Part shown: piece by piece, positions 1 through 64,000 of the stretch
Layout: every line of letters begins with the position of its first letter
Numbering within the stretch: the first letter of the stretch is position 1
IMG/VR virus record: IMGVR_UViG_3300034069_000634
Location: 1-64,000 of that record
Source of the DNA: a virus
Length of the DNA stretch: 64,000 nucleotides
Reading direction: 5' to 3' (one strand)
The notes under the pieces: generated by a model
Seen by the model: only the letters and a program-made list of their open reading frames with translations
The model's database searches: none
Told to the model about the DNA's origin: nothing
Made by a program: the position numbers and the translations under genes

Positions 1-79
1 AGCAACTCTCTCGACCGGCAACGGCCCGTAACGTAAACGTAATCACTCACCAGGGGCGCCGGTCGGCCGGCGAAGGGAA

Positions 80-1594
80 ATGCTACCGAATACCGGCCTC
101 AACGTCTCGGATTTCGTCCGGACTTCTGTCACCCTGAGCCCATCCGCGGCGCTCTATCGAAACTTCGGCGTCGCCGCGATCCTCGGCTCGACCCCGGGGA
201 TCATCGATACGAACGAGCGCCTCCGGTACTATTCCTCGCTCGAAGGCGTGCAGCTCGACTTCCCGGTCGGATCGCCCGAGGTGATCGCCGCGACGACCTA
301 CTTCTCGCAGGATCCGCAGCCGAACGATCTCTATATCGGTCGCTGGGCTCAGAACCCGACGCACGGTCATATCCGTGGCGCGACCCTGTCGCCGACGCAG
401 TCGCTCGTATCGAACTTCAACACGATCGCGAACGGATCACTGAAGATCCAGATCGACGGCACGGTTCAGACCGTGACCGGGATCGATCTGACGACCGCGC
501 TGAACAATAACGGCGTCGCGTCCCGGATTCAGACTGCTCTCGCTGCGGTTGCGGCCGGAACGACGGTCATTTGGAACGCTTCGTATCGCCGCTTCGAAAT
601 CGCTTCCGGCACGACCGGTCCGACCTCGAACGTCGGCTACGCCCAGGCCTCGGCGACCGGGACCGACCTCGGCCCGCTCCTTCACCTTACCTCGATCGAT
701 GCCGGCGCTCCGGTCGTCGGTCAGGTCGCGGAGAGCTTCCTGTCGGCCGCCGCTGCTCTCGCTGCAATCTCAAACGCGTGGTACGCGCTGATCCCCGCGT
801 CGGTCACGCCGCCGACCGATTCCGACCTCGTCGCGGTCGCTTCTATGGTCGAGGCCCTCTCCGCCTCGCAGTCGCGCATCTTCGGCGTGACGCTTCAGAA
901 CGCGAATGTCCTCGACATCGCGAACGACGCCGACGACGCTTCGACCTTCATGGACCTTGGGCTGTCCCGGACCTTCTCGCAGTATTCCTCGGGCAACGCC
1001 TACGCGGCGGCCTCCCTGTTCGGTCGCATTGCGACCGTGAACTACGAGGGTTCGAACACGGCGATCACGCTTGCCTACAAGCAGGAGCCGAACGTTCCGC
1101 CGGAGAACATCAACGAGAACCAGTTCTCCGCGCTCAAGTCGAAGAATTGTAACGCTTTCGTCAAAGTTCGGAATAACACGCAGATCGTGTTCCCCGGCAT
1201 CATGGCGAACGGCGACTATATCGACGAGCGCGTCGGTATGGACTGGTTCCAGAACCGTCTTCAGACGGATTGCTACAATCTCCTCTACGAGACCCCGACC
1301 AAGATCCCGCAGACCAATGACGGGATGACTCAGATCAAGACGACGATCGCCGCGGCCTGTCAGGTCGGCGTTGTCAACGGCCTGTTCACGGCCGGTGGGA
1401 TCTGGACTGGTCCTCCGGTTGGAACGCTGAAGACCGGCGACACTCTGACGACCGGATTCTATATCTATGCTCCGGACGTCGCGACGCTCTCGGACGCCGA
1501 CCGTGCGGCGCGGATCTCGGTCCCATTCCAGATCTGCGTCAAGCTCGGAGACGCCGTCCATATCATCAACATGTCGGCCTACCTCGACCGGTAA
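80..1594 (+). CDS. contractile-tail sheath-like protein (DUF3383-like)
   Basis: 504-aa ORF. It is first in the order sheath/tube/chaperone/tape measure. The N-terminus resembles DUF3383 phage sheath-like proteins (from memory only). Overlapping alt-frame and antisense ORFs are GC artefacts. Confidence 0.6.
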   Translation: MLPNTGLNVSDFVRTSVTLSPSAALYRNFGVAAILGSTPGIIDTNERLRYYSSLEGVQLDFPVGSPEVIAATTYFSQDPQPNDLYIGRWAQNPTHGHIRGATLSPTQSLVSNFNTIANGSLKIQIDGTVQTVTGIDLTTALNNNGVASRIQTALAAVAAGTTVIWNASYRRFEIASGTTGPTSNVGYAQASATGTDLGPLLHLTSIDAGAPVVGQVAESFLSAAAALAAISNAWYALIPASVTPPTDSDLVAVASMVEALSASQSRIFGVTLQNANVLDIANDADDASTFMDLGLSRTFSQYSSGNAYAAASLFGRIATVNYEGSNTAITLAYKQEPNVPPENINENQFSALKSKNCNAFVKVRNNTQIVFPGIMANGDYIDERVGMDWFQNRLQTDCYNLLYETPTKIPQTNDGMTQIKTTIAAACQVGVVNGLFTAGGIWTGPPVGTLKTGDTLTTGFYIYAPDVATLSDADRAARISVPFQICVKLGDAVHIINMSAYLDR

Positions 1595-1619
1595 GCCGTA
1601 ACAGACAGAGGAACCCGAC

Positions 1620-2078
1620 ATGGCCGCACCTATCGCTTATTCGTTCAAGGACGTCTCTGCCACGATCAAGGGTCCTGGCGGATCGTTCTCGCTTTCCGAC
1701 CAGGGTGTCGCAGACGAAGGCATCACCGTCGCGATGATCGATGACAAGACCTCGATGGTCACGGGTGCATCCGGCGACGGCATGCACTCGCTCCACGCGG
1801 CGAAGGCGGGTCGCGTCACGATTCGGATTCTTCAGAACTCGCCGAATCGTAAGCGCATCAACGACATGTACAATTTTCAGTCCGAGTCTTCGGCTCGGAC
1901 CGGTCAGAACACACTCATCGTCTCGAATCCGGCCTGGGGCGATGACCACGTCTGCCAGTACGGCGCTTTTGTAAAACAGCCCGATTTTACTAAGGCGAAG
2001 GATGGCGGTATCCTCGAATGGGTACTGAATTTCATCTACGTCGACACAGTGCTCGGAGACGGGTCGCTGGCGACCTAA
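1620..2078 (+). CDS. tail tube protein (DUF3277-like)
   Basis: 152 aa with a GAGGAA SD upstream, directly after the sheath gene. Size and the YSFKDV..GPGG..DEGITV pattern fit DUF3277-type tube proteins. Confidence 0.6.
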   Translation: MAAPIAYSFKDVSATIKGPGGSFSLSDQGVADEGITVAMIDDKTSMVTGASGDGMHSLHAAKAGRVTIRILQNSPNRKRINDMYNFQSESSARTGQNTLIVSNPAWGDDHVCQYGAFVKQPDFTKAKDGGILEWVLNFIYVDTVLGDGSLAT

Positions 2079-2093
2079 TCGAGGGCATCGGCC

Positions 2094-2522
2094 TTGAACT
2101 TCGAGCATGAGTTTACGATCCGGGGCGAGACGTACCGGTGCAAGAAGATGAGCGGGATCGTTCAGGTCCACGTTCTGAAGCGAGCGGGGCCTGCAATTGC
2201 CCCGCTCATCTCTGCGGCGAAGCATGGAATCAGGGACGATCTCGTCGACGAATTGATCACCGGACTGTCGAAGCTTGATGACGAAGCGACCGAGTACGTT
2301 CTGACGAAGTGTCTTTCGGTCGTGACGGTCAAGCGCGATGGCGGATGGCCGAAGATCCTCGCCTCGGTCGATCGGCTGGAGTTCATGTACGACGAGATCG
2401 GCGATGACGCCTATCTCATGCTCGCGATTGCGGTTCGAGTGATGGGGTTCAATTTCGAACCGCTTTTTCGCGAAGCCCTGTCGAGTTTGTCCGACGGGGC
2501 GATTCAGATATCCCTTCGGTAG
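2094..2522 (+). CDS. tail assembly chaperone (gpG-like position)
   Basis: 142-aa ORF between the tube and tape measure genes. A -1 frame stays open from 2408 to 2704. Confidence 0.5.
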   Translation: MNFEHEFTIRGETYRCKKMSGIVQVHVLKRAGPAIAPLISAAKHGIRDDLVDELITGLSKLDDEATEYVLTKCLSVVTVKRDGGWPKILASVDRLEFMYDEIGDDAYLMLAIAVRVMGFNFEPLFREALSSLSDGAIQISLR

Positions 2523-2533
2523 ACTTCGTCTAC

Positions 2534-2704
2534 ATGCCGAACGGAGAGGAGTGGTATTTGAAGCCGATCGATCTCGGCTTCTATACCTACTCCCAGCTTA
2601 AGGACGGCTCGATCTTGATCGAGGACATCGCGGAGATAAACGACTACATTTCCACAGCGAACGAGAACCAGGGGCGCTTGCGGGCGGCGATGAAGAGTGG
2701 CTGA
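2534..2704 (+). CDS. 56-aa ORF in the -1 frame between chaperone and tape measure (frameshift extension or coupled small gene)
   Basis: The translation looks protein-like (MPNGEEWYLKPIDLGFYTYSQLKDGSILIEDIAEINDY..). It is too short for the ORF track. Its stop overlaps the GTG start of the tape measure gene. Confidence 0.35.
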   Translation: MPNGEEWYLKPIDLGFYTYSQLKDGSILIEDIAEINDYISTANENQGRLRAAMKSG

Positions 2705-5174
2705 CAGCGTCCTCAAATCCTATCTCGTCTCGCTCGGATTCAAGGTCCAGGGTGGGAACGAGTTCAAGCGATCCCTCAAGGACTATGAGGACGCGGTCGT
2801 CCGCGCCGAGAAGGCGATCGAGGACGCGCGCTGGGAAGGCGCGAAGACGGCCGACGAGATCGCGAAGCTCACGCGCGAGACGAACCTCAAACTCGCGCGT
2901 GAAGCTCTGGCGAAGGCCCAAGAGACCAAGAAGGCAGAGGACGAACTCGCCAAGAAGCGCAAGGCCGATAACGAAGCCCTGATCAAAGGCTTCGAAAAGC
3001 TCGCGATCGCCGCCCTCGCCGCCGCGACGGCGATCGGCTACGCGATGACGAAGATCGTCGGGTCGTTCGATAACCTGTACTATCAGGCCGAGCGCGCCGG
3101 GACCTCGGTCCAGTCTCTGAAGGCGATCGGCTACGCGTTTTCGCAGACCGGAGGATCGGCACAAGCCGCGCAAGCCTCGGTCGATTCATTCACGACGAAG
3201 ATCCGTAACAATCCCGGCCTCCGGCAGTTTGTCCGTCAGCTCGGGGTCGATGACAAGCTCCAGGGTGTCGACAAGTACCTCGCGACGCTGGAGGCTCTCC
3301 GGAAACAACCGCCCGAGATCGGACACCAGTTCGCCGAGCAACTCGGGATCTCTGAGGAGAGCTTCAATCAATACATGCGTCAGGCCGACGCGATTAAAGC
3401 GTATCGCGCGCAGTATGACGGTCTGCTGAAGTCGTTCGGTCTCGACACTGCGAAGGCCGCAGAGAACTCGGTCGTCTTCGAGCGCGCGATGGGCAAGCTC
3501 CGCGCGACGGTCTCGATTCTCGCCGAAAAGCTTCTTGCCTCACTCGCCCCAGCGATCACCGCGATCATCGACCGCTTTCAAGCGTGGGTCGAGGCAAATC
3601 CCGGCGCGCTCGACAAGATCCTGACGAAAATATCGACGGCGCTTATCGCGGTCGCGGAGGGGATCGCGAAGTTCATTGCGCAGATAACGGGCGATGATGG
3701 CGAAGGATTCATAAAGCGTTGGGATGCATTTATTGGGCGCGTCACAAAGTTCGCCGAGACTGTTGAGCGAGTTGTTTACGGAGTTGAACGTCTTCTTAAG
3801 TTTTTGCATTTCCTTTCCGATACAAACACACCGCTTGGAAGTGCAGATCGTACGATCAAGGCTCTCAACGCAATCTCCGGCGGTACGGCTGCGCCCGACG
3901 CGCCGGGCGGGTTTCGTGCGGGCGGGGCGCAGTCTGCGGCAGAGGGCGAAGACAAGCGGACGTGGCTCCAGCGCAACCTTCCGAAGGCCCTCGGTGGTCA
4001 GGATGCGCCTGGCGCTGGCACGCCGGGAGGTCGGAAGATCAAGACGACCTCGAAAGATATCGATCCGGCAGTCGAGGCCTATATCCGAAAGGCCGCGGCG
4101 GCGCGTGGGATCAACCCAGATACCGCGGTTGGGATCGCGGACGGCGAGGGCCTCGGCGGGTCAACGTATAAGAATCTCACCCCTGGAGACTTCAAGAACG
4201 GTAAGCCGACGAGTTTTGGCCCATTCCAGATGCACCGCGGCGGCCCTGGAAGTGTCGGGACGGAGTACGAAAAGAAGACCGGACACTCCGTCGACGATCC
4301 GAAGTATCTCGAAGAGCAAATCGATTTCTCGCTCGATTGGGCGAAAAAACATGGCTGGGGCGCGTGGTACGGGCGCAAGGCTCATGATATCGGCGTCGGT
4401 GAGGGCCTGAACTGGAATCCGAATGCGCCACCGAGCGACAAGGCCACTCCGGAAGCCGGTAAGCAAATCTCCGGAAATATTGCGCCGACGAATGGCGTCG
4501 GCGGCCTTGAACAGAATCAGGCCGGTGCGACCTATCGGAAACAAGCACTGACCGAGGCGCTTCAAAAGCAACTCGTTGCCGCGGCGAAAGAGACCGGCGT
4601 TAACGTCGATACATTCTCGGGCGGCCAGGATCCCGATCACCAATACGGCAGCACGCGCCACAATCACGGAAACGCGGCCGATCTCCGGCTCTACACGATG
4701 GGCGAGGACGGGAAGCGGCGCTACCTGAACCAGAACAACGAATCCGACCGCGCCATAATGGAGACGTTTCTCCGGAACGCGGTCAAGAACGGCGCGTCCG
4801 GAATCGGCGCTGGCCCCGGCTACATGGGTCCGGAGAAGATGCACGTCGGCGGCGGAACGCCGTCAGCCTGGGGTGCGGGCGGTTCTTCAGCCGCGGCCCC
4901 GGATTGGGTTAAGCGCGCCCTGAAGAACGGGATGGAGGATCGGAAGTCCGGCATTGACGTGAATGCGATGACGAAGCCCGCGACCCCCGCCGGCATCGGC
5001 CCCGGCGCGACATCGACGAATTCGACCGACAATCGCTCGATCACGCAGCACATCGAGAACAAGACGACTGTGACCGGCGTCGACCGACCGGGAGATCACG
5101 CGCGTGTTATAGACTCGACACTCCGCGGGGTTCATCAAATGAGCCTCGCGAACGCTCAGTCCGCGCTCGCGTAA
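2697..5174 (+). CDS. tape measure protein with lysozyme-like and M15-peptidase-like modules
   Basis: 825 aa with a coiled-coil, Ala-rich N-terminal half. GIADGEG..FGPFQM (SLT-like) lies near 4080-4260. STRHNHGNAADL (SxHxxGxAxD, M15-like) lies near 4650-4690. Confidence 0.8.
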   Translation: MADSVLKSYLVSLGFKVQGGNEFKRSLKDYEDAVVRAEKAIEDARWEGAKTADEIAKLTRETNLKLAREALAKAQETKKAEDELAKKRKADNEALIKGFEKLAIAALAAATAIGYAMTKIVGSFDNLYYQAERAGTSVQSLKAIGYAFSQTGGSAQAAQASVDSFTTKIRNNPGLRQFVRQLGVDDKLQGVDKYLATLEALRKQPPEIGHQFAEQLGISEESFNQYMRQADAIKAYRAQYDGLLKSFGLDTAKAAENSVVFERAMGKLRATVSILAEKLLASLAPAITAIIDRFQAWVEANPGALDKILTKISTALIAVAEGIAKFIAQITGDDGEGFIKRWDAFIGRVTKFAETVERVVYGVERLLKFLHFLSDTNTPLGSADRTIKALNAISGGTAAPDAPGGFRAGGAQSAAEGEDKRTWLQRNLPKALGGQDAPGAGTPGGRKIKTTSKDIDPAVEAYIRKAAAARGINPDTAVGIADGEGLGGSTYKNLTPGDFKNGKPTSFGPFQMHRGGPGSVGTEYEKKTGHSVDDPKYLEEQIDFSLDWAKKHGWGAWYGRKAHDIGVGEGLNWNPNAPPSDKATPEAGKQISGNIAPTNGVGGLEQNQAGATYRKQALTEALQKQLVAAAKETGVNVDTFSGGQDPDHQYGSTRHNHGNAADLRLYTMGEDGKRRYLNQNNESDRAIMETFLRNAVKNGASGIGAGPGYMGPEKMHVGGGTPSAWGAGGSSAAAPDWVKRALKNGMEDRKSGIDVNAMTKPATPAGIGPGATSTNSTDNRSITQHIENKTTVTGVDRPGDHARVIDSTLRGVHQMSLANAQSALA

Positions 5175-5184
5175 GGAGGGATTG

Positions 5185-6006
5185 ATGCCTGTAACGGATC
5201 TGGTCGGCCCGGCCCTCGACGCGATCTCGGATGCGATCGCGCTGATCCAGCCGGTCGGCCGTTCGATCGGCCAGATCTATCCGGACGTCACGATCGAAGA
5301 AGGACATCAGGACGAATCGATCGTGACCGCAGACCCGGTCCAAGGCGGCGCGCTTGTCACAGATCACATCTTCGACCGCCCGCCGTCGGTCGTGATCCGC
5401 GGCGGATTCTCGAACTCGTCGGCCGGATACGTCGGCTACGTTCAGGAGCAATATCAGGAGCTTTTAAAGCTCAAAGCCTCGAAGACTCCGTTTTCCTTGT
5501 CCACGGGAAAGCGCCCTTACGAGGGCATGGTGATCCAGGCTCTCTCGGTCGTCACGGATCCCCATTCCGAATACGTGTTGATGTTCGTCGCGAACTGCGT
5601 CCACATCAACATCGTCAAGGATGCGAAGGCGAGTGATCCCTCGACTGCCGCACCGGCATCCGATCCGGCGAATCAGGCCGATCCTTCCGCGACGGCCGGC
5701 GTGTCGAACTCGGGAAGCGTCTCGACGTCACAGGTTGGCGAGACGGCGTTCGCAGGGGCTTTCAATCCTGGCGCGTTCTCAGAGACGCCTTCGACTGCGG
5801 ATCTTAATTCCGGGTCCGCGCTCGGTGGTACGCTTGGCGGCTCGGCGGGATTCTCTCTGTCTGGGGTATCTCCTCCTCCGCTTGCAACCGGGGAAGTCGG
5901 AGAGCTTACCGCGAGCGATCCGGCCGGAAACGCGCTTCCAGGGGCGACAGTGCCCGCTTCTCCGGGATACAACCCGTTCGCGACCGGCGCCTTCGGAGGA
6001 ACCTGA
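5185..6006 (+). CDS. tail protein, unknown function
   Basis: An AAGGAGGG SD precedes the ATG, right after the tape measure gene. The C-terminus is rich in Ser/Ala/Pro/Gly. Confidence 0.5.
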   Translation: MPVTDLVGPALDAISDAIALIQPVGRSIGQIYPDVTIEEGHQDESIVTADPVQGGALVTDHIFDRPPSVVIRGGFSNSSAGYVGYVQEQYQELLKLKASKTPFSLSTGKRPYEGMVIQALSVVTDPHSEYVLMFVANCVHINIVKDAKASDPSTAAPASDPANQADPSATAGVSNSGSVSTSQVGETAFAGAFNPGAFSETPSTADLNSGSALGGTLGGSAGFSLSGVSPPPLATGEVGELTASDPAGNALPGATVPASPGYNPFATGAFGGT

Positions 6007-6009
6007 TCC

Positions 6010-6333
6010 GTGGCGACTATCTTCGAGATCCCGCTCAAGCCCTCGACGCCGACGATCATGAACATCGTTCTCGGCGCGAACGAGTACAATCTCCGCTTCA
6101 CCTACAATAAGGCCCGTGATGGCGCCTGGATCCTTGATATCGCCGACGCGTCGTTCAATCTCCTCCTCGCGGGATTGCCGCTCGTCTCCGGCGATGACCT
6201 GTTCGCGCCGTACCGGTATCTCGGGTTCTCCGGATCGATGATCGTGACGACCGATCGCGGGACCGGCGAGGTTCCCGGGTTCGATGACTTCGGAGCGACG
6301 GCACATCTGTTCTTCGTTCCGGATGCCGCGTGA
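6010..6333 (+). CDS. small tail/baseplate-associated protein
   Basis: 107-aa ORF with a GTG start, tightly packed in the tail operon. Confidence 0.45.
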   Translation: MATIFEIPLKPSTPTIMNIVLGANEYNLRFTYNKARDGAWILDIADASFNLLLAGLPLVSGDDLFAPYRYLGFSGSMIVTTDRGTGEVPGFDDFGATAHLFFVPDAA

Positions 6334-7340
6334 TGGGTCAGCATTTTCTCCGCTCCGTCGAGGTCGAGGTCGGCGAGACGAAGTTCACCTATGATGGGAC
6401 GATCCCGGACGATATCGCCGATGGCCGCGGCCAGGGGCCAGGGCTTCGGATCCGATTCGACACGCATCAGCGCGACTCGTCGACGCCGAACTATGCAAAC
6501 ATCCATATCTTCAACGTCTCGGAATCGGCCGCGGCACCGGCCCTGAAGCGCGGTGTCCAGGTAAAGCTTTCGGCTGGATACGGCGGCGAGGTCGTGGAGA
6601 TCTTCAAGGGTCAGGTCCTCCAGGCTCGGACGAACGTTCGGGACCGGCCGGATGACCCGAACACCGCGCTCGTCATCCTCGCGACCGATTCCGGGATCGC
6701 TCGGAACTACGCTGTCGTCTCGAAGACCCTGGCGAAGGGTCACACGCACGATGACCGGGTTCAGGCCTGTCTCGATGCGCTCGGGACGATGGGCGTCTCG
6801 AAGGGTTACGTCGCGACCGAAGCGCTCTCGAAGACCAAGTTCCCGCGTGGGATCGCGTTGTTCGGGATGGCGAAGGATATCCTCCGCGCGACATGCGGCG
6901 CGACACAGACCTCATTCTCGATCCAGAACGGGAAGGCGCAAGTCCTTGAGAACGGCAAGGCACTCCCCGGAGGTGCGGTGCCTCTTCGCGCTGACACGGG
7001 GCTCCTTGGGCTTCCGGTCCAGACGATCCAGGGTGTCGAGGCTCGGATGCAACTGAACGGTCGGATCGTCGTCGGTTCGACCGTGTCGATCGATTCGAAA
7101 TCAATTCAGCAATCTTCCTTCTCGCCGGCATACGGCTCGGCGGTCGAGAATTACTATCTCGATTCGGCTCGCCTCGCGACGGACGGGATCTATAAGGTCT
7201 ATGTCGTCGAGCACGCGGGAGACACGCGCGGCGCGTTCTTCGAGACCCAGATCGTTTGCATACGGAACGGCGCGCTCCCGAATCCGGCCCTTGCCTCACG
7301 GCTCGTCCCGCTCCCGAACACGCCGACGACAGGAGGGTGA
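6330..7340 (+). CDS. baseplate hub-like protein (gpD / Mu gp44 position)
   Basis: 336 aa with a start overlapping the previous stop. The call rests on its position upstream of the spike gene. Confidence 0.45.
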   Translation: MMGQHFLRSVEVEVGETKFTYDGTIPDDIADGRGQGPGLRIRFDTHQRDSSTPNYANIHIFNVSESAAAPALKRGVQVKLSAGYGGEVVEIFKGQVLQARTNVRDRPDDPNTALVILATDSGIARNYAVVSKTLAKGHTHDDRVQACLDALGTMGVSKGYVATEALSKTKFPRGIALFGMAKDILRATCGATQTSFSIQNGKAQVLENGKALPGGAVPLRADTGLLGLPVQTIQGVEARMQLNGRIVVGSTVSIDSKSIQQSSFSPAYGSAVENYYLDSARLATDGIYKVYVVEHAGDTRGAFFETQIVCIRNGALPNPALASRLVPLPNTPTTGG

Positions 7341-7342
7341 TC

Positions 7343-7984
7343 TTGGCCGATCAGAGCGCATTCGACATCCGCGAGCGATATTCCGATCCCGACGAGATCA
7401 TGGAGACGATGAAGGATGCGGTCCGTGCCCAGAGCCGGACCTCGATCCCCGTCTCGGTCGTCGAGGATTCCGAGGACGGCCACACCGTGAGGCTTCAGCC
7501 GCTCGTCAAGGCGATCGTCCGGAAGCCCGATGGGACAACCGAGGCCGTTCAACTTCCGGTTCTACCGGATATTCCGATCCACCATTCCGGCGGTGGCGGC
7601 GTTACGACGACCCACGCACACAAGAAGGGCGACGAGGGCTGGATCGTCGTCTCGGACGCGTCGATCGATGCGTGGCATCAGCAAGGCGGCGTCCAGGCTC
7701 CGCCCGATACCCTGTCGCACGCGATCTCCGACGCGGTCTACCTCCCCGGCGTCCGCTCGGATCCACGCAAGCTGCAAGGCGTATCGAAAGCCTCGACGCA
7801 GACTCGGACGGACGATAAGCAATCGGTTCACGACGTCGGCGACAAGGGCGTGACGAGCGTCCGCGGGACGTCCGTCGTACAGGCCACCGACGATGCGGCG
7901 CGGCTCCAGAAGAACGGTGCCTCGACGATCGTTGACGGGATGACGATCCAGAACGTCGCCGGCAAAATCCTGATGAATTGTTGA
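7343..7984 (+). CDS. baseplate central spike (Mu gp45 / Gp138-N-like)
   Basis: The region IPIHHSGGGG..KKGDEGWIVVSDASID resembles Gp138_N/gpV-type spikes. The start is uncertain: TTG 7343 after an AGGAGGG SD, or GTG 7337. Confidence 0.55.
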   Translation: MADQSAFDIRERYSDPDEIMETMKDAVRAQSRTSIPVSVVEDSEDGHTVRLQPLVKAIVRKPDGTTEAVQLPVLPDIPIHHSGGGGVTTTHAHKKGDEGWIVVSDASIDAWHQQGGVQAPPDTLSHAISDAVYLPGVRSDPRKLQGVSKASTQTRTDDKQSVHDVGDKGVTSVRGTSVVQATDDAARLQKNGASTIVDGMTIQNVAGKILMNC

Positions 7985-7988
7985 GACG

Positions 7989-8852
7989 ATGGCAGGCGGT
8001 ATCCCGTTTTCGCAAGCGCTTCAGATCATCGGCGGCGTCCCGCTCCAGAAGGTCGGGAGTGTCTTTGCGGAGAAGCTCTCGATCACGAAGCGCCTCGACG
8101 GCGGCGCCGTCGGCGACCTGATGAAGAAGGTCATCGCGGACGGCAATCTCTCCTCGATCCTTCAGAACCCTCAGGCCGCGATCACGAACGCGATATCCGG
8201 GCAACTCGGCGGGCTTGCGTCGCAACTCGGTAGCATTCCCGGGGCCTCGGGTCTGATCTCATCGCTCACCGGATCGACTGGGCTCGGTTCCGTCCTGTCG
8301 ACGTTCCAGGCGGCCGGGAACACGCTCGCGGGTCTTACGGGTGACGGCTCGGGGTTCTTTACCATGCTGGCGCACGACGCGACGGCACAGATGGCCGGAG
8401 AGGCGATGCCGGCTTCGGCACTGACCTCGGTCGTCACAGCTCCGCTCACGGCCTCGGGCCTTCTCGGGTCGATCCAGACTGTTCTTCCCCAGATCGTCGG
8501 TCAGGTCGTCGCCGGCACGCTCGACCCGACGACCGCGCAAGCCTGGGTCGATGGGGTTGCCGCGCAACTCTCCGGCATCGTTACGGCATCGAACGACGCG
8601 CTCGCTTGGTCGGCCGCGAATCACGTCCGGATCGCCGCCGTCGCGACGATCGGCGGGGCGCTTGCCGTGCCACCGGTCTTCGATAGCGCCGGAAATCGCC
8701 AGGAAGGGGCCGCCACGGGCTTTCAGGGGGTTTTGCAGTCGCTGGTACAGCCGAGCGCCGTAGGGCCTCTGTCGGATGCCCTGAACGCGCTCACGGCCGC
8801 GAAGCGCTACGATCCGGTCGATCCGGACGATTACACGAGCCTGGAGGGGTGA
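7989..8852 (+). CDS. Gly/Ala/Ser-rich structural protein
   Basis: 287-aa ORF in the baseplate block. Its TGA overlaps the first bases of repeat element copy 1. Confidence 0.5.
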   Translation: MAGGIPFSQALQIIGGVPLQKVGSVFAEKLSITKRLDGGAVGDLMKKVIADGNLSSILQNPQAAITNAISGQLGGLASQLGSIPGASGLISSLTGSTGLGSVLSTFQAAGNTLAGLTGDGSGFFTMLAHDATAQMAGEAMPASALTSVVTAPLTASGLLGSIQTVLPQIVGQVVAGTLDPTTAQAWVDGVAAQLSGIVTASNDALAWSAANHVRIAAVATIGGALAVPPVFDSAGNRQEGAATGFQGVLQSLVQPSAVGPLSDALNALTAAKRYDPVDPDDYTSLEG

Positions 8853-9018
8853 GGTACGGGTTCCAATTTACGCCAGGGATCCTGAAACTCTCTGGTACAA
8901 AGTACCATTCCGCTCCTGGATTTATATTCTTATCTTCTTCTTCTAGAGAGAGAATATATGTAAGGATTAAAACCGGTAGAGTTTCAGGATCCCTGCCGTA
9001 AATTGGAACCCGTACCTC
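8851..9018 (+). repeat. long-stem AT-cored palindromic intergenic element, copy 1 (candidate structured RNA or MITE-like)
   Basis: The two arms pair over about 42 bp with one C/C mismatch. The core is about 75 nt and AT-rich, and there is no ORF. It shares conserved asymmetric blocks with the copies at 27670 and 50776. Confidence 0.85.
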
Positions 9019-9032
9019 GGGAGGAGATCGCG

Positions 9033-9431
9033 ATGAGGGTAAGAAAAGTCGACGAGAACGGAGACATGGTCTTCGGCGGCGATCAGGCGGCATTCCTCCG
9101 GAACTCTCCGGATGCGGTTGCCCAGATCGTCGAGAGCCGCCTCAATCTCTGGCAGGGCGAGTGGTATCTCGATCTCTCGGACGGGACGCCGTACGAGCAG
9201 AACGTCCTTGGTCGTTATACGGCGAACGTCCGTGACGCCGTCCTTCAGCGCCGGATTCTCACGACACCCGGCGTCGATGCGATCAAGACGTACTCCGGCT
9301 TCTTCGACACGACGAGCCCGCGGGACTACAGCGTTTCCGTCGAGCTAAAAACCGCGTATTCAAGGGGCGGTAGTGCCAGCGGTGCGCCGACTCCGGCGGT
9401 TTTGAACACCAAGGTCGAATTTGGACGCTAG
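9033..9431 (+). CDS. small baseplate wedge protein (gp25/W / Mu gp46 position)
   Basis: A GGGAGGAG SD precedes ATG 9033. The LNLWQGEWYLDLSDGTPY pattern is typical of small baseplate proteins encoded before Baseplate_J genes. Confidence 0.45.
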   Translation: MRVRKVDENGDMVFGGDQAAFLRNSPDAVAQIVESRLNLWQGEWYLDLSDGTPYEQNVLGRYTANVRDAVLQRRILTTPGVDAIKTYSGFFDTTSPRDYSVSVELKTAYSRGGSASGAPTPAVLNTKVEFGR

Positions 9432-9434
9432 CGC

Positions 9435-10631
9435 ATGGGCTCGACGCCAGTCCTTAGGATCACCGACGCCGGAGCGGCGAAGCCGACGCTCGCAGAGTGT
9501 CTCGCGTTCGTTCAATCCGCTTATCGAGGGATCTACGGCGCCGACACCTATCTCGGCAACGATAGCCAGGACGGGCAGTTCACGGCCCTTCTCGCCCAGG
9601 CGCTCGATGATGTTAACGGCGAGGCGCTGGCGACGTACAACGCCTATGCTCCGAGTTCGGCACAGGGCGCGGGGCTCTCCTCCGTCGTGAAGATCAACGG
9701 GATCCGACGTAAGGTCCCGACCTACTCGAAGGCCGACTTCCTTCACGTCGGCCGCGCGTTCACGATCGTCAAAGGCGGTCTCGTGACCGACCCGGCCGGT
9801 TATCAGTGGGCGTTTCCGGATTTCACGATCCCGACCTCGGGTCAGATTCTCGTCACCGGGACATGCACGACGATCGGCGCGATCGCGCTTGCCGCGAACG
9901 CCGTCGACACCGCGAACGGAGGTGGGCAGATCGCCACGATCCAGAACGGATGGCAATCCGCAATCAACCCGTCGGCCGCTGTCGTTGGTGCGCCGGTCGA
10001 GACCGATAGCCAGCTTCGCAGACGACAGGCCGCATCGGTTGCGCTTCCGTCCAGAACGATTCTCGGAGGCCTCGTCGGTGCTCTCCTTGCGGTCGAGAAC
10101 GTGACGCGAATCCGTGCCTATCAAAACGATACGAACGCACCCGATGCGAACGGGATTCCCGGGAAGGGAATTTCGATCGTTGTCGAAGGCGGCGACGCGA
10201 CGATGATCGCAACCCTCATCGCGTTGAAAAAAGGCGCTGCCGGGACATACGGATCGACCGTCGTTTCGATAACCGATGATGTCGGGATATCGCGCAATAT
10301 AAACTTCTTTCGTCCGACGATCATCCCGATCTCGTACGCGATGACGATCAAACCGCTTACGGGTTATACGAAGGACGTTGAGACGCAAATCCAGCAAAGC
10401 CTTGCGGACTGGACTTCTAGTCTTGGCATCGGGAACGGGATTCTCCTCTCTCGTGCTTATGCCCCGGCCGATCTCCCGGATTTCCCGACGGGAAACACAT
10501 TTGAAATTATTCCAAACTCGCTTACCGCCGCGCGAGACGGACGCCCGACGACTGCTTCAGATGTCGTTCTCGCGTTCAATGAAGCACCTGTCTGCGTCCC
10601 GTCGAGCGTGGCAATCTCGTATACGACATGA
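9435..10631 (+). CDS. baseplate J-like protein
   Basis: 398 aa, with size, position and general sequence character matching Baseplate_J family proteins. Confidence 0.6.
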   Translation: MGSTPVLRITDAGAAKPTLAECLAFVQSAYRGIYGADTYLGNDSQDGQFTALLAQALDDVNGEALATYNAYAPSSAQGAGLSSVVKINGIRRKVPTYSKADFLHVGRAFTIVKGGLVTDPAGYQWAFPDFTIPTSGQILVTGTCTTIGAIALAANAVDTANGGGQIATIQNGWQSAINPSAAVVGAPVETDSQLRRRQAASVALPSRTILGGLVGALLAVENVTRIRAYQNDTNAPDANGIPGKGISIVVEGGDATMIATLIALKKGAAGTYGSTVVSITDDVGISRNINFFRPTIIPISYAMTIKPLTGYTKDVETQIQQSLADWTSSLGIGNGILLSRAYAPADLPDFPTGNTFEIIPNSLTAARDGRPTTASDVVLAFNEAPVCVPSSVAISYTT

Positions 10632-11434
10632 CGTATTCCGTTCAGTCTTACATAGACAAAATTACATCTTGGCAGGCCAAGCCCATCAAGGCGCGGTTTC
10701 TTGCGACCGTCTCGGTGAATGTTTCACCGTATTCAGATTCGCAGGCCACTGTTGCGAGTTTTCCTCAACTATTTGATATCGATGACGCAGTCGGTGACCA
10801 ACTTGATAAAACGGGGGAATGGATCGGTCAGAGTCGCGGAGTACCGATAAAACTTCCGAATTTGTATTTCTCGGCCGACATTGCCGGGCTTGGTGCCGAC
10901 GAAGGATATGCCTCTCAGCCGTTCGATTCTGGGTATAGCACTTCGTATCTCCCCGATCCGTATTATCGAAAGCTTCTTTACGCGAAAATTCTCGCCAATA
11001 ACTGGGATGGAACCATTCCAGGGCTGCTCTCGATAATGCGGACCTACTTCGACGATCCGGAAACTCTCGTTTTTATCGACGACAAGAGCGGGAATGCGTC
11101 TCCGCCGCTGTTCTTTGCGGCGGACGACCCGGCGGCGGGCGCCGATCTCGGAGCAGGGTATCCGGGCGGCGCGGCCGGTGCCCCGGTCGCATCTTTCTCG
11201 ATGCAGTGGCTTGTCGCCTTTGCCGGTAAAATCCCGACTCTTGCAGACCTTGCGCTCCTCACCGCCGGGATCCTTCCGGTCAAGCCGATGGGCGCCGACG
11301 TTCGAACGCTCGTGACGACCGTCGATGGCGCTCCGTTGTTCGGAGCCGACATGGACAATGCCTTCGTATCCGGCGCCGATGTCGGAGCGGCCGATAACAC
11401 CCCCGCCTTCGTATCGAGCCTGATCGAGTCGTAA
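10628..11434 (+). CDS. baseplate/tail protein (DUF2612-like, gpI position)
   Basis: 268 aa, ATGA-coupled to the J-like gene. The family call is from memory. Confidence 0.4.
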   Translation: MTYSVQSYIDKITSWQAKPIKARFLATVSVNVSPYSDSQATVASFPQLFDIDDAVGDQLDKTGEWIGQSRGVPIKLPNLYFSADIAGLGADEGYASQPFDSGYSTSYLPDPYYRKLLYAKILANNWDGTIPGLLSIMRTYFDDPETLVFIDDKSGNASPPLFFAADDPAAGADLGAGYPGGAAGAPVASFSMQWLVAFAGKIPTLADLALLTAGILPVKPMGADVRTLVTTVDGAPLFGADMDNAFVSGADVGAADNTPAFVSSLIES

Positions 11435-11503
11435 ATACGCTTCTGTTTACCCTGTCGTCGCTGTCGGGCTATATCTGTCAGGATCTTCGAACGGAATTGG
11501 CGC

Positions 11504-12877
11504 ATGTCCACGAACAAGATTTTGCCGTTCGGCATTGGAACAGGGGCGAACGCCTGGGATGATACCGTCTATGACGGGTCCGATCAGCAGCAGACGGGAA
11601 TCCAGAAAGGGATCGTTCCGTCGGGGCTGATGACGAAGGCGTGGAGACAGGCGACTGTCCCGGCGAGCGCGCTTGGACAGATCATTGTCGACCATGGCCT
11701 CGTCGATGCGACGGACGACAGTGCGGCAAATTTCAAAGCCAATTTCCGGATGGCCCTCGCGGCTATGCTGGCGAGCGCGCCGTTCGCCGTCGACCAGTCC
11801 ACGACGGCAAATATCATTACCGCCTCGCTCGATCCCGCACCGCCAACGATCTCGATATATCGCGGTGTATTCATCCGCGTCGCCAACACGAACACGGGTC
11901 CGGTGACTTTTTCTCTAAACGCTCTGGGATCCAGGGCGGTCGTGAAAAAGGATGGATCGCCTCTCGTTGCGAAAGATCTAAAAGGCGGTCAATTTGCACA
12001 TTTCATCTATGATCTTCTGTCGGGACAATGGGTTCTCGCGAGTCTCGCCCCGTCGGATCTGATCCCGATCATCGCCGCGAACGCCATTACGCCTGCAACT
12101 GCGAACGTCACGGTCTACGTCTATCCGTCCGGAAACGATACGACGGGCGATGGGTCGATGGCTTCGCCCTTCGCGACCATCGCGCGAGCGGTTCAATACG
12201 GCACTTCACGATACAGCTTCGCCGGATTCCGCCTGATCGTTCAATTGTCGCCCGGCACCTATGCGTCGCCCGGCCCGATTATCGGGGTTCCCAACCTTAC
12301 GATCCAGGGCGATCTCACAGGCTCGAACATCGGCGCGTATACGATATCGGGATCTGGATCACCGGGGTCATTTCTGATCGGCCCTTCGAGCGGCGTTCAG
12401 ATGAATCTGAGCGGTGTTCAGGTCATCAATACCGGTACGACCGCCGGCAACGTCGCGGCGATCCAGGGCGGTTCCATCGTCCTCACTTACGTCGTTCTTG
12501 GAGCGACGGTCGCCGCAACGTCGAACGTTCTCGTCGCTGCGAACGGAGGCGGCACCGTAACGGTAGGAGCCGGTTGTCAGATCGGCAACGTCAATTTTGG
12601 TTCTGCGTTCTCGGCCGGTACGGGTGGGGGCATTACCTTGACCAGTAGCCTCGCGATCGGAGGAGCGCCGAACTTCGCTCAAGCCTTCGTATTCGCGACG
12701 ACCGGTGGATCTTGGACGACGCTCAATGGCTCGACCTTCACGGGTGCGGTTTCATCCGTGACCGGTCCGAGATACCTTCAAAACCTGTTCGGGACGATCA
12801 ACACCGGAGGCGCAGGAACGAACTACTTCCCCGGCAATGCCGCGGGATCCGCCGCGCAGGCCGCCGCGTACGTCTAA
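11504..12877 (+). CDS. tail fibre protein
   Basis: 457 aa. The N-terminus (KILPFGIGTGANAWDD..) resembles conserved fibre N-termini. The C-terminal half is Gly/Thr/Ala-rich and looks like a beta-helix. Confidence 0.55.
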   Translation: MSTNKILPFGIGTGANAWDDTVYDGSDQQQTGIQKGIVPSGLMTKAWRQATVPASALGQIIVDHGLVDATDDSAANFKANFRMALAAMLASAPFAVDQSTTANIITASLDPAPPTISIYRGVFIRVANTNTGPVTFSLNALGSRAVVKKDGSPLVAKDLKGGQFAHFIYDLLSGQWVLASLAPSDLIPIIAANAITPATANVTVYVYPSGNDTTGDGSMASPFATIARAVQYGTSRYSFAGFRLIVQLSPGTYASPGPIIGVPNLTIQGDLTGSNIGAYTISGSGSPGSFLIGPSSGVQMNLSGVQVINTGTTAGNVAAIQGGSIVLTYVVLGATVAATSNVLVAANGGGTVTVGAGCQIGNVNFGSAFSAGTGGGITLTSSLAIGGAPNFAQAFVFATTGGSWTTLNGSTFTGAVSSVTGPRYLQNLFGTINTGGAGTNYFPGNAAGSAAQAAAYV

Positions 12878-12883
12878 ATCGGT

Positions 12884-13288
12884 TTGAGCCTCGTGACCCA
12901 AATCCTGAACCTACCTCTCCTTACGTTTCCGGCGATGATCTTCAACAATGAAGATTGGACCGATTCATGGGATTATGAAGACGCCTCTTTGAGCCCGATC
13001 TCTCTACAGGGCCTGACTTTGATCATGATGGTTCGTAAGACGGCGGGCGATACCAACATCGAACTTGCGGCGGCGAATGATTCGTCTATCGATTTTGGCT
13101 CTGTTCCGACCGGTGTTATTGCGACAGGTGGAACGGGTCTCAATGTTCTCGCTCTCGCCATTTCAAAGGGGGTGATAAAAAACCTTGAAGCGGGTCCCTA
13201 TGTCTTCGAGGTCCAAGCGACCGGAGACGGGATTACTCGAACGATCGCGAACGGTCCTCTGACTGTCAATCAAGGCGTCATTCGATGA
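12884..13288 (+). CDS. hypothetical protein (fibre-associated)
   Basis: 134-aa ORF. The start is uncertain (TTG 12884 or GTG 12893). It is ATGA-coupled to the next gene. Confidence 0.4.
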   Translation: MSLVTQILNLPLLTFPAMIFNNEDWTDSWDYEDASLSPISLQGLTLIMMVRKTAGDTNIELAAANDSSIDFGSVPTGVIATGGTGLNVLALAISKGVIKNLEAGPYVFEVQATGDGITRTIANGPLTVNQGVIR

Positions 13289-15135
13289 TTGGTCCCATCG
13301 TCGTCAGCCGCCCAGCCGCTCAAGGCGTTGCGCCCGGCATATCGCTTCCGGCCGGACCGCGCGGTCCGCAAGGGATCCCGGGTCCGGTCGGCCCCGTATC
13401 GACCACGCCAGGGCCGGTTGGACCGCGCGGAGAACAAGGGGCCCAAGGGCTTCAAGGCGTCCCCGGGGCCGGCAATACCGGTGCGTTGACGGCGAGCACA
13501 AATATCCCGGCCTCGACATTTGTTGTCGACAATGGGGACGGAACCTGTTCCATCGCGGATCCGAATAATGTCGCGCATATGGGGCGGGTGACGGGGCTTG
13601 TCGCGACCGCTACGACTGCCGGCTCCCTTGCGGTTTATCAGGCGTCCGGGTCCGCCGCTGATGTTTCCGGCACGTTTTCCGCGACGGACTCAACGCTTTG
13701 GATCGGGGACGGCACGAGCGGACGCCTCGGCTCTATCGTCAACGTGGCGCCCGCCGCCTCGACGGCAGCATGGCGCCAGCCCGTCGGATCCCCGACCTCT
13801 GCGTCGAAGATCGTTCTGCTGCTCGCACCTCCCTACGCGCTGCCGCGCTCGTCCGTCACACTCATCGCGTCGAGCGGCGGCTATCTGATCCCGACATCGG
13901 CTGCGCGCTCCGCGATCACGCAAGGTGATGCCTCCGGCCTGACTGTCGCCCTAAATGGGCTGGCCCCGACCCTTCCGAGTGCCATCGCCGCTGCGGGTCA
14001 AAAGATCTTCGGGATTGCGGGAGCGCTTCAGCTTACGACGCCGGCTGGGTCCGGAGCCGGTACGCAGAATAAATACTGGTATGGCGGGTACATCGTACCG
14101 GCCGATCAGGTCAGTCAGATCGGAAGTCCGGACGGCGTCATTGGTTCGAAAGTCGTCGGATTTAACATCCTCCACAACTTTGGAGGCTCAGGGGCGAGAG
14201 GCGGTCGTCACGCGGGAGAGTTCAACACTGTCCACACGGCTCCGACAGCTTCGGACAATCCGGATCGCAATTATGTCGGCGCTCAAGGACAAGTTATTTC
14301 TATCGCTGGTGACGGCGGTACGAGCGCGAGCGATCTTCGCGGACAATATTTCGGCCTGTCTGCTTCGACGATTATTCAATCCGGCGCAAAATGGGTCTAC
14401 AACGCGACGGGAGAAGAACTTAATCTTGTTCTCTTAGCGGGATCGAGCGTTGGAATAGCCTGCTCGCAGCAGCTTGTCGACACGCTCCAGACGCGCGGAA
14501 TGCTCGTCGATGCGTTTCAAGTCTGGTCTTGCGCGGCAGGGTCGACCACGACGCACAGGGCCGGGATCTTCGCTGGCGGTTCGAACGGCGCTCCTGCTTT
14601 GGGGTCCGATAGTGATTTTGCCTATATCGCCTCAGGCGCGATCCCGACGATCTCGACATTTCTTAACGCCCCTGGAGTCCATTTCCTCGATTCGATCATT
14701 CGAACGGATTATACGATCCTCGGTGAGGGTGTCCTTCAACTCGCGAAAGCCAACGCAGTCTTGTCCTTGGGATCGGCCAGTTCTGCGAGCACTCCGGCGA
14801 TCAATCTTTCGTCCTCCGGAAATGGTATCGTCGATGCACAAATCATCGCTTCCGGAGGCGGAACATCGGCGAACCAAGGAAACCTCACTTTTGCGGCCGG
14901 GATGCTTCTCGTTCCGACTGCACGCCCTGGCGCTCAGTATGGGTCGAATCTGGGTGCGCCGGGGTACGAGTTCGGCGTCGGCTACCTCCGCGATCTCGTC
15001 CTGCGCCCGTCCCCGTCTCTCGCGCCGGGCGCCCCTGGCCAGCTCACGATCACGTCGCCCACCAATACGACATTACGCTTTCAGTTTATGGGCGCGGATA
15101 GCGTCGTACGCAGCGCTACACTCACGCTATCCTGA
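13285..15135 (+). CDS. tail fibre with N-terminal collagen-like repeat
   Basis: 616 aa. A Gly-X-Y run (GPRGPQGIPGPVGP..GPRGEQGAQGLQGVPG) lies near 13345-13480. Confidence 0.6.
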   Translation: MIGPIVVSRPAAQGVAPGISLPAGPRGPQGIPGPVGPVSTTPGPVGPRGEQGAQGLQGVPGAGNTGALTASTNIPASTFVVDNGDGTCSIADPNNVAHMGRVTGLVATATTAGSLAVYQASGSAADVSGTFSATDSTLWIGDGTSGRLGSIVNVAPAASTAAWRQPVGSPTSASKIVLLLAPPYALPRSSVTLIASSGGYLIPTSAARSAITQGDASGLTVALNGLAPTLPSAIAAAGQKIFGIAGALQLTTPAGSGAGTQNKYWYGGYIVPADQVSQIGSPDGVIGSKVVGFNILHNFGGSGARGGRHAGEFNTVHTAPTASDNPDRNYVGAQGQVISIAGDGGTSASDLRGQYFGLSASTIIQSGAKWVYNATGEELNLVLLAGSSVGIACSQQLVDTLQTRGMLVDAFQVWSCAAGSTTTHRAGIFAGGSNGAPALGSDSDFAYIASGAIPTISTFLNAPGVHFLDSIIRTDYTILGEGVLQLAKANAVLSLGSASSASTPAINLSSSGNGIVDAQIIASGGGTSANQGNLTFAAGMLLVPTARPGAQYGSNLGAPGYEFGVGYLRDLVLRPSPSLAPGAPGQLTITSPTNTTLRFQFMGADSVVRSATLTLS

Positions 15136-15158
15136 TTTCCAGCCATGGTCAGATCTCA

Positions 15159-15335
15159 ATGAAAACCGTCACCCTGACGCTTCCCGAGGAAGACATTTTC
15201 GCCATCGCGTCGGCGCTCGCGGAGCTGCCCTATCGGGTTTCTGCGCCCATCATCGCACGCCTGCAAGCGCAGCTTTCCGGCGAAGCACAAGGTGAAGCAA
15301 GTCACTCGGTAACGGAGTCTGACCATGCCGACTGA
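15159..15335 (+). CDS. small hypothetical protein (58 aa)
   Basis: Below the ORF-track cutoff. It overlaps the start of the next ORF (ATGCCGACTGA). Confidence 0.3.
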   Translation: MKTVTLTLPEEDIFAIASALAELPYRVSAPIIARLQAQLSGEAQGEASHSVTESDHAD

Positions 15336-15546
15336 TGCCGCCCTGATCCAGGTGGACGTCGGCGGGGCGCGGGTTGCACAGGATCCCGCGACGATCGTCA
15401 CCGCGGCGCTTCCCTATGCGACCGTGACTATGCCGGACGGATCTCAGATCTTGTGGCCGAACGCGCTGAGCCTTCTTCAGTCCGGAAATGTCACGTCGGA
15501 TGACGCTTACTTCCTTTCGCTCTTCGCCGTTGAGGCCGCGACATGA
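15325..15546 (+). CDS. hypothetical protein
   Basis: 73-aa ORF, ATGA-coupled to the downstream gene. Confidence 0.4.
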   Translation: MPTDAALIQVDVGGARVAQDPATIVTAALPYATVTMPDGSQILWPNALSLLQSGNVTSDDAYFLSLFAVEAAT

Positions 15547-16547
15547 TCCTCTCGACGGGCTACACTTTCACGCCGGGAGCTTCGGGATCCGGCACGATCA
15601 ACTTTTCGGGCGTCGCCAGCTTCAATCCGAGCCAGCTTCTCGGCGTTAAGCATATTCCGAGCGGAAAGACGTTGTATGCGCCGTTGACGAGCGCCCGCGG
15701 GACGTTTTCGGGCAGCACGTTGACGCTTTCCGTCGATACGTCGGCGATGAACGCGAGCGATCTGCTGCTCGTCTCATACGGATCAAACGCTCTCGGCGCT
15801 CCGTCCGATAGCTCGGCGTCTTCCGACACAGGCGCATTCAGCCTCGTAGCCTTAAAGAAGCGCGGGCTCGTGAACTGGACGACGCTGCTCGGGCGCGTGC
15901 CCGGTACGGTCGCCCAAGACGGCGCAGATCCCGCTTCACCTTCCGTCGCGAACCAAGGCACCGGCATTCGCGGTTGGCTCGCCACGATAGCAGCACTCCT
16001 CCGCCTCGGCACTCAGACGAGTGCGAATTCGGCTTCGGTCGTCATCGCGACTGATCTGACGAATTTGGAGCCGGCGGGCGCCAAGATCACGGCGGCAGCG
16101 ATGCCGGCCGGCGGCGTCGGCCTTACCGGTTGGCTGTCGGCGATCTGGTACGCGCTCACAAGCGGTCTGGTGCTCGGCGTCAGCACCAACATCATCGGCC
16201 GCATCGCCGCCGGCACGGCCTACACTGAGAGCACCGCCGCTCTTGGCGCGGCGGGCACCTTTGCCGGCGCCTCTCGCAATACCGGTTACGGCCAGAACGT
16301 GCAGACGGCCTTCGCCTACTTCACAGGCGTCGCCTTCGCGGATCAAACGGGCACGCTGTTTGTCGAGACCTCGCCGGACGGTACGAACTGGTACGCGATG
16401 AATGGGACGGCCGGGACCGCTGTTGCGGCCGGCGCGACCGTGATCGTGAAGGTGCCCGCCGCAATCAACCTCATGCGGGTCCGCTACACCAACGGCGGCA
16501 CCGCGCAGACCAAGTTCCTGCTCACCAGCATGTTCTCGGTCTCTTAA
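15543..16547 (+). CDS. structural / fibre-like protein
   Basis: 334 aa, Ala/Gly/Thr/Ser-rich, the last gene of the fibre block. Confidence 0.45.
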   Translation: MILSTGYTFTPGASGSGTINFSGVASFNPSQLLGVKHIPSGKTLYAPLTSARGTFSGSTLTLSVDTSAMNASDLLLVSYGSNALGAPSDSSASSDTGAFSLVALKKRGLVNWTTLLGRVPGTVAQDGADPASPSVANQGTGIRGWLATIAALLRLGTQTSANSASVVIATDLTNLEPAGAKITAAAMPAGGVGLTGWLSAIWYALTSGLVLGVSTNIIGRIAAGTAYTESTAALGAAGTFAGASRNTGYGQNVQTAFAYFTGVAFADQTGTLFVETSPDGTNWYAMNGTAGTAVAAGATVIVKVPAAINLMRVRYTNGGTAQTKFLLTSMFSVS

Positions 16548-16640
16548 TGCGTCATTAAGTGCCCTCGGAATCAAATCTGTTTCCCGAATAGAAAAGCGGG
16601 TATATTGATCGATTAGAATCCGATCCCGGGAAAATCAGAA

Positions 16641-17195
16641 ATGGCCGACCGATTCTCACAAGTGGTGTCCGCGTACGGCCCGCGTCTCGAAAAGGAGTTT
16701 GGATTCACGGTCGTCCAAGCGTCCGGGTTCTGGGGAAATTTCGCACGCGAAACCGGCGAATTTAAGCATTATCAGGAGATCGGTAGCACCGCGAACACAG
16801 GCGGTCGCGGATGGGCGCAATGGACCGGACCGCGTCGAGTTGCTTTTCTCGGATACTGCGCGGCGCATAAGATAGACCCAAAAGCGGACGAGTCGTCGTT
16901 CTCTTACGTTCTCGTCGAGCTTCACGGCGCGTATAAATCTGTCGTGACGGCCGTCAAGAAGTGCAAGACGATTGAGAACGCGACGACGACAGTCGAGAAG
17001 CTCTACGAGGGCGCGGGTGTTAAGGCGATGAGCCAGCGGGTCGCCCTCGCACATAAGGCATACACGATTCGAACTGGAGCGCCTGCAACCCCGGCTCCCA
17101 AGCCGGTTGCAAAGCCGAAGGCCGCGGCCAAGTCAGCCACTAAGAAAGCGACTGTCCTCGCCCGCAAGGCCCGGCCAAAGCGGCGCCGCGCGTGA
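16641..17195 (+). CDS. phage lysozyme-like muralytic enzyme (candidate endolysin)
   Basis: GGRGWAQWTGPRR plus surrounding sequence resembles the 'phage tail lysozyme' family. The C-terminal tail is Lys/Ala/Pro-rich. Confidence 0.55.
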   Translation: MADRFSQVVSAYGPRLEKEFGFTVVQASGFWGNFARETGEFKHYQEIGSTANTGGRGWAQWTGPRRVAFLGYCAAHKIDPKADESSFSYVLVELHGAYKSVVTAVKKCKTIENATTTVEKLYEGAGVKAMSQRVALAHKAYTIRTGAPATPAPKPVAKPKAAAKSATKKATVLARKARPKRRRA

Positions 17196-17325
17196 CCTTC
17201 TCCGTGGGCCGAGACGAGAAGGTGGAAGCGTGGTGCGTCGTGGCGTATCTCTTCGGCTCGATATGTTGGGTCGGTGGCATTCTCGTTTTCTGTTTGACCA
17301 TCATAACCGCTGGAAGGATCTGACG

Positions 17326-17832
17326 ATGAAGACCGTAAACCTCCTTCGCCTTACCCTGCTCGTCGGTCTCGGCGCTTCGCTCGGGGCCTGTAACCTGACC
17401 TCCGCCGAGACTGCGGCCCAGGCCGCCGTCAACCCGGCTGCGATCGCCGTCGGCTCCGTTACCGGCCCGAACCTGACCGCCCTCGGGATCGATCCAGTGA
17501 AGGCCGAGGCGTTCGCCACGAAGGTCCAAGCGACCGCGACCAAGGCCTGCGCGTTCGAGCCGAGCGTCGAGGGTATCGCCGCGCTCGTCGCTGCCGCCTA
17601 CCCGCCGGCCGCGTCCGTGATTTCGATCACCAAGATCGCCGGCCTCGCCTGCACGGCCTACAAGAATCGGATCGCCGTCAATTCGACCGCGACCTATTCC
17701 GCGCTCGACGAGAAGAAGAAGCCGGAAACCGTGAAGCCGCCGGCCAAGCCCGAGCCGAAGCCCGGCGAGGAGGTCGAGGGCGTCGTCAACGTGAACGGGA
17801 AGATGATCGTCGTCCCCGGCGTGAAGAAGTGA
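17326..17832 (+). CDS. lipoprotein
   Basis: A GGAAGGA SD is present. MKTVNLLRLTLLVGLGASLGAC forms a signal peptide with a lipobox Cys. Confidence 0.6.
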   Translation: MKTVNLLRLTLLVGLGASLGACNLTSAETAAQAAVNPAAIAVGSVTGPNLTALGIDPVKAEAFATKVQATATKACAFEPSVEGIAALVAAAYPPAASVISITKIAGLACTAYKNRIAVNSTATYSALDEKKKPETVKPPAKPEPKPGEEVEGVVNVNGKMIVVPGVKK

Positions 17833-17839
17833 GGTCACT

Positions 17840-18073
17840 ATGGCTCGGAAATACGCGATCAAGTTTCCATACGAGGTGAGCGGCGTCCTGGGCGCCGGGG
17901 TCAGCATGGCGCTGAACTCGAAAGAAGTTCACGACGCGCTCCCTCGTCTGAAGCCGGCCGTCGTCACGAAGCTGCGCGCTTGCAGCTTCTGGCATACCGT
18001 GTCGTTCACGAAAGCCGACTTCGACAGTCTCCCGGATGACCTCTGGGCGAAGCTCGCTCCCCATATCGGATAA
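17840..18073 (+). CDS. hypothetical protein
   Basis: 77-aa ORF with a GAGG SD. Confidence 0.4.
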   Translation: MARKYAIKFPYEVSGVLGAGVSMALNSKEVHDALPRLKPAVVTKLRACSFWHTVSFTKADFDSLPDDLWAKLAPHIG

Positions 18074-18078
18074 CGGCG

Positions 18079-18414
18079 ATGGCACCCACGAACGCTCAGA
18101 CCCTGGCTTCCGTCCGGATCCTGCTCCTCGTCTTCCTGACGTGGCTCGGGAATCACGGCTACAGCAATGCGAAGGATCTCGCGACCTTCACCGACCCGGC
18201 AGTAATCGAGGCGTTCGTCAGCCTAATCGGCCTCGTCGCGACCGCGGCCTGGGGCGTGTTGTCCTGGCGCCCGCATGGAGTGATCAAGAGCGCGAACAGT
18301 CTCGAACAAGTCGACGCGGTCGTCGTCAAGCCTAAGACCGCAAGCGAGATCAACACGCCCGGCGTCGTTTCGTCGCTGACGGGCGTCGGTCCTTCGAGCG
18401 CGTCCACAAACTAG
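18079..18414 (+). CDS. membrane protein, holin-like
   Basis: 111 aa with two hydrophobic segments, located near the lysozyme gene. Confidence 0.4.
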   Translation: MAPTNAQTLASVRILLLVFLTWLGNHGYSNAKDLATFTDPAVIEAFVSLIGLVATAAWGVLSWRPHGVIKSANSLEQVDAVVVKPKTASEINTPGVVSSLTGVGPSSASTN

Positions 18415-18520
18415 GTTAGGGAGCGAATCAAGATCGTTCCGCAGGGCTTGGAAAAAGCATAAGCCGGATCGTCAGGGCTGACTCTAAGGGTCGGTCCGCC
18501 TTCGACGATCCGGAAGGGCG

Positions 18521-19036
18521 ATGAACGGTAGACCTAAGAAGCCGCTCGATCCCCGGGCCGTCGTCGACGGGGCGGCGCGAGCGATGCGCGAGCCCGAGAC
18601 GCTTCTCGCCGATGCCGCCAAGAAGGCACGCGAGACACTCGTCGATCCGCCCGAGAACGACCTCGCTCAGACGGTGCTCACGGCTCGTCGATTGCTCGGC
18701 CGTGAGTTGCGCGAGGAGGACATCGGCAAGTCGCTCCACGGGCCGGACGAACTCGTCCGGTTCCCGCGTTACCTGATCGACTTCTTCGCCGCGGTCGGGA
18801 CCGATGAGGCCGCGACGCTCCTCGTCCTGTCCTCGCTCAATGACGACGAACTCGCCGCGATTCTCAAAGTCGCTCGACGCGAGGCCGATCGCACGGTATT
18901 CCATCGGGTCTGGAGCGCGACATGGAAGGCCGGTCTCGCGATCGCGATCCCCGTTTACGGATTCGCGAAGTGGGGCTACGAGCAGGTTCCGTTCTTGAAG
19001 GAACTGTTCGGATACCTGAAAGGTCATAGCGGGTGA
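18521..19036 (+). CDS. hypothetical protein
   Basis: 171-aa ORF. Confidence 0.45.
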   Translation: MNGRPKKPLDPRAVVDGAARAMREPETLLADAAKKARETLVDPPENDLAQTVLTARRLLGRELREEDIGKSLHGPDELVRFPRYLIDFFAAVGTDEAATLLVLSSLNDDELAAILKVARREADRTVFHRVWSATWKAGLAIAIPVYGFAKWGYEQVPFLKELFGYLKGHSG

Positions 19037-19497
19037 TAAAGATCCAGCGCCGATTCGTATTCGCTCTGCACATCTTCGGCGCCCTGTTCGTCCTCGCGCT
19101 CTTTCCCGTTATCGCGTTCCAAGCCGGCGATTGGCATTGGCCCTACATCGTCCAGGCGATCGACGTCGCGCCTGATCCGGTCGAGCGTGGAGGCGTCCTA
19201 AAAATCTACGCGACCCGGACGTATCTCGACAATTGCGATCTCCGCTTCGAGCGCCGTGTCGAGAGCGTCGCGGATCCTGATCATCCGCCGATCATCCTGC
19301 CACTTGAAGAAACCGCGACACCCTGGCGCTTCAACGGACGACCGCAAACGCTCGCCGTCTCGATTCCGAAAAGTTTCCCGTGCGGCTCGGCACAGATTCG
19401 GACGGTCCCGACCGCGGCGTGCAACTGGCTTCAGAGTTATTTCCCGCAGCGCCAGCGCGACGCCCTGACGCCGTTCGAAGTTTCATGTGACGGATAA
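19033..19497 (+). CDS. membrane-anchored protein
   Basis: 154 aa with a GTG start and an N-terminal hydrophobic segment. Confidence 0.45.
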   Translation: MIKIQRRFVFALHIFGALFVLALFPVIAFQAGDWHWPYIVQAIDVAPDPVERGGVLKIYATRTYLDNCDLRFERRVESVADPDHPPIILPLEETATPWRFNGRPQTLAVSIPKSFPCGSAQIRTVPTAACNWLQSYFPQRQRDALTPFEVSCDG

Positions 19498-19510
19498 GGA
19501 CGCGCCGAGA

Positions 19511-20230
19511 ATGAGGCTCCTTCTATCCCTATTCCTTCTCGCCTTCGGGACGATCTCTGCGCCGGCTCAGACGACGCGCTCGGCTCTCTCACAGACGGAC
19601 TGGACCGATATCTGTACGGCGCCGTGCTCCGTTGCGACACTCTCCGGGATTGCCGCCCTCGTCGTGAACCCAACGCAGCCGGCGACGATCGACGTGCCTG
19701 GGATCAGTTGGACGCCGGAGAACGGATTGTTCCCGAACCCGACCGCTGGGGCTCACGTCTACGCCCGTGCGATCACGGCAGGAACCTCGGTCGCCTCGAT
19801 CCCCGGAACGGCATCGTCCGGAGCTTCTGCCTCGACTGGCGCCTCGACCCAGGCTCCGGCAGCAACCGTCCAGATGTCCTTCTCGCGGATGCCGTCGTCC
19901 GCGGCCGGCAGCAACGCAACGCTTGCGAAGTCCGGCGCCGGCCGGACGACCATGTATCAGGGCTGCAACACGACCGCGACGACCATCTATATGCGCCTGT
20001 ACGATGCCGCAACCGTTGATTCCGTGACGCCCGGAACAACGCCGGTCCTCGCCGGACCGTACCCCTTTCTCGCGAATAACTGCGCGCCGTCGACGAGTTT
20101 CGCAGGCAGTGCCGGCGTCTCGTTCTCGAACGGTCTCGTCTACGCCTTTGGCTCGTCTCCAACGGACGACGACACGACTGGAATCGACGCCGGATCAATC
20201 ACGGCGTTTCAACTTGGGTATCAGCAGTGA
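19511..20230 (+). CDS. secreted protein
   Basis: MRLLLSLFLLAFGTISAPAQT signal peptide. The ORF is also open from GTG 19487. Confidence 0.5.
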   Translation: MRLLLSLFLLAFGTISAPAQTTRSALSQTDWTDICTAPCSVATLSGIAALVVNPTQPATIDVPGISWTPENGLFPNPTAGAHVYARAITAGTSVASIPGTASSGASASTGASTQAPAATVQMSFSRMPSSAAGSNATLAKSGAGRTTMYQGCNTTATTIYMRLYDAATVDSVTPGTTPVLAGPYPFLANNCAPSTSFAGSAGVSFSNGLVYAFGSSPTDDDTTGIDAGSITAFQLGYQQ

Positions 20231-20661
20231 TGCGGCGCCTCGCTCCTCTTTTCGCTCTTCTGCTCTTCGTCGCTCCGGCCTTCGCGCAGAGCACGCAGAG
20301 CATCCCGTTCCGGCGGATCAGCGACCCGGTTCAATTGACCGTCGCCGCGACGCCGACAATGACGATGGTTCCGCAGGACCGTCTCAAGGATCCGAAGAGT
20401 GGCCAGCGCGTCACGAGCTTCTACGTCGTCAACCCGAACTCGGTCTATGTCCGGTTCAAGGGGTTCTCGACGGCTGCGGACTGCGCGAATCAGGCCGTGA
20501 CCCCGACGACCGGCTGGCTCGTCCCGCCGGGCTTCGTCGGCGTGTTCTCGACGCAGTATCCGATGTGCGGATCGACGCTCGCCGTCTCGATGCCCGGCAA
20601 CCCGATTACGAGCGCGACGACGTACGCGCCCCTGGAGTGGTCGTATGGCTTCGGTCAGTAA
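20227..20661 (+). CDS. secreted protein
   Basis: [20 protein letters not shown] signal peptide. Confidence 0.5.
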
Positions 20662-21757
20662 GAGCCTTCTCGCCGCCGCACTCGGGCTCCTCGTCTTCGC
20701 AGGCGCGCCGGCCGGTGCGTTCGTTCGGCAGAATGGGACAGGACAGCAGGGCATCGCCGGACCGACCGGGACTCCTGGCGCGAACGGCGCCGTCGGTGCT
20801 CAGGGTCCAATTGGCCCCGCCGGAAAGGATGGTCTTCCGGGTGCTCAGGGGCCAGCCGGATCGACAGGAGCGGCCGGCGCCAAGGGCGATACGGGTGCGA
20901 CCGGCACTCAGGGTCCGCAGGGCATTCCTGGCGCAAGTGGAGCAACGGGTGCGACTGGTCCGTCGGGTGCGACTGGTCCGTCGGGTGCAACGGGTTCGCA
21001 AGGAATAAAAGGCGATACGGGCGCGACCGGTGCGCAAGGAATTCAGGGCGCGAAAGGCGATACCGGATCCGCGGGGCCGCAGGGCGCCACAGGCTTGACA
21101 GGCGCGACCGGCCCGACTGGAGCAACGGGCGCGAAAGGCGATACGGGCGCAACGGGAAGCGTTGGCGCAACCGGCTCTCAGGGTGTGAAGGGCGACACGG
21201 GAGCAGCAGGAGCGACCGGACCGCAAGGGCCGATAGGAGCGACCGGCGCGACTGGCCTAACGGGTGCGACAGGCTCGGCCGGTCCTACAGGTCCGAAAGG
21301 CGATACCGGTGCGACAGGTGCCCAAGGGCCGATCGGCCTGACCGGAGCGACTGGTCCGACAGGAGCGACTGGTCCGACAGGAGCAACCGGTGCAACTGGT
21401 CTCCAAGGTGCTACGGGTGCAACTGGACCCGCCGGAATCGTCCCGACTTACGGCCCGAGCGGTCTTCGGACCGGCGCGAAGGTCTGGGTTGGATCGGTCA
21501 CAGCCTCGAACGGCCTCTGGTCCGTCTCGATCTCGTCCGCTGGATGCACGGCCGCGCCCTACAACGTTCAGGCCCAGGCCCAGGGCGTCGACGCGACCGC
21601 GGCCGGTGTCCGGATGGCGAACGTCTCGACGGTCACGACGACGACGATCTCCGGGAACGTCTCGCAGGCCGCAACGGTCTCGCTCCTCGGCGTGCTGTCG
21701 CTCAATCTCGCTACAACCGGAACGCCGACCGTCTTCATCGAGGCGTGGTGCAACTAG
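20645..21757 (+). CDS. secreted collagen-triple-helix-repeat protein
   Basis: 370 aa with a signal peptide, about 78 uninterrupted Gly-X-Y triplets, and a 106-aa globular C-terminus. Confidence 0.7.
20735..21436 (+). repeat. coding Gly-X-Y (9-nt periodic) tandem repeat
   Basis: GATGxTGxxG-type triplets run throughout. This region generates the long spurious ORFs seen in other frames. Confidence 0.8.
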
Positions 21758-21820
21758 AATTTCGATTCTGGAGGGTCTACAACGGCCGCGGATGTTCCTC
21801 CCTGAACTCCGCCACACTTG

Positions 21821-21852
21821 ACCCCGCCTCGGGCTTCCAGGCGGGGTCTTTT
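21821..21852 (+). terminator. rho-independent terminator of the rightward structural block
   Basis: A 9-bp stem (ACCCCGCCT / AGGCGGGGT) with a 9-nt loop is followed by CTTTT. It lies between convergent gene blocks. Confidence 0.65.
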
Positions 21853-21857
21853 CGTAT

Positions 21858-22145
21858 CTACCAGCGCCCCAGGTTTCCGTTTGGATCCGGGATCGTTGCA
21901 TTCACGTAAAATCCTGTCGCGATCGTGACACCGTGTCCGAGGACGGCAATAGGAACCCCATCTCGGAAGAGCGTGACGATAGCGATCCGGTCTGGGCCGG
22001 TGTACGTTTCCGAGGCGTAGAGCGCGCCGCTCTTTCGCTCCATCAACAGGGCATCGACCAGCCGTCCGGCGAGATCGTAAATCCGCGCCTCGAACTCCGG
22101 CTCGTGCTTCGGGGCGGTTGCCAGGATCTCGTCGATCAGGTTCAC
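21858..22145 (-). CDS. hypothetical protein
   Basis: 95-aa ORF, the last gene of the leftward block. Confidence 0.5.
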   Translation of the reverse strand: MNLIDEILATAPKHEPEFEARIYDLAGRLVDALLMERKSGALYASETYTGPDRIAIVTLFRDGVPIAVLGHGVTIATGFYVNATIPDPNGNLGRW

Positions 22146-22537
22146 GACCCCGCCTCCTTCGCACGTGCCCGCTCGATCGCGATGTCGTAGGCGGAGATTA
22201 CCTTCCGGTGTCCGTCGGGGCCATCGTTCAAGAACGCGACGTGCCGGCTTTTGAGCACCGGGTCGACGATCGGGAAGGGATCCGGCTCGACCTCGTACGC
22301 CGCGGCGTTGAGAAGTTCGGTCGCCTGGTTCCGGGCTGAATCAATTTCCCCAGGACCGACATATTTTTCCGTTACAGAAACGAGAGCGCCGAGTCCGCAC
22401 CAACGACAAGCCCAAGGCGCCGCCGGATGCACCTTCATGCCGGTCCGGTCCCGAGCAAGAGCACCGGTCGCGTGCCTTTCCGGATCCGCGATCAGTTCCC
22501 GGCCGGCGAGGAGGAGGGCGAGTGCGGTCGTGGTCAT
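22142..22537 (-). CDS. conserved phage protein, paralog family (ADPE(R/H)W..G..ARD..C(W/F)C..GA)
   Basis: 131 aa. It shares motifs with 22534..22926 and 40754..41074. Confidence 0.55.
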   Translation of the reverse strand: MTTTALALLLAGRELIADPERHATGALARDRTGMKVHPAAPWACRWCGLGALVSVTEKYVGPGEIDSARNQATELLNAAAYEVEPDPFPIVDPVLKSRHVAFLNDGPDGHRKVISAYDIAIERARAKEAGS

Positions 22538-22926
22538 CGTTCGATCTCCGTCGCGTTCTCCCGAGCGGTTTCGATCTGAATCGCGAGGTTGTAAGCATCG
22601 AGAACCAGCTTCCGGCTTGTGTCCCCGAAATAATCATTAAGGTAAGCGATGGGTCGAAGAGATCCGGAATGTTTCATCTCTTCCGGCTTAATTTTTTTCG
22701 CGGCCACATCGAGAGTCTGCCCAGTCAAAGGACCTTCTCGATCATGTGCTCCGAGGCGATGAGCGGCATAAAGAACCGCTCCGTACGCGCAGAACTTGCA
22801 AGCCTCTGGCTCATCGGGTCGGCGAATTTCTCCTTCGGAATCTCTTGCGAGATGCCCCTGCGTCCAACGCTCCGGGTCCGCGATGATCGTGCGGGCAGCG
22901 ATTAGGATCTCGGATCGCTTGGTCAT
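22534..22926 (-). CDS. conserved phage protein, paralog family (second copy)
   Basis: A GAGGGAGGGAA SD precedes ATG 22926. The upstream Arg-rich part of the 235-aa ORF is discarded as non-coding. Confidence 0.55.
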   Translation of the reverse strand: MTKRSEILIAARTIIADPERWTQGHLARDSEGEIRRPDEPEACKFCAYGAVLYAAHRLGAHDREGPLTGQTLDVAAKKIKPEEMKHSGSLRPIAYLNDYFGDTSRKLVLDAYNLAIQIETARENATEIER

Positions 22927-23300
22927 TAGAAATTCCCTCCCTCGGGCTCGATGTCGAGCGTCTGTGACAGCCAGAGCCGCGTCGGAAGGCCGACTTTCTC
23001 GCTCGTTGCGTTGAACTTCTCCGCGACGGCCTCGGCGAGGTCGATCCCGGCCGCCTGGGCGAGGAGGTCGGCGCAGATGATCACGTCGGCGATCTCGCTC
23101 GCGAGATCCTCCTTCGAGGCCCGCGAGCCGCGCCAGCCGAGCCTTTCGCGTTCGAGCTTCTTGACGACGTTCAGGGCCTCGCCAACCTCGCCGCCGAGTT
23201 CGACCGCACGAAACGCGAGATCCGGAACCTGATCCGGGCACCAGAGCTTCTGGCGCTCTTCGTTCGCGGCGCGGAGCGCGCCGAAGGATAGGTCGTTCAT
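22926..23300 (-). CDS. MazG-like nucleotide pyrophosphohydrolase
   Basis: 124 aa with LGGEVGEALNVVKKLER..EIADVIICADLLA (an EExxE/D-type MazG pattern). This is only the 3' part of the 328-aa ORF-track entry. Confidence 0.6.
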   Translation of the reverse strand: MNDLSFGALRAANEERQKLWCPDQVPDLAFRAVELGGEVGEALNVVKKLERERLGWRGSRASKEDLASEIADVIICADLLAQAAGIDLAEAVAEKFNATSEKVGLPTRLWLSQTLDIEPEGGNF

Positions 23301-23620
23301 CGTGCGTTTTCCTTGGTTCCGAGGGTGAGAGGTGCGAGAGCGTGCGCTCGCTCCTTTGCAGCTTCTGCCTCGATCCGTGACTTTTCCTCGACCGCGGCGA
23401 AGTACCTTCGGATCGAATCGCGGCCGTCGTGGGCCATGGCCTTCAGGTAATCGAGCGCGGCCTTCTTCTTGCCGCCGGACAACTGGACAGCAATCTCCAG
23501 CGTCAGCATGTGGACCGCCGCGATCGCGATCTTCGGCGGATGCTTCGGGAACTCGGCCTTCATCCGCGCGGCGAGCGCCGCGGCCTGGGCGTGGTCTTCG
23601 GGGGTAAGTTGGATCATCAC
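23297..23620 (-). CDS. hypothetical protein
   Basis: 107-aa ORF coupled by overlap. Confidence 0.5.
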   Translation of the reverse strand: MMIQLTPEDHAQAAALAARMKAEFPKHPPKIAIAAVHMLTLEIAVQLSGGKKKAALDYLKAMAHDGRDSIRRYFAAVEEKSRIEAEAAKERAHALAPLTLGTKENAR

Positions 23621-24033
23621 AGGCGCTCCCAGTTCTTTTCGACCCAGTCGGCGATCTGGGCGAAGGTGATCCCCTCGTCGTTTGCCTCTGCAAGGCTCTT
23701 GAAAATTCGACCGGCGATCGTGAGCGTTCCATCTTTCGGCTCACCCTGAGGACCGGAAAATCCGAGGGTCTCCATCGTCCTAGCTTCGAGCGCCTCGTAC
23801 TCGCCGCCGATCCCCTCGTCGTCCTGCGTACCGTCGAGGACAAACTCGTCCTTTCGTGTTTCGATATCGTCGCCTTCGACTTCAACGCGCCGCGGTACGA
23901 GCTTAAACCCACCGATGACGACCGCTCGCCCGAGGCAGCAGTAACCGACGCCGTCGTGCAGGACGGACGTGCATTGCTTGTTGTTCGGGTCGCGGAGGTC
24001 GGCGACCCAGCGTTCGGCGAATTCCTTGTTCAT
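23617..24033 (-). CDS. hypothetical protein (GYCCLG motif)
   Basis: 138-aa ORF coupled by overlap. Confidence 0.5.
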   Translation of the reverse strand: MNKEFAERWVADLRDPNNKQCTSVLHDGVGYCCLGRAVVIGGFKLVPRRVEVEGDDIETRKDEFVLDGTQDDEGIGGEYEALEARTMETLGFSGPQGEPKDGTLTIAGRIFKSLAEANDEGITFAQIADWVEKNWERL

Positions 24034-24038
24034 GATTC

Positions 24039-24245
24039 TTACTCCATCCCGAGTTCGTCGAGTTTAGCCAGGACCTTCCGGACGACCGCGTCGCGGTTCG
24101 CGAGCCGGGGATCGCCGGACGAGAGGAGCCGCGCCGTGGCGGCGTAGATCGCGTCGAGTAGGCGGACCTCCTCCTGATAGTCAGCCAATTGCTGCGCCTC
24201 GTAGGCGCGGGCGATGGCGTCGGATTCTTCGATCTGATGGGTCAT
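24039..24245 (-). CDS. hypothetical protein
   Basis: 68-aa ORF. Confidence 0.45.
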   Translation of the reverse strand: MTHQIEESDAIARAYEAQQLADYQEEVRLLDAIYAATARLLSSGDPRLANRDAVVRKVLAKLDELGME

Positions 24246-24248
24246 GGT

Positions 24249-24422
24249 TCAGGCTCCGATCTTGGAGAGGCGTCGCGCGAGGCGAGCGGTGTATCCGGCA
24301 GCGAGGTCGGCGCGGAGGCGGTGAGCCTCGGCCAGGGCGCGGAGGTCGCCGGCCCGGTACTCGACCGAGCGGAGGACGGCATTCAGGCGGTTCACGAGGA
24401 CCGCGGAGACCGAGTCTGTCAC
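24249..24422 (-). CDS. small hypothetical protein (57 aa)
   Basis: GTG start overlapping the upstream stop (GTGA). Below the ORF-track cutoff. Confidence 0.3.
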   Translation of the reverse strand: MTDSVSAVLVNRLNAVLRSVEYRAGDLRALAEAHRLRADLAAGYTARLARRLSKIGA

Positions 24423-24532
24423 CGGTCGTCTCCGCGATTGTCAAAGAAATTGAAGATTGCCCAGAGAGCGAGGGCGGGGCTCATGCCGAGGCCCGCACAG
24501 ACGAAGGCGGTGATTTCGGGGTGATGGGACAC
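24419..24532 (-). CDS. small hydrophobic protein (37 aa)
   Basis: A GGAGGA SD lies 7 nt before the GTG. It is the first ORF after promoter motif A. Confidence 0.25.
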   Translation of the reverse strand: MSHHPEITAFVCAGLGMSPALALWAIFNFFDNRGDDR

Positions 24533-24562
24533 TGTCGTATCCTCCGTTCGGGTACGAGGAGG

Positions 24563-24594
24563 AGTAAACCTGATCCCGACGAAAAAGAAAAGCG
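24563..24594 (-). promoter_or_regulatory. early promoter motif A: CGCTTTTCTTTT-N14-TTTACT
   Basis: One of 9 instances. An A-tract lies upstream. It sits 31 nt before the first start codon of the unit. Confidence 0.55.
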
Positions 24595-24650
24595 TTTTTT
24601 CGTCAGACTCGGTATTTTTTACGGTGTCCCGGGGTGATTCGGCTAGGGCC

Positions 24651-24956
24651 TCACCACTCCTCGATCTCCTCGGACTTCCGGCGCCGGTCCTCGATCTGCT
24701 CGTCGCGCGCCCGACGTTTGTAATCGTAAACCTCAGATCGGGTCATCATCCGCCAGTCGTCGGCGAGCGCGCGGAGTGGTTCGATCGGCTGACCGAGGGC
24801 CATTAGGATCGCAAGCGGCTCGATTTCAGGCGTGATTGACCAGTCCGGATATTTCGGAAGACCCTTCACGGAGAAGACCGCCTCGACGCCGGCCTCATCG
24901 GAGACGACATAGAAGTCGAGGCCCATCTCGACGCCATCAGGCAAATTCCCATTCAT
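24651..24956 (-). CDS. hypothetical protein
   Basis: 101-aa ORF. Confidence 0.5.
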   Translation of the reverse strand: MNGNLPDGVEMGLDFYVVSDEAGVEAVFSVKGLPKYPDWSITPEIEPLAILMALGQPIEPLRALADDWRMMTRSEVYDYKRRARDEQIEDRRRKSEEIEEW

Positions 24957-25165
24957 CAGCGCTTCCCCGCAAAAATCCCAAACAGCCAGTTCCCGACGCG
25001 CTTCGAGAGCGTGTCAGGGTACTGGACCGGCTTCATCGCACCGTAGCGGAGCGCGCAGTCGGTTTTCGGGCAGTGCTCCCGGCGCTCTTTCGTGTCGAAC
25101 AGGCCACACTTCGGACAGATATTCCGTTTCGCACCGTCGGTGATTCTCGATCTCGGATCAGGCAT
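24956..25165 (-). CDS. zinc-ribbon protein
   Basis: CPKC..C..C pattern. A GGAGGTGA SD is present. Confidence 0.5.
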   Translation of the reverse strand: MPDPRSRITDGAKRNICPKCGLFDTKERREHCPKTDCALRYGAMKPVQYPDTLSKRVGNWLFGIFAGKR

Positions 25166-25404
25166 CACTCACCTCCCAAGGCATATTCTGCCTTCCGGCC
25201 GCGACCGAGTTCCGACGAGCGGATGACCGGCCGCGGATCGTTCGAGGTCTTGAACCGCAGATACCGCATGATCGCGGAGATCGACGAGCGCCAGTAAGTC
25301 GGCCTCGGACGGTCGACGTAGAGGATCGCGGCGATCGCCTCCGCGTCGAGCGGGCCGCGTTCGAGCGCCTCCCGGATCTTTTCCTCGGACTTGGACAGTT
25401 TCAC
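25165..25404 (-). CDS. hypothetical protein (possible winged-helix)
   Basis: A GGAGG SD precedes a GTG start, which overlaps the SNF2 gene stop (GTGA). Confidence 0.45.
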   Translation of the reverse strand: MKLSKSEEKIREALERGPLDAEAIAAILYVDRPRPTYWRSSISAIMRYLRFKTSNDPRPVIRSSELGRGRKAEYALGGE

Positions 25405-27038
25405 GGTAGCGCCTCCAGCATCTCGCGATAATCGCCGATTCCGAGTTCCGATATACTCTTTTTTCTTTTCAGGTTCGCGAGAATCTTTCGGTCCCCGGAT
25501 CGGTTCGCGATCAGGTCGGTATGCGTGACGAGACCGCTCGCTCCGATCCGCTGGATCCGCTTCTCGCTCTGCCATCGATCGAGCGCTCGGTCGTCGTTCG
25601 AATAGTACAGGTCGGAGACGCACGCTCCCTGAAGGTTGAGGCCGGCGCCACCACATTGAGCATTTCCGACGAACACCTCGGCGCCCCGCGGCGAAAGGAA
25701 CGACTCGACGTTCTCGGCTCGCGCCTTGTCGGTCACGCCGCCGTGGTACTCGACGAACGTCCGTCCGATCCGGTCGAGGCGCTCGGCGATGAGCGCGATG
25801 TCCTGGCGGAACTTCGCCCAGATCACGATTTTCCGGCCGTCGTGCGCGTCGAGATACTCCTCCATCGCATTGAGCCGCGGGTTCTTGGCCGGCTCGACGA
25901 GGAGGTGAGCCCGACGATTCTCGTCGAGAACGAAGCCGTTCGAGATCTGTTGGATCTTAGAGGTCGCGACAGCCATGTTCGCGGCCGTAATCTCGGCACC
26001 GGATTCGAGTTCGGCGAGAAGCTCCTGTTTGAGCGCGCGCATCGCCGCGATCTGGCGCGGGTCGAGGTCGAAGGTCCACTCCTCGAAGACCGGCGGTAGG
26101 AGTCCGATGTCCTCCTGCGTCACCCGGAACGAGACCGGGTCGGTCAGACGCCGGAACTCGTCGATGTTGGTGTGGCCGACGACCTCCCGGCCCTCGTAAC
26201 CGCCCATCCGGCAGAAGCGTGCCCGGAAGGTCGTGACGTACTTGATCCCGAGGACCGACTCGTCGAGCCACTTCAACTGCGCCCATTCGTCGGTCAGGTC
26301 CTTGGCGATCGGCGTTCCGGTCAGGAGCGTTCGGACCGGGCTCGCGGCCTTCTTGCGGATCTCGTCCATCGCCCGCCAGCGCGCCGAGGCCGCGTTCTTG
26401 ATCTCCTGACTCTCGTCGGCGACGATGAACACCCGGCCGCGATGGGCAGTGACGAAGTCGAGCGCGGCGCGCTTGCCCTTCTCGGCCTTGGCGCCGTCAT
26501 AGTTGATCGCGAACACCTTCAGGCGCCCGTCCTTCACGAGAAGCGTCTCGGGAAGCCTGGACATCGGCCAGAAGGCACCGTCCCAGGCGTCGGAGCCGTA
26601 ATGCGCCGGGAATTGCTCGGCGATCCACTGCCGGTGCGGACCCTTCTTCGAGACGACGAGGACGGCGTCGATCCGGTTCTCGGCCCAGAGTTGCCCGGCC
26701 CGGTCGATCGCGACCTTCGACTTGCCCGTTCCCATGTCCATGAACAGGGCGAACCGGTCGAGCATCCGCCGGAGCGCCTCATCCTGATGCGGGAACGCCT
26801 TCGTCTTCGACACGTACGGCGGTCGGTCGGATTCGAACGCCTCGACCTCGGGCGTCGGATCAGGGGCCGCGACGCCGGGGAGCATCCGGATCCGTTCGAG
26901 GTTGTGGCCAGTCGGCTCGAAGTGCAGTCCTGCGGGGCTCCAGCGCCGACGGCCTTCGAGCCGGCCGGCGACGAACAGGACGTCGGGCGTCGCCGCGGTC
27001 CGGAGGAGAGCGGAGGTCTCGGTGAGTTCGAGGATCAT
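25401..27038 (-). CDS. SNF2-family helicase
   Basis: Motifs MDMGTGKSKVAI (Walker A) and DESQEIKN (DExx), plus C-terminal helicase motifs. The ATG is coupled to the deaminase stop. Confidence 0.8.
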   Translation of the reverse strand: MILELTETSALLRTAATPDVLFVAGRLEGRRRWSPAGLHFEPTGHNLERIRMLPGVAAPDPTPEVEAFESDRPPYVSKTKAFPHQDEALRRMLDRFALFMDMGTGKSKVAIDRAGQLWAENRIDAVLVVSKKGPHRQWIAEQFPAHYGSDAWDGAFWPMSRLPETLLVKDGRLKVFAINYDGAKAEKGKRAALDFVTAHRGRVFIVADESQEIKNAASARWRAMDEIRKKAASPVRTLLTGTPIAKDLTDEWAQLKWLDESVLGIKYVTTFRARFCRMGGYEGREVVGHTNIDEFRRLTDPVSFRVTQEDIGLLPPVFEEWTFDLDPRQIAAMRALKQELLAELESGAEITAANMAVATSKIQQISNGFVLDENRRAHLLVEPAKNPRLNAMEEYLDAHDGRKIVIWAKFRQDIALIAERLDRIGRTFVEYHGGVTDKARAENVESFLSPRGAEVFVGNAQCGGAGLNLQGACVSDLYYSNDDRALDRWQSEKRIQRIGASGLVTHTDLIANRSGDRKILANLKRKKSISELGIGDYREMLEALP

Positions 27039-27643
27039 CGACGACCTTCCGCCTTGTTGAGGTTTTCGATCATGCGGCCAGCGAAGACGTACCAAGTCCG
27101 AAGGGCCATATCCTCCGGCTTCAGGATCTCGCGGGATTCGATCGTCGAGCCCGATTCGGAAAGACGGCCGATCGCGTAATCATCGAAGCTCCAGCGCCGC
27201 GGCTCGCCTGAGACCTCGATGAATGCTGCCCCGTACGAAACTCCGGCCTCTCTGAGCATGTCAGACGCCGCGTCCCATTGCTCGTTGTCACCGCCGAACC
27301 GGCCAGGGCCGTATGTGAACCGAGAAACTCCTGCGGCGATCATCTCGCCAGCACAGGCCGAGCAGCACCGATGCGTGCAGTACACGGACGTGTTCTGCGT
27401 TCGGATCCCGTGATATGCGGCGGTAGCGATCAGGTTCCGCTCGGCGTGGTTCGCGAACAGGTACTTCCGTGGCCGCTCCCGCCGATCCGGGAGATCGCGG
27501 ACGCCAGGGGCCGGGCCGTTGAACGCCGTGAGCAGGACGCTCCGGCCGTTCGGCGCAACGAGAACGGCGCCGACCTTGGTCGCGTCCTTCGACTTCCGCG
27601 CGGCGTGCTCGGCGAAGCCGTACAGGTACTCGTCCCATTCCAT
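27035..27643 (-). CDS. dCMP (deoxycytidylate) deaminase
   Basis: HAERNLI (HAE) and CTHRCCSACAGEM (PCxxC-like) zinc motifs. Confidence 0.75.
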   Translation of the reverse strand: MEWDEYLYGFAEHAARKSKDATKVGAVLVAPNGRSVLLTAFNGPAPGVRDLPDRRERPRKYLFANHAERNLIATAAYHGIRTQNTSVYCTHRCCSACAGEMIAAGVSRFTYGPGRFGGDNEQWDAASDMLREAGVSYGAAFIEVSGEPRRWSFDDYAIGRLSESGSTIESREILKPEDMALRTWYVFAGRMIENLNKAEGRR

Positions 27644-27669
27644 TTTTCGTCTCCTTCGGTTCGGCTGGG

Positions 27670-27837
27670 CGAGGTACGGGTTCCAATTTACGGCAGGGAT
27701 CCTGAAACTCTCTGGCGTTTATATACGTATATATTCTTCTTCTTTATATATAAGATAAGAATATATATCCATAATAGAAAACGAACTCGCACCAGGGAGT
27801 TTCAGGATTCGAGGGGTAAATTGGAACCCGTACCTCG
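27670..27837 (-). repeat. long-stem AT-cored palindromic element, copy 2
   Basis: Read on the - strand, its 3' arm is 40/40 identical to copy 1. It lies between a stop codon (27851) and the AAGGAG SD of the deaminase gene. Confidence 0.85.
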
Positions 27838-27850
27838 GTCGGGTTGGGCG

Positions 27851-28072
27851 TCAGTCGCGAGGCTTTGCGCGTGGCAGAGGCTGTCGCCACTCGATAAGAT
27901 CCATGGCGCATCCTCGGCAGAAATCGCCCTCCTCAAAGATTCCCCTTTCGCTATGAGGGTTTGAGACGTTGCGAGTCGCCGTTTCGAGACGCATCCAGCC
28001 CTTCGGGAGATCAGGAGCCGGAAGGCGAGAAATCTCCCCGCAGCGGTCACATTCGAAGATTCGCGCCATCAC
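27851..28072 (-). CDS. zinc-finger protein
   Basis: 73 aa with CDRC..CRGC. Confidence 0.5.
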   Translation of the reverse strand: MMARIFECDRCGEISRLPAPDLPKGWMRLETATRNVSNPHSERGIFEEGDFCRGCAMDLIEWRQPLPRAKPRD

Positions 28073-28368
28073 TTTGCCTCCCAGGTCACAGGAACGTCCG
28101 GTCCGACGAAGACGTGGATTCCTGGCTCGCCGAACGATTTATCTTCCGGTCCGAAAACGTCCTCGACCTCCGCACCATGATACGTGAGATCGAAGCGGCG
28201 CCCCTCGAACTCGATCGTCTGCGTGAACGTGATGCGCTCGCCGACGTAGATCGAGGACGGGTTGCCGTGCGGTCCGAAAGGGAGGATCAAGACACCGCGC
28301 GGAATCATCGGACGACCGACTTCTTCCTTCGAGACCCGGATCACCGGGCCGCCGTCATTTTTGCTCAT
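28069..28368 (-). CDS. hypothetical protein
   Basis: 99-aa 3' part of the 244-aa ORF-track entry. The upstream part is Arg/Pro-rich and looks like an artefact. Confidence 0.5.
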   Translation of the reverse strand: MSKNDGGPVIRVSKEEVGRPMIPRGVLILPFGPHGNPSSIYVGERITFTQTIEFEGRRFDLTYHGAEVEDVFGPEDKSFGEPGIHVFVGPDVPVTWEAK

Positions 28369-28382
28369 CGTCTCTTTCCTAT

Positions 28383-28607
28383 TCACGGCCGACCCGGGAC
28401 GACGACGTCCGGAGCATCGAGGTAGCACCGCGCGCGGCCGGTGAGCCGGACGCCATTGACGGTGCGGTCGTAGGTGAAGTCCTCTGCCATCGTCCGGCAG
28501 GTGATCTCGTTCGCGATCCGGACGGTCGCGGTCTCGATCGATGCGGAGGTCGAGCCTCCGCCGACGGCAAGGGTCGTGATGACGAGGATCCAGGGTGGCA
28601 TGTTCAT
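28383..28607 (-). CDS. small secreted protein
   Basis: MNMPPWILVITTLAVGGG N-terminal signal-like segment. ATGA-coupled. Confidence 0.45.
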   Translation of the reverse strand: MNMPPWILVITTLAVGGGSTSASIETATVRIANEITCRTMAEDFTYDRTVNGVRLTGRARCYLDAPDVVVPGRP

Positions 28608-29203
28608 TCTCCTTCCATGGGAACGGGGATAATCTTCCCCTTCGCGACTTCTCGGGACAGGTGATCCGTGTCTCCGCCGCGCTCCTTGAACTCGCGGTAC
28701 GTGATTCCGGGGTTTTCCTTGACGAGCCGGTACGACCGCTCGGACAGGCTCCCAGGTGTGAACCAGACGAGCACAGGAGAGGCGTACAGGCGGCACCCGG
28801 CATAATTCGACAGGATCCCCGTCGTTGACCCGTCCGGCCTGTGAGGGCGGATTTTCGGCGTTCCTGTGCCCTTCCGCTTGAGCTTGCCCTTCTGCGACGT
28901 CGGCTTGTGCGCGGGCATGACCGGCCGTGCGCTGTCCTCGACGAGGGGCGCCTTCTTCACACCCGAGGCCTTCAGGGCGAGGCGTGTCAGATCCCGGGCG
29001 GCCTTGATCGGCCGCGTGCCCAGGATCTCGTCGGCGACCTGTTCACCGATGTCCGGCAGGATCGCATGGATCGTGTTCTTGAACCGGTTGATCGACGAAA
29101 GCCGATCCGCCGTCGGCTCGACCGGCGCCTTGATCAGGATCTCGGTAAGCTGATCGACCTCCCGGCGACCGAGGATCGCTTTTGACAGGTCTTCGAGGGA
29201 CAC
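28604..29203 (-). CDS. hypothetical protein (basic linker, possible DNA binding)
   Basis: 199 aa, the first gene after promoter motif B. Confidence 0.5.
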   Translation of the reverse strand: MSLEDLSKAILGRREVDQLTEILIKAPVEPTADRLSSINRFKNTIHAILPDIGEQVADEILGTRPIKAARDLTRLALKASGVKKAPLVEDSARPVMPAHKPTSQKGKLKRKGTGTPKIRPHRPDGSTTGILSNYAGCRLYASPVLVWFTPGSLSERSYRLVKENPGITYREFKERGGDTDHLSREVAKGKIIPVPMEGE

Positions 29204-29242
29204 GGTCGGGGCTCCTGGGTTCGAGGCTTACGCCCCGGGACC

Positions 29243-29274
29243 TGTATAAGACCCCTGAGCGCAAAAGAAAAGCG
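29243..29274 (-). promoter_or_regulatory. early promoter motif B: CGCTTTTCTTTT-N14-TATACA
   Basis: Located 40 nt upstream of start 29203. Confidence 0.55.
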
Positions 29275-29278
29275 TATT

Positions 29279-29530
29279 TTAAGACGGCCACTTCGCCGCC
29301 GGGTCATACATCTCGCACCGCCGCGCGATGAACGACCAGACCTGACGCGCGAGCGTGTGGATCGGCCTCGGAGGCGTGTACGGGGCGATCGCTCCGTAAT
29401 ACTCGCACTGGCACCCGCGCCATTCCTCCTGGCCGACGCAAAGCTCGCACGCGTACGAAGGCCATGCGAGGTCGTAGATCAGCCGGTGAAGCCAGCTCAT
29501 ATAGAAGGCTGTGTCGCGTTCCTCGATCAT
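29279..29530 (-). CDS. hypothetical Cys-rich protein
   Basis: 83-aa ORF. Confidence 0.45.
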   Translation of the reverse strand: MIEERDTAFYMSWLHRLIYDLAWPSYACELCVGQEEWRGCQCEYYGAIAPYTPPRPIHTLARQVWSFIARRCEMYDPAAKWPS

Positions 29531-29760
29531 CGCGCGTCCTCCCTGCGGATCGCCTCGACGGCCTCCGCGTCGAGTTCGGCGCGCTTGTCCTCCTCGGCAA
29601 CGATCCTCTCCGGATTCGCTACATCCGTTCGGTCCATGTCCGGGAACGGCCGCTCAGGCGTCCCGTGCGTCTGCTTCTCGGGTCCACCGAGGTTCTCGAT
29701 CGTCATCGGTCGGCCTTCGAGGTCGGGCCGCGGCGCGGGGCCGTCCGGGATATCGTTCAT
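29527..29760 (-). CDS. hypothetical acidic protein
   Basis: 77 aa, an internal start within the 136-aa ORF-track entry. Confidence 0.4.
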   Translation of the reverse strand: MNDIPDGPAPRPDLEGRPMTIENLGGPEKQTHGTPERPFPDMDRTDVANPERIVAEEDKRAELDAEAVEAIRREDAR

Positions 29761-29762
29761 GG

Positions 29763-29870
29763 CTACCAAGTCCAGATGATGCGGCCGGCGACCGCGGTTG
29801 CGAGGATCCAGAGCGCGACCGTCGCGGCGAGCGCTCCGAGGACGGCGTAGAGGGGCGGGCGGCGTTTCAC
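29763..29870 (-). CDS. small membrane protein (35 aa)
   Basis: One hydrophobic helix. The GTG start overlaps the upstream stop. Confidence 0.3.
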   Translation of the reverse strand: MKRRPPLYAVLGALAATVALWILATAVAGRIIWTW

Positions 29871-30301
29871 GATTTCGCCTCGTCGACCGTGATCTTCTCG
29901 TCGGCCCATTCGATAGGCCACAGACGGATATGATCATGATCTTTCCGGGTTTTCTTTATGTCATCTTGCGTTCCTCCATCGATCACACTGAGCTTCGGCC
30001 GTTCGATCCGCTCGCCGGCCTGCACCTCCGGATCCGCGATCTCCATCCCGAGCGCCTCGCGCCCTATGATGCGGAGCGCGGCGAGGTAGCCGAGTTGAAA
30101 GTCGCTGTCGGCCGGGTCGTTGTCGAAGCTGGCGAGCGCCTGGGTGATGTAGGCGCGGCCGGCGTTTGTTCGGCGCTCGTCGAGGGCTTTAACGAAGGCC
30201 GGGAGGTAGCCCCGGACGATCAGGCCCCAGACCTCTTCCTTGATCGTCCACCAATCTACGTGGCGGATCGCTTCCGCATGTGCGTGTTCGGTATCGTTCA
30301 T
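29867..30301 (-). CDS. hypothetical protein
   Basis: 144-aa ORF. Confidence 0.5.
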   Translation of the reverse strand: MNDTEHAHAEAIRHVDWWTIKEEVWGLIVRGYLPAFVKALDERRTNAGRAYITQALASFDNDPADSDFQLGYLAALRIIGREALGMEIADPEVQAGERIERPKLSVIDGGTQDDIKKTRKDHDHIRLWPIEWADEKITVDEAKS

Positions 30302-30351
30302 CAGATCCTCCGTTCGAGAGCCGAGGCCCGAAGGCCCCGGCGGGTGACTAT

Positions 30352-31854
30352 TTATTCCACGAATACTAGCTCTTCTTGTGCTCTAGTCACAGCTACGTAG
30401 TAAAGATTGTGTTCTTGAAGTAGAGCCCAAGCCTTCTTCGCCGCCTTCGACGGGCAGCGGGAGGAGTGCTCAAACAGGTAGACCCTCGGCCACTCGCGGC
30501 CCTTCGAGCGGTGATAGGTCGCGAGAACGATCGCACCCTTCGCGTCGTCGGCGAACAGGCGGTCGATGAACTCGCGCACGTCGGCGACGCCGGTTTTGCC
30601 CGAGGCGATCACGGCGTTGCAGACCTCGACCAGCGTGCCGACCCGGTCCTCGACCTCCTCGGCCTTGGCGTCGTTGCCCTTCGCCATGGCCTTCTGGATC
30701 TCGCGCTCGCGATAGTCGTCGAGCTTGTTCAGGAGCGCCGAGACGGTCGAGACCTTCCACCGGCCGGCGAGCGCCTTCAGGCCATCGCCGATCGCTCGAC
30801 CCTCGACCTTCGCGGGCTTGCCCGAGCGGATCAGGGCGTAGGCGGTCTTCACGAGCGGCGCAGTGTTCCGGCAGAGGATCGCGTCGCCGGCCTTCAGGTC
30901 GTCGGGGAGCTTGGTGACGCGTGAGACCTTGCCCTCGGGTGCCTCGGGAGCGGCCTCGATGTCCGGGACCAGGGTCTTGGCGACCTCGACGACGGCCTTC
31001 GGGCAACGCCATGTCACCGACAGCGGCAGGACTGTGGCGTCGAGGCTCTCGATCAGGTTCGGAAGCGCGGCGGCGTCGGCGCCGGAGAAGCCGTAGATCG
31101 CCTGCCGGTCGTCGCCGACGACGATCATTCGGCCGCCGTTGCGCTTCACGAACTTGCGGGCGAGCGCCTGACGGGCGCGGGAGAGATCCTGGGCCTCGTC
31201 GAGGAAGACGATGTCCTTGCCGAACTTGACCGTTAAGTTCTTCACGAGCGGGAACAGGATCATGTCGTCGAAGTCGACGACGTCGGTCTGAGCGAGCGAG
31301 GCCCGGTAGATCGAGCGCGCCGCGGCGACGACGTCGGCCGCCTCGGAGGTGTCGTCGAGGCCGTTGACGTCAAAGTGGTCGGCGAGGTCGAACCAGGGAC
31401 GGTCGTCGTTCACCGGGAGATCAGAGAAGAATCCAAAGCCGGCCTGCTTGGCGTAGCGCACGAGCGAGATGATCTGAGCGCGATAAGTCGAATAGACCTC
31501 GATGTTCGAGATCGACGCCGCCTCATCGACGAGCGCCTCGACCTTCTTCTCGTTGACCTTCGGCTTGAACGCGTACTTCAGGAGACCGAAGCCGAGGCCG
31601 TGCAGGGTCGAGGCCTGGACCGAGCGCCAGTCGTCGTGACCGGCCTTCTTGAGCTTTTCGGCGACCTCGGTCGCGATCGCCTTATTGAACGCGCAGACCA
31701 GCACCTCGGCCCGCGGGTTGGCGCGCCGGACGGCATCAACGCCGAGGAGGATCGTCGAGGTCTTGCCGCACCCGGCGCGGGCAACGAGCGCGAGGTTCGA
31801 GGTCGAGCCGGTCAGGGCGTCAAGGAAGGCGGTTTGCTGGACGGTCGGGGTCAT
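30352..31854 (-). CDS. UvrD/PcrA-like SF1 helicase
   Basis: Motifs ARAGCGKTST (Walker A), VVGDDRQAIYGFSGA, TYHRSKGREW and YVAVTRAQEEL. Confidence 0.8.
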   Translation of the reverse strand: MTPTVQQTAFLDALTGSTSNLALVARAGCGKTSTILLGVDAVRRANPRAEVLVCAFNKAIATEVAEKLKKAGHDDWRSVQASTLHGLGFGLLKYAFKPKVNEKKVEALVDEAASISNIEVYSTYRAQIISLVRYAKQAGFGFFSDLPVNDDRPWFDLADHFDVNGLDDTSEAADVVAAARSIYRASLAQTDVVDFDDMILFPLVKNLTVKFGKDIVFLDEAQDLSRARQALARKFVKRNGGRMIVVGDDRQAIYGFSGADAAALPNLIESLDATVLPLSVTWRCPKAVVEVAKTLVPDIEAAPEAPEGKVSRVTKLPDDLKAGDAILCRNTAPLVKTAYALIRSGKPAKVEGRAIGDGLKALAGRWKVSTVSALLNKLDDYREREIQKAMAKGNDAKAEEVEDRVGTLVEVCNAVIASGKTGVADVREFIDRLFADDAKGAIVLATYHRSKGREWPRVYLFEHSSRCPSKAAKKAWALLQEHNLYYVAVTRAQEELVFVE

Positions 31855-31896
31855 CGATCGATCTCCGGCGGGGCTCTCGTCACCGGCCCCGCAACC

Positions 31897-31928
31897 TGTA
31901 TGCGCCCATTCGAGCGAAAAGAAAAGCG
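31897..31928 (-). promoter_or_regulatory. early promoter motif C: CGCTTTTCTTTT-N14-CATACA
   Basis: Located 43 nt upstream of the helicase ATG, directly after a terminator. Confidence 0.55.
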
Positions 31929-31934
31929 TCTTTT

Positions 31935-31967
31935 TGGAAAAAAGAGAGAGGGCGGACGCGCCCTCTC
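31935..31967 (-). terminator. rho-independent terminator
   Basis: A GAGAGGGCG/CGCCCTCTC stem with a 4-nt loop is followed by TCTTTTTT on the - strand. Confidence 0.6.
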
Positions 31968-31971
31968 CGCC

Positions 31972-32184
31972 CTACTCGACCGGATTGAGCATGGCGCCCA
32001 ACGCTTCGTTCGCTTCTCGCAGCCGAGCGTTTTCCTCACGCAACGCAGCCACGTCATTGCAGAGCGTAACGATGCTAAATCCGCTCGGCGCCCATTCTCG
32101 ATCAAGCGCCTTGCAGAGCAACTTTTCGACCCGAATTTGTAGCTGCGGGATGCTCTCGTTTTCCATGTTCGACTCCTCTCTCAT
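31972..32184 (-). CDS. coiled-coil protein
   Basis: 70-aa ORF. Confidence 0.45.
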   Translation of the reverse strand: MREESNMENESIPQLQIRVEKLLCKALDREWAPSGFSIVTLCNDVAALREENARLREANEALGAMLNPVE

Positions 32185-32189
32185 TTGCC

Positions 32190-33002
32190 CTAATACCCCG
32201 CCGCCTCCTTCAGACGGTCGAAGTAACTTTTCGGCAGGGTCAGGGTCACGGTGCCTTCGGTCTCATCGATATCAACCTCGGAGACGCGCAGCATTTCGCC
32301 GACGGCTTTCTTGAGCGAGGAGCGCGGCTCGCCACCCTCGACGTGCTTGGCTGTGGCGCGGGTCTTCCCGGCCTTCTTCGCGGTCTCGATGGCGCCAGCG
32401 AGATCGGACACGGCCTTGCCGGTGTCGCCCTCGGCCGCGCGAACGGTCTTCATCGCGAGGTCGGCAGAGACCTCGCCGGAGCGGACCATCGCCTTGACCT
32501 GTTCCGGGGCCGACTGAACTTCGAGCAACTGCACGACGCGCGTGCGGGTGATGCCGGTCTTCTTGGCGATCTCGCCCTCGTTCCAGCCGAGATCGAGGAG
32601 CTTCTTGAAGACCTTGCCCTTCTCGAACGGTGACAGCGGTTTGCTGGAGTTCCGGACGATCTGCGACAGGACGTGATCGGCCTCGGACGCGTACCGGGCC
32701 TCGGTCTGGACCGGGACGGTCTTGATCTCGGCTTTCAGGACGTCTCGGGCGTAGAGCGCTGCGGCGCGGCGACGGTGGCCGTTGGTGATGTAGGCGCGGC
32801 CGTCCTCCCAGATCGCCGTCATCGTCTCCTTCACGCCGACCTCGGCGATCGACTGCGCAAGCGCGAGATCGTCCTCGTCGTTCGGGTTGAAGTCGACGTC
32901 TCGGGCGTTCCAGCCCTGGCGGATGTGGAGGTCGTCGAGACTGATGCGGAACGTGTCCGAGCGGCCGGCGGCGATGCCCTGGATTCCGGTCTTCGTGGTC
33001 AT
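32190..33002 (-). CDS. parB: ParB-like nuclease-domain / partition-type protein
   Basis: ITNGHRRRAAAL (ParB box) plus an HTH (IAKKTGITRTRVVQLL). Confidence 0.7.
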   Translation of the reverse strand: MTTKTGIQGIAAGRSDTFRISLDDLHIRQGWNARDVDFNPNDEDDLALAQSIAEVGVKETMTAIWEDGRAYITNGHRRRAAALYARDVLKAEIKTVPVQTEARYASEADHVLSQIVRNSSKPLSPFEKGKVFKKLLDLGWNEGEIAKKTGITRTRVVQLLEVQSAPEQVKAMVRSGEVSADLAMKTVRAAEGDTGKAVSDLAGAIETAKKAGKTRATAKHVEGGEPRSSLKKAVGEMLRVSEVDIDETEGTVTLTLPKSYFDRLKEAAGY

Positions 33003-33038
33003 GATGGTCTCCAGCGGGGTCGATGATGCCCCGCCGGA

Positions 33039-33070
33039 GGTATGGCACGCCCGGGATTAAAAGAAAAGCG
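33039..33070 (-). promoter_or_regulatory. early promoter motif D: CGCTTTTCTTTT-N14-CATACC
   Basis: Located 37 nt upstream of the parB-like ATG. Confidence 0.55.
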
Positions 33071-33110
33071 CCTTTTTAGGGAGAGGAGGCGGATGCCCCC
33101 TCCGCCCTGC

Positions 33111-33425
33111 TCATGTGTCTGTAAGTGCGGCGGACAGGACCTCATCCTCGTTCAGCCGCTCGTTTGAGCTATCCATCTCCGGCCAGAACAGTACGACGGC
33201 GTGAGGCGTTTCAGCCGGTTTTTCTTCGATGGGTATTATGTTACGCAGCGCAAGAAGCGCGTGCGAAAGTTCAAGCCATGCGTTCTGTGAAACGAATTGG
33301 CTTTCCATCCCTCCGTTGAATGTGCTGTCCACCAACAAGTCCGCCTTACGCACCACATCGAGTACACGAGCATATGCCTCTGGGTTTAATTTATTGACGG
33401 GGTTCATGGTCTGTATGCGCTCCAT
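33111..33425 (-). CDS. orphan protein in an AT-richer patch
   Basis: 104 aa with a weak SD. Base composition visibly differs from its neighbours. Confidence 0.4.
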   Translation of the reverse strand: MERIQTMNPVNKLNPEAYARVLDVVRKADLLVDSTFNGGMESQFVSQNAWLELSHALLALRNIIPIEEKPAETPHAVVLFWPEMDSSNERLNEDEVLSAALTDT

Positions 33426-33481
33426 CTGGCATCGTTTCAGGGTGAGGTGAATGGCCTGAAAACGGCTTCACCCCTCAATCC

Positions 33482-33588
33482 GCCCCACATTCTGCGCGGC
33501 CTGGACGGATGCCGCCTGCCGGGCCTTCGCGCTCTGCCGCCGCCTTGGGAATGTGGGGTAAAATGGCTGGTTCCGTTACCCCACATTC
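33482..33588. repeat. CCCCACATTC motif x3 (two direct, one inverted) including a 13-bp-stem hairpin
   Basis: Motif copies lie at 33483-33492, 33549-33558 (inverted) and 33579-33588. The hairpin arms are 33549-33561 and 33576-33588. Confidence 0.6.
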
Positions 33589-33890
33589 TACCCGCCATTC
33601 CTCGTGCGCTCGCAAGCCTCTCGGTACAGGTTGACCCATTGCGGCTGCGACGCTCCGGCCCCAACAACGCTGTTCGCCCGCTCGTATGCCCAAAGGACCG
33701 GTGCCCGCTCTAGCTTGTCTGTGGCGCTCGTGAAGATCTGCGCCGGGTCGTCCTTGCTGAAGGTCCGAGCCAAGGCGTCTCGCACGTCCCGCACGTCAGC
33801 TTCTAAGGCTGCATAGTCGGCCCGCAACTGCTCGTTCTCGGCCTTTAGGCGCTCAATCTCCTCGCGCATGTACCCGACTGACCGGCTCAT
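33588..33890 (-). CDS. coiled-coil protein
   Basis: An AGGAGG SD precedes ATG 33890. This is the 100-aa 3' part of the 222-aa ORF-track entry. Confidence 0.5.
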   Translation of the reverse strand: MSRSVGYMREEIERLKAENEQLRADYAALEADVRDVRDALARTFSKDDPAQIFTSATDKLERAPVLWAYERANSVVGAGASQPQWVNLYREACERTRNGG

Positions 33891-33933
33891 CAAACCTCCT
33901 GCTATTTTGAAGTGGGCGGATTTCCCCTCTGCC

Positions 33934-34215
33934 CTACAGCACGCCCATGTCGGCCCGCGCCGAAGCCGTGCGGTCGGCGCACTCGGCCCGGCGCTCGACC
34001 GCCTCGGCGTTGTCCCCATAGTCGCTGTCCCCGCACCGGGTGCAGACGTAGACCGGCACAGAGCAACAGCAGCCCCATTCGCTGCACCCGGCATTGCGCC
34101 CGCCAGCATGTTGCATGTCGCAACCGACTTCCCGGCACGTTGCGGTGGCCGCGTACCGCTCCAATCGAGCAACCTCCGCGCGGGCCGCTTCCAGCTTGTC
34201 GGCAAACTCTCGCAT
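33934..34215 (-). CDS. Cys-rich (zinc-binding?) protein
   Basis: 93 aa containing many Cys residues. Confidence 0.5.
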   Translation of the reverse strand: MREFADKLEAARAEVARLERYAATATCREVGCDMQHAGGRNAGCSEWGCCCSVPVYVCTRCGDSDYGDNAEAVERRAECADRTASARADMGVL

Positions 34216-34256
34216 GGTGCTCTCTCCCTGTTCGACGGAGTTCCCGTCCGCCCCAT

Positions 34257-34457
34257 CTAAACCCGAACCCTGATCCGCGCCCCCTGGATCGAGCCGTGTC
34301 CGCGCAGGATCCGGCGCGCCCAGCCCGCGGCGTCGCGGACCTCGCGCGTTCGAGTCCTGGCGAAGAACTCCGCGACTTCGGGGATCTCGTCGGGGCGGAC
34401 GTACAGGGTTCGACGGCCGCGCTTCGCTTCGGCGTAGAGGCGCTCGACGGGGGTCAC
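34257..34457 (-). CDS. hypothetical protein
   Basis: 66 aa, GTGA-coupled. Confidence 0.4.
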   Translation of the reverse strand: MTPVERLYAEAKRGRRTLYVRPDEIPEVAEFFARTRTREVRDAAGWARRILRGHGSIQGARIRVRV

Positions 34458-34690
34458 TGTCCCGACCTCATCAATCGAAGATCGAGAAAGGCCATTCCGA
34501 CGAGCGTGTTGACGGGAAGGTTATACGCCTTTGCGATTCGCTGAAGATCCTTCATCAGAAAATCCGAATGATCCTTGACGATATTCTCGTACGGCGATTT
34601 TGTTATGTCAGAGATCGCGACGACCCCCTTTCTGAACAGAGTGACGGTTTGGCGAACGTCCTCGGCCGCGTTCTCATGACGCTCATCCAT
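34454..34690 (-). CDS. hypothetical protein
   Basis: A GGGAGG SD precedes ATG 34690. 78 aa. Confidence 0.45.
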   Translation of the reverse strand: MDERHENAAEDVRQTVTLFRKGVVAISDITKSPYENIVKDHSDFLMKDLQRIAKAYNLPVNTLVGMAFLDLRLMRSGQ

Positions 34691-34952
34691 TGGATTGCCT
34701 CCCGACGCACATAATCTCGACAGATGCGCGAACCGATTTTTCAAGCGCGTCGATTCGCTCCGAGATCTCGTCGAGCCGGGCGACGACGTATTGCGAAGCC
34801 GCGCCGAATCTTGGTTGATCAATGACCTTCGGCGGCGTCCAACGGCCACTGGAACCGGCGAGAACGAACTCGGCGCATCCATCGTTTCCCAATGCCTCAC
34901 CGTTGTAATGCTCTTCGGTCCAGTCCCCACACGCAGCACATTTTAGTTTCAT
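34683..34952 (-). CDS. hypothetical protein
   Basis: 89-aa ORF. Confidence 0.45.
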   Translation of the reverse strand: MKLKCAACGDWTEEHYNGEALGNDGCAEFVLAGSSGRWTPPKVIDQPRFGAASQYVVARLDEISERIDALEKSVRASVEIMCVGRQSNG

Positions 34953-35200
34953 CGCTCATCCTCACCGTATCGCTTGCGTTCCTCCTCCGAACTGAGCCGG
35001 AAGAAGTCGCCCCAATCGAACACGCGCGTGCAGTCCGACGGCCGATCACCGATCCGTGATCCGGTGAAATAGAAGACCGTCTCCGGATTCTCGACGTCGT
35101 ATAGAATTAGTGGCGGCCGACGTCTGGAGCACCACCATTGCTGATAATCCGGAAGTATCACCCGAATCCCAGGCGTATTGATCAATTCTTCTTCGGTCAT
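34949..35200 (-). CDS. hypothetical protein
   Basis: 83 aa, ATGA-coupled at both ends. Confidence 0.45.
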   Translation of the reverse strand: MTEEELINTPGIRVILPDYQQWWCSRRRPPLILYDVENPETVFYFTGSRIGDRPSDCTRVFDWGDFFRLSSEEERKRYGEDER

Positions 35201-35469
35201 CGCTCGTCCTCCTCTCGCCCACGCCCGCCCAGATAGCTCTCGCCCTCGGGCAGGAACCCGCCGCGCCGGAGCGCGGCCCATCCGACCGGGCCGACCGGCC
35301 GGTAGCCCGCCTCGATGAGCCGGCGGATCTCGTCGGTCGAGGCGGCCTTTTTCGTCAAGACCGATTCGCCGTCGCCCTCGCGGATGAGGAGCGTGCCGAT
35401 GACGGCGCGCGATGAGGCCTGGAGACGTCGCCGCCGGGCGACGGGTTCGTTGAGGGCGTGGTCGGTCAT
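35197..35469 (-). CDS. hypothetical protein
   Basis: 90-aa ORF. Confidence 0.45.
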   Translation of the reverse strand: MTDHALNEPVARRRRLQASSRAVIGTLLIREGDGESVLTKKAASTDEIRRLIEAGYRPVGPVGWAALRRGGFLPEGESYLGGRGREEDER

Positions 35470-35807
35470 TTCGGATTCTCCAGTCCGACGATTCGCCGTT
35501 CGGCGTCCTCTCGAAGCCGAACGCAGTCGGCGAGTCTTTTTCGGAGGATTCGTTCCTCGCTCTTCCTCCTCTCCCGGTACGCGATGAGAGCGTCCTTCGG
35601 ATCGAGGTGCGCGTATTGCTTTTGCGCGGACGTGTTCACGAAGCGCGACCCGTTTCCGAGGCCGACCCGGAAACCCTTCGGCGTGAATTTCTCGACGAAG
35701 AACGTTCGGATGACGATCTCCGGAACGCCGGGGATCGGGTCATCGTATTGATCGACGCCGCCGCTATACGTGACGGTCTCGTACCGGAAGGCGCGCGTTT
35801 CGGCCAT
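35466..35807 (-). CDS. hypothetical protein
   Basis: 113-aa ORF. Confidence 0.5.
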   Translation of the reverse strand: MAETRAFRYETVTYSGGVDQYDDPIPGVPEIVIRTFFVEKFTPKGFRVGLGNGSRFVNTSAQKQYAHLDPKDALIAYRERRKSEERILRKRLADCVRLREDAERRIVGLENPK

Positions 35808-36097
35808 TACCGATTCCTCCTCGGCGCCGGCTGCGAGAAGTCCGGGATCCCGCCTTCTGTCTTCGACGGCGATGGCTCACGGACCGGGGCGTGTGGCGAT
35901 GTCGCTAAGCGGGCTTCCAAAGCGGCGCCCGTGTAGCGGGCGAAAGGGACGAAGACAGTTGAGACCGATCCGCCGTTTTCCCGCCATGCAACGATCGTTC
36001 GGTAGATCCATCCTCCAGGGACCGAGATTCGATCAATAAATGTCGAAACTTTGTCTCCAGGCTCGGCGTAGACAGGCATCCAAGGGCGTTCGCTCAT
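35807..36097 (-). CDS. hypothetical protein
   Basis: 96 aa, an internal start ATGA-coupled to the HNH gene. Confidence 0.45.
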   Translation of the reverse strand: MSERPWMPVYAEPGDKVSTFIDRISVPGGWIYRTIVAWRENGGSVSTVFVPFARYTGAALEARLATSPHAPVREPSPSKTEGGIPDFSQPAPRRNR

Positions 36098-36495
36098 CTC
36101 GTTCTCCTCTTCGGATAGCGCCGCTCGACGGCGCGCTTCAGGGCCGCGATGCCGCGGGTCTTCTTGGGATCGCCGAGCCGGACGGCACGGCGCTCGATCT
36201 TTCGGGCCTGATTCACCGTCTTCGGGACGACCTCGATGTGATCCGGGTTTACGCACAGCGAGAACTCGCACGTATGATCCCGGTCGTGCTCCGGCGGGCA
36301 ATCTCGGCCGCCGATCGCCTCACAGGCGAAGCGATGGGCGCGCACGGTCCGGTTGCCCAGACGGAAGCTCCCGTAGAACTTCCGGTTGCCCTTGCCGCGC
36401 GAGCGGGCGCCGGACCAGAACCAGCAACCGCTCGGGAGCTTCTCGACATAGCGGTAGAACCGCGCGACATCGGTGTCGGTGAAGGCGAGGGTCAT
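36094..36495 (-). CDS. HNH endonuclease (genome-typical GC)
   Basis: Contains HDRDHTCEFSLCVNPDHIEVVPKTVN. Confidence 0.7.
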   Translation of the reverse strand: MTLAFTDTDVARFYRYVEKLPSGCWFWSGARSRGKGNRKFYGSFRLGNRTVRAHRFACEAIGGRDCPPEHDRDHTCEFSLCVNPDHIEVVPKTVNQARKIERRAVRLGDPKKTRGIAALKRAVERRYPKRRTR

Positions 36496-36498
36496 CAA

Positions 36499-36672
36499 TT
36501 ATGCCTTAACCGGGACGACGCGGACGTTGTAAATGCCGTCGGTCTCGATCAAATCGCGATGCTTCGCGTTGAACGCCTTGCTCCCGCGGATGAAGTCGGC
36601 GCTCGCACGGCCCCAGGTGTCGTCGTAGCTGCGGGTCTCGAAGTAGACCTTGATCTTGGCGTTCTTGGTCAT
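36499..36672 (-). CDS. small hypothetical protein (57 aa)
   Basis: The first ORF after promoter motif E. Below the ORF-track cutoff. Confidence 0.35.
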   Translation of the reverse strand: MTKNAKIKVYFETRSYDDTWGRASADFIRGSKAFNAKHRDLIETDGIYNVRVVPVKA

Positions 36673-36719
36673 GGTCTCGGCTCCATCAGGAGAGGTCCTG
36701 GGCTCGCGGCCCCGAAGTG

Positions 36720-36751
36720 AGTAGACATGATCCGAGCGGAAAAGAAAAGCG
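36720..36751 (-). promoter_or_regulatory. early promoter motif E: CGCTTTTCTTTT-N14-TCTACT
   Basis: Located 48 nt upstream of ATG 36672. Confidence 0.5.
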
Positions 36752-36752
36752 T

Positions 36753-37016
36753 TTATTTGGAGACGAGAGCCGACCGCGTCATCGCGATGTCTCCGAGTTG
36801 ACGGGCGGCCTGGACGAATATCGTGCGCCCATCGGCCGGACCCATGACCGCGACAGCGTCACGGATCATCTGTTCCGCGGTATCGAGGCTGGAGAGCTTC
36901 AAGGGGTTGCAAATGACATACTGACCGGTCGCCAATGCGAATTTGGTCGGACGCGTCAGAACCTCGGCGCCTTGCATGATCGGCTGAAAGGTCTTCGCGG
37001 CGTGATTGTCGGTCAT
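36753..37016 (-). CDS. hypothetical protein, single-gene unit
   Basis: 87 aa. Its promoter and leader are shared with 37094..37336. Confidence 0.5.
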   Translation of the reverse strand: MTDNHAAKTFQPIMQGAEVLTRPTKFALATGQYVICNPLKLSSLDTAEQMIRDAVAVMGPADGRTIFVQAARQLGDIAMTRSALVSK

Positions 37017-37059
37017 CGGTTCGGTTCCTTCTCTCCGGCTCGTCTCCGGCCGTGGCTCT

Positions 37060-37091
37060 ATATAGCGCCATCCCATCGGAAAAGAAAAGCG
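37060..37091 (-). promoter_or_regulatory. early promoter motif F: CGCTTTTCTTTT-N14-CTATAT
   Basis: Located 44 nt upstream of ATG 37016. Part of a duplicated 78-nt cassette. Confidence 0.6.
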
Positions 37092-37093
37092 TT

Positions 37094-37336
37094 TTATTCG
37101 ATGACATACTCAAGCTGGCCGGGAAACAGGTAGAACGAGCCGTTACCGTTCCGGACGCGGTAGCCTTCGCCGTCCGCCTTCAGGAGCCACTCGCCAGCCT
37201 TCTCGAAGCGGCGGTAGACCTTCCGGTCGAGAACCATGACGCGGAGAGCGGTCCGGACGACGAGGCGACCGCCGCCCGCGATGTAAGCCAGGGCCTCGTC
37301 GGTGGAGTTCGCGGGAACGGGGCTGGTGGTAGCCAT
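37094..37336 (-). CDS. hypothetical protein, single-gene unit
   Basis: 80 aa. This is the leftward-transcribed gene nearest the divergent promoter region. Confidence 0.5.
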   Translation of the reverse strand: MATTSPVPANSTDEALAYIAGGGRLVVRTALRVMVLDRKVYRRFEKAGEWLLKADGEGYRVRNGNGSFYLFPGQLEYVIE

Positions 37337-37379
37337 CGGATCAGTTCCTTCTCTCCGGCTCGTCTCCGGCCGTGGCTCT

Positions 37380-37411
37380 ATATAGCACCATCCCGACAAA
37401 AAAGAAAAGCG
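37380..37411 (-). promoter_or_regulatory. early promoter motif G: CGCTTTTCTTTT-N14-CTATAT
   Basis: Located 44 nt upstream of ATG 37336. It is divergent from motif I. Confidence 0.6.
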
Positions 37412-37461
37412 CCTTTTCCCGGTTCAGGTACGTTTTTTTTCGTGCGAAATCGCGAAAAAAG

Positions 37462-37493
37462 CGCTTTCCTTTTCCGCCGGGATCGGTTTAGAT
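37462..37493 (+). promoter_or_regulatory. early promoter motif I: CGCTTTCCTTTT-N14-TTAGAT (rightward)
   Basis: Located 59 nt upstream of ATG 37552, oriented toward the replication block. Confidence 0.55.
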
Positions 37494-37551
37494 CTTCGTC
37501 CACCGATCTCGCCGACGGTTTCCAAATCGGCGAACACAAGCGAGTAGAATC

Positions 37552-38352
37552 ATGGCTAAAGAAGTCGCTAAGGCTTCCGCGTCGAATCTCCCGGCGATCT
37601 CCGGTGACGGATTCGAAGAGTTCGCAGGCGCCGGGCTCGAAAACGTCGGATCGAACGACATCCTGATCCCGCGTTTGACCATCCTCCAGTCGCTCTCTCC
37701 CCAACTCAACAAGAAGAAGGCCGAGTTCATCGAGGGCTCAGAGATCGGCTCGATCGTCGATGTCGGCACGGGCGAGATGTTCCCGGAGGGCGTGCTGTTC
37801 CTGCCGGTCCATTACCGGAAGGAGTATCTCGAATGGGCGCCGCGCGCGTCCGGCCAGGGCCTCGTCAAGGTCCACTCCGACGCCTCGATCCTCGATCAGG
37901 CGCCCCGGAACGACCGGAACCAGAACGTCCTCCCGAACGGCAATTACATCGCCGAGACGGCGCAGTGGTTCGGCCTGAACCTGACGGCCGACCGCCGGAA
38001 GTGCTTCATTCCGATGGCCTCGACGCAGCTCAAGAAGTCCCGGAAGTGGATGACGCTCGCGACCTCCGAGCGGCTGAAGCGTCCGGACGGCTCCGAGTTC
38101 GCCGCGCCGCTGTTTTACCGGTCGTACAAGCTCACGACCGGTACGGAGAGCAACTCTCAGGGCGAGTGGGCCTCCTGGGCGATCGCCCGCGGCGCGACGC
38201 TCCCCGAACTCGGTGAGATGCTCGGTGTCGACTGGCGCGCGGTGAAGGAGGAGGCGGTCGAGTTCGCCAAGGCGCTCCAGAGCGGCGCGGTCAAGGCGGA
38301 CAACGCCGACGACCCGACCGAGACTGGTCCCACGAACGAAGGGGCGATGTGA
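37552..38352 (+). CDS. hypothetical protein with acidic C-terminus (possible ssDNA-binding or recombination role)
   Basis: 266 aa, the first gene of the rightward block. The functional guess is weak. Confidence 0.5.
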   Translation: MAKEVAKASASNLPAISGDGFEEFAGAGLENVGSNDILIPRLTILQSLSPQLNKKKAEFIEGSEIGSIVDVGTGEMFPEGVLFLPVHYRKEYLEWAPRASGQGLVKVHSDASILDQAPRNDRNQNVLPNGNYIAETAQWFGLNLTADRRKCFIPMASTQLKKSRKWMTLATSERLKRPDGSEFAAPLFYRSYKLTTGTESNSQGEWASWAIARGATLPELGEMLGVDWRAVKEEAVEFAKALQSGAVKADNADDPTETGPTNEGAM

Positions 38353-38912
38353 TCATGGCCGGCACCGCGAACGCTTCCGACTTCGACGTCGGCACCTCGT
38401 CGGCGCCGGCCACCGACCTCTCCGAATTGAACCGTCTCATTCGTGAGATGTTCGAGGCGGAGACGATGGTGGCCAACCTCGATGCCGATCTGAAGGCGGC
38501 CAAGGCCCGGTTCCAGAAGCTCAGAACCTTCACGATCCCCGACAAGATGACCGAACTCGGCGTCGACGCGCTGGAGTTCGGCGGCAAGCGCGTGGCGATC
38601 GAGCCATTTGTCTCGGGCTCGATCCCGAGCGACCCGGTCCGGAAGGCCGCGGCGATCGCGTGGCTCGTCGAGAACGGCGCCTCGGACCTGATCAAGACCT
38701 CGGTCGAGGTCGAGTTCGGAAAGAGCCAGCACAACGCCGCTCTGGACACGGCCGCAAAGCTCCGGGAGGCCGGGCTCGACCCGTCGGTCTCGGAGGGCGT
38801 CCACTCGCAGTCGCTGTGCGCCTTCGCGCGCGAGCGGATCAAGAACGGCGACCCGATCGACCCGGAAGTCCTCGGCCTGTTCACCGGCCGCGTCGCCAAG
38901 ATCAAGCGCTGA
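38349..38912 (+). CDS. hypothetical protein
   Basis: 187 aa. The start is GTG 38349 or ATG 38355. Confidence 0.5.
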   Translation: MIMAGTANASDFDVGTSSAPATDLSELNRLIREMFEAETMVANLDADLKAAKARFQKLRTFTIPDKMTELGVDALEFGGKRVAIEPFVSGSIPSDPVRKAAAIAWLVENGASDLIKTSVEVEFGKSQHNAALDTAAKLREAGLDPSVSEGVHSQSLCAFARERIKNGDPIDPEVLGLFTGRVAKIKR

Positions 38913-38979
38913 TCCCGAATCGTGACCTGACCCCGGCGTCCGCGCCGGGCGTCTTTGGCCGTGCGCGAAGGAGCTTTCG

Positions 38980-39570
38980 ATGATCGAGACCCCAAAATTT
39001 CCCTATGTTCGTCTGACGAATATGGACCGTGACCGTGTCGTTCGGCTCGCGATCGAAGGGGCGTTCTCCGAGCGAGAGGCGACGCTCGCGAAGGTCGAGA
39101 ACAACGTCGCCCGTGCGATATACGAGGCGATTCTGCCAGCCGCGGAGCGCAAGGCCGCCGCGGCGCTCCCGGACCGCTGGACGAAGCGCGTCACGACGCT
39201 CTCGGTCAACGTCGGTGGATTGGCGATGGACCTCGTCATCTCCGGCGATCCGATTCCCGTGCCGTACTCGAATCGTGACGGTTCGAAGCGAATCGGTGCG
39301 ACGGCAGACCCGGCGCACGTCGAGGCTGTCAATCGTCTCAATGGCGAGAAGGGAACGCTCGCGGCTGACAAGCGCCGCGCGAAGGCGTCTCTGGAGGCGC
39401 TCGTTTACTCGATCCGCTCGCTCCGAGAACTCGCCGAACTCTGGCCGGAGGGAGAGCCGTACTGGTCGTGGCTGAAGGACCGGAGCGGGAAGCCCGTCGC
39501 CGGTCTCCCGGCACCGCAGATCGCCGAGATTAACGCCCTTCTCGGGTTGCCGAAGGAAACACCGAAATGA
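38980..39570 (+). CDS. hypothetical protein
   Basis: 196-aa ORF. Confidence 0.5.
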   Translation: MIETPKFPYVRLTNMDRDRVVRLAIEGAFSEREATLAKVENNVARAIYEAILPAAERKAAAALPDRWTKRVTTLSVNVGGLAMDLVISGDPIPVPYSNRDGSKRIGATADPAHVEAVNRLNGEKGTLAADKRRAKASLEALVYSIRSLRELAELWPEGEPYWSWLKDRSGKPVAGLPAPQIAEINALLGLPKETPK

Positions 39571-40031
39571 AAATCATCGTCGTCGACCTCGACGGTACGC
39601 TCTGCGACAGCGCGCACCGGGACCATCTCGCGCAGGCGAAGGAGTGGGACCGATTTCACGAAGCCGCGAAGGACGATCAGCCGCGGGAGGATGTCGCGTT
39701 CTTTCTGCGCATGACCGTCGGCCGAATGACTGACGAATTCATGGTCATCGCCTGCACGGGTCGGAACGAGCGCTATCGACAGGCGACCCTTCGATGGCTC
39801 ATCGACAAGGATCTCGCCGTGTTCGATGCGATTCTGATGCGGCCCGATGGCGACTGGCGACCGGACGTCGAGATGAAGCCGGTGCTTCTTCATGAATTCA
39901 TGTCGAGCCTGGACGTCTCGAAAGGTGTCTTTCCGAAGGTCGCCTTCATCCTTGAAGATCGCGACAAGGTCGTCGAGGCGTGGCGGAACCTTGGTTATAA
40001 GTGTTGGCAGGTTCAGCCGGGAGGGTATTAG
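39567..40031 (+). CDS. HAD-superfamily phosphatase (polynucleotide 3'-phosphatase-like)
   Basis: VVDLDGTLCDS (DxDGT) N-terminal motif. 154 aa. Confidence 0.6.
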   Translation: MKIIVVDLDGTLCDSAHRDHLAQAKEWDRFHEAAKDDQPREDVAFFLRMTVGRMTDEFMVIACTGRNERYRQATLRWLIDKDLAVFDAILMRPDGDWRPDVEMKPVLLHEFMSSLDVSKGVFPKVAFILEDRDKVVEAWRNLGYKCWQVQPGGY

Positions 40032-40032
40032 G

Positions 40033-40752
40033 ATGTTGTTGCTTGGTGATTGTCTCGAAGAGATGAAGAAGATTGAATCCGGTTCAGTCGATATGGTTAT
40101 GTGCGATTTGCCATATGGCACTACACAGAATAAATGGGATGAAATTATCCCGCTCAATCTTTTATGGATTGAATACATAAGAATTTGTAAAGGCGCTATT
40201 GTGCTTACATCGCAACAGCCTTTCACCAGCAAACTCGTTATTTCAAACCCATCAATGTTCAAATACGAATGGATCTGGAAAAAGGAGTCCGGTACAGGTC
40301 ATCTTAATGCGAAAAAAGCTCCGCTTAAGGATCACGAAAATATTTTGATTTTCTATAAGGATCAGCCTACGTATAACCCGCAAATGAGAACGGGCTTTAA
40401 GCCGTATAGTTGTAAACAAGGAGCGAAAAAGAGCGAAAATTACGGATCTCAGACAGGGGCGTTTACCGTAAGCGATGGCTCTCGTTATCCTTTAACAACG
40501 ATTGAGTTTTCTCGCGATCGAAACAAAGTTCACCCAACTCAAAAACCTGTCGCCCTCCTTGAATACCTCATTCGAACCTACACGAACGAGGGCGATACGG
40601 CTCTTGATAACACGATGGGATCCGGTTCGACGGGCGTCGCTTGCGCTAATACCGGTCGCAAGTTCATCGGTATCGAGAAAGATCCGGCCTATTTCGCCAT
40701 CGCCGAGCGCCGCATCGCGGAGGCTCAATCTCTCGCCCAGGCTGCGGAGTAA
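40033..40752 (+). CDS. N6-adenine/N4-cytosine DNA methyltransferase (AT-rich island)
   Basis: CDLPYG (DPPY-type) and DNTMGSGSTGVAC (FxGxG AdoMet) motifs. The true ATG is at 40033, inside ORF-track entry 39892..40752. Confidence 0.8.
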   Translation: MLLLGDCLEEMKKIESGSVDMVMCDLPYGTTQNKWDEIIPLNLLWIEYIRICKGAIVLTSQQPFTSKLVISNPSMFKYEWIWKKESGTGHLNAKKAPLKDHENILIFYKDQPTYNPQMRTGFKPYSCKQGAKKSENYGSQTGAFTVSDGSRYPLTTIEFSRDRNKVHPTQKPVALLEYLIRTYTNEGDTALDNTMGSGSTGVACANTGRKFIGIEKDPAYFAIAERRIAEAQSLAQAAE

Positions 40753-40753
40753 A

Positions 40754-41074
40754 ATGATGAAAAGCTTTGCTGATATTTTACGTCAATCTCGCGAAAAGAT
40801 CGCGGACCCGAAACACTGGACGAAAGGAAATTTCGCCCAAGATGAAGAAGGCGAGCCTGTTTCTACTACTTCTCCGCGAGCTGTTTGTTGGTGCGCAATC
40901 GGTGCCATTGATGCGACCGCAGGCGGATTGGCTGCTCTGTATTGGCTTTCTGATGCCGTTCATGAAAAGGCGGGTCCAAGCTGTAGCGTCTCGGAATTCA
41001 ACGATAAGTCCGAACACGCCGATGTCCTCGCGGCGTTCGACCGCGCCATCGAACTCGCGGAGGCCGCGCGATGA
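40754..41074 (+). CDS. conserved phage protein, paralog family (third copy)
   Basis: IADPKHWTKGNFAQDEEG..VCWCAIGA matches the motifs of 22142..22926. Confidence 0.55.
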   Translation: MMKSFADILRQSREKIADPKHWTKGNFAQDEEGEPVSTTSPRAVCWCAIGAIDATAGGLAALYWLSDAVHEKAGPSCSVSEFNDKSEHADVLAAFDRAIELAEAAR

Positions 41075-41493
41075 CCCCGAGCGATTCCCTCCGCCAGTCA
41101 GCCGATGTCTTCGAGGAGCGCGGCCGCGTCTACGGCGACGCGTACAAAAACTTCGGTCACGTCCTGATGGCGATCCGGCCGAACGGCTTCGCGATCCGGA
41201 ACGTCGAGGACGCGAACCGTCTCGGCGTCTTCACGCAGATCGTCTCGAAGATCGTCCGGTACGCGAACCAGTTCGAGGCCGGCGGACACGACGATTCGCT
41301 CCTCGACCTGTCGACGTACGCGGCGATGCTGCGAGAGTTGGACGCGGAGGGGAGGGCGAAGCCAAAGTCGTGGTCGGAACAACTCGGTGCACGGCCGGAC
41401 GACCTTGTCGGTCCTCCAGGGCGATTCGGCCCCGTCGGCGATTCGGTCGTCCCGCGCGGCGATGGCTTCCGGGTCGGGGAGATTGAGCCATGA
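41071..41493 (+). CDS. DUF6378-like phage protein
   Basis: RGRVYGDAYKNFG..KIVRYAN..HDDSLLDLSTYAAM pattern, recognised from memory. Confidence 0.45.
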   Translation: MTPSDSLRQSADVFEERGRVYGDAYKNFGHVLMAIRPNGFAIRNVEDANRLGVFTQIVSKIVRYANQFEAGGHDDSLLDLSTYAAMLRELDAEGRAKPKSWSEQLGARPDDLVGPPGRFGPVGDSVVPRGDGFRVGEIEP

Positions 41494-41642
41494 AGAGATC
41501 CGACGCAACTGAGATCAAGCGATCCATCGAAAGCCTTTTGGAAGATATTGACGAGAAGGATCCGGACGAGACCGAGTTCTGGGTCGAAATGCATTGGGCG
41601 TTAAAGGATATAATCGACAGAATAGAAGAGTATTACGGATGA
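41490..41642 (+). CDS. small acidic protein (50 aa)
   Basis: ATGA-coupled at both ends. Below the ORF-track cutoff. Confidence 0.35.
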   Translation: MKRSDATEIKRSIESLLEDIDEKDPDETEFWVEMHWALKDIIDRIEEYYG

Positions 41643-42175
41643 GTAAGTATTCCTTTATTTTCGATTGCGAATCAACGGGTCTCGTTGGTCCAAGCCTTCT
41701 CACGACCAAACAACAACCGAAAGTTACGGAGTTCTATGGGGCTCTGTACGAGGACGGCAACAAGGTCGACGAGATCGAGTTCTTCGCAAACCCGGGGGAG
41801 AAGCTCGACCGCAAAATAACAAGCATCACCGGGATTACCGATGCGATGCTATCGGCGGCAAAGCCATTTTACGATCATGCAAAAGCGGTCTCCGATCTCA
41901 TTTTTCGAGCCGATGAGGTCGTCGCTCATAACCTGTCGTTCGACTTCGCGCTTCTCGAAGCCGAGTTTGAGCGCGCAGACATGATCGGACCCTGGCCCCC
42001 GAACCGGATCTGCACAGTCGAGGCGACCGAGTGGATCAAGGGATACCGGCTCTCGCTCTCGGCGCTCCACGAGCACCTCTTCGGCGAGAAGTTCGCCGGG
42101 GCTCACCGGGCACGCATCGACGTCGAGGCGTTGGCGCGGTGTTTCTTTGAACTCAGGCGGTTGGGATACGCGTGA
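41639..42175 (+). CDS. dnaQ: DnaQ-like 3'-5' exonuclease (DEDDh)
   Basis: Motifs FDCESTGL, HNLSFDFALL and HRARIDVEAL. Confidence 0.75.
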   Translation: MSKYSFIFDCESTGLVGPSLLTTKQQPKVTEFYGALYEDGNKVDEIEFFANPGEKLDRKITSITGITDAMLSAAKPFYDHAKAVSDLIFRADEVVAHNLSFDFALLEAEFERADMIGPWPPNRICTVEATEWIKGYRLSLSALHEHLFGEKFAGAHRARIDVEALARCFFELRRLGYA

Positions 42176-42417
42176 CGTTCCGGCGCCCACTGACCTACGG
42201 CCACGGCCGCGGCAGGGCGAGGCGGAAGAAGGACAAGGCCGAGCTTCTCGTCCGCATCTCCTTCGCCGAAGAGCCGAATCACCTCCCGCATTACGCCTAC
42301 ACGATGAAGGGGCCGGCGCTCGCGGCGGTCCACACGGCAAATCGGGCGGTGTCGCATCGCCCATCGACATGGATCCATGTCTCGCACGCGACAGAGGCAG
42401 GGATCGTTTTCGGGTAG
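42172..42417 (+). CDS. hypothetical protein
   Basis: 81-aa ORF with a GTG start. The sequence is basic and Arg-rich, so it may be an artefact. Confidence 0.25.
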   Translation: MTFRRPLTYGHGRGRARRKKDKAELLVRISFAEEPNHLPHYAYTMKGPALAAVHTANRAVSHRPSTWIHVSHATEAGIVFG

Positions 42418-42432
42418 GAAAGGATACTTGTG

Positions 42433-43077
42433 ATGAAGTTTCCGGTCGACACAATTCCGATGCCGGGTGGATGCATCGCGCAAGAGAAGTTTTACACGAA
42501 ATGGAAAATCAAAACCGGAGAGCCATTAATAAAAGGTCGACCAAAAATAATGTATGAAGGCGAGCAATGGCTCTCCTATAGGCTTAGTTATCACCTCAAC
42601 ATCGCCTGCATCGATCCATATCCGGACCTGAAGTCGGATCAACTCGTCCTTCACAGTTGCGATAACGGATGGTGTATCGCGCCAGATCATCTTCGGCTCG
42701 GGACTCAGACCGAGAACATGATCGATAAATCGGCGCGCAACGAGAACTACCGGGCGACGCGAGGGAAATTCTCAGAAGATGCTTTGCAGCGGATTCGTGA
42801 GGCGAACACCCGACGGAAAGGCGAGAAGCGAAAAGAAGGCTTCTGGCAAACTGAAGAGGGGCGGGCGAAAGCGGGAGAGGCTTCAAAAGCGAGATGGAGC
42901 GATAAAGAAAAAAGAGCTGCAACTATACAAGCAATGAAAGAGCGAGCGGCTTCAGAGCCAGCAAGAAAGAAAATACTCGCCGCACAAAAAGCAAGATGGG
43001 ATAAAGAAGGGTCTAGAGAAAGAGCCTCGTTAAAACTAAAGAAATACTGGGAAGAGAAGCGAGGTAATCTGTCGTGA
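42433..43077 (+). CDS. HNH homing endonuclease (AT-rich)
   Basis: HSCDNGWCIAPDHLRLGTQTENM core. The tail is Lys/Glu-rich and repetitive. Confidence 0.75.
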   Translation: MKFPVDTIPMPGGCIAQEKFYTKWKIKTGEPLIKGRPKIMYEGEQWLSYRLSYHLNIACIDPYPDLKSDQLVLHSCDNGWCIAPDHLRLGTQTENMIDKSARNENYRATRGKFSEDALQRIREANTRRKGEKRKEGFWQTEEGRAKAGEASKARWSDKEKRAATIQAMKERAASEPARKKILAAQKARWDKEGSRERASLKLKKYWEEKRGNLS

Positions 43078-45968
43078 TTCGTGTGAGGTCTGGTTTTAGT
43101 TTTAGGGAAGCCGCGGGCTCGATCGACGACGTCCTCTCTCGGCTCGTCGAGATCGGCGCAAAAGAAGCCCCGATCACGGATCGTGCCAGCACCTTCGGGT
43201 TCTACCGGTGGGACAAAGCCGCGAAAAAGCTCGGACTCCGGCCCGTCTTCGGCGTCGAGCTGGCGGTCACGCCGTCGCTCAACGAGAAGAAGCCGGCGTT
43301 CGACCACACGACCTTCATCGCCAAAGACTCGGTCGCACCGCTGAACCGTCTCGTCGAGACCGCGACGACGCAGTTTCGGTATCGGCCGCTGCTCACCGTC
43401 GAGCAGGCGTTGACCGCCGACGGCGTGTTCAAGATCCTCGGGCATCGCGCCGCGATCGACCGGTACGCGGGCGTGGCCGATACGTTCCTGGCTCTCGGCC
43501 CGTCGACCTCGATGGGTTTGGCGCGGCGCGCGATCGAGCTTGGGATCCCGTTCATCGCCAGTTCCGATAACCGCTATCCGCGTGAATCCGACCGGGGCTT
43601 CTATGAGGTCCTGACCGGCCGGAACGCCGAGACGCAGACGTATCCGCAACACATCCTCTCGGATCTGGAATGGCTCGGCTCGGTCGACCGGCTAAAGCTC
43701 CCGGTCGAGACCCTGTCAGATGCGCTCCGGAACGCCGAGAACGTCCGCGCCGGGTCGACGGCTATCCTGACTCAGGCGAAGCTCCTCGCGCCTCCACGGC
43801 CCGCTACGCTCTACGATATGTGTGTCGAAGGAGCCGAGGCCCTCGGGATCGATCTTCTCGATCAGACCTACGCTGCACGCCTGGACCGGGAACTCTCGCT
43901 GATCGAGGCGAAGGCGTTCGAGGACTATTTCTACATCGTCGCGGACCTGTGCCAGTACGCCCGCTCGGAGATGATCGTCGGGCCGGCGCGTGGGTCGTCG
44001 TGCGGTTCGCTCGTGTGTTATCTCTTGCGGATTACGACTATCGACCCTATTCCTTACGGTCTAATCTTTGAGAGGTTTATCGACGTCAATAGATCCGACC
44101 TCCCAGATATAGACGTAGACTTCAGCGACCAGCAACGCTACAAGATCTTCGATTACCTGAAGGCGAAGTACGGCACGGAGCGCGTCGCCCGTCTCGGGAC
44201 GGTCGCGATGTTCAAGCCGCGCTCGGCCTTGCAGGAATGCGGCGCCGCGCTCCGCGTGCCGCGGTTCAAGACCGATGCGGTCGGCGAGTCGCTCGTCTCG
44301 CGGCCGGACGGCGACGCCCGCGCCCTGAAGATCTTGGAGGACACGTTCGACGGCATCCCGGCCGGCAAGGCACTGATCGAGACCCATCCAGAGATGCGCG
44401 TCGCGACCCGGTTCGAGGGACATCCCAGGCACGCCGGACAGCACGCCGCAGGCGTGGTGATCGCCGAGCGGCCGGTGATCGAGATCGTCGCGATCGACCG
44501 CCGGACCGGGGCGACAATGTGCGACAAGCGCGACGCGGAGGACGGTTACGGGCTCCTGAAGATCGATGCGCTCGGCCTGACGCAGTTGTCGGTGTTTGAG
44601 CGGGCGCTGGAACTGATGGGGATCGGGCGCGAACAGGCGCTCGGGTTCCTCGACGCGCTGCCGCTCGACGACCCGGCCGCGTACCAGATCCTCAACGACG
44701 AGAAATGGTCGGGGATCTTTCAGTTCAACGGCGCCGCGCTCCAGGGGATCACCAAGCAATTCGAGGCGTCCCGGTTCGAGGACGTCGTGACGATCACGGC
44801 GCTCGGTCGTCCGGGGCCGATGATGTCGGGCGGAACGCAGGCCTGGATCGACCGGCGCAACGGCACGAGCCCTGTCACGTACCCGCACCCGATGTTCGAG
44901 CCGCTCTTGGCGGAGACGCTCGGCGTGCTCGTGTATCAGGAACAGGTGATGGCGATCGGCCGTGAGGTCGGCGGCCTGTCCTGGGCGGATGTGACAGCGC
45001 TCCGGAAGCTCATGGCGAAGACCATGGGCCAGGAGGCGCTCGGAAAGTACGCCGAGCCGTGGAAGGCGGGCGCGATCGAGAACGGCCTCGACCCTCTGGT
45101 CGCCGACAAGGTCTGGAACGACCTCGTGACCTTCGGCCAGTACGGTTTCAACAAGTCGCACTCAGTGGCTTACGGACTCGTCTCGTACTGGTGCTTGTGG
45201 CTTAAGGCGCACCACCCGTTCGAGTTCGCCGCGGCTACCCTGTCGTTCGAGCCGGACCCGGACAAGCAGATCAAGATGCTTCGCGAGATGCGCGACGAGG
45301 GCATCGAGTACGTGCCCGTGGACGCTGAGACCTCGACCGAACTCTGGGAGGTCGGATCGAAGGATGGGAGACGCGTGCTCGTCGGGCCGTTGTCGGGCGT
45401 GAAGGGGATCGGGCCGAAGATGATCGGCGACATCCTCGGGCGCCGCGCGCGCAGGGAGCGTCTGACCGACCGACAGGCGAAACTCCTCTCGGATCCGAAG
45501 ACGGCGATCGATTCGCTCTGGCCGATTCGTGACGCGTTTGCCCGGATCATGCCGGATCCGGCCGCGCGCAACATCCACACGGCCCCGACGCAGATCGGCA
45601 CGATCACGATCGAGGACAAGGACCGGACGGTCCTCGTGTTCTGCGTGCTCGCGAAGATCACCGTCTCGAACGAGAACGCACCGGACAAGGTCGAGCGGCG
45701 CGAGGGGCGGGTCTACGACGGACCGATCACGGCGCTCAATCTTCACCTTGCCGACGACACCGGAACGATCTTCGCCAAGATCAGCCGGTACGATTACGAG
45801 GAACTCGGCCAGCCGGTGATCAACCGCGGTCGGGTCGGGAAGGCGCTCTACGCCGTCAAGGGCGTGATCTGGGGCGCGGACGACTTCAAGATGATCAGCG
45901 TCAAGGCGATCCGATACATCGGCGACGTCGGTGATGACGTCGAGTTTTTGGTTCAGGGAGGAGAATAA
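43074..45968 (+). CDS. dnaE: DNA polymerase III alpha-like (DnaE-type) replicase
   Basis: 964 aa with motifs GPARGSSCGSLVCYLLRIT, PDIDVDF, HAAGVVI and FNKSHSVAY. The N-terminal PHP histidines are not evident. Confidence 0.8.
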   Translation: MIRVRSGFSFREAAGSIDDVLSRLVEIGAKEAPITDRASTFGFYRWDKAAKKLGLRPVFGVELAVTPSLNEKKPAFDHTTFIAKDSVAPLNRLVETATTQFRYRPLLTVEQALTADGVFKILGHRAAIDRYAGVADTFLALGPSTSMGLARRAIELGIPFIASSDNRYPRESDRGFYEVLTGRNAETQTYPQHILSDLEWLGSVDRLKLPVETLSDALRNAENVRAGSTAILTQAKLLAPPRPATLYDMCVEGAEALGIDLLDQTYAARLDRELSLIEAKAFEDYFYIVADLCQYARSEMIVGPARGSSCGSLVCYLLRITTIDPIPYGLIFERFIDVNRSDLPDIDVDFSDQQRYKIFDYLKAKYGTERVARLGTVAMFKPRSALQECGAALRVPRFKTDAVGESLVSRPDGDARALKILEDTFDGIPAGKALIETHPEMRVATRFEGHPRHAGQHAAGVVIAERPVIEIVAIDRRTGATMCDKRDAEDGYGLLKIDALGLTQLSVFERALELMGIGREQALGFLDALPLDDPAAYQILNDEKWSGIFQFNGAALQGITKQFEASRFEDVVTITALGRPGPMMSGGTQAWIDRRNGTSPVTYPHPMFEPLLAETLGVLVYQEQVMAIGREVGGLSWADVTALRKLMAKTMGQEALGKYAEPWKAGAIENGLDPLVADKVWNDLVTFGQYGFNKSHSVAYGLVSYWCLWLKAHHPFEFAAATLSFEPDPDKQIKMLREMRDEGIEYVPVDAETSTELWEVGSKDGRRVLVGPLSGVKGIGPKMIGDILGRRARRERLTDRQAKLLSDPKTAIDSLWPIRDAFARIMPDPAARNIHTAPTQIGTITIEDKDRTVLVFCVLAKITVSNENAPDKVERREGRVYDGPITALNLHLADDTGTIFAKISRYDYEELGQPVINRGRVGKALYAVKGVIWGADDFKMISVKAIRYIGDVGDDVEFLVQGGE

Positions 45969-46159
45969 TGACCGATTCTTCAGAAGGGCGCAAAGCTGAG
46001 TGTTCCTACCGGATCACTTGGCGTGGAGATTCTTACGTCCTCCAGGCTCGGTCCCGTAGCGCCGCTCGCTACGCGTCATGGCTGGCCTTTAAGGAGGCCG
46101 GCTACCGGGCTGATCTGCCAACCTTCGCTCGCATGATTGAGATCAAAGCCGAGCGCTGA
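45968..46159 (+). CDS. hypothetical protein
   Basis: 63-aa ORF. Confidence 0.4.
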   Translation: MTDSSEGRKAECSYRITWRGDSYVLQARSRSAARYASWLAFKEAGYRADLPTFARMIEIKAER

Positions 46160-46228
46160 GACCTAGACCCCGGTTCGGGTTCGCTTTAGAACGTCAAAAC
46201 CGCGAAAGTTTCCGGTTAAGGATTTCCA

Positions 46229-47020
46229 ATGCCAGGAGCGGCTTATTACAATGAAATCGATCCCTACGCCGCGGCTTGGCTGCGAAACCTCATCGCCGCC
46301 GGACATATCGCCCCCGGCGAGGTCGACGAGCGCGATATCCGAGATGTCTCGCCCGACGATCTGCGAGGCTTCGTCCAGTGCCATTTCTTCGCAGGAATCG
46401 GCGTCTGGAGCTATGCCCTCCGGCTCGCCGGGTGGGACGACGAACGGCCGGTGTGGACCGGTTCCTGTCCGTGTCAGCCTTTCAGCGCGGGAGGCTCAAA
46501 AAAGGGATTCGTTGACGAGCGGCACCTCTGGCCGGCTTGGTTCCATCTCATCGGAGAGCAAGCGCCTGGGTTTGTCTTTGGAGAGCAGGTTGCGAGCAAG
46601 GACGGCCTCGGTTGGCTCGACCTTGTTTACGCTGACATGGAAGGTGCGGGTTACACCATCGGGGCTGCCGATCTGTGCGCTGCGGGCGTCGGTGCTCCGC
46701 ATATCAGACAACGACTCTGGTTCGTGGCCCACGCCGACACGCAGCGATACCAGAGGATACAGCGAGAGCGCAGTTTTAGATTGGGTGAGGAAAGAAAGAA
46801 AGAATACACACAATTTAGATTTAAATCTTGCAGCCAAATTGGCAATTATTCCGGTTGGGTTTCCTGCCATGATGGGAAAATCCGGCCAATTGAACCCGGC
46901 ACATTCCCGCTGGCTCATGGGATTGCCAACCGCGTGGGACGACTGCGCGCCTACGGCAACGCGATCAATGCGGAAGTCGCCGCGACCTTCATAGCCGCCG
47001 CCCTCGACGTCCTCCCGTAA
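46229..47020 (+). CDS. DNA (cytosine-5) methyltransferase; a second overlapping frame is also open (46251..46994)
   Basis: Motifs [26 protein letters not shown] and AYGNAI are in this frame. The +1 frame shows SWPTPTRSD and [13 protein letters not shown]. Confidence 0.7.
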
Positions 47021-47032
47021 TCGGAAATCACC

Positions 47033-49243
47033 ATGAAAAAGTTGAAGATTCTGACCGACGTTCCGTCCCTGCGCGACTACTTCTCGCGCATCGGCGCGGA
47101 GCCGAGGAGCCTGCGGACGGCGGTCGTGAAGGAGGTGTCGGGGAAATACTGGCGCGATCTCGCGGTGATCCGCGTCGACGAGAAGGGCGCGATCAGCGCG
47201 CCGCTTGAGTACGCGCCGACGGAAGCCGAGGCGGCTGCGATCATCGAGGGGTGTATCGAGTACGACTGGCCGAAGATCAAGCCGCTCGCCGCGCTGGGAT
47301 CGGTCCCGCCGATGGTGGCCGACGCGGATCCGAAGAACGTGTTCGAGTTCCGCAACGACGCGAACGAGATCGTGATGCTCCAGGTGCGGATGGAGCGCGA
47401 CAACGAGCGCGCTTATGTGCCGTGGACATATTGGGATGACGATGAGTGGCGCTCGGCCGAGCCGGACGGGCCGCTGCCGCTGTTCAACGCGCATCTCCTG
47501 AAGGGCGCCTCGACGGTGTTCATCCACGAAGGCGCGAAGGCGGCGCGGTTCGTTCAGACCATGGTCGAGGGCAAGACCCGCGAGGACCGGGATCGGCTGA
47601 AGGCGCACCCGTGGGGCCTGGAGATGACCGGCGCGGTTCATGTCGGATGGATCGGGGGCGCGATGAGCCCCGGCCGGACGGATTGGACGGTGATCAAGAA
47701 GGCCGGGATCGCGCGGGCGTTCATCGTCGCCGACAACGACGAGCCGGGGAAGTCGGCGGTCCCGAAGATCGCCCAGGCGCTCCGGTGTCCGACCTTCGCG
47801 ATCCAGTTCACCGACGAGTTCCCGGCGAGCTTCGATCTCGCCGACCGGTTCCCGGAGAAGATGACGAAGGGGCCATACTATACCGGGCCGGCGTTCCGGG
47901 AGTGTCAGCACCCCGCGACCTGGGCGACGGACCAGATCCCGAATCCGGAGGGCAAGGGACGGCCGCTCACGGTCCTGCGGGAATCGTTCCGGTCGATGTG
48001 GGCCTACGTCGAGGAAAGCGATCTGTTCGTCTGCCGGGAGATGCCGGAGATCCTCCGGCCGGAGCCGATCCTGAACAAGATGCTGGCCTCGTTCTCACAC
48101 GTCAACGAGACCTCGAAACTGATCGTGAAGGCGTATCAGGGGCGCTCGACCCGGCTGTGCTACCGGCCGGATCACGAGGGGCTTCAGGTCACGTTCCGGG
48201 GTTCGTCGGCGATCAACCTCCACGTCCCGGGGCCGATCAAGCCGGCGACCGGGGATCCGAAGCCGTTTCTGGATTTTCTGAGCTACCTGTTTCCGAACGA
48301 GCGTGAGCGGTACGAGGTCGAGCGGTGGTGCGCGACCCTGATCGCGCGGCCCGATATCCGGATGTCGTACGGGCTCCTGCTGATCTCCGAGAAGCAAGGG
48401 GTCGGCAAGACGACCCTCGGGGCCGGGATCCTGGCGCCGTTGGTCGGGGTCTCGAATGTCGGGTATCCCGGCGAGAACGACGTGACGGCCGCGTTCAACG
48501 ATTGGGTTGCGCACAAGCGATTGGCGATCGTCAACGAGATCTATTCCGGCTCGTCGTGGAAGGCGTACCACGCCCTGAAGTCCGTGATCACCGACAAGGA
48601 GGTCATGGTCAACCAAAAATACACACGTCAGTACGTCATCGACAATTGGTGCCACGTTCTCGCGTGCAGTAACTCCATGCGGGCGCTCAAGATGGAGAAC
48701 GACGATCGCCGTTGGTTCTATCCCGAAGTCACGGAATTGCCCTGGGGTAGGGATAAGTTCAATTTGTTTCGTGAATGGATAGATGCTGGCGGCCTTTCTA
48801 TAGTTAAAAGATGGGCGTTAGACTTTGGAGATTACGTGGAACCGGCGGAACGTGCGCCGATGACTGACCGGAAGAAGGAGATGATTGAGGGATCACGTTC
48901 CGAGGCTCAGGCAGAAGCTGCCGCGGTCGCCGAAGCACTTCGCGACATGAAGAATCCGGCGGCCGTTGCTTTGAAAGACGTTGTCGCTTTCGTGCGGTCC
49001 CATGCCCAGGGACGGGTGTTCGACAGCGATTACGAGTTGCGCAAGGCGATGGTCGATTGCGGCGTCGTGCCCCTGAAGAAGCGGATCAAGATCGGTGGCC
49101 GGTTGCAGTACGCGATCGCCAATGAGGCCCTGGCCGATGCGCTGCGGAACATGGGCAACGATCCCGAGGCCGATGGGCCGAAGGCCGCGCTCATCCGGGA
49201 GCGGATCGTGAAGTGCTCGGACCTGATCCATGGGGAGATGTGA
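47033..49243 (+). CDS. primase-helicase (Toprim + SF3/D5-like)
   Basis: Toprim-like IHEGAKAA..VADNDEPG and Walker A SEKQGVGKTT. Confidence 0.75.
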   Translation: MKKLKILTDVPSLRDYFSRIGAEPRSLRTAVVKEVSGKYWRDLAVIRVDEKGAISAPLEYAPTEAEAAAIIEGCIEYDWPKIKPLAALGSVPPMVADADPKNVFEFRNDANEIVMLQVRMERDNERAYVPWTYWDDDEWRSAEPDGPLPLFNAHLLKGASTVFIHEGAKAARFVQTMVEGKTREDRDRLKAHPWGLEMTGAVHVGWIGGAMSPGRTDWTVIKKAGIARAFIVADNDEPGKSAVPKIAQALRCPTFAIQFTDEFPASFDLADRFPEKMTKGPYYTGPAFRECQHPATWATDQIPNPEGKGRPLTVLRESFRSMWAYVEESDLFVCREMPEILRPEPILNKMLASFSHVNETSKLIVKAYQGRSTRLCYRPDHEGLQVTFRGSSAINLHVPGPIKPATGDPKPFLDFLSYLFPNERERYEVERWCATLIARPDIRMSYGLLLISEKQGVGKTTLGAGILAPLVGVSNVGYPGENDVTAAFNDWVAHKRLAIVNEIYSGSSWKAYHALKSVITDKEVMVNQKYTRQYVIDNWCHVLACSNSMRALKMENDDRRWFYPEVTELPWGRDKFNLFREWIDAGGLSIVKRWALDFGDYVEPAERAPMTDRKKEMIEGSRSEAQAEAAAVAEALRDMKNPAAVALKDVVAFVRSHAQGRVFDSDYELRKAMVDCGVVPLKKRIKIGGRLQYAIANEALADALRNMGNDPEADGPKAALIRERIVKCSDLIHGEM

Positions 49244-49244
49244 G
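49201..49244 (+). repeat. 44-nt direct repeat, left copy (3' end of the primase-helicase gene)
   Basis: 43/44 identical to 49466..49509. Confidence 0.9.
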
Positions 49245-49248
49245 TAAC

Positions 49249-49476
49249 ATGAAGCCCTTACCCGCATACTCGTTCGTGGAGCCCTGGTTCATGGGCCGCT
49301 GCAAAGTCGCCATGGGTGATGCCGTGTTCGATGTCGTGCGGTGGGAGGCGCCTATCCGCATCGTCCGATTCACGGCTCGCCGGAATGGTGCCGTTGTCGC
49401 CGAGCGCGCCAAGTTCACGATGCTGCTTCGGGACTTGGCCGCCCTTGCCCCCGCCGCCCCTACAGGCGGATCGTGA
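49249..49476 (+). CDS. hypothetical protein bracketed by direct repeats
   Basis: 75 aa. Its stop lies inside the right repeat copy. Confidence 0.45.
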   Translation: MKPLPAYSFVEPWFMGRCKVAMGDAVFDVVRWEAPIRIVRFTARRNGAVVAERAKFTMLLRDLAALAPAAPTGGS

Positions 49477-49509
49477 AGTGCTCGGACCTGATTCATGGGG
49501 AGATGTGAG
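49466..49509 (+). repeat. 44-nt direct repeat, right copy
   Basis: 43/44 identical to 49201..49244. Confidence 0.9.
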
Positions 49510-49692
49510 ATGGAAGACACTGATCTGGCTTTGAAACTTTTGGTGTTTTGCCGCCAATTCATCTCGGAGCAGGCGATCACCTGTATGGAGACAATCTATC
49601 AAACCGATCGTGTTGCCGAGAATGCGTTCCAATTCATCGAAGGCGTGTGCAAAATCGCAGGTTATGCGCCGCCAGATGCCGAGGAGGACTGA
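49510..49692 (+). CDS. hypothetical protein
   Basis: 60 aa. The ATG follows the repeat immediately. Confidence 0.4.
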   Translation: MEDTDLALKLLVFCRQFISEQAITCMETIYQTDRVAENAFQFIEGVCKIAGYAPPDAEED

Positions 49693-49694
49693 CC

Positions 49695-49955
49695 ATGGAA
49701 ACAAACCCAGAAGTCGAGATCCTCTACACGAACTGGCGCGGCGAGACGGCCGTGCGGCGGATCGTGCCGGCGAGGTGGCTTGTCGGTTCGAGCGAGTGGC
49801 ACCCGGAATCGCAATGGCTGATGCGGGCATGGGACGTCGAGAAGGGTGCATGGCGCGAGTTCGCGATGAGCGGGATCCTCGCCTGGGGCGCCGAGGCGGT
49901 AGCGAAGATGGTCAAGGAAGAACGGGAACGGATCAGGGCGAGGGATATACGATGA
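49695..49955 (+). CDS. hypothetical protein
   Basis: 86 aa. Confidence 0.45.
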   Translation: METNPEVEILYTNWRGETAVRRIVPARWLVGSSEWHPESQWLMRAWDVEKGAWREFAMSGILAWGAEAVAKMVKEERERIRARDIR

Positions 49956-50254
49956 CCGACAAGAAACAGATCCCCAAGGAGATCGCGCGAGCATTTGAGG
50001 CGTTCGATATCGCCTCATCGACGCTTGCCGGTCAGATCTGGATCGCACCGGGCGATGGTGACGAGGCGGACAGGACGCAGGCCGAGCTTTTCTCCGAGAT
50101 CCGTCGAGCCCTGATCGCCGCCTACGACGCAGGCTTCGCGGCCAGTGGCGAGGAGTGGAACGGCGAGTATCCGGACGCCGAGGACCGGAAGGAATCGTAC
50201 GAGCGGACGCGGGCCGAGTGGCTTGAGGATTTTGCGAAGGAGGGAAAGCGATGA
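49952..50254 (+). CDS. hypothetical acidic protein
   Basis: 100 aa, ATGA-coupled. Confidence 0.45.
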   Translation: MTDKKQIPKEIARAFEAFDIASSTLAGQIWIAPGDGDEADRTQAELFSEIRRALIAAYDAGFAASGEEWNGEYPDAEDRKESYERTRAEWLEDFAKEGKR

Positions 50255-50748
50255 AGGGTGTTTCAGGATACCGGCCGCCGAACGTGACGAAGCTGTCTGT
50301 TCGAAGCGCCGTTCAGAGAGAGCCGAATCTGCACAAGAGGAGGCTTTTCAAAAAGGAAAGCGACTTAAGATCCTGGGTCAAAGAGCGTACGCAGGATCCA
50401 TTCTGGATCGAGCCGACGCGCGGTTCGACGATCGGCGTGCCGGACGTCTACGCCCATGATAGCGGCGGAGTATGGGTCGAACTCAAACACGGAGACTGCA
50501 AGGACCGGCGCCTTCTCCAGTGGAAGCCGAGACCGGGGCAATACGACAAGATTAGAACGTTGCGAAATCGAGGGGCACGGGTCGGTGTAGCGATCGGTTT
50601 TGGCAATCTCATTTTCGTGACCAGCGACCCCGAGCTTTTCCGGGTCGGATGGGCGGAGATCCGGGCCGAGGATCTCATCGACGGGCGAGACCCGGATGCG
50701 TGGTCTCGCGTGATCGAAACGATCCTAAACGACTGTCAGAAAACATAA
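50251..50748 (+). CDS. VRR-NUC / PD-(D/E)xK-type nuclease (resolvase-like)
   Basis: ESDLRSWV..PDVYAH..GVWVELK pattern. Confidence 0.5.
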   Translation: MKGVSGYRPPNVTKLSVRSAVQREPNLHKRRLFKKESDLRSWVKERTQDPFWIEPTRGSTIGVPDVYAHDSGGVWVELKHGDCKDRRLLQWKPRPGQYDKIRTLRNRGARVGVAIGFGNLIFVTSDPELFRVGWAEIRAEDLIDGRDPDAWSRVIETILNDCQKT

Positions 50749-50775
50749 AAACGCTGAAAAACGGGCAAAATTCTG

Positions 50776-50935
50776 CGAGGTACCAGTTCCAATTTTTCGC
50801 ATGTTCCTGGGTACGGGAGCATTTTAGTCTCTGGATTCATATTCTTATCTTCTTCTTATAATAAGAAGATTATATATAAGGATTAAAACCGGGAGAGTCC
50901 CTGCCTCCGAGGGGTAAAAGTGAACTGGTACCTCG
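50776..50935 (+). repeat. long-stem AT-cored palindromic element, copy 3 (diverged)
   Basis: Core blocks are 26/27 and 16/16 identical to copy 1. The outer stem is retained through compensatory changes. Confidence 0.8.
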
Positions 50936-51045
50936 CCTCGACCCTCCCGACCGCCCCGGATTTTGCCGTTCCACCTATTCCCGTTAGAACTATCCCGTAG
51001 GAAGCCCCAGGACGCCCGTCCCGGCTCGAACCGAGGAATCCGACC

Positions 51046-51840
51046 TTGAACCGTCTCAAGCCCGTCCTGGCCCCGTTTCTGGGCGCCCTAGCCCTCCTCG
51101 CGACCCTTCTCGGTCCCGTGTTCGCGGAAACCTCCTGTCCCGCGCACTACGCCGACGGGAAGCCGCCCGAACTCGCCCAGGCCGACCTCGGCGCGATCGA
51201 GCTTTGCTCCGAGGCGTTCGCCGTCGCCGTGACCCCCGCAACCATGAACCCGGTCTACGCGGCCGAGCACCTCACGCCCGCCGGCCTTGCGGGCGCGGTC
51301 CAGATCCCGCGGGTCGACGCCTTCCACCCCGACGAGCGCGTCCCGTACGACTTCCGCGCCGAGCTTCGGGACTACGCCGCCTCCGGCTTCGACCGCGGCC
51401 ACATGGCCCCGGCCGGCGACATGCCGACCCCGAGCGCGCAGCATGAGAGCTTCGCCCTGTCGAACATGGTCCCGCAGAACCCGAACCTGAACCGTGGCCT
51501 CTGGGCGAAGATCGAGGAGCGCGTCCGCCGCGAGGTCGTCCTTCGGAAGGAAGGCTTCGTCGTCACCGGCCCGGCGTACTCGGGCGCCCCGAAGCGGCTC
51601 AATGGCCACGTGATGATCCCGACGCGGATCTGGAAGGCGGTCTACATGCCGGGCGATGCCGCGACGAACACCCCGGCGCTCGCGGGTGCCTACATCGTCG
51701 ACAACGCCGCCGATGCGAAGGCCGAGATCGTCTCGATCGGTGCACTGGCGCGCACGATCGGCTTCGACCCGATCCCCGGAGCGCCGGCTGAGGCTCACAG
51801 TCTCGCCAACCTTCCGGCCGTGACGGAGGCGTCTCGATGA
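51046..51840 (+). CDS. secreted DNA/RNA non-specific endonuclease (NucA/EndoG family)
   Basis: TTG start, a signal peptide, and the FDRGHMAP..SNMVPQNPNLNRG active-site motifs. Confidence 0.75.
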   Translation: MNRLKPVLAPFLGALALLATLLGPVFAETSCPAHYADGKPPELAQADLGAIELCSEAFAVAVTPATMNPVYAAEHLTPAGLAGAVQIPRVDAFHPDERVPYDFRAELRDYAASGFDRGHMAPAGDMPTPSAQHESFALSNMVPQNPNLNRGLWAKIEERVRREVVLRKEGFVVTGPAYSGAPKRLNGHVMIPTRIWKAVYMPGDAATNTPALAGAYIVDNAADAKAEIVSIGALARTIGFDPIPGAPAEAHSLANLPAVTEASR

Positions 51841-52046
51841 CTCCCGACGAGCGCTCCGCCTTCAAGACCGCCCGACGGATCGAATCGTACTGGCTCGCGC
51901 AGGGTTATCCGTCGGTCTCGTGCGAGATCGTCACGGTCACGTCCGAGACCGGCTCGATCAGCCACGAGGTCCGGTGTAACCTCGTCAACGGCCTGCCGGT
52001 CGACTTCCACCCGGCGGACCTCCGCAGGCTCGGGAGGACGGGATGA
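51837..52046 (+). CDS. hypothetical protein
   Basis: 69 aa, ATGA-coupled. Confidence 0.45.
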   Translation: MTPDERSAFKTARRIESYWLAQGYPSVSCEIVTVTSETGSISHEVRCNLVNGLPVDFHPADLRRLGRTG

Positions 52047-52309
52047 GGATCGAGGACATCCCCGACGCGGTCGAGGCGTTCCTTGACGTCCACTTCCAGC
52101 CGCTGAACCCGTTCTACCCGGCCGACGAGGACGCGGCGATCGTCGCCCGGTCCATGGCGAAGGTGAAGACGGTCGCGGCGCACCGCGGGATGTCCCCGGA
52201 CGCGTTCTCCGATGCCATGGGTCTAATGGAGATGCCCGAGAAGGCCGCGACCATGCGCGAGATCAACACGGTTCGGGTCGACCCGAGGACGGGCGGAGGA
52301 TTGTCGTGA
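52043..52309 (+). CDS. hypothetical protein
   Basis: 88 aa. Confidence 0.45.
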   Translation: MRIEDIPDAVEAFLDVHFQPLNPFYPADEDAAIVARSMAKVKTVAAHRGMSPDAFSDAMGLMEMPEKAATMREINTVRVDPRTGGGLS

Positions 52310-52614
52310 AGCGGTGTAACCGAGATATCAGAGCCGAAGGCTTTGAAGCCCCTGATGCTTGCGCAAAGTGTGTGTCCGGACCGTGCCTCGTTTACGAAGG
52401 TCAACCGAACCCAACGCGCCTACAACCCCCGTCCGGCGGATCCTCCGTCCAACGCCCGTCGCTCTCGCGCGAGGCCGAGATCGATGCTCGTGCTCGTGCC
52501 TTTGATCTGGCGATGAAAATCGCAGCCCAGTCCGACCGCGCCGAAGGGTTCCAGTTCCCGGACCTTGTCGAAATTTCGAACCGGATTTTCCTGTACCTCA
52601 CGAGCGGCAAATGA
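52306..52614 (+). CDS. hypothetical protein
   Basis: 102 aa with a GTG start. Confidence 0.4.
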   Translation: MKRCNRDIRAEGFEAPDACAKCVSGPCLVYEGQPNPTRLQPPSGGSSVQRPSLSREAEIDARARAFDLAMKIAAQSDRAEGFQFPDLVEISNRIFLYLTSGK

Positions 52615-52823
52615 CCCCCGAAGACCTCGACCTCTCCGAGCGGATCATCGAATATCTCCGCGCGCGCCGTGAGCCGGCGTCCCTGAGCGAGATCAAGTTC
52701 GCCGTCACCGCGTCGATGATGCGGACCGCGACCGTCGTCACGAAGCTCGCCACGTCGGGTGACATCATCGGCGAATCGGACTCGCCCCGGGGCCGGACGT
52801 ATTATCGGATCGCGCGGCGATAA
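52611..52823 (+). CDS. hypothetical protein (possible wHTH)
   Basis: 70 aa. Confidence 0.4.
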   Translation: MTPEDLDLSERIIEYLRARREPASLSEIKFAVTASMMRTATVVTKLATSGDIIGESDSPRGRTYYRIARR

Positions 52824-52826
52824 AAG

Positions 52827-52858
52827 AGCTTTTCTTTTTGTTCTGGACGGCGTAAGGG
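52827..52858 (+). promoter_or_regulatory. promoter motif H: AGCTTTTCTTTT-N14-TAAGGG (weaker -10)
   Basis: Located 32 nt upstream of ATG 52890. It is one of only two rightward copies. Confidence 0.35.
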
Positions 52859-52889
52859 TTCAAGCTTCGTCGATCGCGCGGAGGGGATC

Positions 52890-53045
52890 ATGAGGAAATC
52901 TGCTTACGTTCTGATTCCCGTCGATGACGATTACGTGCCATACCTCCGGGCCGGGATATTCTCGGAACCCGGTCCGAAGTTCTGGGCGGATCGCCCGCGT
53001 CCGCGTCCCTCGAAGCGTAAGCCCTGGAAGGAGGCGCGGCGATGA
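52890..53045 (+). CDS. small basic protein (51 aa)
   Basis: A GGAGGGGA SD is present. Below the ORF-track cutoff. Confidence 0.35.
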   Translation: MRKSAYVLIPVDDDYVPYLRAGIFSEPGPKFWADRPRPRPSKRKPWKEARR

Positions 53046-53200
53046 TAGCCCTCATCATCGGGATCCTAGCGCTCTCGTTCCTCGTCCGTCACGGCTTCTT
53101 CGCGTCGATCCTCGCGGTCGTGCTCCTGCCGTTCGTCATGCTGCTCGCGATCCCAGGGTTCATTATCCTCGCCGGGATCTTCGTTGCCCTCGGAGGCTAG
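53042..53200 (+). CDS. small membrane protein (52 aa)
   Basis: Two hydrophobic helices. ATGA-coupled. Confidence 0.35.
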   Translation: MIALIIGILALSFLVRHGFFASILAVVLLPFVMLLAIPGFIILAGIFVALGG

Positions 53201-53203
53201 ACC

Positions 53204-53881
53204 ATGCGCGACTTGTTCGACCCCTCGCCCACGCTCCGTCTCGGTGATGCGAAGGCGAAGCGCCTGCTTGACCAAGGCGAGGACGTTCTCGTCCTGGCCG
53301 GCGTGACTATGTCGACCGAGAACACGATTACGGTTTCTAGATCGAAGGGTGATCCAGGGGCCGAGTTTTCGAACATCGCAGTCGAAAAGCCAGCGAGCCT
53401 CGACCCGGCGTTCGGCGATGCGTTCGGCGCTGCGCTTTCGAAGCCTCGACCCGTTCCGGAAGAGAAGATCTCGGAAGCGGTGATTGACGCTTATATCGAC
53501 GCCGTCGCGCGCTCGTTCGGGATTCCGGATCGTCTTCTGAAAGGCCCTGATTCGTCGGCGATGACCGCGACGCAACGAGCCGAGGTCGATGCGTACTGGC
53601 GCCGTTTCGAGATGCCTCTTGATTCGAAAGGTCCGTCGGTCATCGTCGGCTATGGCCCGGGAGACGTTTCGCCGGAACAAAAGGCCGGTCTCGATGCGGC
53701 ATGGGACGCGCTCGGAATCGGTGATCTCTTCGCCCAGGCGACGAAACTTAAAGCCATGTCGCCTGATCTTCGAGGCGCGAAGCTCGACGACGTCACGATC
53801 ACCGGCATCGCCCGAAAAACCGGCGACGGCGCGGTGCGGTACGAGCCGGCTCCGCCATTGAAGAAGGCCGACCCGAAATGA
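53204..53881 (+). CDS. hypothetical protein
   Basis: 225-aa ORF. Confidence 0.5.
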   Translation: MRDLFDPSPTLRLGDAKAKRLLDQGEDVLVLAGVTMSTENTITVSRSKGDPGAEFSNIAVEKPASLDPAFGDAFGAALSKPRPVPEEKISEAVIDAYIDAVARSFGIPDRLLKGPDSSAMTATQRAEVDAYWRRFEMPLDSKGPSVIVGYGPGDVSPEQKAGLDAAWDALGIGDLFAQATKLKAMSPDLRGAKLDDVTITGIARKTGDGAVRYEPAPPLKKADPK

Positions 53882-54069
53882 TGAAAATCGCCGTCCTCCT
53901 CGCGCTGGCCTTCGCAGGCACCCTGATCATCTTCGGCGTCCGGGCGATGGACGATCCCGCCGAATCTGCGGACGTCGCTGTGGGAGGGTCTATCTTCGTC
54001 CTCGGTGGAGTGGTCGTCGCCGGCCTGACGATCCTCGCCGTCCTCGGCTACTGGTTCATAGAGGCGTGA
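53878..54069 (+). CDS. membrane protein
   Basis: 63 aa, hydrophobic. Confidence 0.45.
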   Translation: MMKIAVLLALAFAGTLIIFGVRAMDDPAESADVAVGGSIFVLGGVVVAGLTILAVLGYWFIEA

Positions 54070-54070
54070 G

Positions 54071-54370
54071 ATGCTTTGGACAGTGAGCTTTTGGGCGTCG
54101 ATTGCTTCAGCCGGGTTCGGCGTTTCCCTGTTTTTCTTCGTTCGACATTGGCTCGCGAAGTGGGACGCGAAGGAGGAACGCCATCGCCTCAAGGAACAGG
54201 CCGAAACGTCTAAGTTTATTGATGCGACGTTGAAGGCCGCTGAGCGAGACACTTACCGCTTTCAGGCTTCTTCGACACTTGCCGCAGTCTTAGAGGAAAT
54301 CGAATTCGCACCACTTCGACGGCTCGATCGCCGCGTCCGTTGGCCTGAGAAGCAGTGGATCCGCTCATGA
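54071..54370 (+). CDS. membrane-anchored protein
   Basis: 99 aa with an N-terminal transmembrane segment. Confidence 0.45.
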   Translation: MLWTVSFWASIASAGFGVSLFFFVRHWLAKWDAKEERHRLKEQAETSKFIDATLKAAERDTYRFQASSTLAAVLEEIEFAPLRRLDRRVRWPEKQWIRS

Positions 54371-54609
54371 CCGACCAACCCTTGACCGTCGTCACGATCG
54401 GCGGCGAGACCCTGACCGGAACTCAGGCAGAACTTCTCTACAAGGCGATCTGCCGCGCGGCCGGCGAACTCGGGCAGCGCGTTGCCGAGAACCGCTACGA
54501 CGAGGAGGCCGTCGAACTCCTCGCCGACGCGTCCCGGATCACGAAGCTCCTGTATTCGGCCGTACCGAAGAAACCGAAGCCCGCGAAGGCATCAAGCGCG
54601 GACGAATAG
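54367..54609 (+). CDS. hypothetical protein
   Basis: 80 aa, ATGA-coupled. Confidence 0.4.
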   Translation: MTDQPLTVVTIGGETLTGTQAELLYKAICRAAGELGQRVAENRYDEEAVELLADASRITKLLYSAVPKKPKPAKASSADE

Positions 54610-54643
54610 CCTTTACGCGCGATTCGTCCTATATCGGTCGGGC

Positions 54644-54772
54644 ATGTTGACCGAACGCGAATTCGACAAAGTCGTTCTCTGGTCCGCGCTCCCGTTCTTC
54701 TTCGGGGCGCTATGGCTGGCGGCCGGCGCGCGTCTCGCCCTCGATCTCGGAGAAATCTACGATGTCCGATGA
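54644..54772 (+). CDS. small membrane protein (42 aa)
   Basis: Hydrophobic. It overlaps the next start. Confidence 0.3.
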   Translation: MLTEREFDKVVLWSALPFFFGALWLAAGARLALDLGEIYDVR

Positions 54773-55043
54773 AGCCCCCGCCATGACCCCGATCCAGGGC
54801 GCCCGTGAAATCGCCAAGACCGTCGGTCAGATACACGCCGAGATGATCGCGCTCCGTCGCGCCGGCCTGCCGCCGAAGTTCCTCGCCGGCCTCGATCGCG
54901 TCGAGATGCTTCTCGCGACCCTGGCTGATCAGAACGCCGCCCTCGGCGAGGCCGTCCGTGCGCCCGAGCCGACGGCCGAGCAGGCCGACGAGCCCGAGAA
55001 GCTCCCGGCCGATGCGTCCGCGATGAATTCGAAGAAGGTCTAA
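54762..55043 (+). CDS. hypothetical protein
   Basis: 93 aa. Confidence 0.45.
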   Translation: MSDEAPAMTPIQGAREIAKTVGQIHAEMIALRRAGLPPKFLAGLDRVEMLLATLADQNAALGEAVRAPEPTAEQADEPEKLPADASAMNSKKV

Positions 55044-55044
55044 C

Positions 55045-55497
55045 ATGCCCGGCGGCGGACCCCTTCGCTATCGCGTGGAATACTGCGATCTCCTCGAAGA
55101 GAAGATGGCGGAGGGATTCTCCATGACCGCGGTAGCCGGCCTGATCGGCGTCGCGAAGAACACCCTGTGCTACTGGGTGAACCATTACCCGGAGTTCAAG
55201 GAGGCGGTCGAGCGTGCCAAGTCGAAGCGCCTCCTCCACTGGGAGAAGATCGCGCTCGATATCGCCAAGAACGGCGGTCCGGGCTCGCGCGCGACGATGA
55301 CCACGTTCGGCCTCCGGAACGTCGGCATGGGCGAATGGAGCGACCTCCAGCGCCAGGAGATCTCCGGCCCCGACGGCGGTCCGATCAAGACCGAGACGAC
55401 GAGCGCGCGAGAGCTTCTCGCGGCACGGCTCGCTCGATTAGCACCTTCTTCAGAGTCTGGAGAAAACGAATCCGATTCTGAAGAAGATAACAAATGA
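55045..55497 (+). CDS. terS: terminase small subunit
   Basis: HTH (MTAVAGLIGVAKNTLCYWV..YPEFKEAVERAK). Its position upstream of TerL supports the call. Confidence 0.7.
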   Translation: MPGGGPLRYRVEYCDLLEEKMAEGFSMTAVAGLIGVAKNTLCYWVNHYPEFKEAVERAKSKRLLHWEKIALDIAKNGGPGSRATMTTFGLRNVGMGEWSDLQRQEISGPDGGPIKTETTSARELLAARLARLAPSSESGENESDSEEDNK

Positions 55498-56072
55498 CTT
55501 GTTTAATCGAAGGCTGTGAGAACAAGACTATCGCTCGTGGCCTTTGCTCTTCTCATTATCAAAGATTAAGAAAATACGGGTCCCCATTCGGGGGTCGTCC
55601 GACGTTTGTCGGAGAAATAAAGGAATATTTATATAATTTTGTTCTCCCGTACGAAGGAGAAGACTGCATCATTTGGCCCTATTCAATTCATAGAGGCCGA
55701 GCATATATGACTTTAAAAGGTAGATCCAATATAGCGGCCAGAATTATTTGTGAAGAGACTCAAGGATTTCCCCAAGATTCAAATTTAGATGCGGCTCATT
55801 CTTGCGGTAATAAAATATGTGTAAACCCAAATCACATTCGTTGGGCAACAAGAAAAGAAAATGAAGCCGATAAGATAATTCACGGTACAAAAAATCAAGG
55901 AGAAACGGTTTGGAATTCTAAACTGAGAAAAGAAGACGTTTTAAAAATATTGCAATTAAAGGGAGAAAAGACCGGAGTTGAAGTAGCTAGGTATTTTGGC
56001 CTTCATCCGACGACGGTTCGGATGATTTGGCGAGGCAAGAGATGGGCGCACTTATCTCAAATCGCTCCTTAG
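55494..56072 (+). CDS. HNH homing endonuclease (AT-rich) between terS and terL
   Basis: AAHSCGNKICVNPNHIRWATRKEN core. The ATGA overlaps the terS stop, and the 3' end overlaps the terL start. Confidence 0.75.
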   Translation: MTCLIEGCENKTIARGLCSSHYQRLRKYGSPFGGRPTFVGEIKEYLYNFVLPYEGEDCIIWPYSIHRGRAYMTLKGRSNIAARIICEETQGFPQDSNLDAAHSCGNKICVNPNHIRWATRKENEADKIIHGTKNQGETVWNSKLRKEDVLKILQLKGEKTGVEVARYFGLHPTTVRMIWRGKRWAHLSQIAP

Positions 56073-58225
56073 CTCAGAACGTCGCGGCGCTGTCGAAGGA
56101 AGATCGCGACCGGATTCTCGCGAAGCTGACGAAGGATCAGTCCGAGGAACTCCTCTATGACTGGAAATTCTGGGCGCGCCCGAATCAGCTGGCGCCGCCC
56201 GGCAACTGGATGACGTGGCTCGCGCTCGCCGGGCGCGGGTACGGCAAGACGGAGGCCGGCGCTCAGTGGGTCCGTGACGAGGTCGCGAAGGAGACTCATA
56301 CGATCGCCCTAGTCGCCGAGACCCAGAAGGATCTTGAAGAGGTCATGGTCCGGCGCCTGATCTCGATCTATCCGCCTGACGAGGCTCCGATCGTTCGATA
56401 CAAGCCCGTCCGCCTCGTGTGGCCGAACGGTTCCGTCGCGTACGGCTATAACGGGACCGAGCCGAATCAGCTTCGCGGTCCGCAGTTTTCGTTGGCCTGG
56501 GTCGACGAATTGGCGAAGTACCGCTACGCCCGAGAACTCTGGGACATGCTCATGTTCACGATGCGGTCGGGGACGAACCCGCGCGTGTTCGTGACGACGA
56601 CCCCTCGCCCGATCCCGGTCCTCCGCGAGATCATTAAGGATCCGACGACGACCGTTACGCACGGATCGACCTTCGACAACGCTGGAAACCTTCCTGCGCA
56701 ATTCCTTGAAAAGCTGAAGGCTCGATACGCCGGGACCCGTCTCGGCCGCCAGGAACTCAACGCCGAGATCCTTGATGACACCCCCGGCGCGCTCTGGGAC
56801 CGCGACGTGATCGAGAAGGCCAACGCGAAGCGCACGATCCCCGACATGAAGCGGGTCGTCGTTGCGGTCGATCCGTCCGGCACCCGCGGCGAGAACGAGG
56901 ATGACGGCGATGCGATCGGAATCGTCGTTGCGGGCAAGGGCGTGGATGGCCGTGCCTATGTGCTCGCCGACCGGACGTGCAAGCTGTCGCCGAACGGATG
57001 GGCTCGCCGCGCCGTCGACGCGTACCGGGTGTTCCAGGCCGACCGCATCGTCGCCGAGACGAACTACGGCGGCGCGATGGTCGAATCGACGATCCGCACG
57101 GCCGATCCGAAAGTACCCTATACCGAAGTCAAGGCGTCTCGGGGTAAGGTGATCCGCGCCGAACCAGTCGCCGCGCTTTACGAGCAGTGCGTCGCCGCCG
57201 GGACGTTGATCGCTTGCGAGCGTGGACAGATACCGATTGAGGCAGTTCGAGAAGGCGACCGTGTTTGGACGCGGGCGGGCTTAAAGCCCGTCCTTTGGGC
57301 GGGTCAAACCGGCGTGCAAAAAACCATTCAAATCGAAGCCTCTGGGAAAATTCTTAGGCTGACTGAAAATCATCCGGTTCTCACGACGGATGGATGGATC
57401 CATGCTGGACAACTTGCTCATAAAGAGCGTACCGTCTTCGCATGGCGATCAAATGCGAACTTTGTGAAGCGCCCATTAGCGTTCGAAAAGGTCGAACGCT
57501 CTGTCGATCGTGCGGCGCGCTTCGACGATGGCAGAACAACCCTCGACCGGCTAAGAGGGCTTTTGTCGAGTTTGAAGGGCTGCGCTACTATCGACAGCCA
57601 GACGGCTATTGGCGGGCCTCTCGCCATGGCGGGAATGAACTCCTGCATCGAGCCGTCTGGAAATCGCATCATAAAAAGCCGATCCCTGATGGATGGCATG
57701 TCCATCACAGAGACGAAGATCCAGGGAATAACGACCCTGAAAACTTACTTGCGATGCCTCACGGAGAACATTCTCGACACCATCACCCGAATGGCCTCAA
57801 GACCATTGGACGGACAAAGGTCTGCGCCGAATGCGAAAAAGATTTTTTCGCGGTTTGGGGTCGGCAATGGATATGCTCCGACGAGTGTCGACGTGTGCGA
57901 CACGCCCGAGAGGAGCGAGAGCGTCGAGCCCGTGTTCAACCTTCATGTTGCGGATCAGCATGAGTATGTCGCAAACGGCATTCTCGTGCATAACTGTCGC
58001 GTGAGCCACGTTCAGCCGTTCGACGAGCTTGAGGACGAGATGTGCCAGATGACGCGCGACGGGTTCACTGGTGAAGGATCGCCGAACCGCGTCGACGCGC
58101 TCGTCTGGGCGCTCACCGAACTCATGCTCGATGAGCAGAAGCGCGAGATCAGGTTTACCCCTGAGGCGATCCAGCGCCTCGCGCCGTCGAAGCCGAACCG
58201 CTTCGCGATAGGACGCCGCCGATGA
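56027..58225 (+). CDS. terL: terminase large subunit interrupted by an intein (exteins 56027..57187 + 57995..58225)
   Basis: LAGRGYGKTEAGAQWV Walker A, and AWVDELAK. The C-terminal ALYEQ|..|CRVSH is split by the intein. The start is ATG 56027 or 56042. Confidence 0.85.
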   Translation: MARQEMGALISNRSLAQNVAALSKEDRDRILAKLTKDQSEELLYDWKFWARPNQLAPPGNWMTWLALAGRGYGKTEAGAQWVRDEVAKETHTIALVAETQKDLEEVMVRRLISIYPPDEAPIVRYKPVRLVWPNGSVAYGYNGTEPNQLRGPQFSLAWVDELAKYRYARELWDMLMFTMRSGTNPRVFVTTTPRPIPVLREIIKDPTTTVTHGSTFDNAGNLPAQFLEKLKARYAGTRLGRQELNAEILDDTPGALWDRDVIEKANAKRTIPDMKRVVVAVDPSGTRGENEDDGDAIGIVVAGKGVDGRAYVLADRTCKLSPNGWARRAVDAYRVFQADRIVAETNYGGAMVESTIRTADPKVPYTEVKASRGKVIRAEPVAALYEQCVAAGTLIACERGQIPIEAVREGDRVWTRAGLKPVLWAGQTGVQKTIQIEASGKILRLTENHPVLTTDGWIHAGQLAHKERTVFAWRSNANFVKRPLAFEKVERSVDRAARFDDGRTTLDRLRGLLSSLKGCATIDSQTAIGGPLAMAGMNSCIEPSGNRIIKSRSLMDGMSITETKIQGITTLKTYLRCLTENILDTITRMASRPLDGQRSAPNAKKIFSRFGVGNGYAPTSVDVCDTPERSESVEPVFNLHVADQHEYVANGILVHNCRVSHVQPFDELEDEMCQMTRDGFTGEGSPNRVDALVWALTELMLDEQKREIRFTPEAIQRLAPSKPNRFAIGRRR
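57188..57994 (+). mobile_element. Hint-type intein (269 codons) in terL
   Basis: Cys1 (CVAAGTLIA), block B (LTENHPVLT), and a C-terminal GILVHN followed by Cys+1. Confidence 0.8.
57442..57963 (+). CDS. HNH endonuclease encoded in the -1 frame inside the intein
   Basis: 173 aa with two CxxC zinc ribbons and an HVHHRDEDPGNNDPENLLAMPHGEH core. The frame differs from terL. Confidence 0.7.
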   Translation: MAIKCELCEAPISVRKGRTLCRSCGALRRWQNNPRPAKRAFVEFEGLRYYRQPDGYWRASRHGGNELLHRAVWKSHHKKPIPDGWHVHHRDEDPGNNDPENLLAMPHGEHSRHHHPNGLKTIGRTKVCAECEKDFFAVWGRQWICSDECRRVRHAREERERRARVQPSCCGSA

Positions 58226-59856
58226 CGACATCCCGAGAGCGCCGGGTCCGTGCGGCCGAGATCCGTCGCGAGGCGGAAGAGGCCGGGACTGTGCAGCCGC
58301 CGCGCGTTGTGCCGAAGACCGGCGTCCTTCGTCAGGCTTGGAACTCGGTCGCGGTCTGGGCACGCGGCGAGCCGAAGAAGCCGGCCGAATCGCGCACGAA
58401 GTTCGTCGTCCCGCCGCAGCCGCCCGGCGTCGTTCCAGAGAGCGCCGGAATCGCCCAGGACGCGGTGATCGAGACCGCGCTCGATTGGGCCGAGGAGACG
58501 TACGGCGAGGATCTGGAGTTCGAGGCGTTCATCGGCTTCCCGGCGCTTGCCGAACTCGCCCAGCGGCCCGAGTATCGCCGCATGGCGGAGGTGTTCGCTC
58601 AGGAGGCGACACGCAACTGGATCAAGCTGACGTCGACCGGGAAGGAAGATGTCAAGGACAAGATCCAGGCGATCGAGGACGCATTGAAGAAGCACATGAT
58701 CCGGCAGCAGTTCCGGGTCATTTCCGAGAAGGATTCGTACTTCGGTCGGATCCACCTCTATATCGACCTCGGAGACGATGACGATGTCGAGGAGTTGAAG
58801 ACCCCGATCGGAAACGGCCGCGACTCGGCGTCGAAGCTCAAGATCAAGAAGGGAACGCTCCAGGGCTTCCGGATCATTGAGCCGGTGTGGACCTATCCGC
58901 GCGGCGGCGACTACAACACGACGAACCCGCTCGCCCCGAACTGGTATCGCCCACAATCCTGGCTCGTCATGGGGCGTCAGGTCCATGCGTCCCGGCTCCT
59001 GACCTTTGTCGGCCGACCGGTCCCGGACCTGTTCAAGCCGCTTTATGCGTTCGGCGGTTTGTCGCTGACGCAGATGGTCAAGCCGTACGTCGACAACTGG
59101 ATTCGAACCCGGAAATCGGTGTCCGACCTGATCAAGTCGTTCTCGGTTTCAGGCTTCACGACCGATCTGACCGACGCGCTCACCGAAGAAGGCGGTGCGC
59201 TCCTGGCCGCGCGCGTCGATGCGTTCGTCGCGTTGCGCGACAACCGCAATTGCATGGTTCTCGACAAGGGCGGCGGCGAGACCCCGAAGGAGGAGTTCTT
59301 CAACGTCTCGACCCCGCTCTCCGGCCTCGCCGAGCTTCAGGATCAGTCTCAGGGTCAGATGGCCTCGATCTGTGGCATCCCGCTCGTGAAGCTCCTTGGC
59401 GTGACGCCCTCCGGCCTGAACGCGTCTTCTGACGGTGAGGTCCGGACCTTCTACGATACGATCCTGGCTTATCAGGAACGGTTCTTCCGACCCCATCTGG
59501 AGACCGTGATCGGCGTGATTCAGATGGATCTATTCGGCGAGGTTGATCCGAACATCGTCTTCAACTTCGAGCCGCTCTGGACCCCGTCCGAGAAGGAGGC
59601 GGCCGAGATTCGGGAGATCAATGCCCGGACAGCGAAGGAATACATCGAGAGCACCGTCATCCTTCCGAGCGAGGAGCGCGGTCGGGTCGCGGCTGATGAT
59701 CAATCGCTGTATCCCGGCCTCGACATGAGCATCGAGATCGCTCCGCCGGCCTCGGAGATCGACGACGCGCGCGAGAACGGCGATCTCCCGCCGCTGCCGG
59801 ATCCCGGGGCGCGGCCCGAAGATGATGAGACCGAAGAGGAGCGCGAGGCCGCGTGA
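58222..59856 (+). CDS. portal protein (DUF1073-like)
   Basis: 544 aa, ATGA-coupled to terL, with an acidic C-terminus. Confidence 0.7.
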   Translation: MTTSRERRVRAAEIRREAEEAGTVQPPRVVPKTGVLRQAWNSVAVWARGEPKKPAESRTKFVVPPQPPGVVPESAGIAQDAVIETALDWAEETYGEDLEFEAFIGFPALAELAQRPEYRRMAEVFAQEATRNWIKLTSTGKEDVKDKIQAIEDALKKHMIRQQFRVISEKDSYFGRIHLYIDLGDDDDVEELKTPIGNGRDSASKLKIKKGTLQGFRIIEPVWTYPRGGDYNTTNPLAPNWYRPQSWLVMGRQVHASRLLTFVGRPVPDLFKPLYAFGGLSLTQMVKPYVDNWIRTRKSVSDLIKSFSVSGFTTDLTDALTEEGGALLAARVDAFVALRDNRNCMVLDKGGGETPKEEFFNVSTPLSGLAELQDQSQGQMASICGIPLVKLLGVTPSGLNASSDGEVRTFYDTILAYQERFFRPHLETVIGVIQMDLFGEVDPNIVFNFEPLWTPSEKEAAEIREINARTAKEYIESTVILPSEERGRVAADDQSLYPGLDMSIEIAPPASEIDDARENGDLPPLPDPGARPEDDETEEEREAA

Positions 59857-60089
59857 GCAAGAAGTGGAAGCCGATTGCGTCCGCTCCGAAGGATCCGACC
59901 GTTTACATCGACCTTTGGATCGTTGGACCGAGATCCTCAGAAGGGTATCGACAGGCCGATTGCCATTGGTCCTTGCACGACAATCGATTTGTCACGGAAT
60001 ACGGCCACATGGGCGATATTCCCGCCGGATTGATGATCGGAGACGAGCCGACACATTGGATGCCGATTCCTAGCGGTCCTGATCAATGA
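59853..60089 (+). CDS. DUF551-like protein
   Basis: WKPIASAPKD...THWMPIPSGP pattern. Confidence 0.5.
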   Translation: MSKKWKPIASAPKDPTVYIDLWIVGPRSSEGYRQADCHWSLHDNRFVTEYGHMGDIPAGLMIGDEPTHWMPIPSGPDQ

Positions 60090-60904
60090 CGTACCACGAT
60101 CCGAAGGCCGTCTACGCCCGAGCCCGCGCCAAGCGCGCTCCGCGGCCTCGAATCGCCCAGGATCGCGGGACGCTCTCGCCCCGTTCGGCGCTGAAGCGCG
60201 CGAAGCGGCTCGAAACGCAGTACGCACAGCGGCTCCGCGGTATCGCGCGCACGATCGGCCACATCGTCGCCGGTTACGACCTCTCGAACCTCGCGACCGC
60301 ATCCCCGGCGATCGTCTCGGCGCTCCGTCGCTACGCCGATGTCCTCCGGCCATGGGCGCGCGTCGTCGGGCAACGGATGATCGCCGAGGTCGGCGTCGCC
60401 GACCGGACCGGCTGGCGCAAGATCGCCGCCGAGATCGGTCGCCCGCTCGCGCGGGAGATCGCCGATGCCCCGACCGGCCGCGCGACCCAGGAAGCGCTCG
60501 AACGACAGGTGACGCTCATCACCTCCATCCCGACCGACGCGGCCGAGCGCGTCCACAAGCTCACGATCGACGGCCTCGCCAAGGGCAAGCGCGCCGATGA
60601 GATCGCCGCGGAGATCATGAAGACCTCGGACGTCTCGAAGGCGCGGGCGAATTTAATTGCCTCCACAGAAATTAGTCGAACGGCAACTGAATTTACAAAA
60701 GCTCGTGCTTTGCACATTGGTTCTACTCAATACATCTGGAGAACTTCTAATGACAGTGACGTTCGACCTGACCACAAAGTTCTTAACGGCAAAGTATTCG
60801 ACTGGAGTGATCCTCCAATTGCTGATAGAAGAACAGGAGCAAGGGCTCATCCGGGATGTATCTACCGATGCAGATGTTATCCAGAGCCAATAATTGTTGA
60901 ATAG
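60086..60904 (+). CDS. head morphogenesis protein (Mu F / SPP1 gp7-like)
   Basis: WRTSNDSDVRPDHKVLNGKVF..HPGCIYRCRCYP. The last ~250 nt are AT-richer. Confidence 0.75.
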   Translation: MTYHDPKAVYARARAKRAPRPRIAQDRGTLSPRSALKRAKRLETQYAQRLRGIARTIGHIVAGYDLSNLATASPAIVSALRRYADVLRPWARVVGQRMIAEVGVADRTGWRKIAAEIGRPLAREIADAPTGRATQEALERQVTLITSIPTDAAERVHKLTIDGLAKGKRADEIAAEIMKTSDVSKARANLIASTEISRTATEFTKARALHIGSTQYIWRTSNDSDVRPDHKVLNGKVFDWSDPPIADRRTGARAHPGCIYRCRCYPEPIIVE

Positions 60905-60990
60905 GATAGAAGCAAGACTATAAATAACAGGCCGACAAAGTGCGTCAACACCGTGCCGGCCCTAACCAAGCGAACAGGGTGAATGTTCAA

Positions 60991-61812
60991 ATGGCTGTAG
61001 AATACATTCCATACCAAGGGCCGGTTGTCACTCGAGAAAAAGCCCTATCTGAAAACCTCAAATGGTATTTTACGGGCGTCCCTTGCAAACATGGACATGT
61101 TTCGCTTCGAAGAGTGACAACGAGATCGTGTCAAGGGTGCGGTGAAGTTTTCTTACAAGAGCTTCGGAGTCACACAGCAAAAACAAAAGCGTTTAAGCCA
61201 CTTACCGCTCGACAAATCGCGCTTAACAATGGAGAATTAAGATATTTTACGGGGATTTCTTGTACAAATGGACATATATCCGAGAGGTTTGTAAATAGTC
61301 GAGCCTGTGTAGTTTGCATGGCTGAAAAATCAAAAGAGATTCCTAAGCAAATTAAATCCTCTTACAGCGCTAAACATCGATCTCTACATCCCGAAAAATG
61401 GAAAGAAACTCTTGAGCAATTTCGAATGCGTCATCGGATTCGGAGAAATGCCGAAGCACGAGAAGCCTATGCTAAAAATTCAGAAAAGGGTCGAGCCCGC
61501 ACAAAGCAATGGAGAGAACGCAATCCAGAAGGGGTTCGTGCTCATGCCATGACGCGATGGGCAAGAAAGAAGGGGTCATCAGGATCTTATACGGTAGAGG
61601 ATATCCGGTTCTTATTTGAGGCTCAGAAAGGACGCTGCATTAACTGCTTGGCTTCGTTGAATGAGGCGTATCACGTTGATCACGTACAACCATTGTCGCG
61701 GGGCGGGCTGAACGTTCGATCGAATCTTCAGTTATTATGCCCGCCATGCAACTTGAGCAAACACGCTCTCGACCCGTTCGAATGGGCTCAACGCAATGGC
61801 CGTCTCCTTTAA
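60991..61812 (+). CDS. HNH endonuclease with repeated Zn-finger modules (AT-rich)
   Basis: YFTG.PC..GH.S.R.V..R.C..C occurs twice. C-terminal HVDHVQPLSRGG..NLQLLCPPCNLSKH. Confidence 0.75.
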   Translation: MAVEYIPYQGPVVTREKALSENLKWYFTGVPCKHGHVSLRRVTTRSCQGCGEVFLQELRSHTAKTKAFKPLTARQIALNNGELRYFTGISCTNGHISERFVNSRACVVCMAEKSKEIPKQIKSSYSAKHRSLHPEKWKETLEQFRMRHRIRRNAEAREAYAKNSEKGRARTKQWRERNPEGVRAHAMTRWARKKGSSGSYTVEDIRFLFEAQKGRCINCLASLNEAYHVDHVQPLSRGGLNVRSNLQLLCPPCNLSKHALDPFEWAQRNGRLL

Positions 61813-61861
61813 AACAACTCTCTAGACCCCTTCCCGCGAGGCATGGTACGCGGCAATCACG

Positions 61862-63325
61862 ATGACCGAAATCTTCCGCGTCAAGGATCAGGATCGTATC
61901 GCCCTCGACTTCGCCGGCTCGGCGCGGTCCTACGACGACGACGGCCATCTCCACGTCAAGCGGACGCCGATCTCGAAGGCGACGGTGAATGAGTACCTCG
62001 GCTCGGAGATCCCGCGCGGAAAGGAACTCGGCCTGGAGCCGAACCGTCGATACAAGTTGCTTCGCGATCCCGAAGAACTCGCGAAGGCCGTTCAGACATT
62101 CAACAACAAGCCGCTTCTCTTCGATCACAACCCGGTCACGGCCGACGCGCACGATCACGATCGCACCGTCGGCAACGTCTCAAATCCCGAGTACGAGCAC
62201 CCGTATCTCTACGCGGATTTGTCGTGCTGGGTCGGCCCCGCAATCAAGAAGATTGACGACGGATCGCAAAAAGAGATTTCTTCGGCGTATCGCTACGACG
62301 CCGACATGACACCCGGCAAATTCGAAAGTGTGGATTACGACGGCGTGATGCGTAATATACGCTGCAATCACGTTTCGCTCGTGAAGAAGGGTCGGGCCGG
62401 TCCCGACGTTGTCGTTCTCGATTCGGCCATCCATGGCCCTTCACCGAAGGTTAAGATAGAGATGCTCAAGAATCCGACGGTCGTCTCCGCCCTCGCGATG
62501 GGCGTCGCCTCTCAGTTCGCCCGCGGGGCGATCGCCCAGGACGCGAAAATCGACGTTTCTCCGATCTTCGACGGCCTGACGAAGAAGAACTTCGCCTCGC
62601 GCAAGCCGCTCCTCGTCCTCGGCATGAAGGGCTCGCTCCACGGCCTCGCGAAGGACGCCGATCTCGCCGAGGTCGAAGCGCTCGTCGATCAGATCGAGGA
62701 CGCGGTCGAGAACCTCGCCGACGCGGTCGACGATTCCCCGGCCGTCGAGGTCGAGCCGACCGGTGAGCCGGCCGCGACCGACGACGATTCTGACGTCCAG
62801 GCTTGCATAGAAATGTGCCGTAATCTTAGCCCAGAAGATATGGCGAAGGTGATGGCCGCCATGAAAGACATGGCGAATATGCCGGCCGCGCTCCCGGCGG
62901 TCGACGCCGCGAAGGGCGCCCCGAACCTGACGAAGGCTCCGGCCGCTCTCGACGCCGCCCCGGTCGCCGTGAAGATTACGGGCCTCCCGAAGGGCATCGT
63001 CACGAAGCCGGCCCTCGACGCCGCGATCGAGGCGGCCCGGTCCGAGGAGCGCGAGCGCGCCCGCGCCCTGCGCGAGGCCGAGGCGTTCTGCCGCCCCTTC
63101 TCCGGCAACCTCCCGGCGATGGATTCGGCCGAGGACGTCTACCGGGCGACCTGTGATGTCCTGGCGATCCCGCACCAGGGGATCAAGGAGCCGGCCGCCC
63201 TGCGCGCCATGATCGAGATGAAGGGCACGCCCAACGCCTCGACCCCGGCCCCGAAGAAGGTCGCGATGGATTCGGCCGCGAACGCCGAGGTCGCCGCGCT
63301 CTTCCCGAACATGAACCGCATCTAA
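61862..63325 (+). CDS. prohead protease/scaffold-like protein (DUF2213-like)
   Basis: 487 aa. The N-terminal domain resembles DUF2213 and the C-terminus is Ala/Pro-rich. Its position after portal/MuF supports the call. Confidence 0.55.
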   Translation: MTEIFRVKDQDRIALDFAGSARSYDDDGHLHVKRTPISKATVNEYLGSEIPRGKELGLEPNRRYKLLRDPEELAKAVQTFNNKPLLFDHNPVTADAHDHDRTVGNVSNPEYEHPYLYADLSCWVGPAIKKIDDGSQKEISSAYRYDADMTPGKFESVDYDGVMRNIRCNHVSLVKKGRAGPDVVVLDSAIHGPSPKVKIEMLKNPTVVSALAMGVASQFARGAIAQDAKIDVSPIFDGLTKKNFASRKPLLVLGMKGSLHGLAKDADLAEVEALVDQIEDAVENLADAVDDSPAVEVEPTGEPAATDDDSDVQACIEMCRNLSPEDMAKVMAAMKDMANMPAALPAVDAAKGAPNLTKAPAALDAAPVAVKITGLPKGIVTKPALDAAIEAARSEERERARALREAEAFCRPFSGNLPAMDSAEDVYRATCDVLAIPHQGIKEPAALRAMIEMKGTPNASTPAPKKVAMDSAANAEVAALFPNMNRI

Positions 63326-63340
63326 GGAGCCGGAATCGTC

Positions 63341-63853
63341 ATGGCCTTCCAGAAGTCCGTCAACCTCGTCCAGGCGCCCGGCGTCGCGGGCGACTTCCTG
63401 ACCGCAAACCCGCGGTCGTCCAAGCCGACTGGCTCGCCCGTTCTCCAGGCGGGTCCGAACGGTCTGACCGTCGGCCTGTTCGCGTGGCAGGATTCGACCG
63501 GTACGCTCCTGAACAACTCCGGTTCGGGCGCCCCGGCCGGATTCGTTCATCGCGAGATGGCGGCCGACATCACGACCTATCTCGCCGAGTACGGGATGAC
63601 CATCCCCGCCGGCCAGCGCGTCGGCGGCCTGTTCAACGGCGGCGACTTTCAGGTCCTGAACGCCGGATCGACGACCGCGGTCGTCGGCCAGAAGGCGTTC
63701 GCCAGCACTACGAACGGCACCATCTCGTTCGCGAATGCCGGTGCCACCGTCGCCGGTTCGGTCGAGACCAAGTGGTACTGTGTCACGCTCATCAACGGCG
63801 GAACCGGGCTCCCCGGCGAACTCGTCGGCATGTCCGACAATCCGCTCGGCTAA
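63341..63853 (+). CDS. head decoration/cement-like structural protein
   Basis: 170 aa, located between the scaffold and capsid positions. Confidence 0.4.
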   Translation: MAFQKSVNLVQAPGVAGDFLTANPRSSKPTGSPVLQAGPNGLTVGLFAWQDSTGTLLNNSGSGAPAGFVHREMAADITTYLAEYGMTIPAGQRVGGLFNGGDFQVLNAGSTTAVVGQKAFASTTNGTISFANAGATVAGSVETKWYCVTLINGGTGLPGELVGMSDNPLG

Positions 63854-63877
63854 TCGCTCCAAGGGGAATCCGCAGTC

Positions 63878-64000
63878 ATGAAGTTCGAACTCCTCCGCCC
63901 CACGCTCGAAGAGACCTGGGGCATCCACCTCGCCGCGGATTCCCAGCTTATCGAGCCGGGGATGAAGCGGAACTTCGCCCTCGCGACCGACGCCCAGCCG
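63878..64000 (+). CDS. probable major capsid protein, 5' fragment (runs off the window)
   Basis: The ATG follows a GGGGAA SD. The call is positional. Confidence 0.4.
   Translation, partial: MKFELLRPTLEETWGIHLAADSQLIEPGMKRNFALATDAQP

Follow-up and report, generated by a model that had tools for sequence, protein, structure and literature searches.

Homologous palindromes with AT-rich cores at three gene junctions of an uncultured myovirus-like phage

Tailed phages have little non-coding DNA, and their genomes are normally purged of repeats. The 64,000-nt stretch of viral DNA analyzed here (IMG/VR record IMGVR_UViG_3300034069_000634, positions 1 to 64,000; hereafter, the window) carries a non-coding element with long inverted arms between a baseplate gene and a sheath-initiator gene, which raises the question of whether such an element acts in the transcript, acts as DNA, or persists without benefit to the phage. 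The original prediction, made from the sequence of the window, described this element as one of three related copies and considered a structured or RNase III-processed RNA, a MITE-like selfish element, a cruciform or protein-binding site, and an embedded promoter.

Architecture and placement of the elements

A search with a family HMM identified exactly three homologous non-coding elements of 158-168 nt in the window (8851-9019 on the plus strand, 27670-27836 on the minus strand and 50777-50935 on the plus strand; E = 1e-36 to 1e-41) and nothing else significant, in agreement with the three-member family that had been proposed. Every copy consists of GC-rich inverted arms around an AT-rich core, and the core holds an inner hairpin centred 0-6 nt from the symmetry axis of the arms (Table 1). 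Across the family, the arms are 15-53 nt and the elements 154-170 nt in length. A possible fourth, decayed copy at 46161-46228 was not significant, with 11 of 300 shuffles scoring equally well. No conserved ORF was found inside the family copies; a 24-codon antisense ORF in copy 1 (AGGAG-N4-ATG) was dropped because other variants, read by eye, are without it.

Table 1. Coordinates of the elements, of the parts of copy 1 and of additional intergenic boxes in the window
Feature	Position	Strand	Remarks
Copy 1, whole element	8851..9018	+	168 nt
Copy 1, left arm	8851..8891	+	outer box GAGGTACGGGTTC at 8851-8863
Copy 1, core	8892..8977	+	AT-rich; inner hairpin at about 8923-8958
Copy 1, core motifs			CTCCT, ATATTCTTATCTT, AAGA-rich, TATAT, AAAACCGG
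Copy 1, right arm	8978..9018	+	outer box GAACCCGTACCTC at 9006-9018
Copy 2	27670..27837	-	inner palindrome at 27728-27767
Copy 3	50776..50935	+	degenerate arms, perfect pairing at the termini only; core near that of copy 1
Intergenic double-hexamer box GTACCTGAACC	37421..37431	-	adjoins early-promoter-like site; membership uncertain
Intergenic box GAACCCGAACC	46172..46182	-	spacer upstream of C5 methyltransferase gene
Intergenic box GAACTGGAACC	52547..52557	-	membership uncertain

The arms of copy 1 are 41 nt each, 98% complementary with a single C/C mismatch, and separated by 86 nt. Because pairing extends a few bases inward past the arms (CTGG/CCGG), these values fit the stem of about 42 bp and the core of about 75 nt given in the original prediction, and the inner hairpin that it suggested could be located. 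The predicted fold of copy 1 is extremely stable both as RNA (-94 kcal/mol, z = -14.8) and as DNA (-53 kcal/mol, z = -15.1), with none of 200 shuffles as good in either case. In copy 3, just 15 nt at the termini pair perfectly, and the z score is -6; among the copies, the z scores of the RNA folds range from -6 to -15. A cloverleaf with separate arm hairpins was rejected, since L074 and other copies still fold as rods. The composition of the cores is also as had been claimed: when the 40-60-nt stretches of the window, which is 61% G+C, are ranked by AT-richness, the three cores are first, second and fifth. The two core strings that had been said to recur in copy 3 are present there at 93% and 75% identity (D15, D4).

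Copy 1 lies between a baseplate-block gene (7989-8852) and a gp25-like sheath-initiator gene (9033-9431; PHROG/Pfam annotation). As the original prediction had it, the TGA of the upstream ORF at 8850-8852 overlaps the two 5′-most bases of the element, GGGAGGAG lies immediately 3′ of the element as a Shine-Dalgarno sequence, and the next ATG is at 9033. Copy 2 begins 13 nt past the stop codon of a 73-aa CxxC ORF (27851-28072, minus strand) and is followed after 26 nt by the ATG of a dCMP deaminase gene (27035-27643, minus strand). Copy 3 begins 27 nt past the stop codon of a gene for a small nuclease-like protein (50251-50748), and 110 nt separate its end from a gene for a secreted NS-type endonuclease (51046-51840). 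The orientation relative to the flanking genes is identical in all three copies, as had been noticed, and this had been taken to argue for a function in the transcript or on one DNA strand; that argument is weaker than claimed, because three sites would be co-oriented by chance in one case out of four, and co-orientation alone is thus weak evidence. Nothing marks copy 1 as the founding member that it had been called.

Distribution and concerted evolution of the family

The family is confined to uncultured, myovirus-like phages that form a narrow clade. Elements occur at the same three junctions (L016, L013 and L040) in a relative of 65.7 kb, in which the flanking proteins share 61-80% identity with those of the window phage, and neither of these two genomes has copies beyond them. 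A third genome (L074, 68 kb) also carries an element at its dCMP-deaminase junction. Conservation of all three positions in the second genome, and of one in the third, is established by this comparison. The distant dCMP-deaminase contexts L077 and L078 belong to different phages and are without the element. At the gp25 junction, presence varies among relatives: L030 (75% protein identity) has a 67-aa ORF in place of the element, and in L018 and L019 the genes abut. Absence of the element from close relatives at this junction indicates that any function it may have is dispensable or clade-specific. Small ORFs have been gained or lost beside the elements, and the junctions are thus plastic.

One further copy, in L036, is identical to copy 1 of the window at 103 of 105 positions next to a gene that is just 60-85% identical. 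The identity falls off exactly at the end of the element, which suggests that the element is moved or converted as a whole. No mosaic breakpoints were found at the elements, and the identity of the flanks runs across them without a step.

Beyond the clade, no copy was found in 185,579 bacterial and archaeal species genomes (GTDB) by two complementary exact-pattern scans, and BLAST searches with the elements gave no homologue among plasmids and GenBank phages. A 28-nt match to the pyrimidine tract in Burkholderia phage BCSR129 was rejected because no palindrome surrounds it. In IMG/VR, single-arm and core patterns gave only chance matches in AT-rich genomes, and patterns with the termini relaxed to W gave only chance matches in coding DNA. 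Five metagenomic sequences (L009, L010, L012, L014 and L015) contain real palindromes with the same termini, but their cores and contexts are unrelated and they are therefore unproven relatives. An unrelated, halo-like metagenomic replicon offers an origin-like parallel: it contains a palindrome of 156 nt that shares the 15-nt termini and is followed directly by 25-bp tandem iterons, a resemblance that was noticed post hoc and could be due to chance.

In an identity matrix, the copies group by genome and not by site. Within the 65.7-kb relative, copies are 99% and 86% identical to one another, and copies 1 and 2 of the window are 82% identical, whereas orthologous copies of different genomes are only 68-71% identical; on these sequence identities, copies within a genome evolve in concert. 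What is conserved between genomes is the core motif and an outer 13-nt box, GAGGTWC-NN-GTWC; double-hexamer boxes stand in inverted orientation at both ends of every copy. The 25-35 nt between box and core are replaced between genomes with their complementarity kept. Overall, pairing is present in 90.9% of cells, compared with 78.7% in shuffles, and 16 pairs have changed on both sides, a count of compensatory changes that was reached in none of 500 shuffles. When the pairing partner was slid by 1-3 columns as a control, pairing was just 28-48%. These compensatory changes are not specific to RNA, because a DNA palindrome explains them equally well. Although the sequences have diverged by about 30% and the genomes are 61% G+C, the cores maintain an A+T content of 72-88%.

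Comparison with known element classes

The element represents a new family, outside the known classes of RNA, transposon, promoter and terminator, and in this respect the original prediction, which could not assign it to one, has held. The Rfam search that had been proposed gave no match at the gathering threshold in the 64-kb window; with the threshold relaxed (E up to 10), plant miRNA-precursor models alone appeared, at 15-49 bits against cut-offs of 65-230, and the CRISPR-DR and ribozyme models gave no match even then. A tRNA/tmRNA search found nothing. It is very improbable that the element is a stand-alone structured RNA, such as a ribozyme, a small-RNA precursor or a mimic of a host CRISPR repeat. 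The arms are loosely shaped like a CRISPR repeat (GTTCC...GAAAC, 29 nt), and long rod-like hairpins can be small-RNA precursors, but besides the lack of an Rfam family there is nothing similar in plasmids, the arms are inverted and not direct, and their sequence is unconserved between genomes.

Intrinsic terminators, consisting of a GC-rich hairpin and a U-tract, were absent from copies 1 and 2 and from L013, and the scan of copy 3 gave only weak sub-hairpins, which were no more numerous than in shuffles. The early promoter that had been suspected in the core also did not materialize. A promoter embedded in the AT-rich core would drive the downstream gene, with the arms as an insulator; TATAT-like strings and a pyrimidine tract are indeed present in the core, the element is always just upstream of a gene, and Correia elements can create promoters (PMC2649163). 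Such a promoter is nonetheless hardly to be expected here. No sigma-70-type site (-35/-10, 16-18-nt spacing) occurs in the four copies scanned, the distance from the pyrimidine tract to the TATA string varies among copies, and no phage RNA polymerase is encoded in the window. With a position weight matrix built from the nine early-promoter-like sites of the phage (AAAAnnCGCTTTTCTTTT-N14-CTATAT), the true sites score 41-59 bits and the cores at most -6 (best core, -6.4).

Terminal inverted repeats, small size and the lack of a transposase gene are features that the elements share with MITEs, which are defined by terminal inverted repeats of at least 10-15 bp and target-site duplications of 2-10 bp (PMC11602168). 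A classical MITE, as had been considered, fails on three counts. In accordance with the original prediction, no target-site duplication abuts the ends of more than 10 copies at the three sites; there is neither a source transposase encoded in the window nor a copy in the species genomes and plasmids searched; and the positions are not variable and non-orthologous, since two genomes carry copies at identical sets of three junctions. Insertion sequences and MITEs are, moreover, rare in phages owing to strong purifying selection (PMC11602168).

In a looser form, a resident MITE-like palindrome may have entered the ancestor of the clade and spread to three permissive junctions without benefit to the phage, where it would persist by folding away harmlessly and be maintained by template switching and gene conversion. 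We regard this selfish origin as unlikely. It would account for several small, ORF-less copies with conserved ends, for sister lineages that lack the element at the same junction, for the near-identity of the L036 element to copy 1 beside a diverged gene, for arms that are decaying in copy 3 and L074, and for the plasticity of the junctions. The fixed positions speak against it, as do the missing duplications and transposase and the absence of copies from the species genomes, plasmids and GenBank phages searched. Maintenance of the core motif and of its A+T content despite the divergence further points to selection on a part that no transposase would need.

Integron attC sites (57-141 nt) are likewise gene-trailing, oriented imperfect palindromes with conserved ends and a variable, complementary interior. 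They have RYYYAAC...GTTRRRY ends, whereas the phage element, with ends GAGGTAC-NN-GTTC ... GAAC-NN-GTACCTC, has GTTC on the left and GAAC on the right, which is the reverse order of the motifs, and no integrase was found in the family scans.

A role in the transcript is a more serious alternative. In a polycistronic mRNA, the element may form a hairpin with a duplex of 40-53 bp that is cut by host RNase III or blocks 3′ exonucleases. Such a hairpin would place the stop codon of the preceding gene next to the ribosome-binding site of the following one, and would uncouple the stability or expression of the flanking cistrons, as do T7 RNase III sites and elements of the Correia and ERIC types. 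Duplexes of 40-53 bp are substrates of RNase III, and the predicted stems exceed the length of about 20 bp or more that the enzyme requires, provided that the elements are transcribed as gene order implies. The placement agrees with this role: copies lie 0-33 nt past a stop codon, in co-directional arrays and in constant orientation (three sites, more than 10 copies), and at two junctions, those with gp25 and dCMP deaminase, the next Shine-Dalgarno sequence is 0-15 nt away. The extreme stability of the predicted RNA folds is also consistent with it, as is a CUCCU-like, unpaired motif that is kept in the sense strand of 7 of 9 variants read by eye.

Strand-specific features give a divided picture. 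The sense fold is more stable than the antisense fold in copy 3 and in the L013 type (-62 vs -48.5 and -99 vs -93 kcal/mol, respectively), but copy 2 is more stable in antisense, and there is no consistent difference among copies. A test for RNA-specific tolerance on one strand revealed no G·U excess in the arm mismatches: 16 are G·U in sense, 13 are G·U in antisense (A·C in sense), and 40 are of other types. Furthermore, RNase III needs neither a conserved stem base nor a conserved AT-rich core, the stems are about twice the length needed by any known processing site, and no U-tract terminator is present. Juxtaposition of stop and start cannot be the general role, because the start codon downstream of copy 3 is 110-123 nt away. 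Taken together, a transcript hairpin is possible but rather unlikely.

The nearest models for a transcript hairpin differ in several ways from the phage element. T7 RNase III sites are a family of related hairpins between phage cistrons, oriented with transcription, but they are about 50-60 nt long and have a characteristic internal loop, with neither a near-perfect 40-53-bp duplex nor an AT-rich conserved core. Correia and ERIC elements resemble the phage element in their intergenic position, their length of 100-170 bp, their ends formed by an inverted repeat and their conserved core (PMC2649163, PMC10969869). They are co-transcribed with their neighbours as RNA hairpins that RNase III binds or cuts, whereas for the phage element this is a prediction; RNase III binds Correia elements, in which an inverted repeat is likewise joined to a conserved core, and either cleaves or protects them, which is a precedent for the transcript hairpin (PMC2649163). 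Correia elements also have TA target duplications, an IHF site and junction promoters, and occur in hundreds of copies at variable bacterial sites. In contrast, the phage element occupies three fixed, phage-only sites and has no duplication, IHF consensus or promoter.

A possible DNA-level homologous region

The comparative evidence leans slightly toward a cruciform or protein-binding site. We tentatively prefer, at a probability well short of even, the reading that the elements are cruciform-prone "homologous regions" that are recognized as DNA by a phage protein and are possibly origin-like. A phage DNA-binding protein would recognize the inverted double-hexamer boxes (G-G/C-W-A-C-N, twice) at both ends, and either the AT-rich palindromic centre would melt or the whole unit would extrude as a cruciform. 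The likeliest use would be in phage DNA metabolism, as a site of assembly or initiation. Palindrome correction during replication may preserve the complementarity of the arms, and ectopic gene conversion may homogenize the copies within one genome. The boxes and the AT-rich centre alone would not need complementarity over the full length of the arms, and the placement from stop codon to Shine-Dalgarno sequence inside operons fits a role in the transcript equally well; both observations weigh against a DNA site.

The box motif itself is enriched: GWACNNGWACC occurs 15 times in the window compared with 1.3 expected, and 6 of the 15 occurrences lie in the elements and 3 more in the small intergenic fraction (Table 1). 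At the place equivalent to the box at 37421-37431, the 65.7-kb relative has GAGGTAC, and the spacer that holds the box at 46172-46182 weakly resembles pieces of the element (p ~0.04). Comparison with relatives did not establish conservation of the extra occurrences.

In the two genomes that are complete, the copies are spaced 18.8, 23.1 and 26.1 kb apart (window phage) and 19.7, 21.9 and 24.0 kb apart (65.7-kb relative). Three random points on a circle are spread this evenly or more with p ~0.03, in a test that was chosen after the data had been seen; the even spacing is thus a post hoc observation and could be due to chance. It is conceivable, but improbable, that three evenly spaced AT-centred palindromes serve as multiple replication origins or as assembly sites for a phage initiator. 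Initiation of replication by the D5-like primase-helicase that the phage encodes at 47033-49243, taken alone, is likewise doubtful. GC skew shows no feature at the elements, and consensus sites for IHF, DnaA and CtrA are absent from the cores. A low-GC region at 40-41 kb was rejected as an alternative origin because it corresponds to a methyltransferase gene.

The phage also encodes a DnaE-type polymerase and a ParB-like helix-turn-helix protein (32190-33002), and for the ParB-like protein the elements may alternatively be centromere-like or transcription-roadblock sites. The helix-turn-helix is identical in genomes with different arm types, so that this protein cannot explain the turnover of the arms; it could still bind the conserved box. 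No ParA partner was found. The centromere sites of N15 and the stoperators of mycobacteriophages are bound by a phage ParB-type protein or repressor, and are short palindromic or oriented protein sites scattered through phage operons in a similar manner. They are only 13-30 bp long, however, whereas for the phage element neither a ParA nor a repressor was identified, and the arm type changes without a change in the ParB-like helix-turn-helix.

Closer parallels are found among eukaryotic viruses. In the HSV origins oriL and oriS and in polyomavirus origins, a helicase of superfamily 3 or a related one serves as the initiator, and HSV has several origins. These origins combine a long palindrome, an AT-rich centre and inverted boxes that bind the initiator, and the phage elements have this palindromic-origin architecture, an AT-rich centre flanked by inverted repeated boxes, at the sequence level. 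The viral origins differ in being located between divergent promoters and not in operons, there is no sequence similarity, and an origin role of the phage element is putative. Baculovirus homologous regions (hrs) undergo concerted evolution and have conserved genome positions. Imperfect palindromes dispersed through the genome, they have both origin and enhancer activity (PMC4535591). The phage elements agree with hrs in that several dispersed non-coding imperfect palindromes are present per genome, at conserved positions, and are diverged between genomes and more alike within one. Baculovirus hrs are arrays of 60-70-bp repeats with 24-30-bp palindromes, lie in AT-rich genomes and are bound by IE-1, whereas each copy of the phage element consists of one AT-centred palindrome of about 160 bp, and the tailed phage that carries it is GC-rich.

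A near-perfect palindrome of 160 bp that is kept at three junctions of diverged genomes, with conserved ends and core and compensated arms, points to an unrecognized cis-acting system. The element breaks short-read assemblies of these phages, and it illustrates how concerted evolution can mimic repeated insertion. As an RNA hairpin, it would represent a conserved processing module between cistrons that is unusually large and falls outside the T7 paradigm. As a DNA site, it would constitute the first phage example of an hr-like or multi-origin palindrome system, and would provide a route to studying how replication starts in such phages.

Anatomy and setting of the repeat

Copy 1 was originally described as a palindrome with long arms and one C/C mismatch, and its arms (8851-8891 and 8978-9018) are indeed 41 nt each and 98% complementary, with a single C/C mismatch and an 86-nt spacer. 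Folded as a single strand, it has an energy of -94 kcal/mol (z = -14.8) for RNA and -53 kcal/mol (z = -15.1) for DNA, and 0 of 200 shuffles are equally stable. The proposed placement between a stop codon and the SD of the next gene is borne out, in that the upstream TGA (8850-8852) shares its final two bases with the element, and GGGAGGAG follows downstream, ahead of the ATG. The arm sequence is found again at 27671-27836, and repeat finding and a family HMM (E = 1e-36 to 1e-41) give exactly the three copies predicted, with no further significant HMM match in the 64-kb window. Copy 2 is assigned to the minus strand because its core is reversed. The arms of copy 3 are degenerate (perfect terminal pairing of 15 nt, z = -6), and its core is near that of copy 1. 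The cores take ranks 1, 2 and 5 when 40-60-nt stretches of the window (61% G+C) are ordered by AT content. Where about 21 occurrences of GGTACC would be expected in the 64 kb, there are only two, both within the termini of copy 3 (50777-50789 and 50922-50934), and CTAG is strongly avoided in the window (20 versus 225 expected).

Coordinates of the repeat copies, their neighbouring genes and the early-promoter-like sites
Feature	Position	Strand	Identified by	Upstream	Downstream
Copy 1	8851-9018	+	repeat finding, family HMM	baseplate-block gene 7989-8852, stop overlapped	gp25-like gene 9033-9431, start 14 nt away
Copy 2	27670-27837	-	repeat finding, family HMM	73-aa CxxC ORF 27851-28072 (-), 13 nt past stop	dCMP deaminase 27035-27643 (-), 26 nt to start
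Copy 3	50776-50935	+	repeat finding, family HMM	small nuclease-like gene 50251-50748 (weak VRR-NUC-type similarity), 27 nt past stop	secreted NS-type endonuclease 51046-51840, 110 nt to start
AAAAnnCGCTTTTCTTTT-N14-(C)TATAy sites	24594, 29274, 31928, 33070, 36751, 37091, 37411	-			
AAAAnnCGCTTTTCTTTT-N14-(C)TATAy sites	37462, 52827	+			

The window represents most of a myovirus-like phage genome (source JGI contig of 68,037 bp); the closest cultured relatives, Burkholderia phages, are distant, and protein relatives at 50-60% identity belong to Methylobacterium and Labrys prophages. The window encodes baseplate, sheath-initiator and collagen-repeat fibre proteins together with a DnaE-type polymerase, a D5-like primase-helicase, helicases of the SNF2 and UvrD-like types, a ParB-like HTH protein, an HNH endonuclease, a pair of DNA methyltransferases and an intein-bearing large terminase; no RNA polymerase, integrase or transposase is found among its genes. 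The Hint/intein insert of the terminase gene (56027-58225), at about residues 388-656, separates the ATPase and nuclease parts. The markedly low G+C of the N6/N4 methyltransferase gene at 40033-40752 (about 53% versus 61%) suggests recent horizontal acquisition; the second methyltransferase, at 46229-47020, is of the C5 type. The collagen triple-helix repeat gene in the tail-fibre region (20645-21757; Pfam PF01391, 'Collagen triple helix repeat (20 copies)') is the source of the window's largest direct-repeat family.

Distribution and evolution among relatives

A scan of IMG/VR that demanded both 13-nt termini located the family in two contigs plus their JGI originals, and protein-guided neighbourhood retrieval then supplied further members (L-numbers denote retrieved contigs or loci). 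The 65.7-kb relative IMGVR_UViG_3300017684_000001 has copies at the window's three junctions, namely gp25 (L016), dCMP deaminase (L013) and NS endonuclease (L040), where the proteins encoded on either side match their window counterparts at 80%, 69% and 61% identity, respectively. The dCMP site is also occupied in L074, a third genome, 68 kb long, and more gp25-junction variants occur in L035, L033, L032, L034 and L036 (gp25 proteins 72-83% identical). Three relatives lack the element at the gp25 junction: in L030 (75% identity) a 67-aa cysteine-rich ORF (9798-10001) lies exactly at the place expected for copy 1, and in L018 and L019 (50% identity) the two genes flanking the junction abut. The junctions are plastic, the CxxC ORF beside copy 2 being missing from the 65.7-kb relative. 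Two different patterns gave 0 copies in 185,579 bacterial and archaeal species genomes, and 0 copies were found in PLSDB plasmids and GenBank phages. In the short-read (Logan) contigs L006, L032, L033, L034, L036 and L076 the sequence starts 25-105 nt within an element; assemblies of this phage clade are systematically broken by the palindromes.

In the 65.7-kb relative a G-rich purine tract (GGGGGAGGGGAG-like; L016 3814-3827, L013 1431-1445, L040 3694-3712), which the window copies do not have, lies ahead of each copy, and at the relative's third site the tract is mirrored opposite as CCCCTCCCC, which lengthens the palindrome. An Acb2/Tad1-hairpin protein, by Pfam match of the anti-CBASS/Thoeris sponge family, is encoded in the lysis-proximal region of L032 (7571-7810) and L074 (18522-18761).

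Past their first 13 nt the arms are almost wholly different between genomes (GAGGTACGGGTTC-CAATTTACGCCAGGGATCC... in the window versus GAGGTACGGGTTC-ACTTTTTTGGGTCAAAAGTGGGTAC... in the 65.7-kb relative, with L035 and L033 different again), and complementarity within each copy is kept despite this divergence. In an eight-sequence alignment, 90.9% of cells are paired versus 78.7% in shuffles, and 16 pairs are changed on both sides, a count that 0 of 500 shuffles reach; when the partner is slid by 1-3 columns as a control, pairing falls to 28-48%. The conserved outer box consists of two tandem hexamers (GGAACC-CGTACC, GGTACT-GGAACC or GGAACT-GGAACC), and the conserved core motif reads CTCCT ... 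TATTCTnnYTT - loop - AAGAAGA ... TATATA ... AAAACCGG; the spacing between AAACCGG and the end box, as counted on variant sequences, is likewise conserved at 34-35 nt. Copy 3 and L074 have lost mid-arm pairing and retained box and core. In genomes whose arms differ, the ParB-like protein keeps 86% identity and an unchanged helix-turn-helix.

The gp25 and dCMP copies of the 65.7-kb relative are 99% identical to each other and share 86% identity with its third copy, and window copies 1 and 2 share 82%; orthologous copies across genomes share 68-71%, so that clustering is by genome and not by site. As judged from these identities, the copies undergo concerted evolution. The L036 element matches window copy 1 at 103 of 105 positions beside a gene that is 60-85% identical, and because identity falls precisely at the element's end, the element is exchanged or converted as a discrete unit.

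Known classes and competing readings

The element is not a known RNA, promoter or terminator. Rfam searches gave no match, as expected from the original failure to place it in any RNA class, no sigma-70-type promoter or intrinsic terminator was found in the copies scanned, and IHF, DnaA and CtrA boxes are absent from the cores. Several features by which known classes are defined are missing from the element: a target duplication, attC ends, a promoter, a terminator and qualifying Rfam scores. A strong motif upstream of early-region genes, AAAAnnCGCTTTTCTTTT-N14-(C)TATAy, has a -35 region that does not resemble TTGACA and probably serves as the phage's early promoter; its matrix scores 41-59 bits at nine sites and at most -6 in the element cores, which does not support the suggestion of an embedded AT-rich promoter. 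The motif also occurs in relatives L079 and L080, and a 78-nt direct duplication (37014-37091 / 37334-37411, 91% identity) contains such a site and the leader of two adjacent small genes.

A MITE-like selfish element was also suggested originally; the element is not a classical MITE, because four expectations fail: target-site duplication, which is visible at no copy in any genome, in line with the first observation; a source transposase; host copies; and variable positions. That the element is instead a resident selfish palindrome is unlikely: it is exchanged as a discrete unit, some copies are decaying and its occurrence among relatives is patchy, but its AT-rich core is conserved and its sites are fixed.

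Of the arm mismatches, 16 would be G·U if the sense strand were folded, 13 if the antisense strand were, and 40 are of other types; sense and antisense folding energies differ inconsistently. Given this lack of wobble bias, arm complementarity seems to be preserved in the DNA itself, for instance through template-switch correction; alternatively, the sample may not be large enough to show a bias. Template-switch correction of quasi-palindromes is a known mutational process. The AAAACCGG end faces the downstream gene in every copy seen, so the co-orientation reported earlier holds; as an argument for function it carries little statistical weight, because there are only three sites and the copies are related by descent or conversion.

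It is possible that the element acts as DNA, as a cis element recognised by a putative phage binding protein, hr-like and perhaps origin-like. The absent wobble bias, the conserved boxes at both ends, the palindromic AT-rich centre and concerted evolution at syntenic sites are consistent with such a role, as is recurrence of the outer box: GWACNNGWACC occurs 15 times in the window versus 1.3 expected, six within elements and three intergenic outside them (37421-37431, 46172-46182, 52547-52557). The spacer 46161-46228 weakly resembles element pieces (p about 0.04). The copies are also roughly evenly spaced in both complete genomes, at 18.8/23.1/26.1 kb in the window's genome and 19.7/21.9/24.0 kb in the 65.7-kb relative, which count as one observation because the genomes are syntenic; for three random points on a circle the chance of a spread that is at least as even is about 0.03, in a test chosen post hoc. 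However, relatives manage without the element, and such a role does not account for full-length arm complementarity.

A role as a transcript hairpin is slightly less likely. If transcribed, the predicted duplex of 40-53 bp would certainly serve RNase III as a substrate and hold up exonucleases, and the fold would bring the stop codon next to the following ribosome-binding site; on the other hand, an RNA-specific signature is missing, the stem-base sequence is conserved and the stem is far longer than needed. The three readings are compatible; a DNA-level element would fold in mRNA too.

Likeness to known systems

The closest working likenesses are baculovirus homologous regions (PMC4535591) at the DNA level and Correia and ERIC elements (PMC2649163, PMC10969869) at the RNA level. 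Herpesvirus palindromic origins and T7 RNase III sites are likewise close at the DNA and RNA levels, respectively. The element belongs to none of these families. That a tailed phage would use it as several hr-like origins or assembly sites is unlikely. Unrelated metagenome palindromes of 151-156 nt share the window-element termini (CGAGGTACTGGTTCC or GAGGTACATGTTC; L009 1379-1633, L010, L014, L015, L012 404-554). In halo-like contigs a 154-156-nt palindrome, its 15-nt termini identical to the element's, runs directly into a 25-bp tandem repeat of 3.6 copies, an origin-like layout; the termini may be shared by homology or by chance.

The element represents a real, conserved, phage-specific family of palindromic intergenic repeats that is new and of unproven function, and the earlier observation is confirmed and considerably extended. 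Phages purge MITEs and insertion sequences, which are therefore rare in them (PMC11602168), and this makes a retained three-copy palindrome notable.

Follow-up and report, generated by a model that had tools for sequence, protein, structure and literature searches.

The DNA analysed here is a 64,000-nt window (64 kb of a 68-kb phage genome), in which a T-rich 12-mer, CGCTTTTCTTTT, recurs as part of a cassette of constant order: an A-tract, the box itself, 14 nt and a CATAMn-like hexamer. The nine cassettes (A to I) and the elements next to them are arranged as follows.

24563..24602, minus strand: cassette A, with its A-tract, CGCTTTTCTTTT at 24583-24594, the 14-nt spacer and TTTACT, 5' of a small ORF with a GTG start at 24532
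29243..29282, minus strand: cassette B, box at 29263-29274 and TATACA, 5' of a 199-aa gene at 28604-29203
31868..31892, minus strand: GC-rich stem-loop GCGGGGCC...GCCCCGC, about 5 nt past the hexamer of cassette C and near the predicted transcript start
31897..31936, minus strand: cassette C, box at 31917-31928 and then GGGCGCATACA, 5' of a UvrD-type helicase gene at 30352-31854
31945..31968, minus strand: intrinsic-terminator-like hairpin with a T-run, immediately ahead of cassette C, where it closes the ParB unit
33039..33078, minus strand: cassette D, box at 33059-33070 and CATACC, 5' of a ParB-HTH gene at 32190-33002
36720..36759, minus strand: cassette E, box at 36740-36751 and TCTACT, 5' of a 57-aa ORF (36499-36672) and an HNH gene
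37017..37059, minus strand: 5' leader of F, with a GC-rich stem-loop (GGCCGG-AGACGA-GCCGG) and a ribosome-binding site
37060..37099, minus strand: cassette F, box at 37080-37091 and CTATAT, 5' of an ORFan at 36753-37016
37337..37379, minus strand: 5' leader of G, duplicating that of F almost exactly although the proteins encoded downstream are unrelated
37380..37419, minus strand: cassette G, box at 37400-37411 and CTATAT, 5' of an ORFan at 37094-37336; leftward half of a divergent pair
37434..37461, no strand assigned: inverted repeat whose arms are A/T-tracts (TTTTTTTCGTGCGAAATCGCGAAAAAAG), lying between the divergent cassettes G and I
37454..37493, plus strand: cassette I, box CGCTTTCCTTTT at 37462-37473 and TTAGAT; rightward half of the divergent pair, 5' of the replication block that begins at 37552
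52819..52858, plus strand: cassette H, box AGCTTTTCTTTT at 52827-52838 and a weak TAAGGG, 5' of small ORFs preceding the packaging genes

Seven boxes of this nine-site set are exact (starts at 24583, 29263, 31917, 33059, 36740, 37080 and 37400, all on the minus strand), and those at 37462 and 52827 each carry one mismatch; the earlier note had flagged the mismatch at I correctly but missed that at H. When up to one mismatch is allowed, the window holds 12 matches to the 12-mer, against 0.27 expected from shuffles and a highest shuffle count of 2. All nine boxes are intergenic and co-oriented with the next gene. The further one-mismatch 12-mers, on the minus strand at 16587, 50351 and 61180, have neither the A-tract nor the hexamer context, and a 46-nt weight matrix run over the window recovered the nine sites alone, these three scoring far lower. 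The nine copies facing adjacent genes that had been described earlier are thus confirmed by both the matrix search and the shuffle expectation, and the claim that no full copy lies in coding sequence is upheld, no exact CGCTTTTCTTTT being found within a coding sequence of the window.

The end of the 12-mer lies 50-67 nt from the start codon at sites A-G (30-47 nt when counted from the hexamer), and the hexamer lies 58 nt (I) and 31 nt (H) from it, as counted on the sequence. These distances match the 31-59 nt given previously, and the A-rich run directly upstream of the 12-mer and the hexamers 14 nt beyond it are likewise as then listed. Over 35 sites the hexamer tallies C25/T10, A24, T28, A27, A19/C14 and T14/A10/C7/G4; judged by this composition, it is a sigma-70-type -10 element whose -7 position is unconstrained. 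Elements of this kind have been reported for Alphaproteobacteria (PMC7703639, PMC8407463), and a 17-nt promoter spacing is conserved across phyla (PMC8407463). Positions 4-9 of the box, TTTTCT, occupy the place of a -35 hexamer at a 17-nt spacer from the -10; they agree with TTGACA at 3/6 positions. In addition, a block TGGCGC is conserved just upstream of the -10, and the A-tract/CGC/T-tract layout has partial dyad symmetry (AAAAG.CGC.TTTT).

Conservation in related phages follows the same parts of the cassette. In 13 pairwise comparisons of orthologous sites among the window and relatives L005, L245 and L246, a 10-nt core was fully identical (100%); the figure was 74% for the A-tract, 71% for the hexamer, 44-54% for the spacer and 33% for the DNA farther upstream. 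The site orthologous to A is retained in L005, the variant box and hexamer of I are identical in L005 and L245, and cassette C is the nearest of the sites to the family consensus. About 40 relatives have promoter-like elements 5' of the UvrD gene, as far from the start codon as in the window: TTGACA-N17-TAAAGT in L008, TTGCAA-N17-TATATT in L009, TTTACA/TTTACT-N17 in L017, L020 and L036, CTTTACTTCT-N14-CATACT in L019, and CTTTTCTTTT-N14-CATACA in the window, L005, L010 and others. Since this place is taken in other relatives by TTGACA or TTTACA followed by a 17-nt spacer, the box can be read as standing at the -35 position; it grades into ordinary -35 hexamers across relatives with the spacing unchanged. 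Dozens of metagenomic contigs from related phages, of 41-65% G+C, carry the full element, AAAA..CTTTTCTTTT-N9-TGGCGCATAA, and the composite CTTTTCTTTT-N10-GGCGCATA, with 18 specified bases, is almost confined to this family, whose members carrying it come from marine, freshwater and soil samples and share 30-60% protein identity. By these comparisons, the same probable promoter type recurs throughout an entire family of uncultured phages. Sister lineages (L004, L006, L017/L036/L020 and L028/L029) possess stereotyped repeated promoter cassettes of their own, which in L004 and L006 include true palindromic operators.

Taken together, the nine copies of the T-rich box are very probably early and middle promoters of the phage, and we infer from sequence that transcription starts at these sites. 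The units driven would comprise the leftward ORFan and replication genes and the rightward replication genes. The earlier proposal that such promoters divide the leftward block into units is supported by position, orientation, fixed geometry, conservation and equivalence to canonical promoters. One observation against a promoter function is that the L001 equivalent of box H abuts the ribosome-binding site, leaving no room for a -10. This copy, devoid of downstream promoter parts, would suit a quite different explanation, namely that the repeats serve in recombination or shuffling, in replication or packaging, or as the T-tails of terminators. The same T-run does form a terminator tail in an unrelated bacterial locus, and homology blocks have their borders at the cassettes, one of which is duplicated. 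This explanation is nevertheless highly improbable: a recombination site would leave co-orientation, the constant distance to the -10 and ribosome-binding site and the selective conservation unexplained, relatives have canonical promoters in the same position, and a clear GC-rich hairpin lies just upstream at site C alone. The good terminator previously noted ahead of C (31945-31968) is indeed present, while the weaker stem-loop noted ahead of D amounts, by eye, to a weak hairpin at most.

Read as promoters, the cassettes would also be portable regulatory modules marking the borders of gene blocks that vary among relatives. The blocks of homology with L005 start and stop at cassettes, and the ParB unit with its own promoter has a different location there. 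Cassettes F and G share 92% identity over 91 aligned nt and precede genes for unrelated proteins, so that cassette duplication appears independent of the genes driven. As far as such comparisons indicate, exchangeable modules of genes begin and end at the cassettes, each of which comprises a promoter, a 5' leader and a ribosome-binding site. Note also that the gene upstream of cassette B has its stop codon within that cassette's A-tract, and that the inverted repeat between G and I, of which L005 has a similar version, uses the A-tract of I as its right arm.

As to mechanism, the A-tract upstream of the invariant box resembles an UP element, and the transcript would start about 7 nt past the -10, in most cases at the base of a GC-rich stem-loop that is followed by a strong ribosome-binding site. 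For the stem-loop behind C, a compensatory change (G-C to U-A) is seen at the stem base in L005, and its folding energy alone was no better than that of shuffles. The most likely reader, at a probability of roughly 0.55, is host RNA polymerase carrying the housekeeping sigma factor and acting without a phage specificity factor; the A/T-tracts would then offset a poor -35 hexamer, or the host polymerase may have another -35 preference. Direct reading is favoured because no phage factor and no other promoter class were found. Matches to canonical sigma-70 promoters were at chance level over 1-20000, 21000-40000 and 40000-59999, and with no other promoter class there would be no way to express an activator gene first.

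Against reading by the host polymerase, TTTTCT shares just 3/6 positions with TTGACA, the invariant 10-12-nt box and the TGGCGC block exceed what a housekeeping sigma usually demands, and a composite almost confined to one family over 41-65% G+C is easier to reconcile with a phage factor inherited along with it than with a quirk of one host lineage. It is accordingly possible, though doubtful, that the promoters need a dedicated factor (a phage or virion activator, a sigma-like protein, a sigma appropriator or a conserved alternative host sigma) that reads the box and perhaps TGGCGC. The invariance and non-canonical sequence of the box, the presence of a second conserved block, TGGCGCATAA, and the persistence of the 28-nt composite would suit such a factor, as would the different, equally stereotyped and in part palindromic cassettes of the sister lineages. 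The geometry is also loosely like that of FliA, sigma-32 and T4 MotA-box promoters; FliA promoters consist of an 8-mer, N11 and GCCGATAA, and sigma-32 promoters of CCCTTGAA, N13-17 and CCCCATnT. Key consensus bases of sigma-32, sigma-28 and sigma-54 promoters are, however, absent or misspaced here, and the gradation of the box into ordinary -35 hexamers at equal spacing speaks against a special reader. Pfam and PHROG searches of ~75 ORFs detected neither an RNA polymerase nor a sigma factor, and no MotA/AsiA-like protein or regulator common to the family; the ORFans directly behind G, F and E are absent even from the closest relatives. On the side of a dedicated factor, a 79-aa protein (25165-25404) that looks winged-helix-like by sequence also occurs in some box-carrying contigs. 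Several other candidates were rejected: a Pam3_gp34-like protein (beta-rich, with weak OB/SSB-like structural matches, and widespread in phages lacking the box), DUF7307 (a long helix and an alpha/beta domain, lacking any match to DNA-binding proteins), and the protein at 50251-50748, which resembles a PD-(D/E)XK nuclease. By their structure models, the two conserved unknown proteins beside the divergent promoters are neither sigma-like nor HTH. The dedicated recognition factor suggested in the earlier note is therefore left unsupported by the ORF scans, structure models, promoter scan and -35 gradation; the conservation of the composite over such a range of G+C favours it, and no positive evidence for it was found.

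The partial dyad symmetry raises the further idea that the box is mainly an operator, whose A-/T-tract is bound by a phage regulator such as the ParB-HTH protein or the 79-aa protein so that the early promoters are repressed or coordinated later, the weak -10 and flanks serving as promoter. Plasmid RK2 offers a parallel in its ParB-family protein KorB, which acts through repeated operators to repress many promoters; ParB-HTH genes occur in the window, L005 and L246, and palindromic operators are present in the cassettes of L004 and L006. We consider this unlikely, as conservation is asymmetric (the T-rich half invariant, the A-rich half variable), an operator needs neither a fixed orientation to the gene nor a fixed distance to the hexamer, and most of the examinable box-carrying contigs yielded neither of the candidate regulators.

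Among known systems, the PeSL (promoter-early stem-loop) cassettes of the T4-type phages RB49 and phi1 (PMC2839356) are similarly repeated intergenic units of ~80-100 nt in which A/T-rich upstream DNA is joined to an early promoter, a stem-loop of the GGGG...CCCC type and a ribosome-binding site; both kinds are concentrated in ORFan-rich variable regions, flank modules that have been inserted, deleted or moved, and can duplicate independently of genes. PeSL promoters, however, follow the E. coli sigma-70 consensus where this phage has the T-rich box, their stem-loop, which acts as a terminator, overlaps the -35 and -10 or lies between them whereas that of this phage follows the -10 in the leader, and the two phage families are unrelated. 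Sigma-70 promoters with an UP element and a weak or absent -35 (such as rrnB P1) share the A-tract upstream of the -35, the 17-nt spacer, the A at position 2 of the -10 and a putative start 6-8 nt on, but differ from the present ones, which have TTTTCT instead of TTGACA, an invariant 10-12-nt stretch and a conserved TGGCGC that is no extended -10 TGn motif. The CarD-assisted promoters of Alphaproteobacteria that lack -7T (PMC7703639, PMC8407463) are alike in the near-free last base of the -10 (T in 14/35; F and G have CTATAT) and in keeping -11A and the 17-nt spacer. They retain a TTG-type -35, which the promoters of this phage do not. In T4 middle promoters (MotA box, sigma appropriation by AsiA), a T-rich box likewise replaces the -35 beside a sigma-70-type -10. 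The box TTTTCTTTT agrees at 7/9 positions, 3' ends aligned, with the MotA box consensus, tttTGCTTTA. Between box and -10 there are 14 nt here and 12 +/- 1 in T4, and this phage has no detected MotA/AsiA homologue and no separate early promoters, its box driving the first genes beside the divergent region. Similar in layout, too, are the cassettes of the sister phages (L004, L006, L017/L036/L020 and L028/L029), which stand in many copies at the same positions with an extended -35, a -10, a leader hairpin and a ribosome-binding site; their -35 regions read TTGACC plus a palindrome, GGGGTTTAC, GCGTGTAAAC and others, the T-rich box version being by far the most widespread.

The 12-mer CGCTTTTCTTTT occurs seven times in exact form in the window, always on the minus strand, and two copies with a single mismatch sit in cassettes on the plus strand. 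Each cassette is composed of an A-tract, the T-rich box, a 14-nt spacer, a -10-like hexamer, a 5′ leader and a ribosome-binding site. The nine sites, lettered A to I, are as follows:

24583, minus strand, site A, exact 12-mer
29263, minus strand, site B, exact 12-mer
31917, minus strand, site C, exact 12-mer
33059, minus strand, site D, exact 12-mer
36740, minus strand, site E, exact 12-mer
37080, minus strand, site F, exact 12-mer
37400, minus strand, site G, exact 12-mer
37462, plus strand, site I, CGCTTTCCTTTT, one mismatch
52827, plus strand, site H, AGCTTTTCTTTT, one mismatch

The earlier note had correctly flagged the mismatch of site I, while that of site H had been overlooked. When up to one mismatch is allowed, 12 matches are found against 0.27 expected from dinucleotide-preserving shuffles, the three additional ones (16587, 50351 and 61180, all on the minus strand) having neither A-tract nor hexamer. 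A weight matrix covering positions -10 to +24 around the box retrieves the nine sites only, with a very large score gap, and the shuffle count and matrix together rule out a chance occurrence: the box is a real feature of this DNA. All nine sites are intergenic and co-oriented with the adjacent downstream gene, in line with what had been described before, and the good terminator reported ahead of site C is found there. The box lies 50-67 nt from the start codon at sites A-G, and 78 nt (I) and 51 nt (H) from it on the plus strand, where distances were counted by hand on the sequence. UP elements are A/T-rich tracts upstream of the -35 hexamer, with a proximal subsite at about -46 to -38 that is bound by the C-terminal domain of the alpha subunit; the A-tract occupies about -46 to -39 in all nine cassettes, and at B, E and F it holds the stop codon of the preceding gene.

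The window (~62% G+C) represents most of a 68-kb phage genome (68,037 nt), in which genes run leftward from ~37.4 kb down to 21.9 kb and rightward from 37552, so that sites G and I form a divergent control region. The identified genes encode a DNA polymerase III alpha subunit (DnaE), a DUF5906 primase/helicase, and UvrD and SNF2 helicases; a ParB-HTH protein, a dCMP deaminase, methylases, an exonuclease, an Nmad5 protein and a PNKP-type phosphatase were also found, together with an intein-bearing large terminase, a portal protein and a DUF3383 sheath protein. Megablast gave no match to close cultured relatives, and protein identity to cultured phages does not exceed 41%. In DnaE comparisons the best matches (~35%) were Burkholderia BcepF1-, Xanthomonas Carpasina- and Serratia MyoSmar-type phages, and in UvrD comparisons (~40%) they were cyanophages and roseophages; Pseudanabaena phage Pan1, considered as a relative, is an unrelated siphovirus and was rejected. 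Searches for the host found no tRNA gene in the window, no match in a first scan of genome contigs and no record via the window's helicase, and a second scan returned phage contigs within metagenome-assembled genomes of conflicting phyla (Verrucomicrobia, Actinomycetota, Cellvibrionaceae).

The promoter reading of the sites is carried by comparison with related metagenomic and viral contigs (L-numbers). Orthologous boxes are kept in three of them, L001/L005, L245 and L246, whose proteins are 73-86%, about 86-89% and about 68% identical to those of the window, respectively, and the rightward-promoter variant CTTTCCTTTT with TTAGAT is likewise retained in relatives. Orthologous sites, compared in 13 pairs, are 100% identical in the 10-nt core, 74% in the A-tract and 71% in the hexamer; identity drops to 44-54% within the spacer and to 33% in the sequence farther upstream. 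This is the pattern expected of -35, -10 and UP-like elements, and conservation thus supports promoters. In about 40 relatives, a promoter variant is found ahead of the UvrD gene, at equal distance from the start codon.

Probable promoter variants upstream of the UvrD gene
L008: TTGACA-N17-TAAAGT
L009: TTGCAA-N17-TATATT
L017, L020, L036: TTTACA or TTTACT with N17
L019: CTTTACTTCT-N14-CATACT
T-rich box: CTTTTCTTTT-N14-CATACA

The L019 variant differs from the box at two of ten positions and contains a normal TTTACT -35 hexamer. Together with the other variants at this site, it indicates that the box covers the -35 hexamer, which reads TTTTCT (box positions 4-9) in the window, at the canonical spacing of 17 nt. 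Housekeeping promoters of the sigma-70 type have a TTGACA-related -35 hexamer 17 ± 1 nt ahead of a -10 hexamer related to TATAAT (A at position 2, T at position 6), and their transcripts begin 6-8 nt past the -10 under control of the housekeeping holoenzyme. TTTTCT matches TTGACA at only three of six positions and the 17-nt spacer fits exactly, a spacing that is conserved across bacterial phyla (PMC8407463). Over 35 sites the hexamer takes the form C/T-A-T-A-A/C-n, with A at position 2 in 24/35, T3 in 28/35, A4 in 27/35 and T6 in only 14/35, leaving the last position unconstrained; within the window, A at position 2 with N14 spacing is present in three of the nine sites. Housekeeping promoters of Alphaproteobacteria are reported to carry a similar hexamer (PMC7703639, PMC8407463), and this likeness is a hint at the host rather than proof of it. 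On these sequence comparisons, the sites are most likely promoter cassettes whose -35 region is unusual in being T-rich, and they are widespread in an uncultured phage family.

Alignment of 32 sites from many contigs gives the consensus aaAAAaacg-CTTTTCTTTT-N9-aTGgcGcaTAa. Its 18 specified bases, CTTTTCTTTT-N10-GGCGCATA, occur in 15 stretches of IMG/VR, 12 of which belong to contigs that share the window's replication genes at 30-62% identity and range from 41% to 64% in G+C; the other three, one inside an ORF and two wrongly oriented, look like chance. In a larger metagenome collection, roughly 40 of 103 composite matches, Tara Oceans contigs among them, bear the family hallmarks (A-tract, T before GGCGC and family genes nearby, judged by inspection of the listed matches), and the rest are random, including one bacterial terminator tail. 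At that recurrent locus of a bacterial lineage (L253, L256, L287, L291, L322, L251), the pattern lies between a GC-rich terminator hairpin and an ATG, and the gene behind it is read as a ymdB-like phosphoesterase. If CATA were the -10 element there, the ATG 8-10 nt after it would imply a leaderless transcript; the match, in which the T-run is the tail of the terminator, is probably a coincidence and counts as a single event, and composite matches outside the family are best treated as chance. A looser search for AAAANN together with the 12-mer in viral contigs gave mostly random AT-rich matches, and a literature search for the box sequence returned nothing beyond a terminator table. Phages with the box are scattered in the helicase tree among relatives that have a canonical -35 hexamer or other stereotyped cassettes, some with palindromic operators. 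L004 (19200-22750) has eight copies of its own promoter cassette, TTGACC with the palindrome CCTGATCATCAGG, and L006 (9700-17500) nine copies of TTAACACTAA-N3-TTAGTGTTAA; other sister phages (L017/L036/L020, L028/L029) carry GGGGTTTAC-N17-TTACnT or GCGTGTAAACGC. Control cassettes that are repeated and specific to a lineage appear to characterize the phage family as a whole.

How the box is read may be approached from the gene content of the phage. Among about 75 ORFs of the window, which spans all but ~4 kb of the genome, Pfam and PHROG profiles revealed neither an RNA polymerase or sigma factor nor MotA/AsiA or a family-wide regulator, and canonical sigma-70 promoters are at chance level in three scanned stretches covering 1-59999, so that no other promoter class would be available to produce an activator ahead of the box promoters. 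The gradation of the box into ordinary -35 hexamers, the lack of a competing promoter class and the lack of a phage factor favor direct use by the host: RNA polymerase with its housekeeping sigma factor would recognize the box itself, aided by the flanking A/T-tracts. We put the probability of this reading at roughly 0.55. The same observations weigh against the suggestion of the earlier note that a dedicated factor, of phage or host, recognizes the box. Three findings nevertheless speak against the host-polymerase reading: 10-12 nt plus TGGCGC are invariant, the composite is confined to a single phage family, and it persists across a wide G+C range. All three would be natural for a co-inherited factor, which we regard as rather unlikely. 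The T4 middle promoters, which depend on the phage proteins MotA and AsiA, differ from the present case not only in these proteins, for which the profiles gave no match in the about 75 ORFs, but also in geometry, as the MotA box is centered at -30 and lies 12 ± 1 nt from the -10 element, whereas here the box ends 14 nt from the hexamer. Moreover, T4 has a separate class of canonical early promoters, whereas here canonical promoters are at chance level.

Several proteins were considered as candidate factors and set aside. The neighbor of the control region, a Pam3_gp34-like protein, is beta-rich with only weak OB/SSB-like structural hits, is possibly SSB-like, and is common in unrelated Pseudomonas phages; the DUF7307 protein encoded by the following gene combines a long helix with an alpha/beta domain and has no structural match; and the product of 50251-50748, at a later position in the rightward block, resembles a PD-(D/E)XK nuclease. 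Structure models of the first two, both conserved unknown proteins, do not show helical sigma-like folds. The consensus sequences of sigma-54, sigma-32 and sigma-28 misfit in spacing or key bases. No gene confined to box-carrying relatives was detected within partial data for ±10 kb loci, and since most related loci are partial this co-occurrence test is weak. Two small proteins encoded next to the SNF2 helicase gene are possible regulators:

25165-25404, minus strand, 79-aa protein, downstream neighbor of the SNF2 helicase gene
24956-25168, minus strand, 70-aa Cys-rich protein (CPKCG...CPKTDC), after the 79-aa protein

The former looks like a winged-helix protein from its sequence and has counterparts, conserved at 33-35%, in several contigs that carry the box (L268, L282, L299, L316, L345). 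It is possible that the box additionally serves as an operator for this protein or for the ParB-HTH protein, although the asymmetric conservation argues against an operator as its main function.

A further view, also rather unlikely, is that the T-rich box defines a new promoter class, confined to one phage family, whose recognition would differ from the way sigma-70 ordinarily reads a -35 element. In one version, a family-carried and still unrecognized factor would read CTTTTCTTTT plus TGGCGC. In the other, the C-terminal domains of the alpha subunits would read the minor groove of the A/T-tracts in phage DNA with modified bases, which would impair both major-groove reading of a TTGACA-type -35 hexamer and pocket binding of the -7 T. 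Under either version, the retention of one 28-nt element in phages of 41-65% G+C would be accounted for. The second draws on the window's Nmad5 protein, PNKP-type phosphatase, dCMP deaminase and MazG, part of a set that suggests a DNA base modification pathway and could in this way bear on the reading of the boxes:

38980-40031, 41071-41493, 27035-27643, 22926-23300: Nmad5, PNKP-type HAD phosphatase, PNK-like protein, dCMP deaminase, MazG-like

In L245, a ThyX gene occupies the place equivalent to that of these base-modification-type genes.

The genome also carries mobile and repeated sequences:

36094-36498, minus strand, HNH-type homing endonuclease gene
42430-43077, plus strand, HNH-type homing endonuclease gene
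55494-56072, plus strand, HNH-type homing endonuclease gene
60940-61812, plus strand, HNH-type homing endonuclease gene
56027-58225, large terminase subunit split by a Hint/intein domain (residues about 388-656)
8851-9018, 27671-27836 and 50777-50934, three copies (158-168 nt) of a low-G+C intergenic element

G+C is lower in the stretches around at least three of the four HNH genes (42430-43077, 55494-56072, 60940-61812); the four genes and the intein suggest a high load of selfish elements. The three-copy element has long terminal inverted repeats (GAGGTACGGGTTCCAATTTACG...CGTAAATTGGAACCCGTACCTC) around an AT-rich palindromic core (TATATTCTTATCTTCTTCTT...) and resembles a MITE or a structured RNA; it had no Rfam match, and L001 and L005 have AT-rich cores of a similar kind at different places.

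If the sites are promoters, they provide a ready signature for transcription units in a large family of uncultured, DnaE-encoding myophages of about 60-70 kb from marine, freshwater and soil metagenomes, and the element could help to link these phages to their hosts. The unusual -35 region would be a test case for how far housekeeping promoter recognition can drift, and also for the possible existence of unrecognized promoter-specificity factors in some phages.

The cassettes behave as portable modules. In the stretch from box to ATG, 92% of 91 aligned nt agree between cassettes F and G, while the proteins that they drive are unrelated, and the ORFans behind G, F and E were found in none of the relatives examined. 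Blocks of homology to L005 have their borders at cassettes. The ParB gene, together with a box promoter of its own, differs in position relative to the helicase: upstream in the window, downstream in L005. L246 carries an Acb2/Tad1-type anti-defense (nucleotide sponge) gene at 3344-3739 within a box-driven early leftward ORFan block, which fits the view that cassettes drive host-takeover and anti-defense genes. In L001 (19125-19136), the exact 12-mer is followed by AGGAGG after 2 nt and by an ATG after 14 nt, with no room for a -10 element; it precedes a homologue of the window gene 53042-53200, about 190 nt including the ORF 52890-53045 being missing relative to the window. This copy, probably a deletion relic, demonstrates that a box can be retained where the other promoter parts are absent. 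GC-rich stems (GGGGC...GCCCC) follow the hexamer by about 5-7 nt at B, C, D and E and in relatives, with a compensatory change in one pair; their folding energies, site D excepted, are no better than those of shuffled sequence, an Rfam search of the window matched no family, and a role such as transcript stabilization is conjecture.

The promoter-early stem-loop (PeSL) cassettes of the T4-type phages RB49 and phi1 have been described as portable in the same manner (PMC2839356), and portable promoter cassettes of this kind, shuffling ORFan genes, would extend beyond T4-type phages. Both systems are repeated composites of promoter, stem-loop and ribosome-binding site of roughly 80-100 nt, and both populate plastic, ORFan-rich regions, where they mark the borders of inserted, deleted or moved modules. 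A further trait of PeSL cassettes is that recombination from one cassette to another yields mini-circles. Differently from the box cassettes with their T-rich -35 region, the PeSL promoter corresponds to the host sigma-70 consensus, and its stem-loop lies within or over the promoter and acts as a terminator, whereas the stems described here are located downstream of the -10 hexamer, in the leader, without a T-run.

Follow-up and report, generated by a model that had tools for sequence, protein, structure and literature searches.

Long palindromic repeats at three intergenic sites in a lineage of uncultured tailed phages

Introduction

REPINs, reportedly described by Bertels and Rainey in 2011, are said to be paired REP sequences that form hairpins and are mobilised by RAYT transposases. 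They are chromosomal, number tens to hundreds of copies and are tied to a RAYT gene. The Correia elements of Neisseria and the ERIC elements are imperfect palindromes of 100-170 bp that lie near start codons and are co-transcribed, and their RNA hairpins are cut by RNase III. Correia elements possess 26-bp inverted repeats, a TA duplication and an IHF site, and are chromosomal and high-copy as well. Herpesvirus origins of the oriL/oriS type combine an AT-rich centre with long inverted arms, are present in few copies and lie beside replication genes. In viruses, MITEs are rare, and those that have been found (vMITEs) are usually shared with the hosts (PMC11602168). Finally, the PeSLs of T4-like phages are composite promoter-terminator stem-loop motifs that mediate modular gene shuffling; each joins an early promoter to a short terminator hairpin, and they number dozens (PMC2839356, PMC4122927). 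Among phages, PeSLs come closest to being a precedent for repeated intergenic stem-loops at points of gene shuffling.

The DNA analyzed here, hereafter the window, is a 64,000-nt stretch of a metagenomic virus record (IMGVR_UViG_3300034069_000634, positions 1 to 64,000) with a GC content of approximately 62%. Its open reading frames encode a sheath-initiator, baseplate proteins, SNF2 and UvrD helicases, a DnaE-type polymerase and a DUF5906 primase, and furthermore a terminase with an intein, a portal, Pam3/E217/XM1-type structural proteins and four HNH endonucleases. The window belongs to an uncultured tailed phage (myovirus) with a genome of about 66-68 kb. No close cultured relative was found, as identity did not exceed 48% for the baseplate protein and 32%, over part of the length, for the primase. 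An original prediction, made from the letters of the DNA alone, had described three copies of a palindromic repeat in the window and had proposed, from the unequal conservation of the two arms of copy 2, that one strand is specifically recognized.

Results and discussion

Copy 2 occupies positions 27670..27837 on the minus strand, where the original prediction had located it, and forms a 168-nt unit in which two 46-nt arms enclose a 76-nt AT-rich core. Read on the minus strand, it opens with CGAGGTACGGGTTCCAATTTACCCCTCGAATCCTGAAACTCCCTGG and closes with CCAGAGAGTTTCAGGATCCCTGCCGTAAATTGGAACCCGTACCTCG. The 5' arm lies at 27792..27837 and the 3' arm at 27670..27715. The core between them (27716..27791) has a GC content of 26%, is pyrimidine-rich in its 5' half and purine-rich in its 3' half, and is a quasi-palindrome itself. 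Upstream, a Cys-rich ORF of 73 aa (27851..28072, minus strand) ends with a TGA stop at 27853-27851, and downstream the dCMP deaminase gene (27035..27643, minus strand) starts with an ATG at 27643. The predicted placement of the element 13 nt past the stop was correct, and this left spacer (27838..27850, minus strand) is part of a possible target duplication. However, the element does not lie directly before the Shine-Dalgarno (SD) sequence, as had been stated: a second spacer of 13 nt (27669-27657) precedes the AAGGAG at 27651-27656, so that the right-hand spacer and the SD of the dCMP deaminase gene together span 27651..27669 on the minus strand.

The 3' arm of copy 2 had been described as 40/40 identical to that of copy 1, and the identity even extends to 42/42 (27670-27711 versus 8978-9019). 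The 40-mer of this arm matched the window three times at up to 3 mismatches, compared to 0 expected matches in 100 shuffles. Four clustered substitutions were likewise found in the 5' arm (positions 27815, 27812, 27811 and 27809), within the variant patch ACCCCTCGAATCC at 27817..27805 that replaces the ACGCCAGGGATCC of copy 1, and the internal loop attributed to them is seen in the predicted fold. Arm complementarity amounts to 87% over 46 nt in copy 2 versus 98% in copy 1. The substituted string TTTACCCCTCG does reappear as its reverse complement in the 3' arm of copy 3, in the form of CGAGGGGTAAA, with three of the four derived bases common to both. The observation of three copies with an arm asymmetry is real and far above chance.

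Copy 1 is located at 8850..9019 on the plus strand and has 41-nt arms. Its opening TGA (8850-8852) doubles as the stop codon of the upstream tail gene, and its end is followed at once by GGAGGAG and then by the start codon of the sheath-initiator gene (9033). Copy 3 (50776..50935, plus strand) lies directly downstream of a gene for a VRR-NUC-type PD-(D/E)XK nuclease of 165 aa (50251..50748, plus strand). Perfect arm pairing is left only in its outer 14 bp; the outer arms carry a compensated change (GG-to-CA / CC-to-TG), and its core is nearer to the core of copy 1 than the core of copy 2 is. The homology of the three copies was upheld, as was the claim that copy 2 is inverted in the genome yet co-oriented with its flanking genes. 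This orientation is not arbitrary, given the asymmetric core and family-profile scores that differ by strand: 126.9 bits on the minus versus 73.6 on the plus strand for copy 2, and 122.1 versus 58.9 bits (copy 1) and 119.5 versus 48.5 bits (copy 3) on the gene strand and its opposite. In another intergenic spacer, positions 46172..46218 on the minus strand match the right-arm portion of the profile marginally (E = 0.047); this is possibly a relic half-copy, although the assignment is uncertain.

Together with the copies from other phages, these repeats form a family of non-coding palindromes of 155-170 bp, with GC-rich inverted arms of 40-58 nt around an AT-rich core and without a conserved ORF inside. 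Arm complementarity ranges from 87 to 98% in the relatives as well as in copies 1 and 2. The cores are quasi-palindromic and contain 20-36% GC within a genome of 62% GC. In every full-length copy, the 5' half of the core is pyrimidine-rich (0.55-0.79) and the 3' half purine-rich. This asymmetry is constant relative to transcription and gives the element an orientation; all three window copies are in gene orientation. The ends are sharp (CGAGGTAC ... GTACCTCG); copies 1 and 2 match each other from (C/T)GAGGTAC up to GTACCTCG and no further. The motif GG(T/C)TCC(A) / TGGAACC recurs in the outer arms of nearly all variants.

Very stable hairpins were predicted for all three copies. The RNA folds reached -95.7 kcal/mol for copy 1 (z = -10.6), -81.2 kcal/mol for the sense strand of copy 2 (z = -11.7) and -66.4 kcal/mol for copy 3 (z = -6.4), and copy 2 folded as DNA reached -47.2 kcal/mol (z = -11.2). 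The predicted sense-strand stems range from 22 + 12 bp in copy 2 to more than 40 bp in copy 1, and the flanks past the stem read CCCAGCC, GGAGGAG and CCTCGAC.

Several known identities were considered and rejected. A similarity to the ends of IS1 (13/23) was post hoc and not convincing. CRISPR-repeat mimicry was dropped, as the GTT...CTGAAAC of the copy 1 arm is absent from the other arm variants. A cos or pac site does not fit three copies, and the contig ends of a 65.7-kb relative coincide with no copy.

Relatives were identified by termini-pattern and flanking-protein searches of metagenomic phages, and, for the site of copy 3, by a query with the primase. In a 65.7-kb contig (IMGVR_UViG_3300017684_000001), the element is present at all three corresponding intergenic sites, namely upstream of the genes for the sheath-initiator (L005) and the dCMP deaminase (L004) and downstream of the VRR-NUC gene (L034). 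The sheath-initiator site is also filled in seven further contigs (L006, L031, L029, L032, L028, L030 and L043), while the VRR-NUC site is filled in L034, L041/42, L040 and L038. The latter three are distant phages, with primases of approximately 60-65% identity and GC contents of 47-59%, in which a palindrome lies directly 3' of the orthologous nuclease gene; the palindrome of L041/42 matches the family profile in the same orientation with E = 1.3e-16. The linkage from primase to VRR-NUC gene to palindrome recurs in at least five lineages, and the hairpin after the nuclease gene was kept across deep divergence while its sequence turned over. The nuclease itself matches a stand-alone VRR-NUC structure (PDB 4QBO, E = 1.6e-6) and retains an invariant D...E-x-K motif. 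Since the palindrome follows the nuclease gene even in these distant phages, the spacer after the VRR-NUC gene, at the end of the replication module, is the oldest (deepest) site. Copies 1 and 2, each fitted in after a stop codon and ahead of the ribosome-binding site that follows, are secondary insertions and later additions in a GC-rich subclade.

Empty and altered sites were found as well. At the site of copy 1, the genes overlap in L007/L008, and L044 has a stop, AG and the ATG in direct succession. In L026/27, a 67-aa ORF replaces the element, and these phages nest within the element-bearing clade. The 73-aa ORF beside copy 2 is absent at that position in the 65.7-kb relative and represents a gene indel. 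At the site of copy 3, the downstream genes differ among phages; in L040 and L041, the element is situated about 75 nt upstream of terS. Furthermore, six independent Logan contigs (L028, L029, L030, L032, L043 and L033, the last nearly identical to the window phage) have their first base within the element, which indicates that assemblies break there.

Outside these phages, termini-pattern and core-pattern scans of 185,579 bacterial and archaeal species genomes revealed no copy of the element, and blastn searches found none in plasmids or cultured phages. The family appears, from these searches, confined to a small group of uncultured phages. An exact 19-mer of the arm had no match in viral contigs. 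A degenerate 17-mer match (L001) was discarded as an AT-rich chance match, and palindromes in haloarchaeal-looking contigs (L018/19/23/24) and in the AT-rich L021 were set aside as unrelated, having no shared protein similarity and different cores.

The arms fall into different sequence types, represented by GTTCCAATTTACGCCAGGGATCCTGAAACTC in the window, GTTCACTTTTTTGGGTCAAAAGTGGGTAC in the 65.7-kb phage, CCAGTACGGATTTACCCCCTGGGATCC in L031 and AATCGCCCCCAGGATCCTGGGAG in L029. Although they are unlike between phages, they remain complementary: when only the arms of eight full-length copies, drawn from four phages, were aligned, 88.6% of the cells were paired and both sides had changed in 30 of 46 pairs. 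None of 500 shuffles matched this co-variation, and sliding the register by one column reduced pairing to 47-48%, yet both selection for pairing and conversion between the arms would produce such co-variation. Arm positions of about 21-34, the sub-region on which the original prediction had focused, vary more than any other part of the arm in this family; among the full-length copies, only copies 2 and 3 of the window lack complementarity there.

In the 65.7-kb phage, the two secondary copies (U_si and U_dcd) are 99% identical, while same-site pairs between that genome and the window reach only 63% (copy 1/U_si), 65% (copy 2/U_dcd) and 66% (copy 3/U_c3), with 76% nucleotide identity in the adjacent gene. 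Copies within a genome are far closer than same-site copies between genomes, which shows concerted evolution. The right-hand 105 nt present of the L032 element are 98% identical to copy 1 beside a gene of 75% identity; this similarity stops exactly where the element ends, at GTACCTCGG, and the flanks diverge directly after. Within the window, copies 1 and 2 share 86% and 100% of their arms and 67% of the core, whereas copies 1 and 3 display no contrast between arms (66-67%) and core (72%).

With regards to the asymmetry of copy 2, a conversion mosaic is the simplest account, and we infer that it fits. Gene conversion or template switching may homogenize the copies, whether among paralogues, from one arm to the other or among co-infecting phages. 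The 3' arm of copy 2 would recently have been copied, either from copy 1 or onto it, and the 5' arm would retain an older variant of the hypervariable segment, the complement of which persists in the 3' arm of copy 3.

Taken together, we assign a probability of roughly 50% to the reading that copy 2 belongs to a phage-restricted palindromic family behaving like a non-autonomous mobile or recombining element of the MITE/REPIN/PeSL kind. Some hallmarks of mobile elements are present: the repeat has sharp ends and occurs more than once, its sites may be filled or empty, a divergent genome has a nearly identical copy, and copy 2 is flanked by a direct repeat. This direct repeat is imperfect, with a length of about 17-19 nt, and pairs the left spacer and first arm bases with the right-hand spacer (CGCCCAACCCGA-CCGA-GG versus CGCCCAGCC-GAACCGAAGG; score 10.5, p of about 0.02). 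A second direct repeat, in a G/A-rich stretch, was detected at U_si (p of about 0.01), none of the other seven copies reached significance, and at the site of copy 1 the test is confounded by an SD-like GGAGG. Other hallmarks fail, namely a transposase or partner, copies in hosts, a consistent target duplication and arm conservation between phages. No transposase was encoded among the approximately 40 window ORFs scanned, and neither an autonomous partner among these ORFs nor a copy in the species genomes was detected. The arms are not conserved between phages, unlike classical terminal inverted repeats that are bound by a transposase. The presence of only three copies per genome also counts against a mobile element. 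As the hallmarks are partly present and partly failing, the family is MITE-, REPIN- or PeSL-like in its behaviour and is placed in none of these families.

The comparison with each of the described systems leads to a similar picture. Like viral MITEs, the element is small, non-coding, AT-rich inside, intergenic and multi-copy, with terminal inverted repeats and sharp ends, and shares with them presence/absence polymorphism, a near-identical copy in a divergent genome and possibly a direct repeat (copy 2). It differs from viral MITEs in its arms of 40-58 bp, which are wholly different between related phages and still complementary. Further differences are that neither a transposase or partner nor a copy in the 185,579 host-type genomes was found, and that the same three sites are used across phages in a fixed orientation with inconsistent target duplication. 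REPINs resemble the element as hairpin-forming inverted pairs that are intergenic in operons, maintain compensatory pairing and are homogeneous within a genome. However, REPINs are much shorter, and the element has three copies only and is absent from the bacterial genomes searched; no RAYT or IS200/IS605-type gene was present among the window ORFs scanned. With PeSLs, the element shares the nature of a repeated intergenic phage stem-loop at places where small genes vary, such as the 67-aa ORF at the site of copy 1 and the 73-aa ORF at copy 2. It is a plausible substrate for homologous exchange between genomes, which, judging by its location, it may mediate. In contrast to PeSLs, it has no promoter or terminator consensus, its stems are four to five times longer and its copies number three.

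A single transcriptional orientation, together with sites that are stable at approximately 76% identity, would fit a selected cis-function at least as well as selfish spread. Under such a function, the element would be a cis-acting RNA, with a stem of approximately 40-75 bp in a polycistronic mRNA that serves as an RNase III site, 3'-end stabilizer or attenuator. The ancestral copy would then mark the end of the replication operon, and the spread copies would tune baseplate and nucleotide-metabolism genes. We regard this as possible, with the odds clearly against it. All copies are gene-oriented, lie within co-directional gene strings close to an SD, and exhibit the pyrimidine-to-purine asymmetry in a constant relation to transcription; their stems are very stable, and the hairpin after the VRR-NUC gene was maintained despite sequence turnover. 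Among independent copies, G:U pairs slightly favour the sense strand (21 versus 11), a bias that is weak and not significant. However, sense and antisense fold energies are about equal, with no consistent difference across copies, and the antisense RNA of copy 2 even folds better (-93.2 versus -81.2 kcal/mol). The evidence from orientation comprises only two independent secondary insertions, and a cis-acting RNA alone leaves unexplained both a 98% identical element beside a gene of 75% identity and the empty sites.

Searches for known RNA signals provided no further backing for a cis-acting RNA. At the gathering threshold, Rfam gave no match over the window, and permissive settings returned only plant miRNA-precursor hairpin models, generic long-hairpin matches of 21-37 bits versus thresholds of 100-230. 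No tRNA or tmRNA was found in the window, and no sigma-70-type promoter in the three copy regions. A terminator scan was negative at copies 1 and 2 and yielded two short sites inside copy 3 (2 versus 0.8 expected from shuffles); the long element hairpin with a T run was not among these terminator-like sites. An intrinsic terminator was rejected, as no U tract directly follows the GC-rich hairpin. Because the copies lie inside co-directional gene strings and show no signature of a promoter or terminator, co-transcription into a long RNA hairpin is probable. By folding, such a hairpin would place the stop codon on one side close to the SD on the other, so that an insertion could be tolerated, and stems of this length, which pass the minimum of about 20 bp of dsRNA for an RNase III site, are predicted to be RNase III substrates. 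Correia and ERIC elements are imperfect palindromes of similar size and also lie near start codons. However, the element differs from Correia elements, as the IHF consensus WATCAANNNNTTR had no match in ten copies and the flanks contain no TA duplication.

Less likely still is a cis-acting DNA element, in which a cruciform or single-stranded DNA fold acts as a replication origin, or else as a place of breakage or entry in recombination-dependent replication. Here, the adjacent VRR-NUC nuclease (Holliday-junction-resolvase-type) might cut the fold, and the breaks would drive gene conversion. The tie of the ancestral copy to the primase and VRR-NUC gene pair, in the lineages mentioned and with the match of the nuclease to 4QBO, is in line with this, as are the AT-rich centre in a GC-rich genome, the recurring outer-arm motif, the symmetry of the palindrome at the DNA level and the spacing of the three copies by 18.8 kb and 23.1 kb. 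An AT-rich centre, long inverted arms, few copies and a replication-gene neighbour are also shared with herpesvirus origins of the oriL/oriS type; this likeness concerns architecture and location alone, and extra copies inside operons in a fixed transcriptional orientation set the element apart. A position between stop and SD in a fixed orientation is unneeded for a DNA site. Moreover, the cumulative GC skew of the window has no turning point at any copy, and copy 3 has lost most of its arm pairing. In a bolder form, to which we give a slightly smaller chance again, the palindromes are working replication or recombination sites, recognized by their shape by the linked VRR-NUC nuclease or the primase-helicase and used as origins or programmed breaks. 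If a DNA site is true, breaks would explain the overwriting of copies as well as jumps between co-infecting phages without a transposase.

It is improbable that the element is a composite promoter cassette, in which a TATATAA-type -10 in the core drives the downstream genes and the arms function as operator or insulator. A TATATA(A) string is found 10-20 nt ahead of the right arm in most variants, and the element upstream of terS in L040 and L041 is positioned where a late promoter would be expected. However, no -35/-10 pair passes even a lenient consensus scan, and the spacing between pyrimidine tract and TATA varies from 11 to more than 30 nt. The recurring promoter-like motif of the phage itself, CGCTTTTCTTTT-N14-16-TATA, is different and absent from the element.

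The proposal of the original prediction, that the 3' arm on the gene strand is a single-strand recognition site while its partner arm drifts, has very little left in its favour: the intact 3' arm of copy 2 beside a 5' arm with four substitutions and the unequal arms of copy 3 had pointed to it, but it is contradicted by the larger set of homologues, in which the arms co-vary, so that it fails the very comparison that the prediction had put forward. Both arms change together across phages, the 3' arm is only 47-67% identical between genomes, and the disputed segment is paired in copy 1, in all three copies of the 65.7-kb relative, in V_si, in L031 and in L041. In addition, the variant string in copy 3 lies on the 3' arm rather than the 5' arm, and the sense RNA hairpin of copy 2 is not the favoured one.

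Conclusion

In this lineage of uncultured phages, the element family is a real feature, and a moderately unusual one. Transposon-like repeats are seldom seen in phage genomes, and most of those reported were taken from the host. For phage repeats, it is unusual that they are apparently restricted to one such lineage and hold three constant addresses while their sequence is repeatedly replaced. Also unusual are very long perfect arms kept by compensated change and an oldest copy that is tied to the gene of a structure-specific nuclease. On the practical side, short-read assemblies of these phages break at the element, and hence in predictable positions. If the element is selfish, non-coding DNA would be able to persist and move in packed lytic genomes as a self-folding unit between a stop codon and a ribosome-binding site. 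If it is functional, it would represent an undescribed RNA-processing or replication/recombination signal.

Palindromic element and its neighborhood

The gene for a VRR-NUC-type nuclease (50251-50748, + strand, in the window) was always followed by a long palindrome, which lay 8-90 nt 3' of the gene in the window phage, in its 65.7-kb relative (L034:6995-7414) and in three distantly related contigs (L040:7175-7729, L041:2983-3489 and L038:5558-5983). This linkage holds even where the sequence of the palindrome has diverged beyond recognition. Immediately beside element sites, small Cys-rich, zinc-ribbon-like ORFs were found as alternative or extra occupants, namely one of 67 aa in the metagenomic contig L026 (9798-10001) and one of 73 aa in the window (27851-28072, - strand), and their presence therefore suggests that the element sites are hot spots for the gain and loss of small genes. 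In the spacer separating a DnaE-like polymerase gene from a C5 methylase gene, positions 46172-46218 (- strand) gave a marginal profile match (E = 0.047) with the element's right-arm part; this stretch may be the remnant of half a copy, decayed and oppositely oriented.

A protein of 270 aa that has a ParB-type HTH domain (32190-33002, - strand) was considered as a potential binder of the palindromes, but there is nothing to connect the two. Four metagenome contigs of about 1.8 kb (L018, L019, L023 and L024) carry a palindrome of 156 nt that shares its 13-nt termini (GAGGTACTGGTTC...) with the element; GGAACACCGG-type tandem repeats come after it. These contigs encode acidic proteins and are unrelated to the window phage; the match of the termini is probably coincidental.

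Other features of the genome

Separate in kind from the palindromic element, a promoter-like motif consisting of an A-tract, CGCTTTTCTTTT, a spacing of 14-16 nt and (C)TATA(T/C)A occurs seven times on the - strand of the window (at approximately 24584, 29264, 31918, 33060, 36741, 37081 and 37401). All copies lie 5' of genes within the leftward, early-looking gene block, and the motif probably represents an early promoter class of this phage. One copy is contained, together with a small ORF, in a 320-nt tandem duplication (37014-37091 and 37334-37411), 78 nt of which are at 91% identity.

On the + strand, a long run of collagen-like G-X-Y coding repeats with a 9-nt periodicity (approximately 20800-21440) lies inside a gene for a structural protein that is probably a tail fibre, and the large terminase gene (56027-58225) carries a Hint/intein insertion at about aa 388-656. 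HNH-type endonuclease ORFs were located at 36094-36495 (- strand), 42430-43077, 55494-56072 (between the genes for the small and the large terminase) and 60940-61812 (the last three on the + strand), and no copy of the palindromic element adjoins any of them. Since these four ORFs are dispersed across the genome, selfish elements are abundant in this phage.
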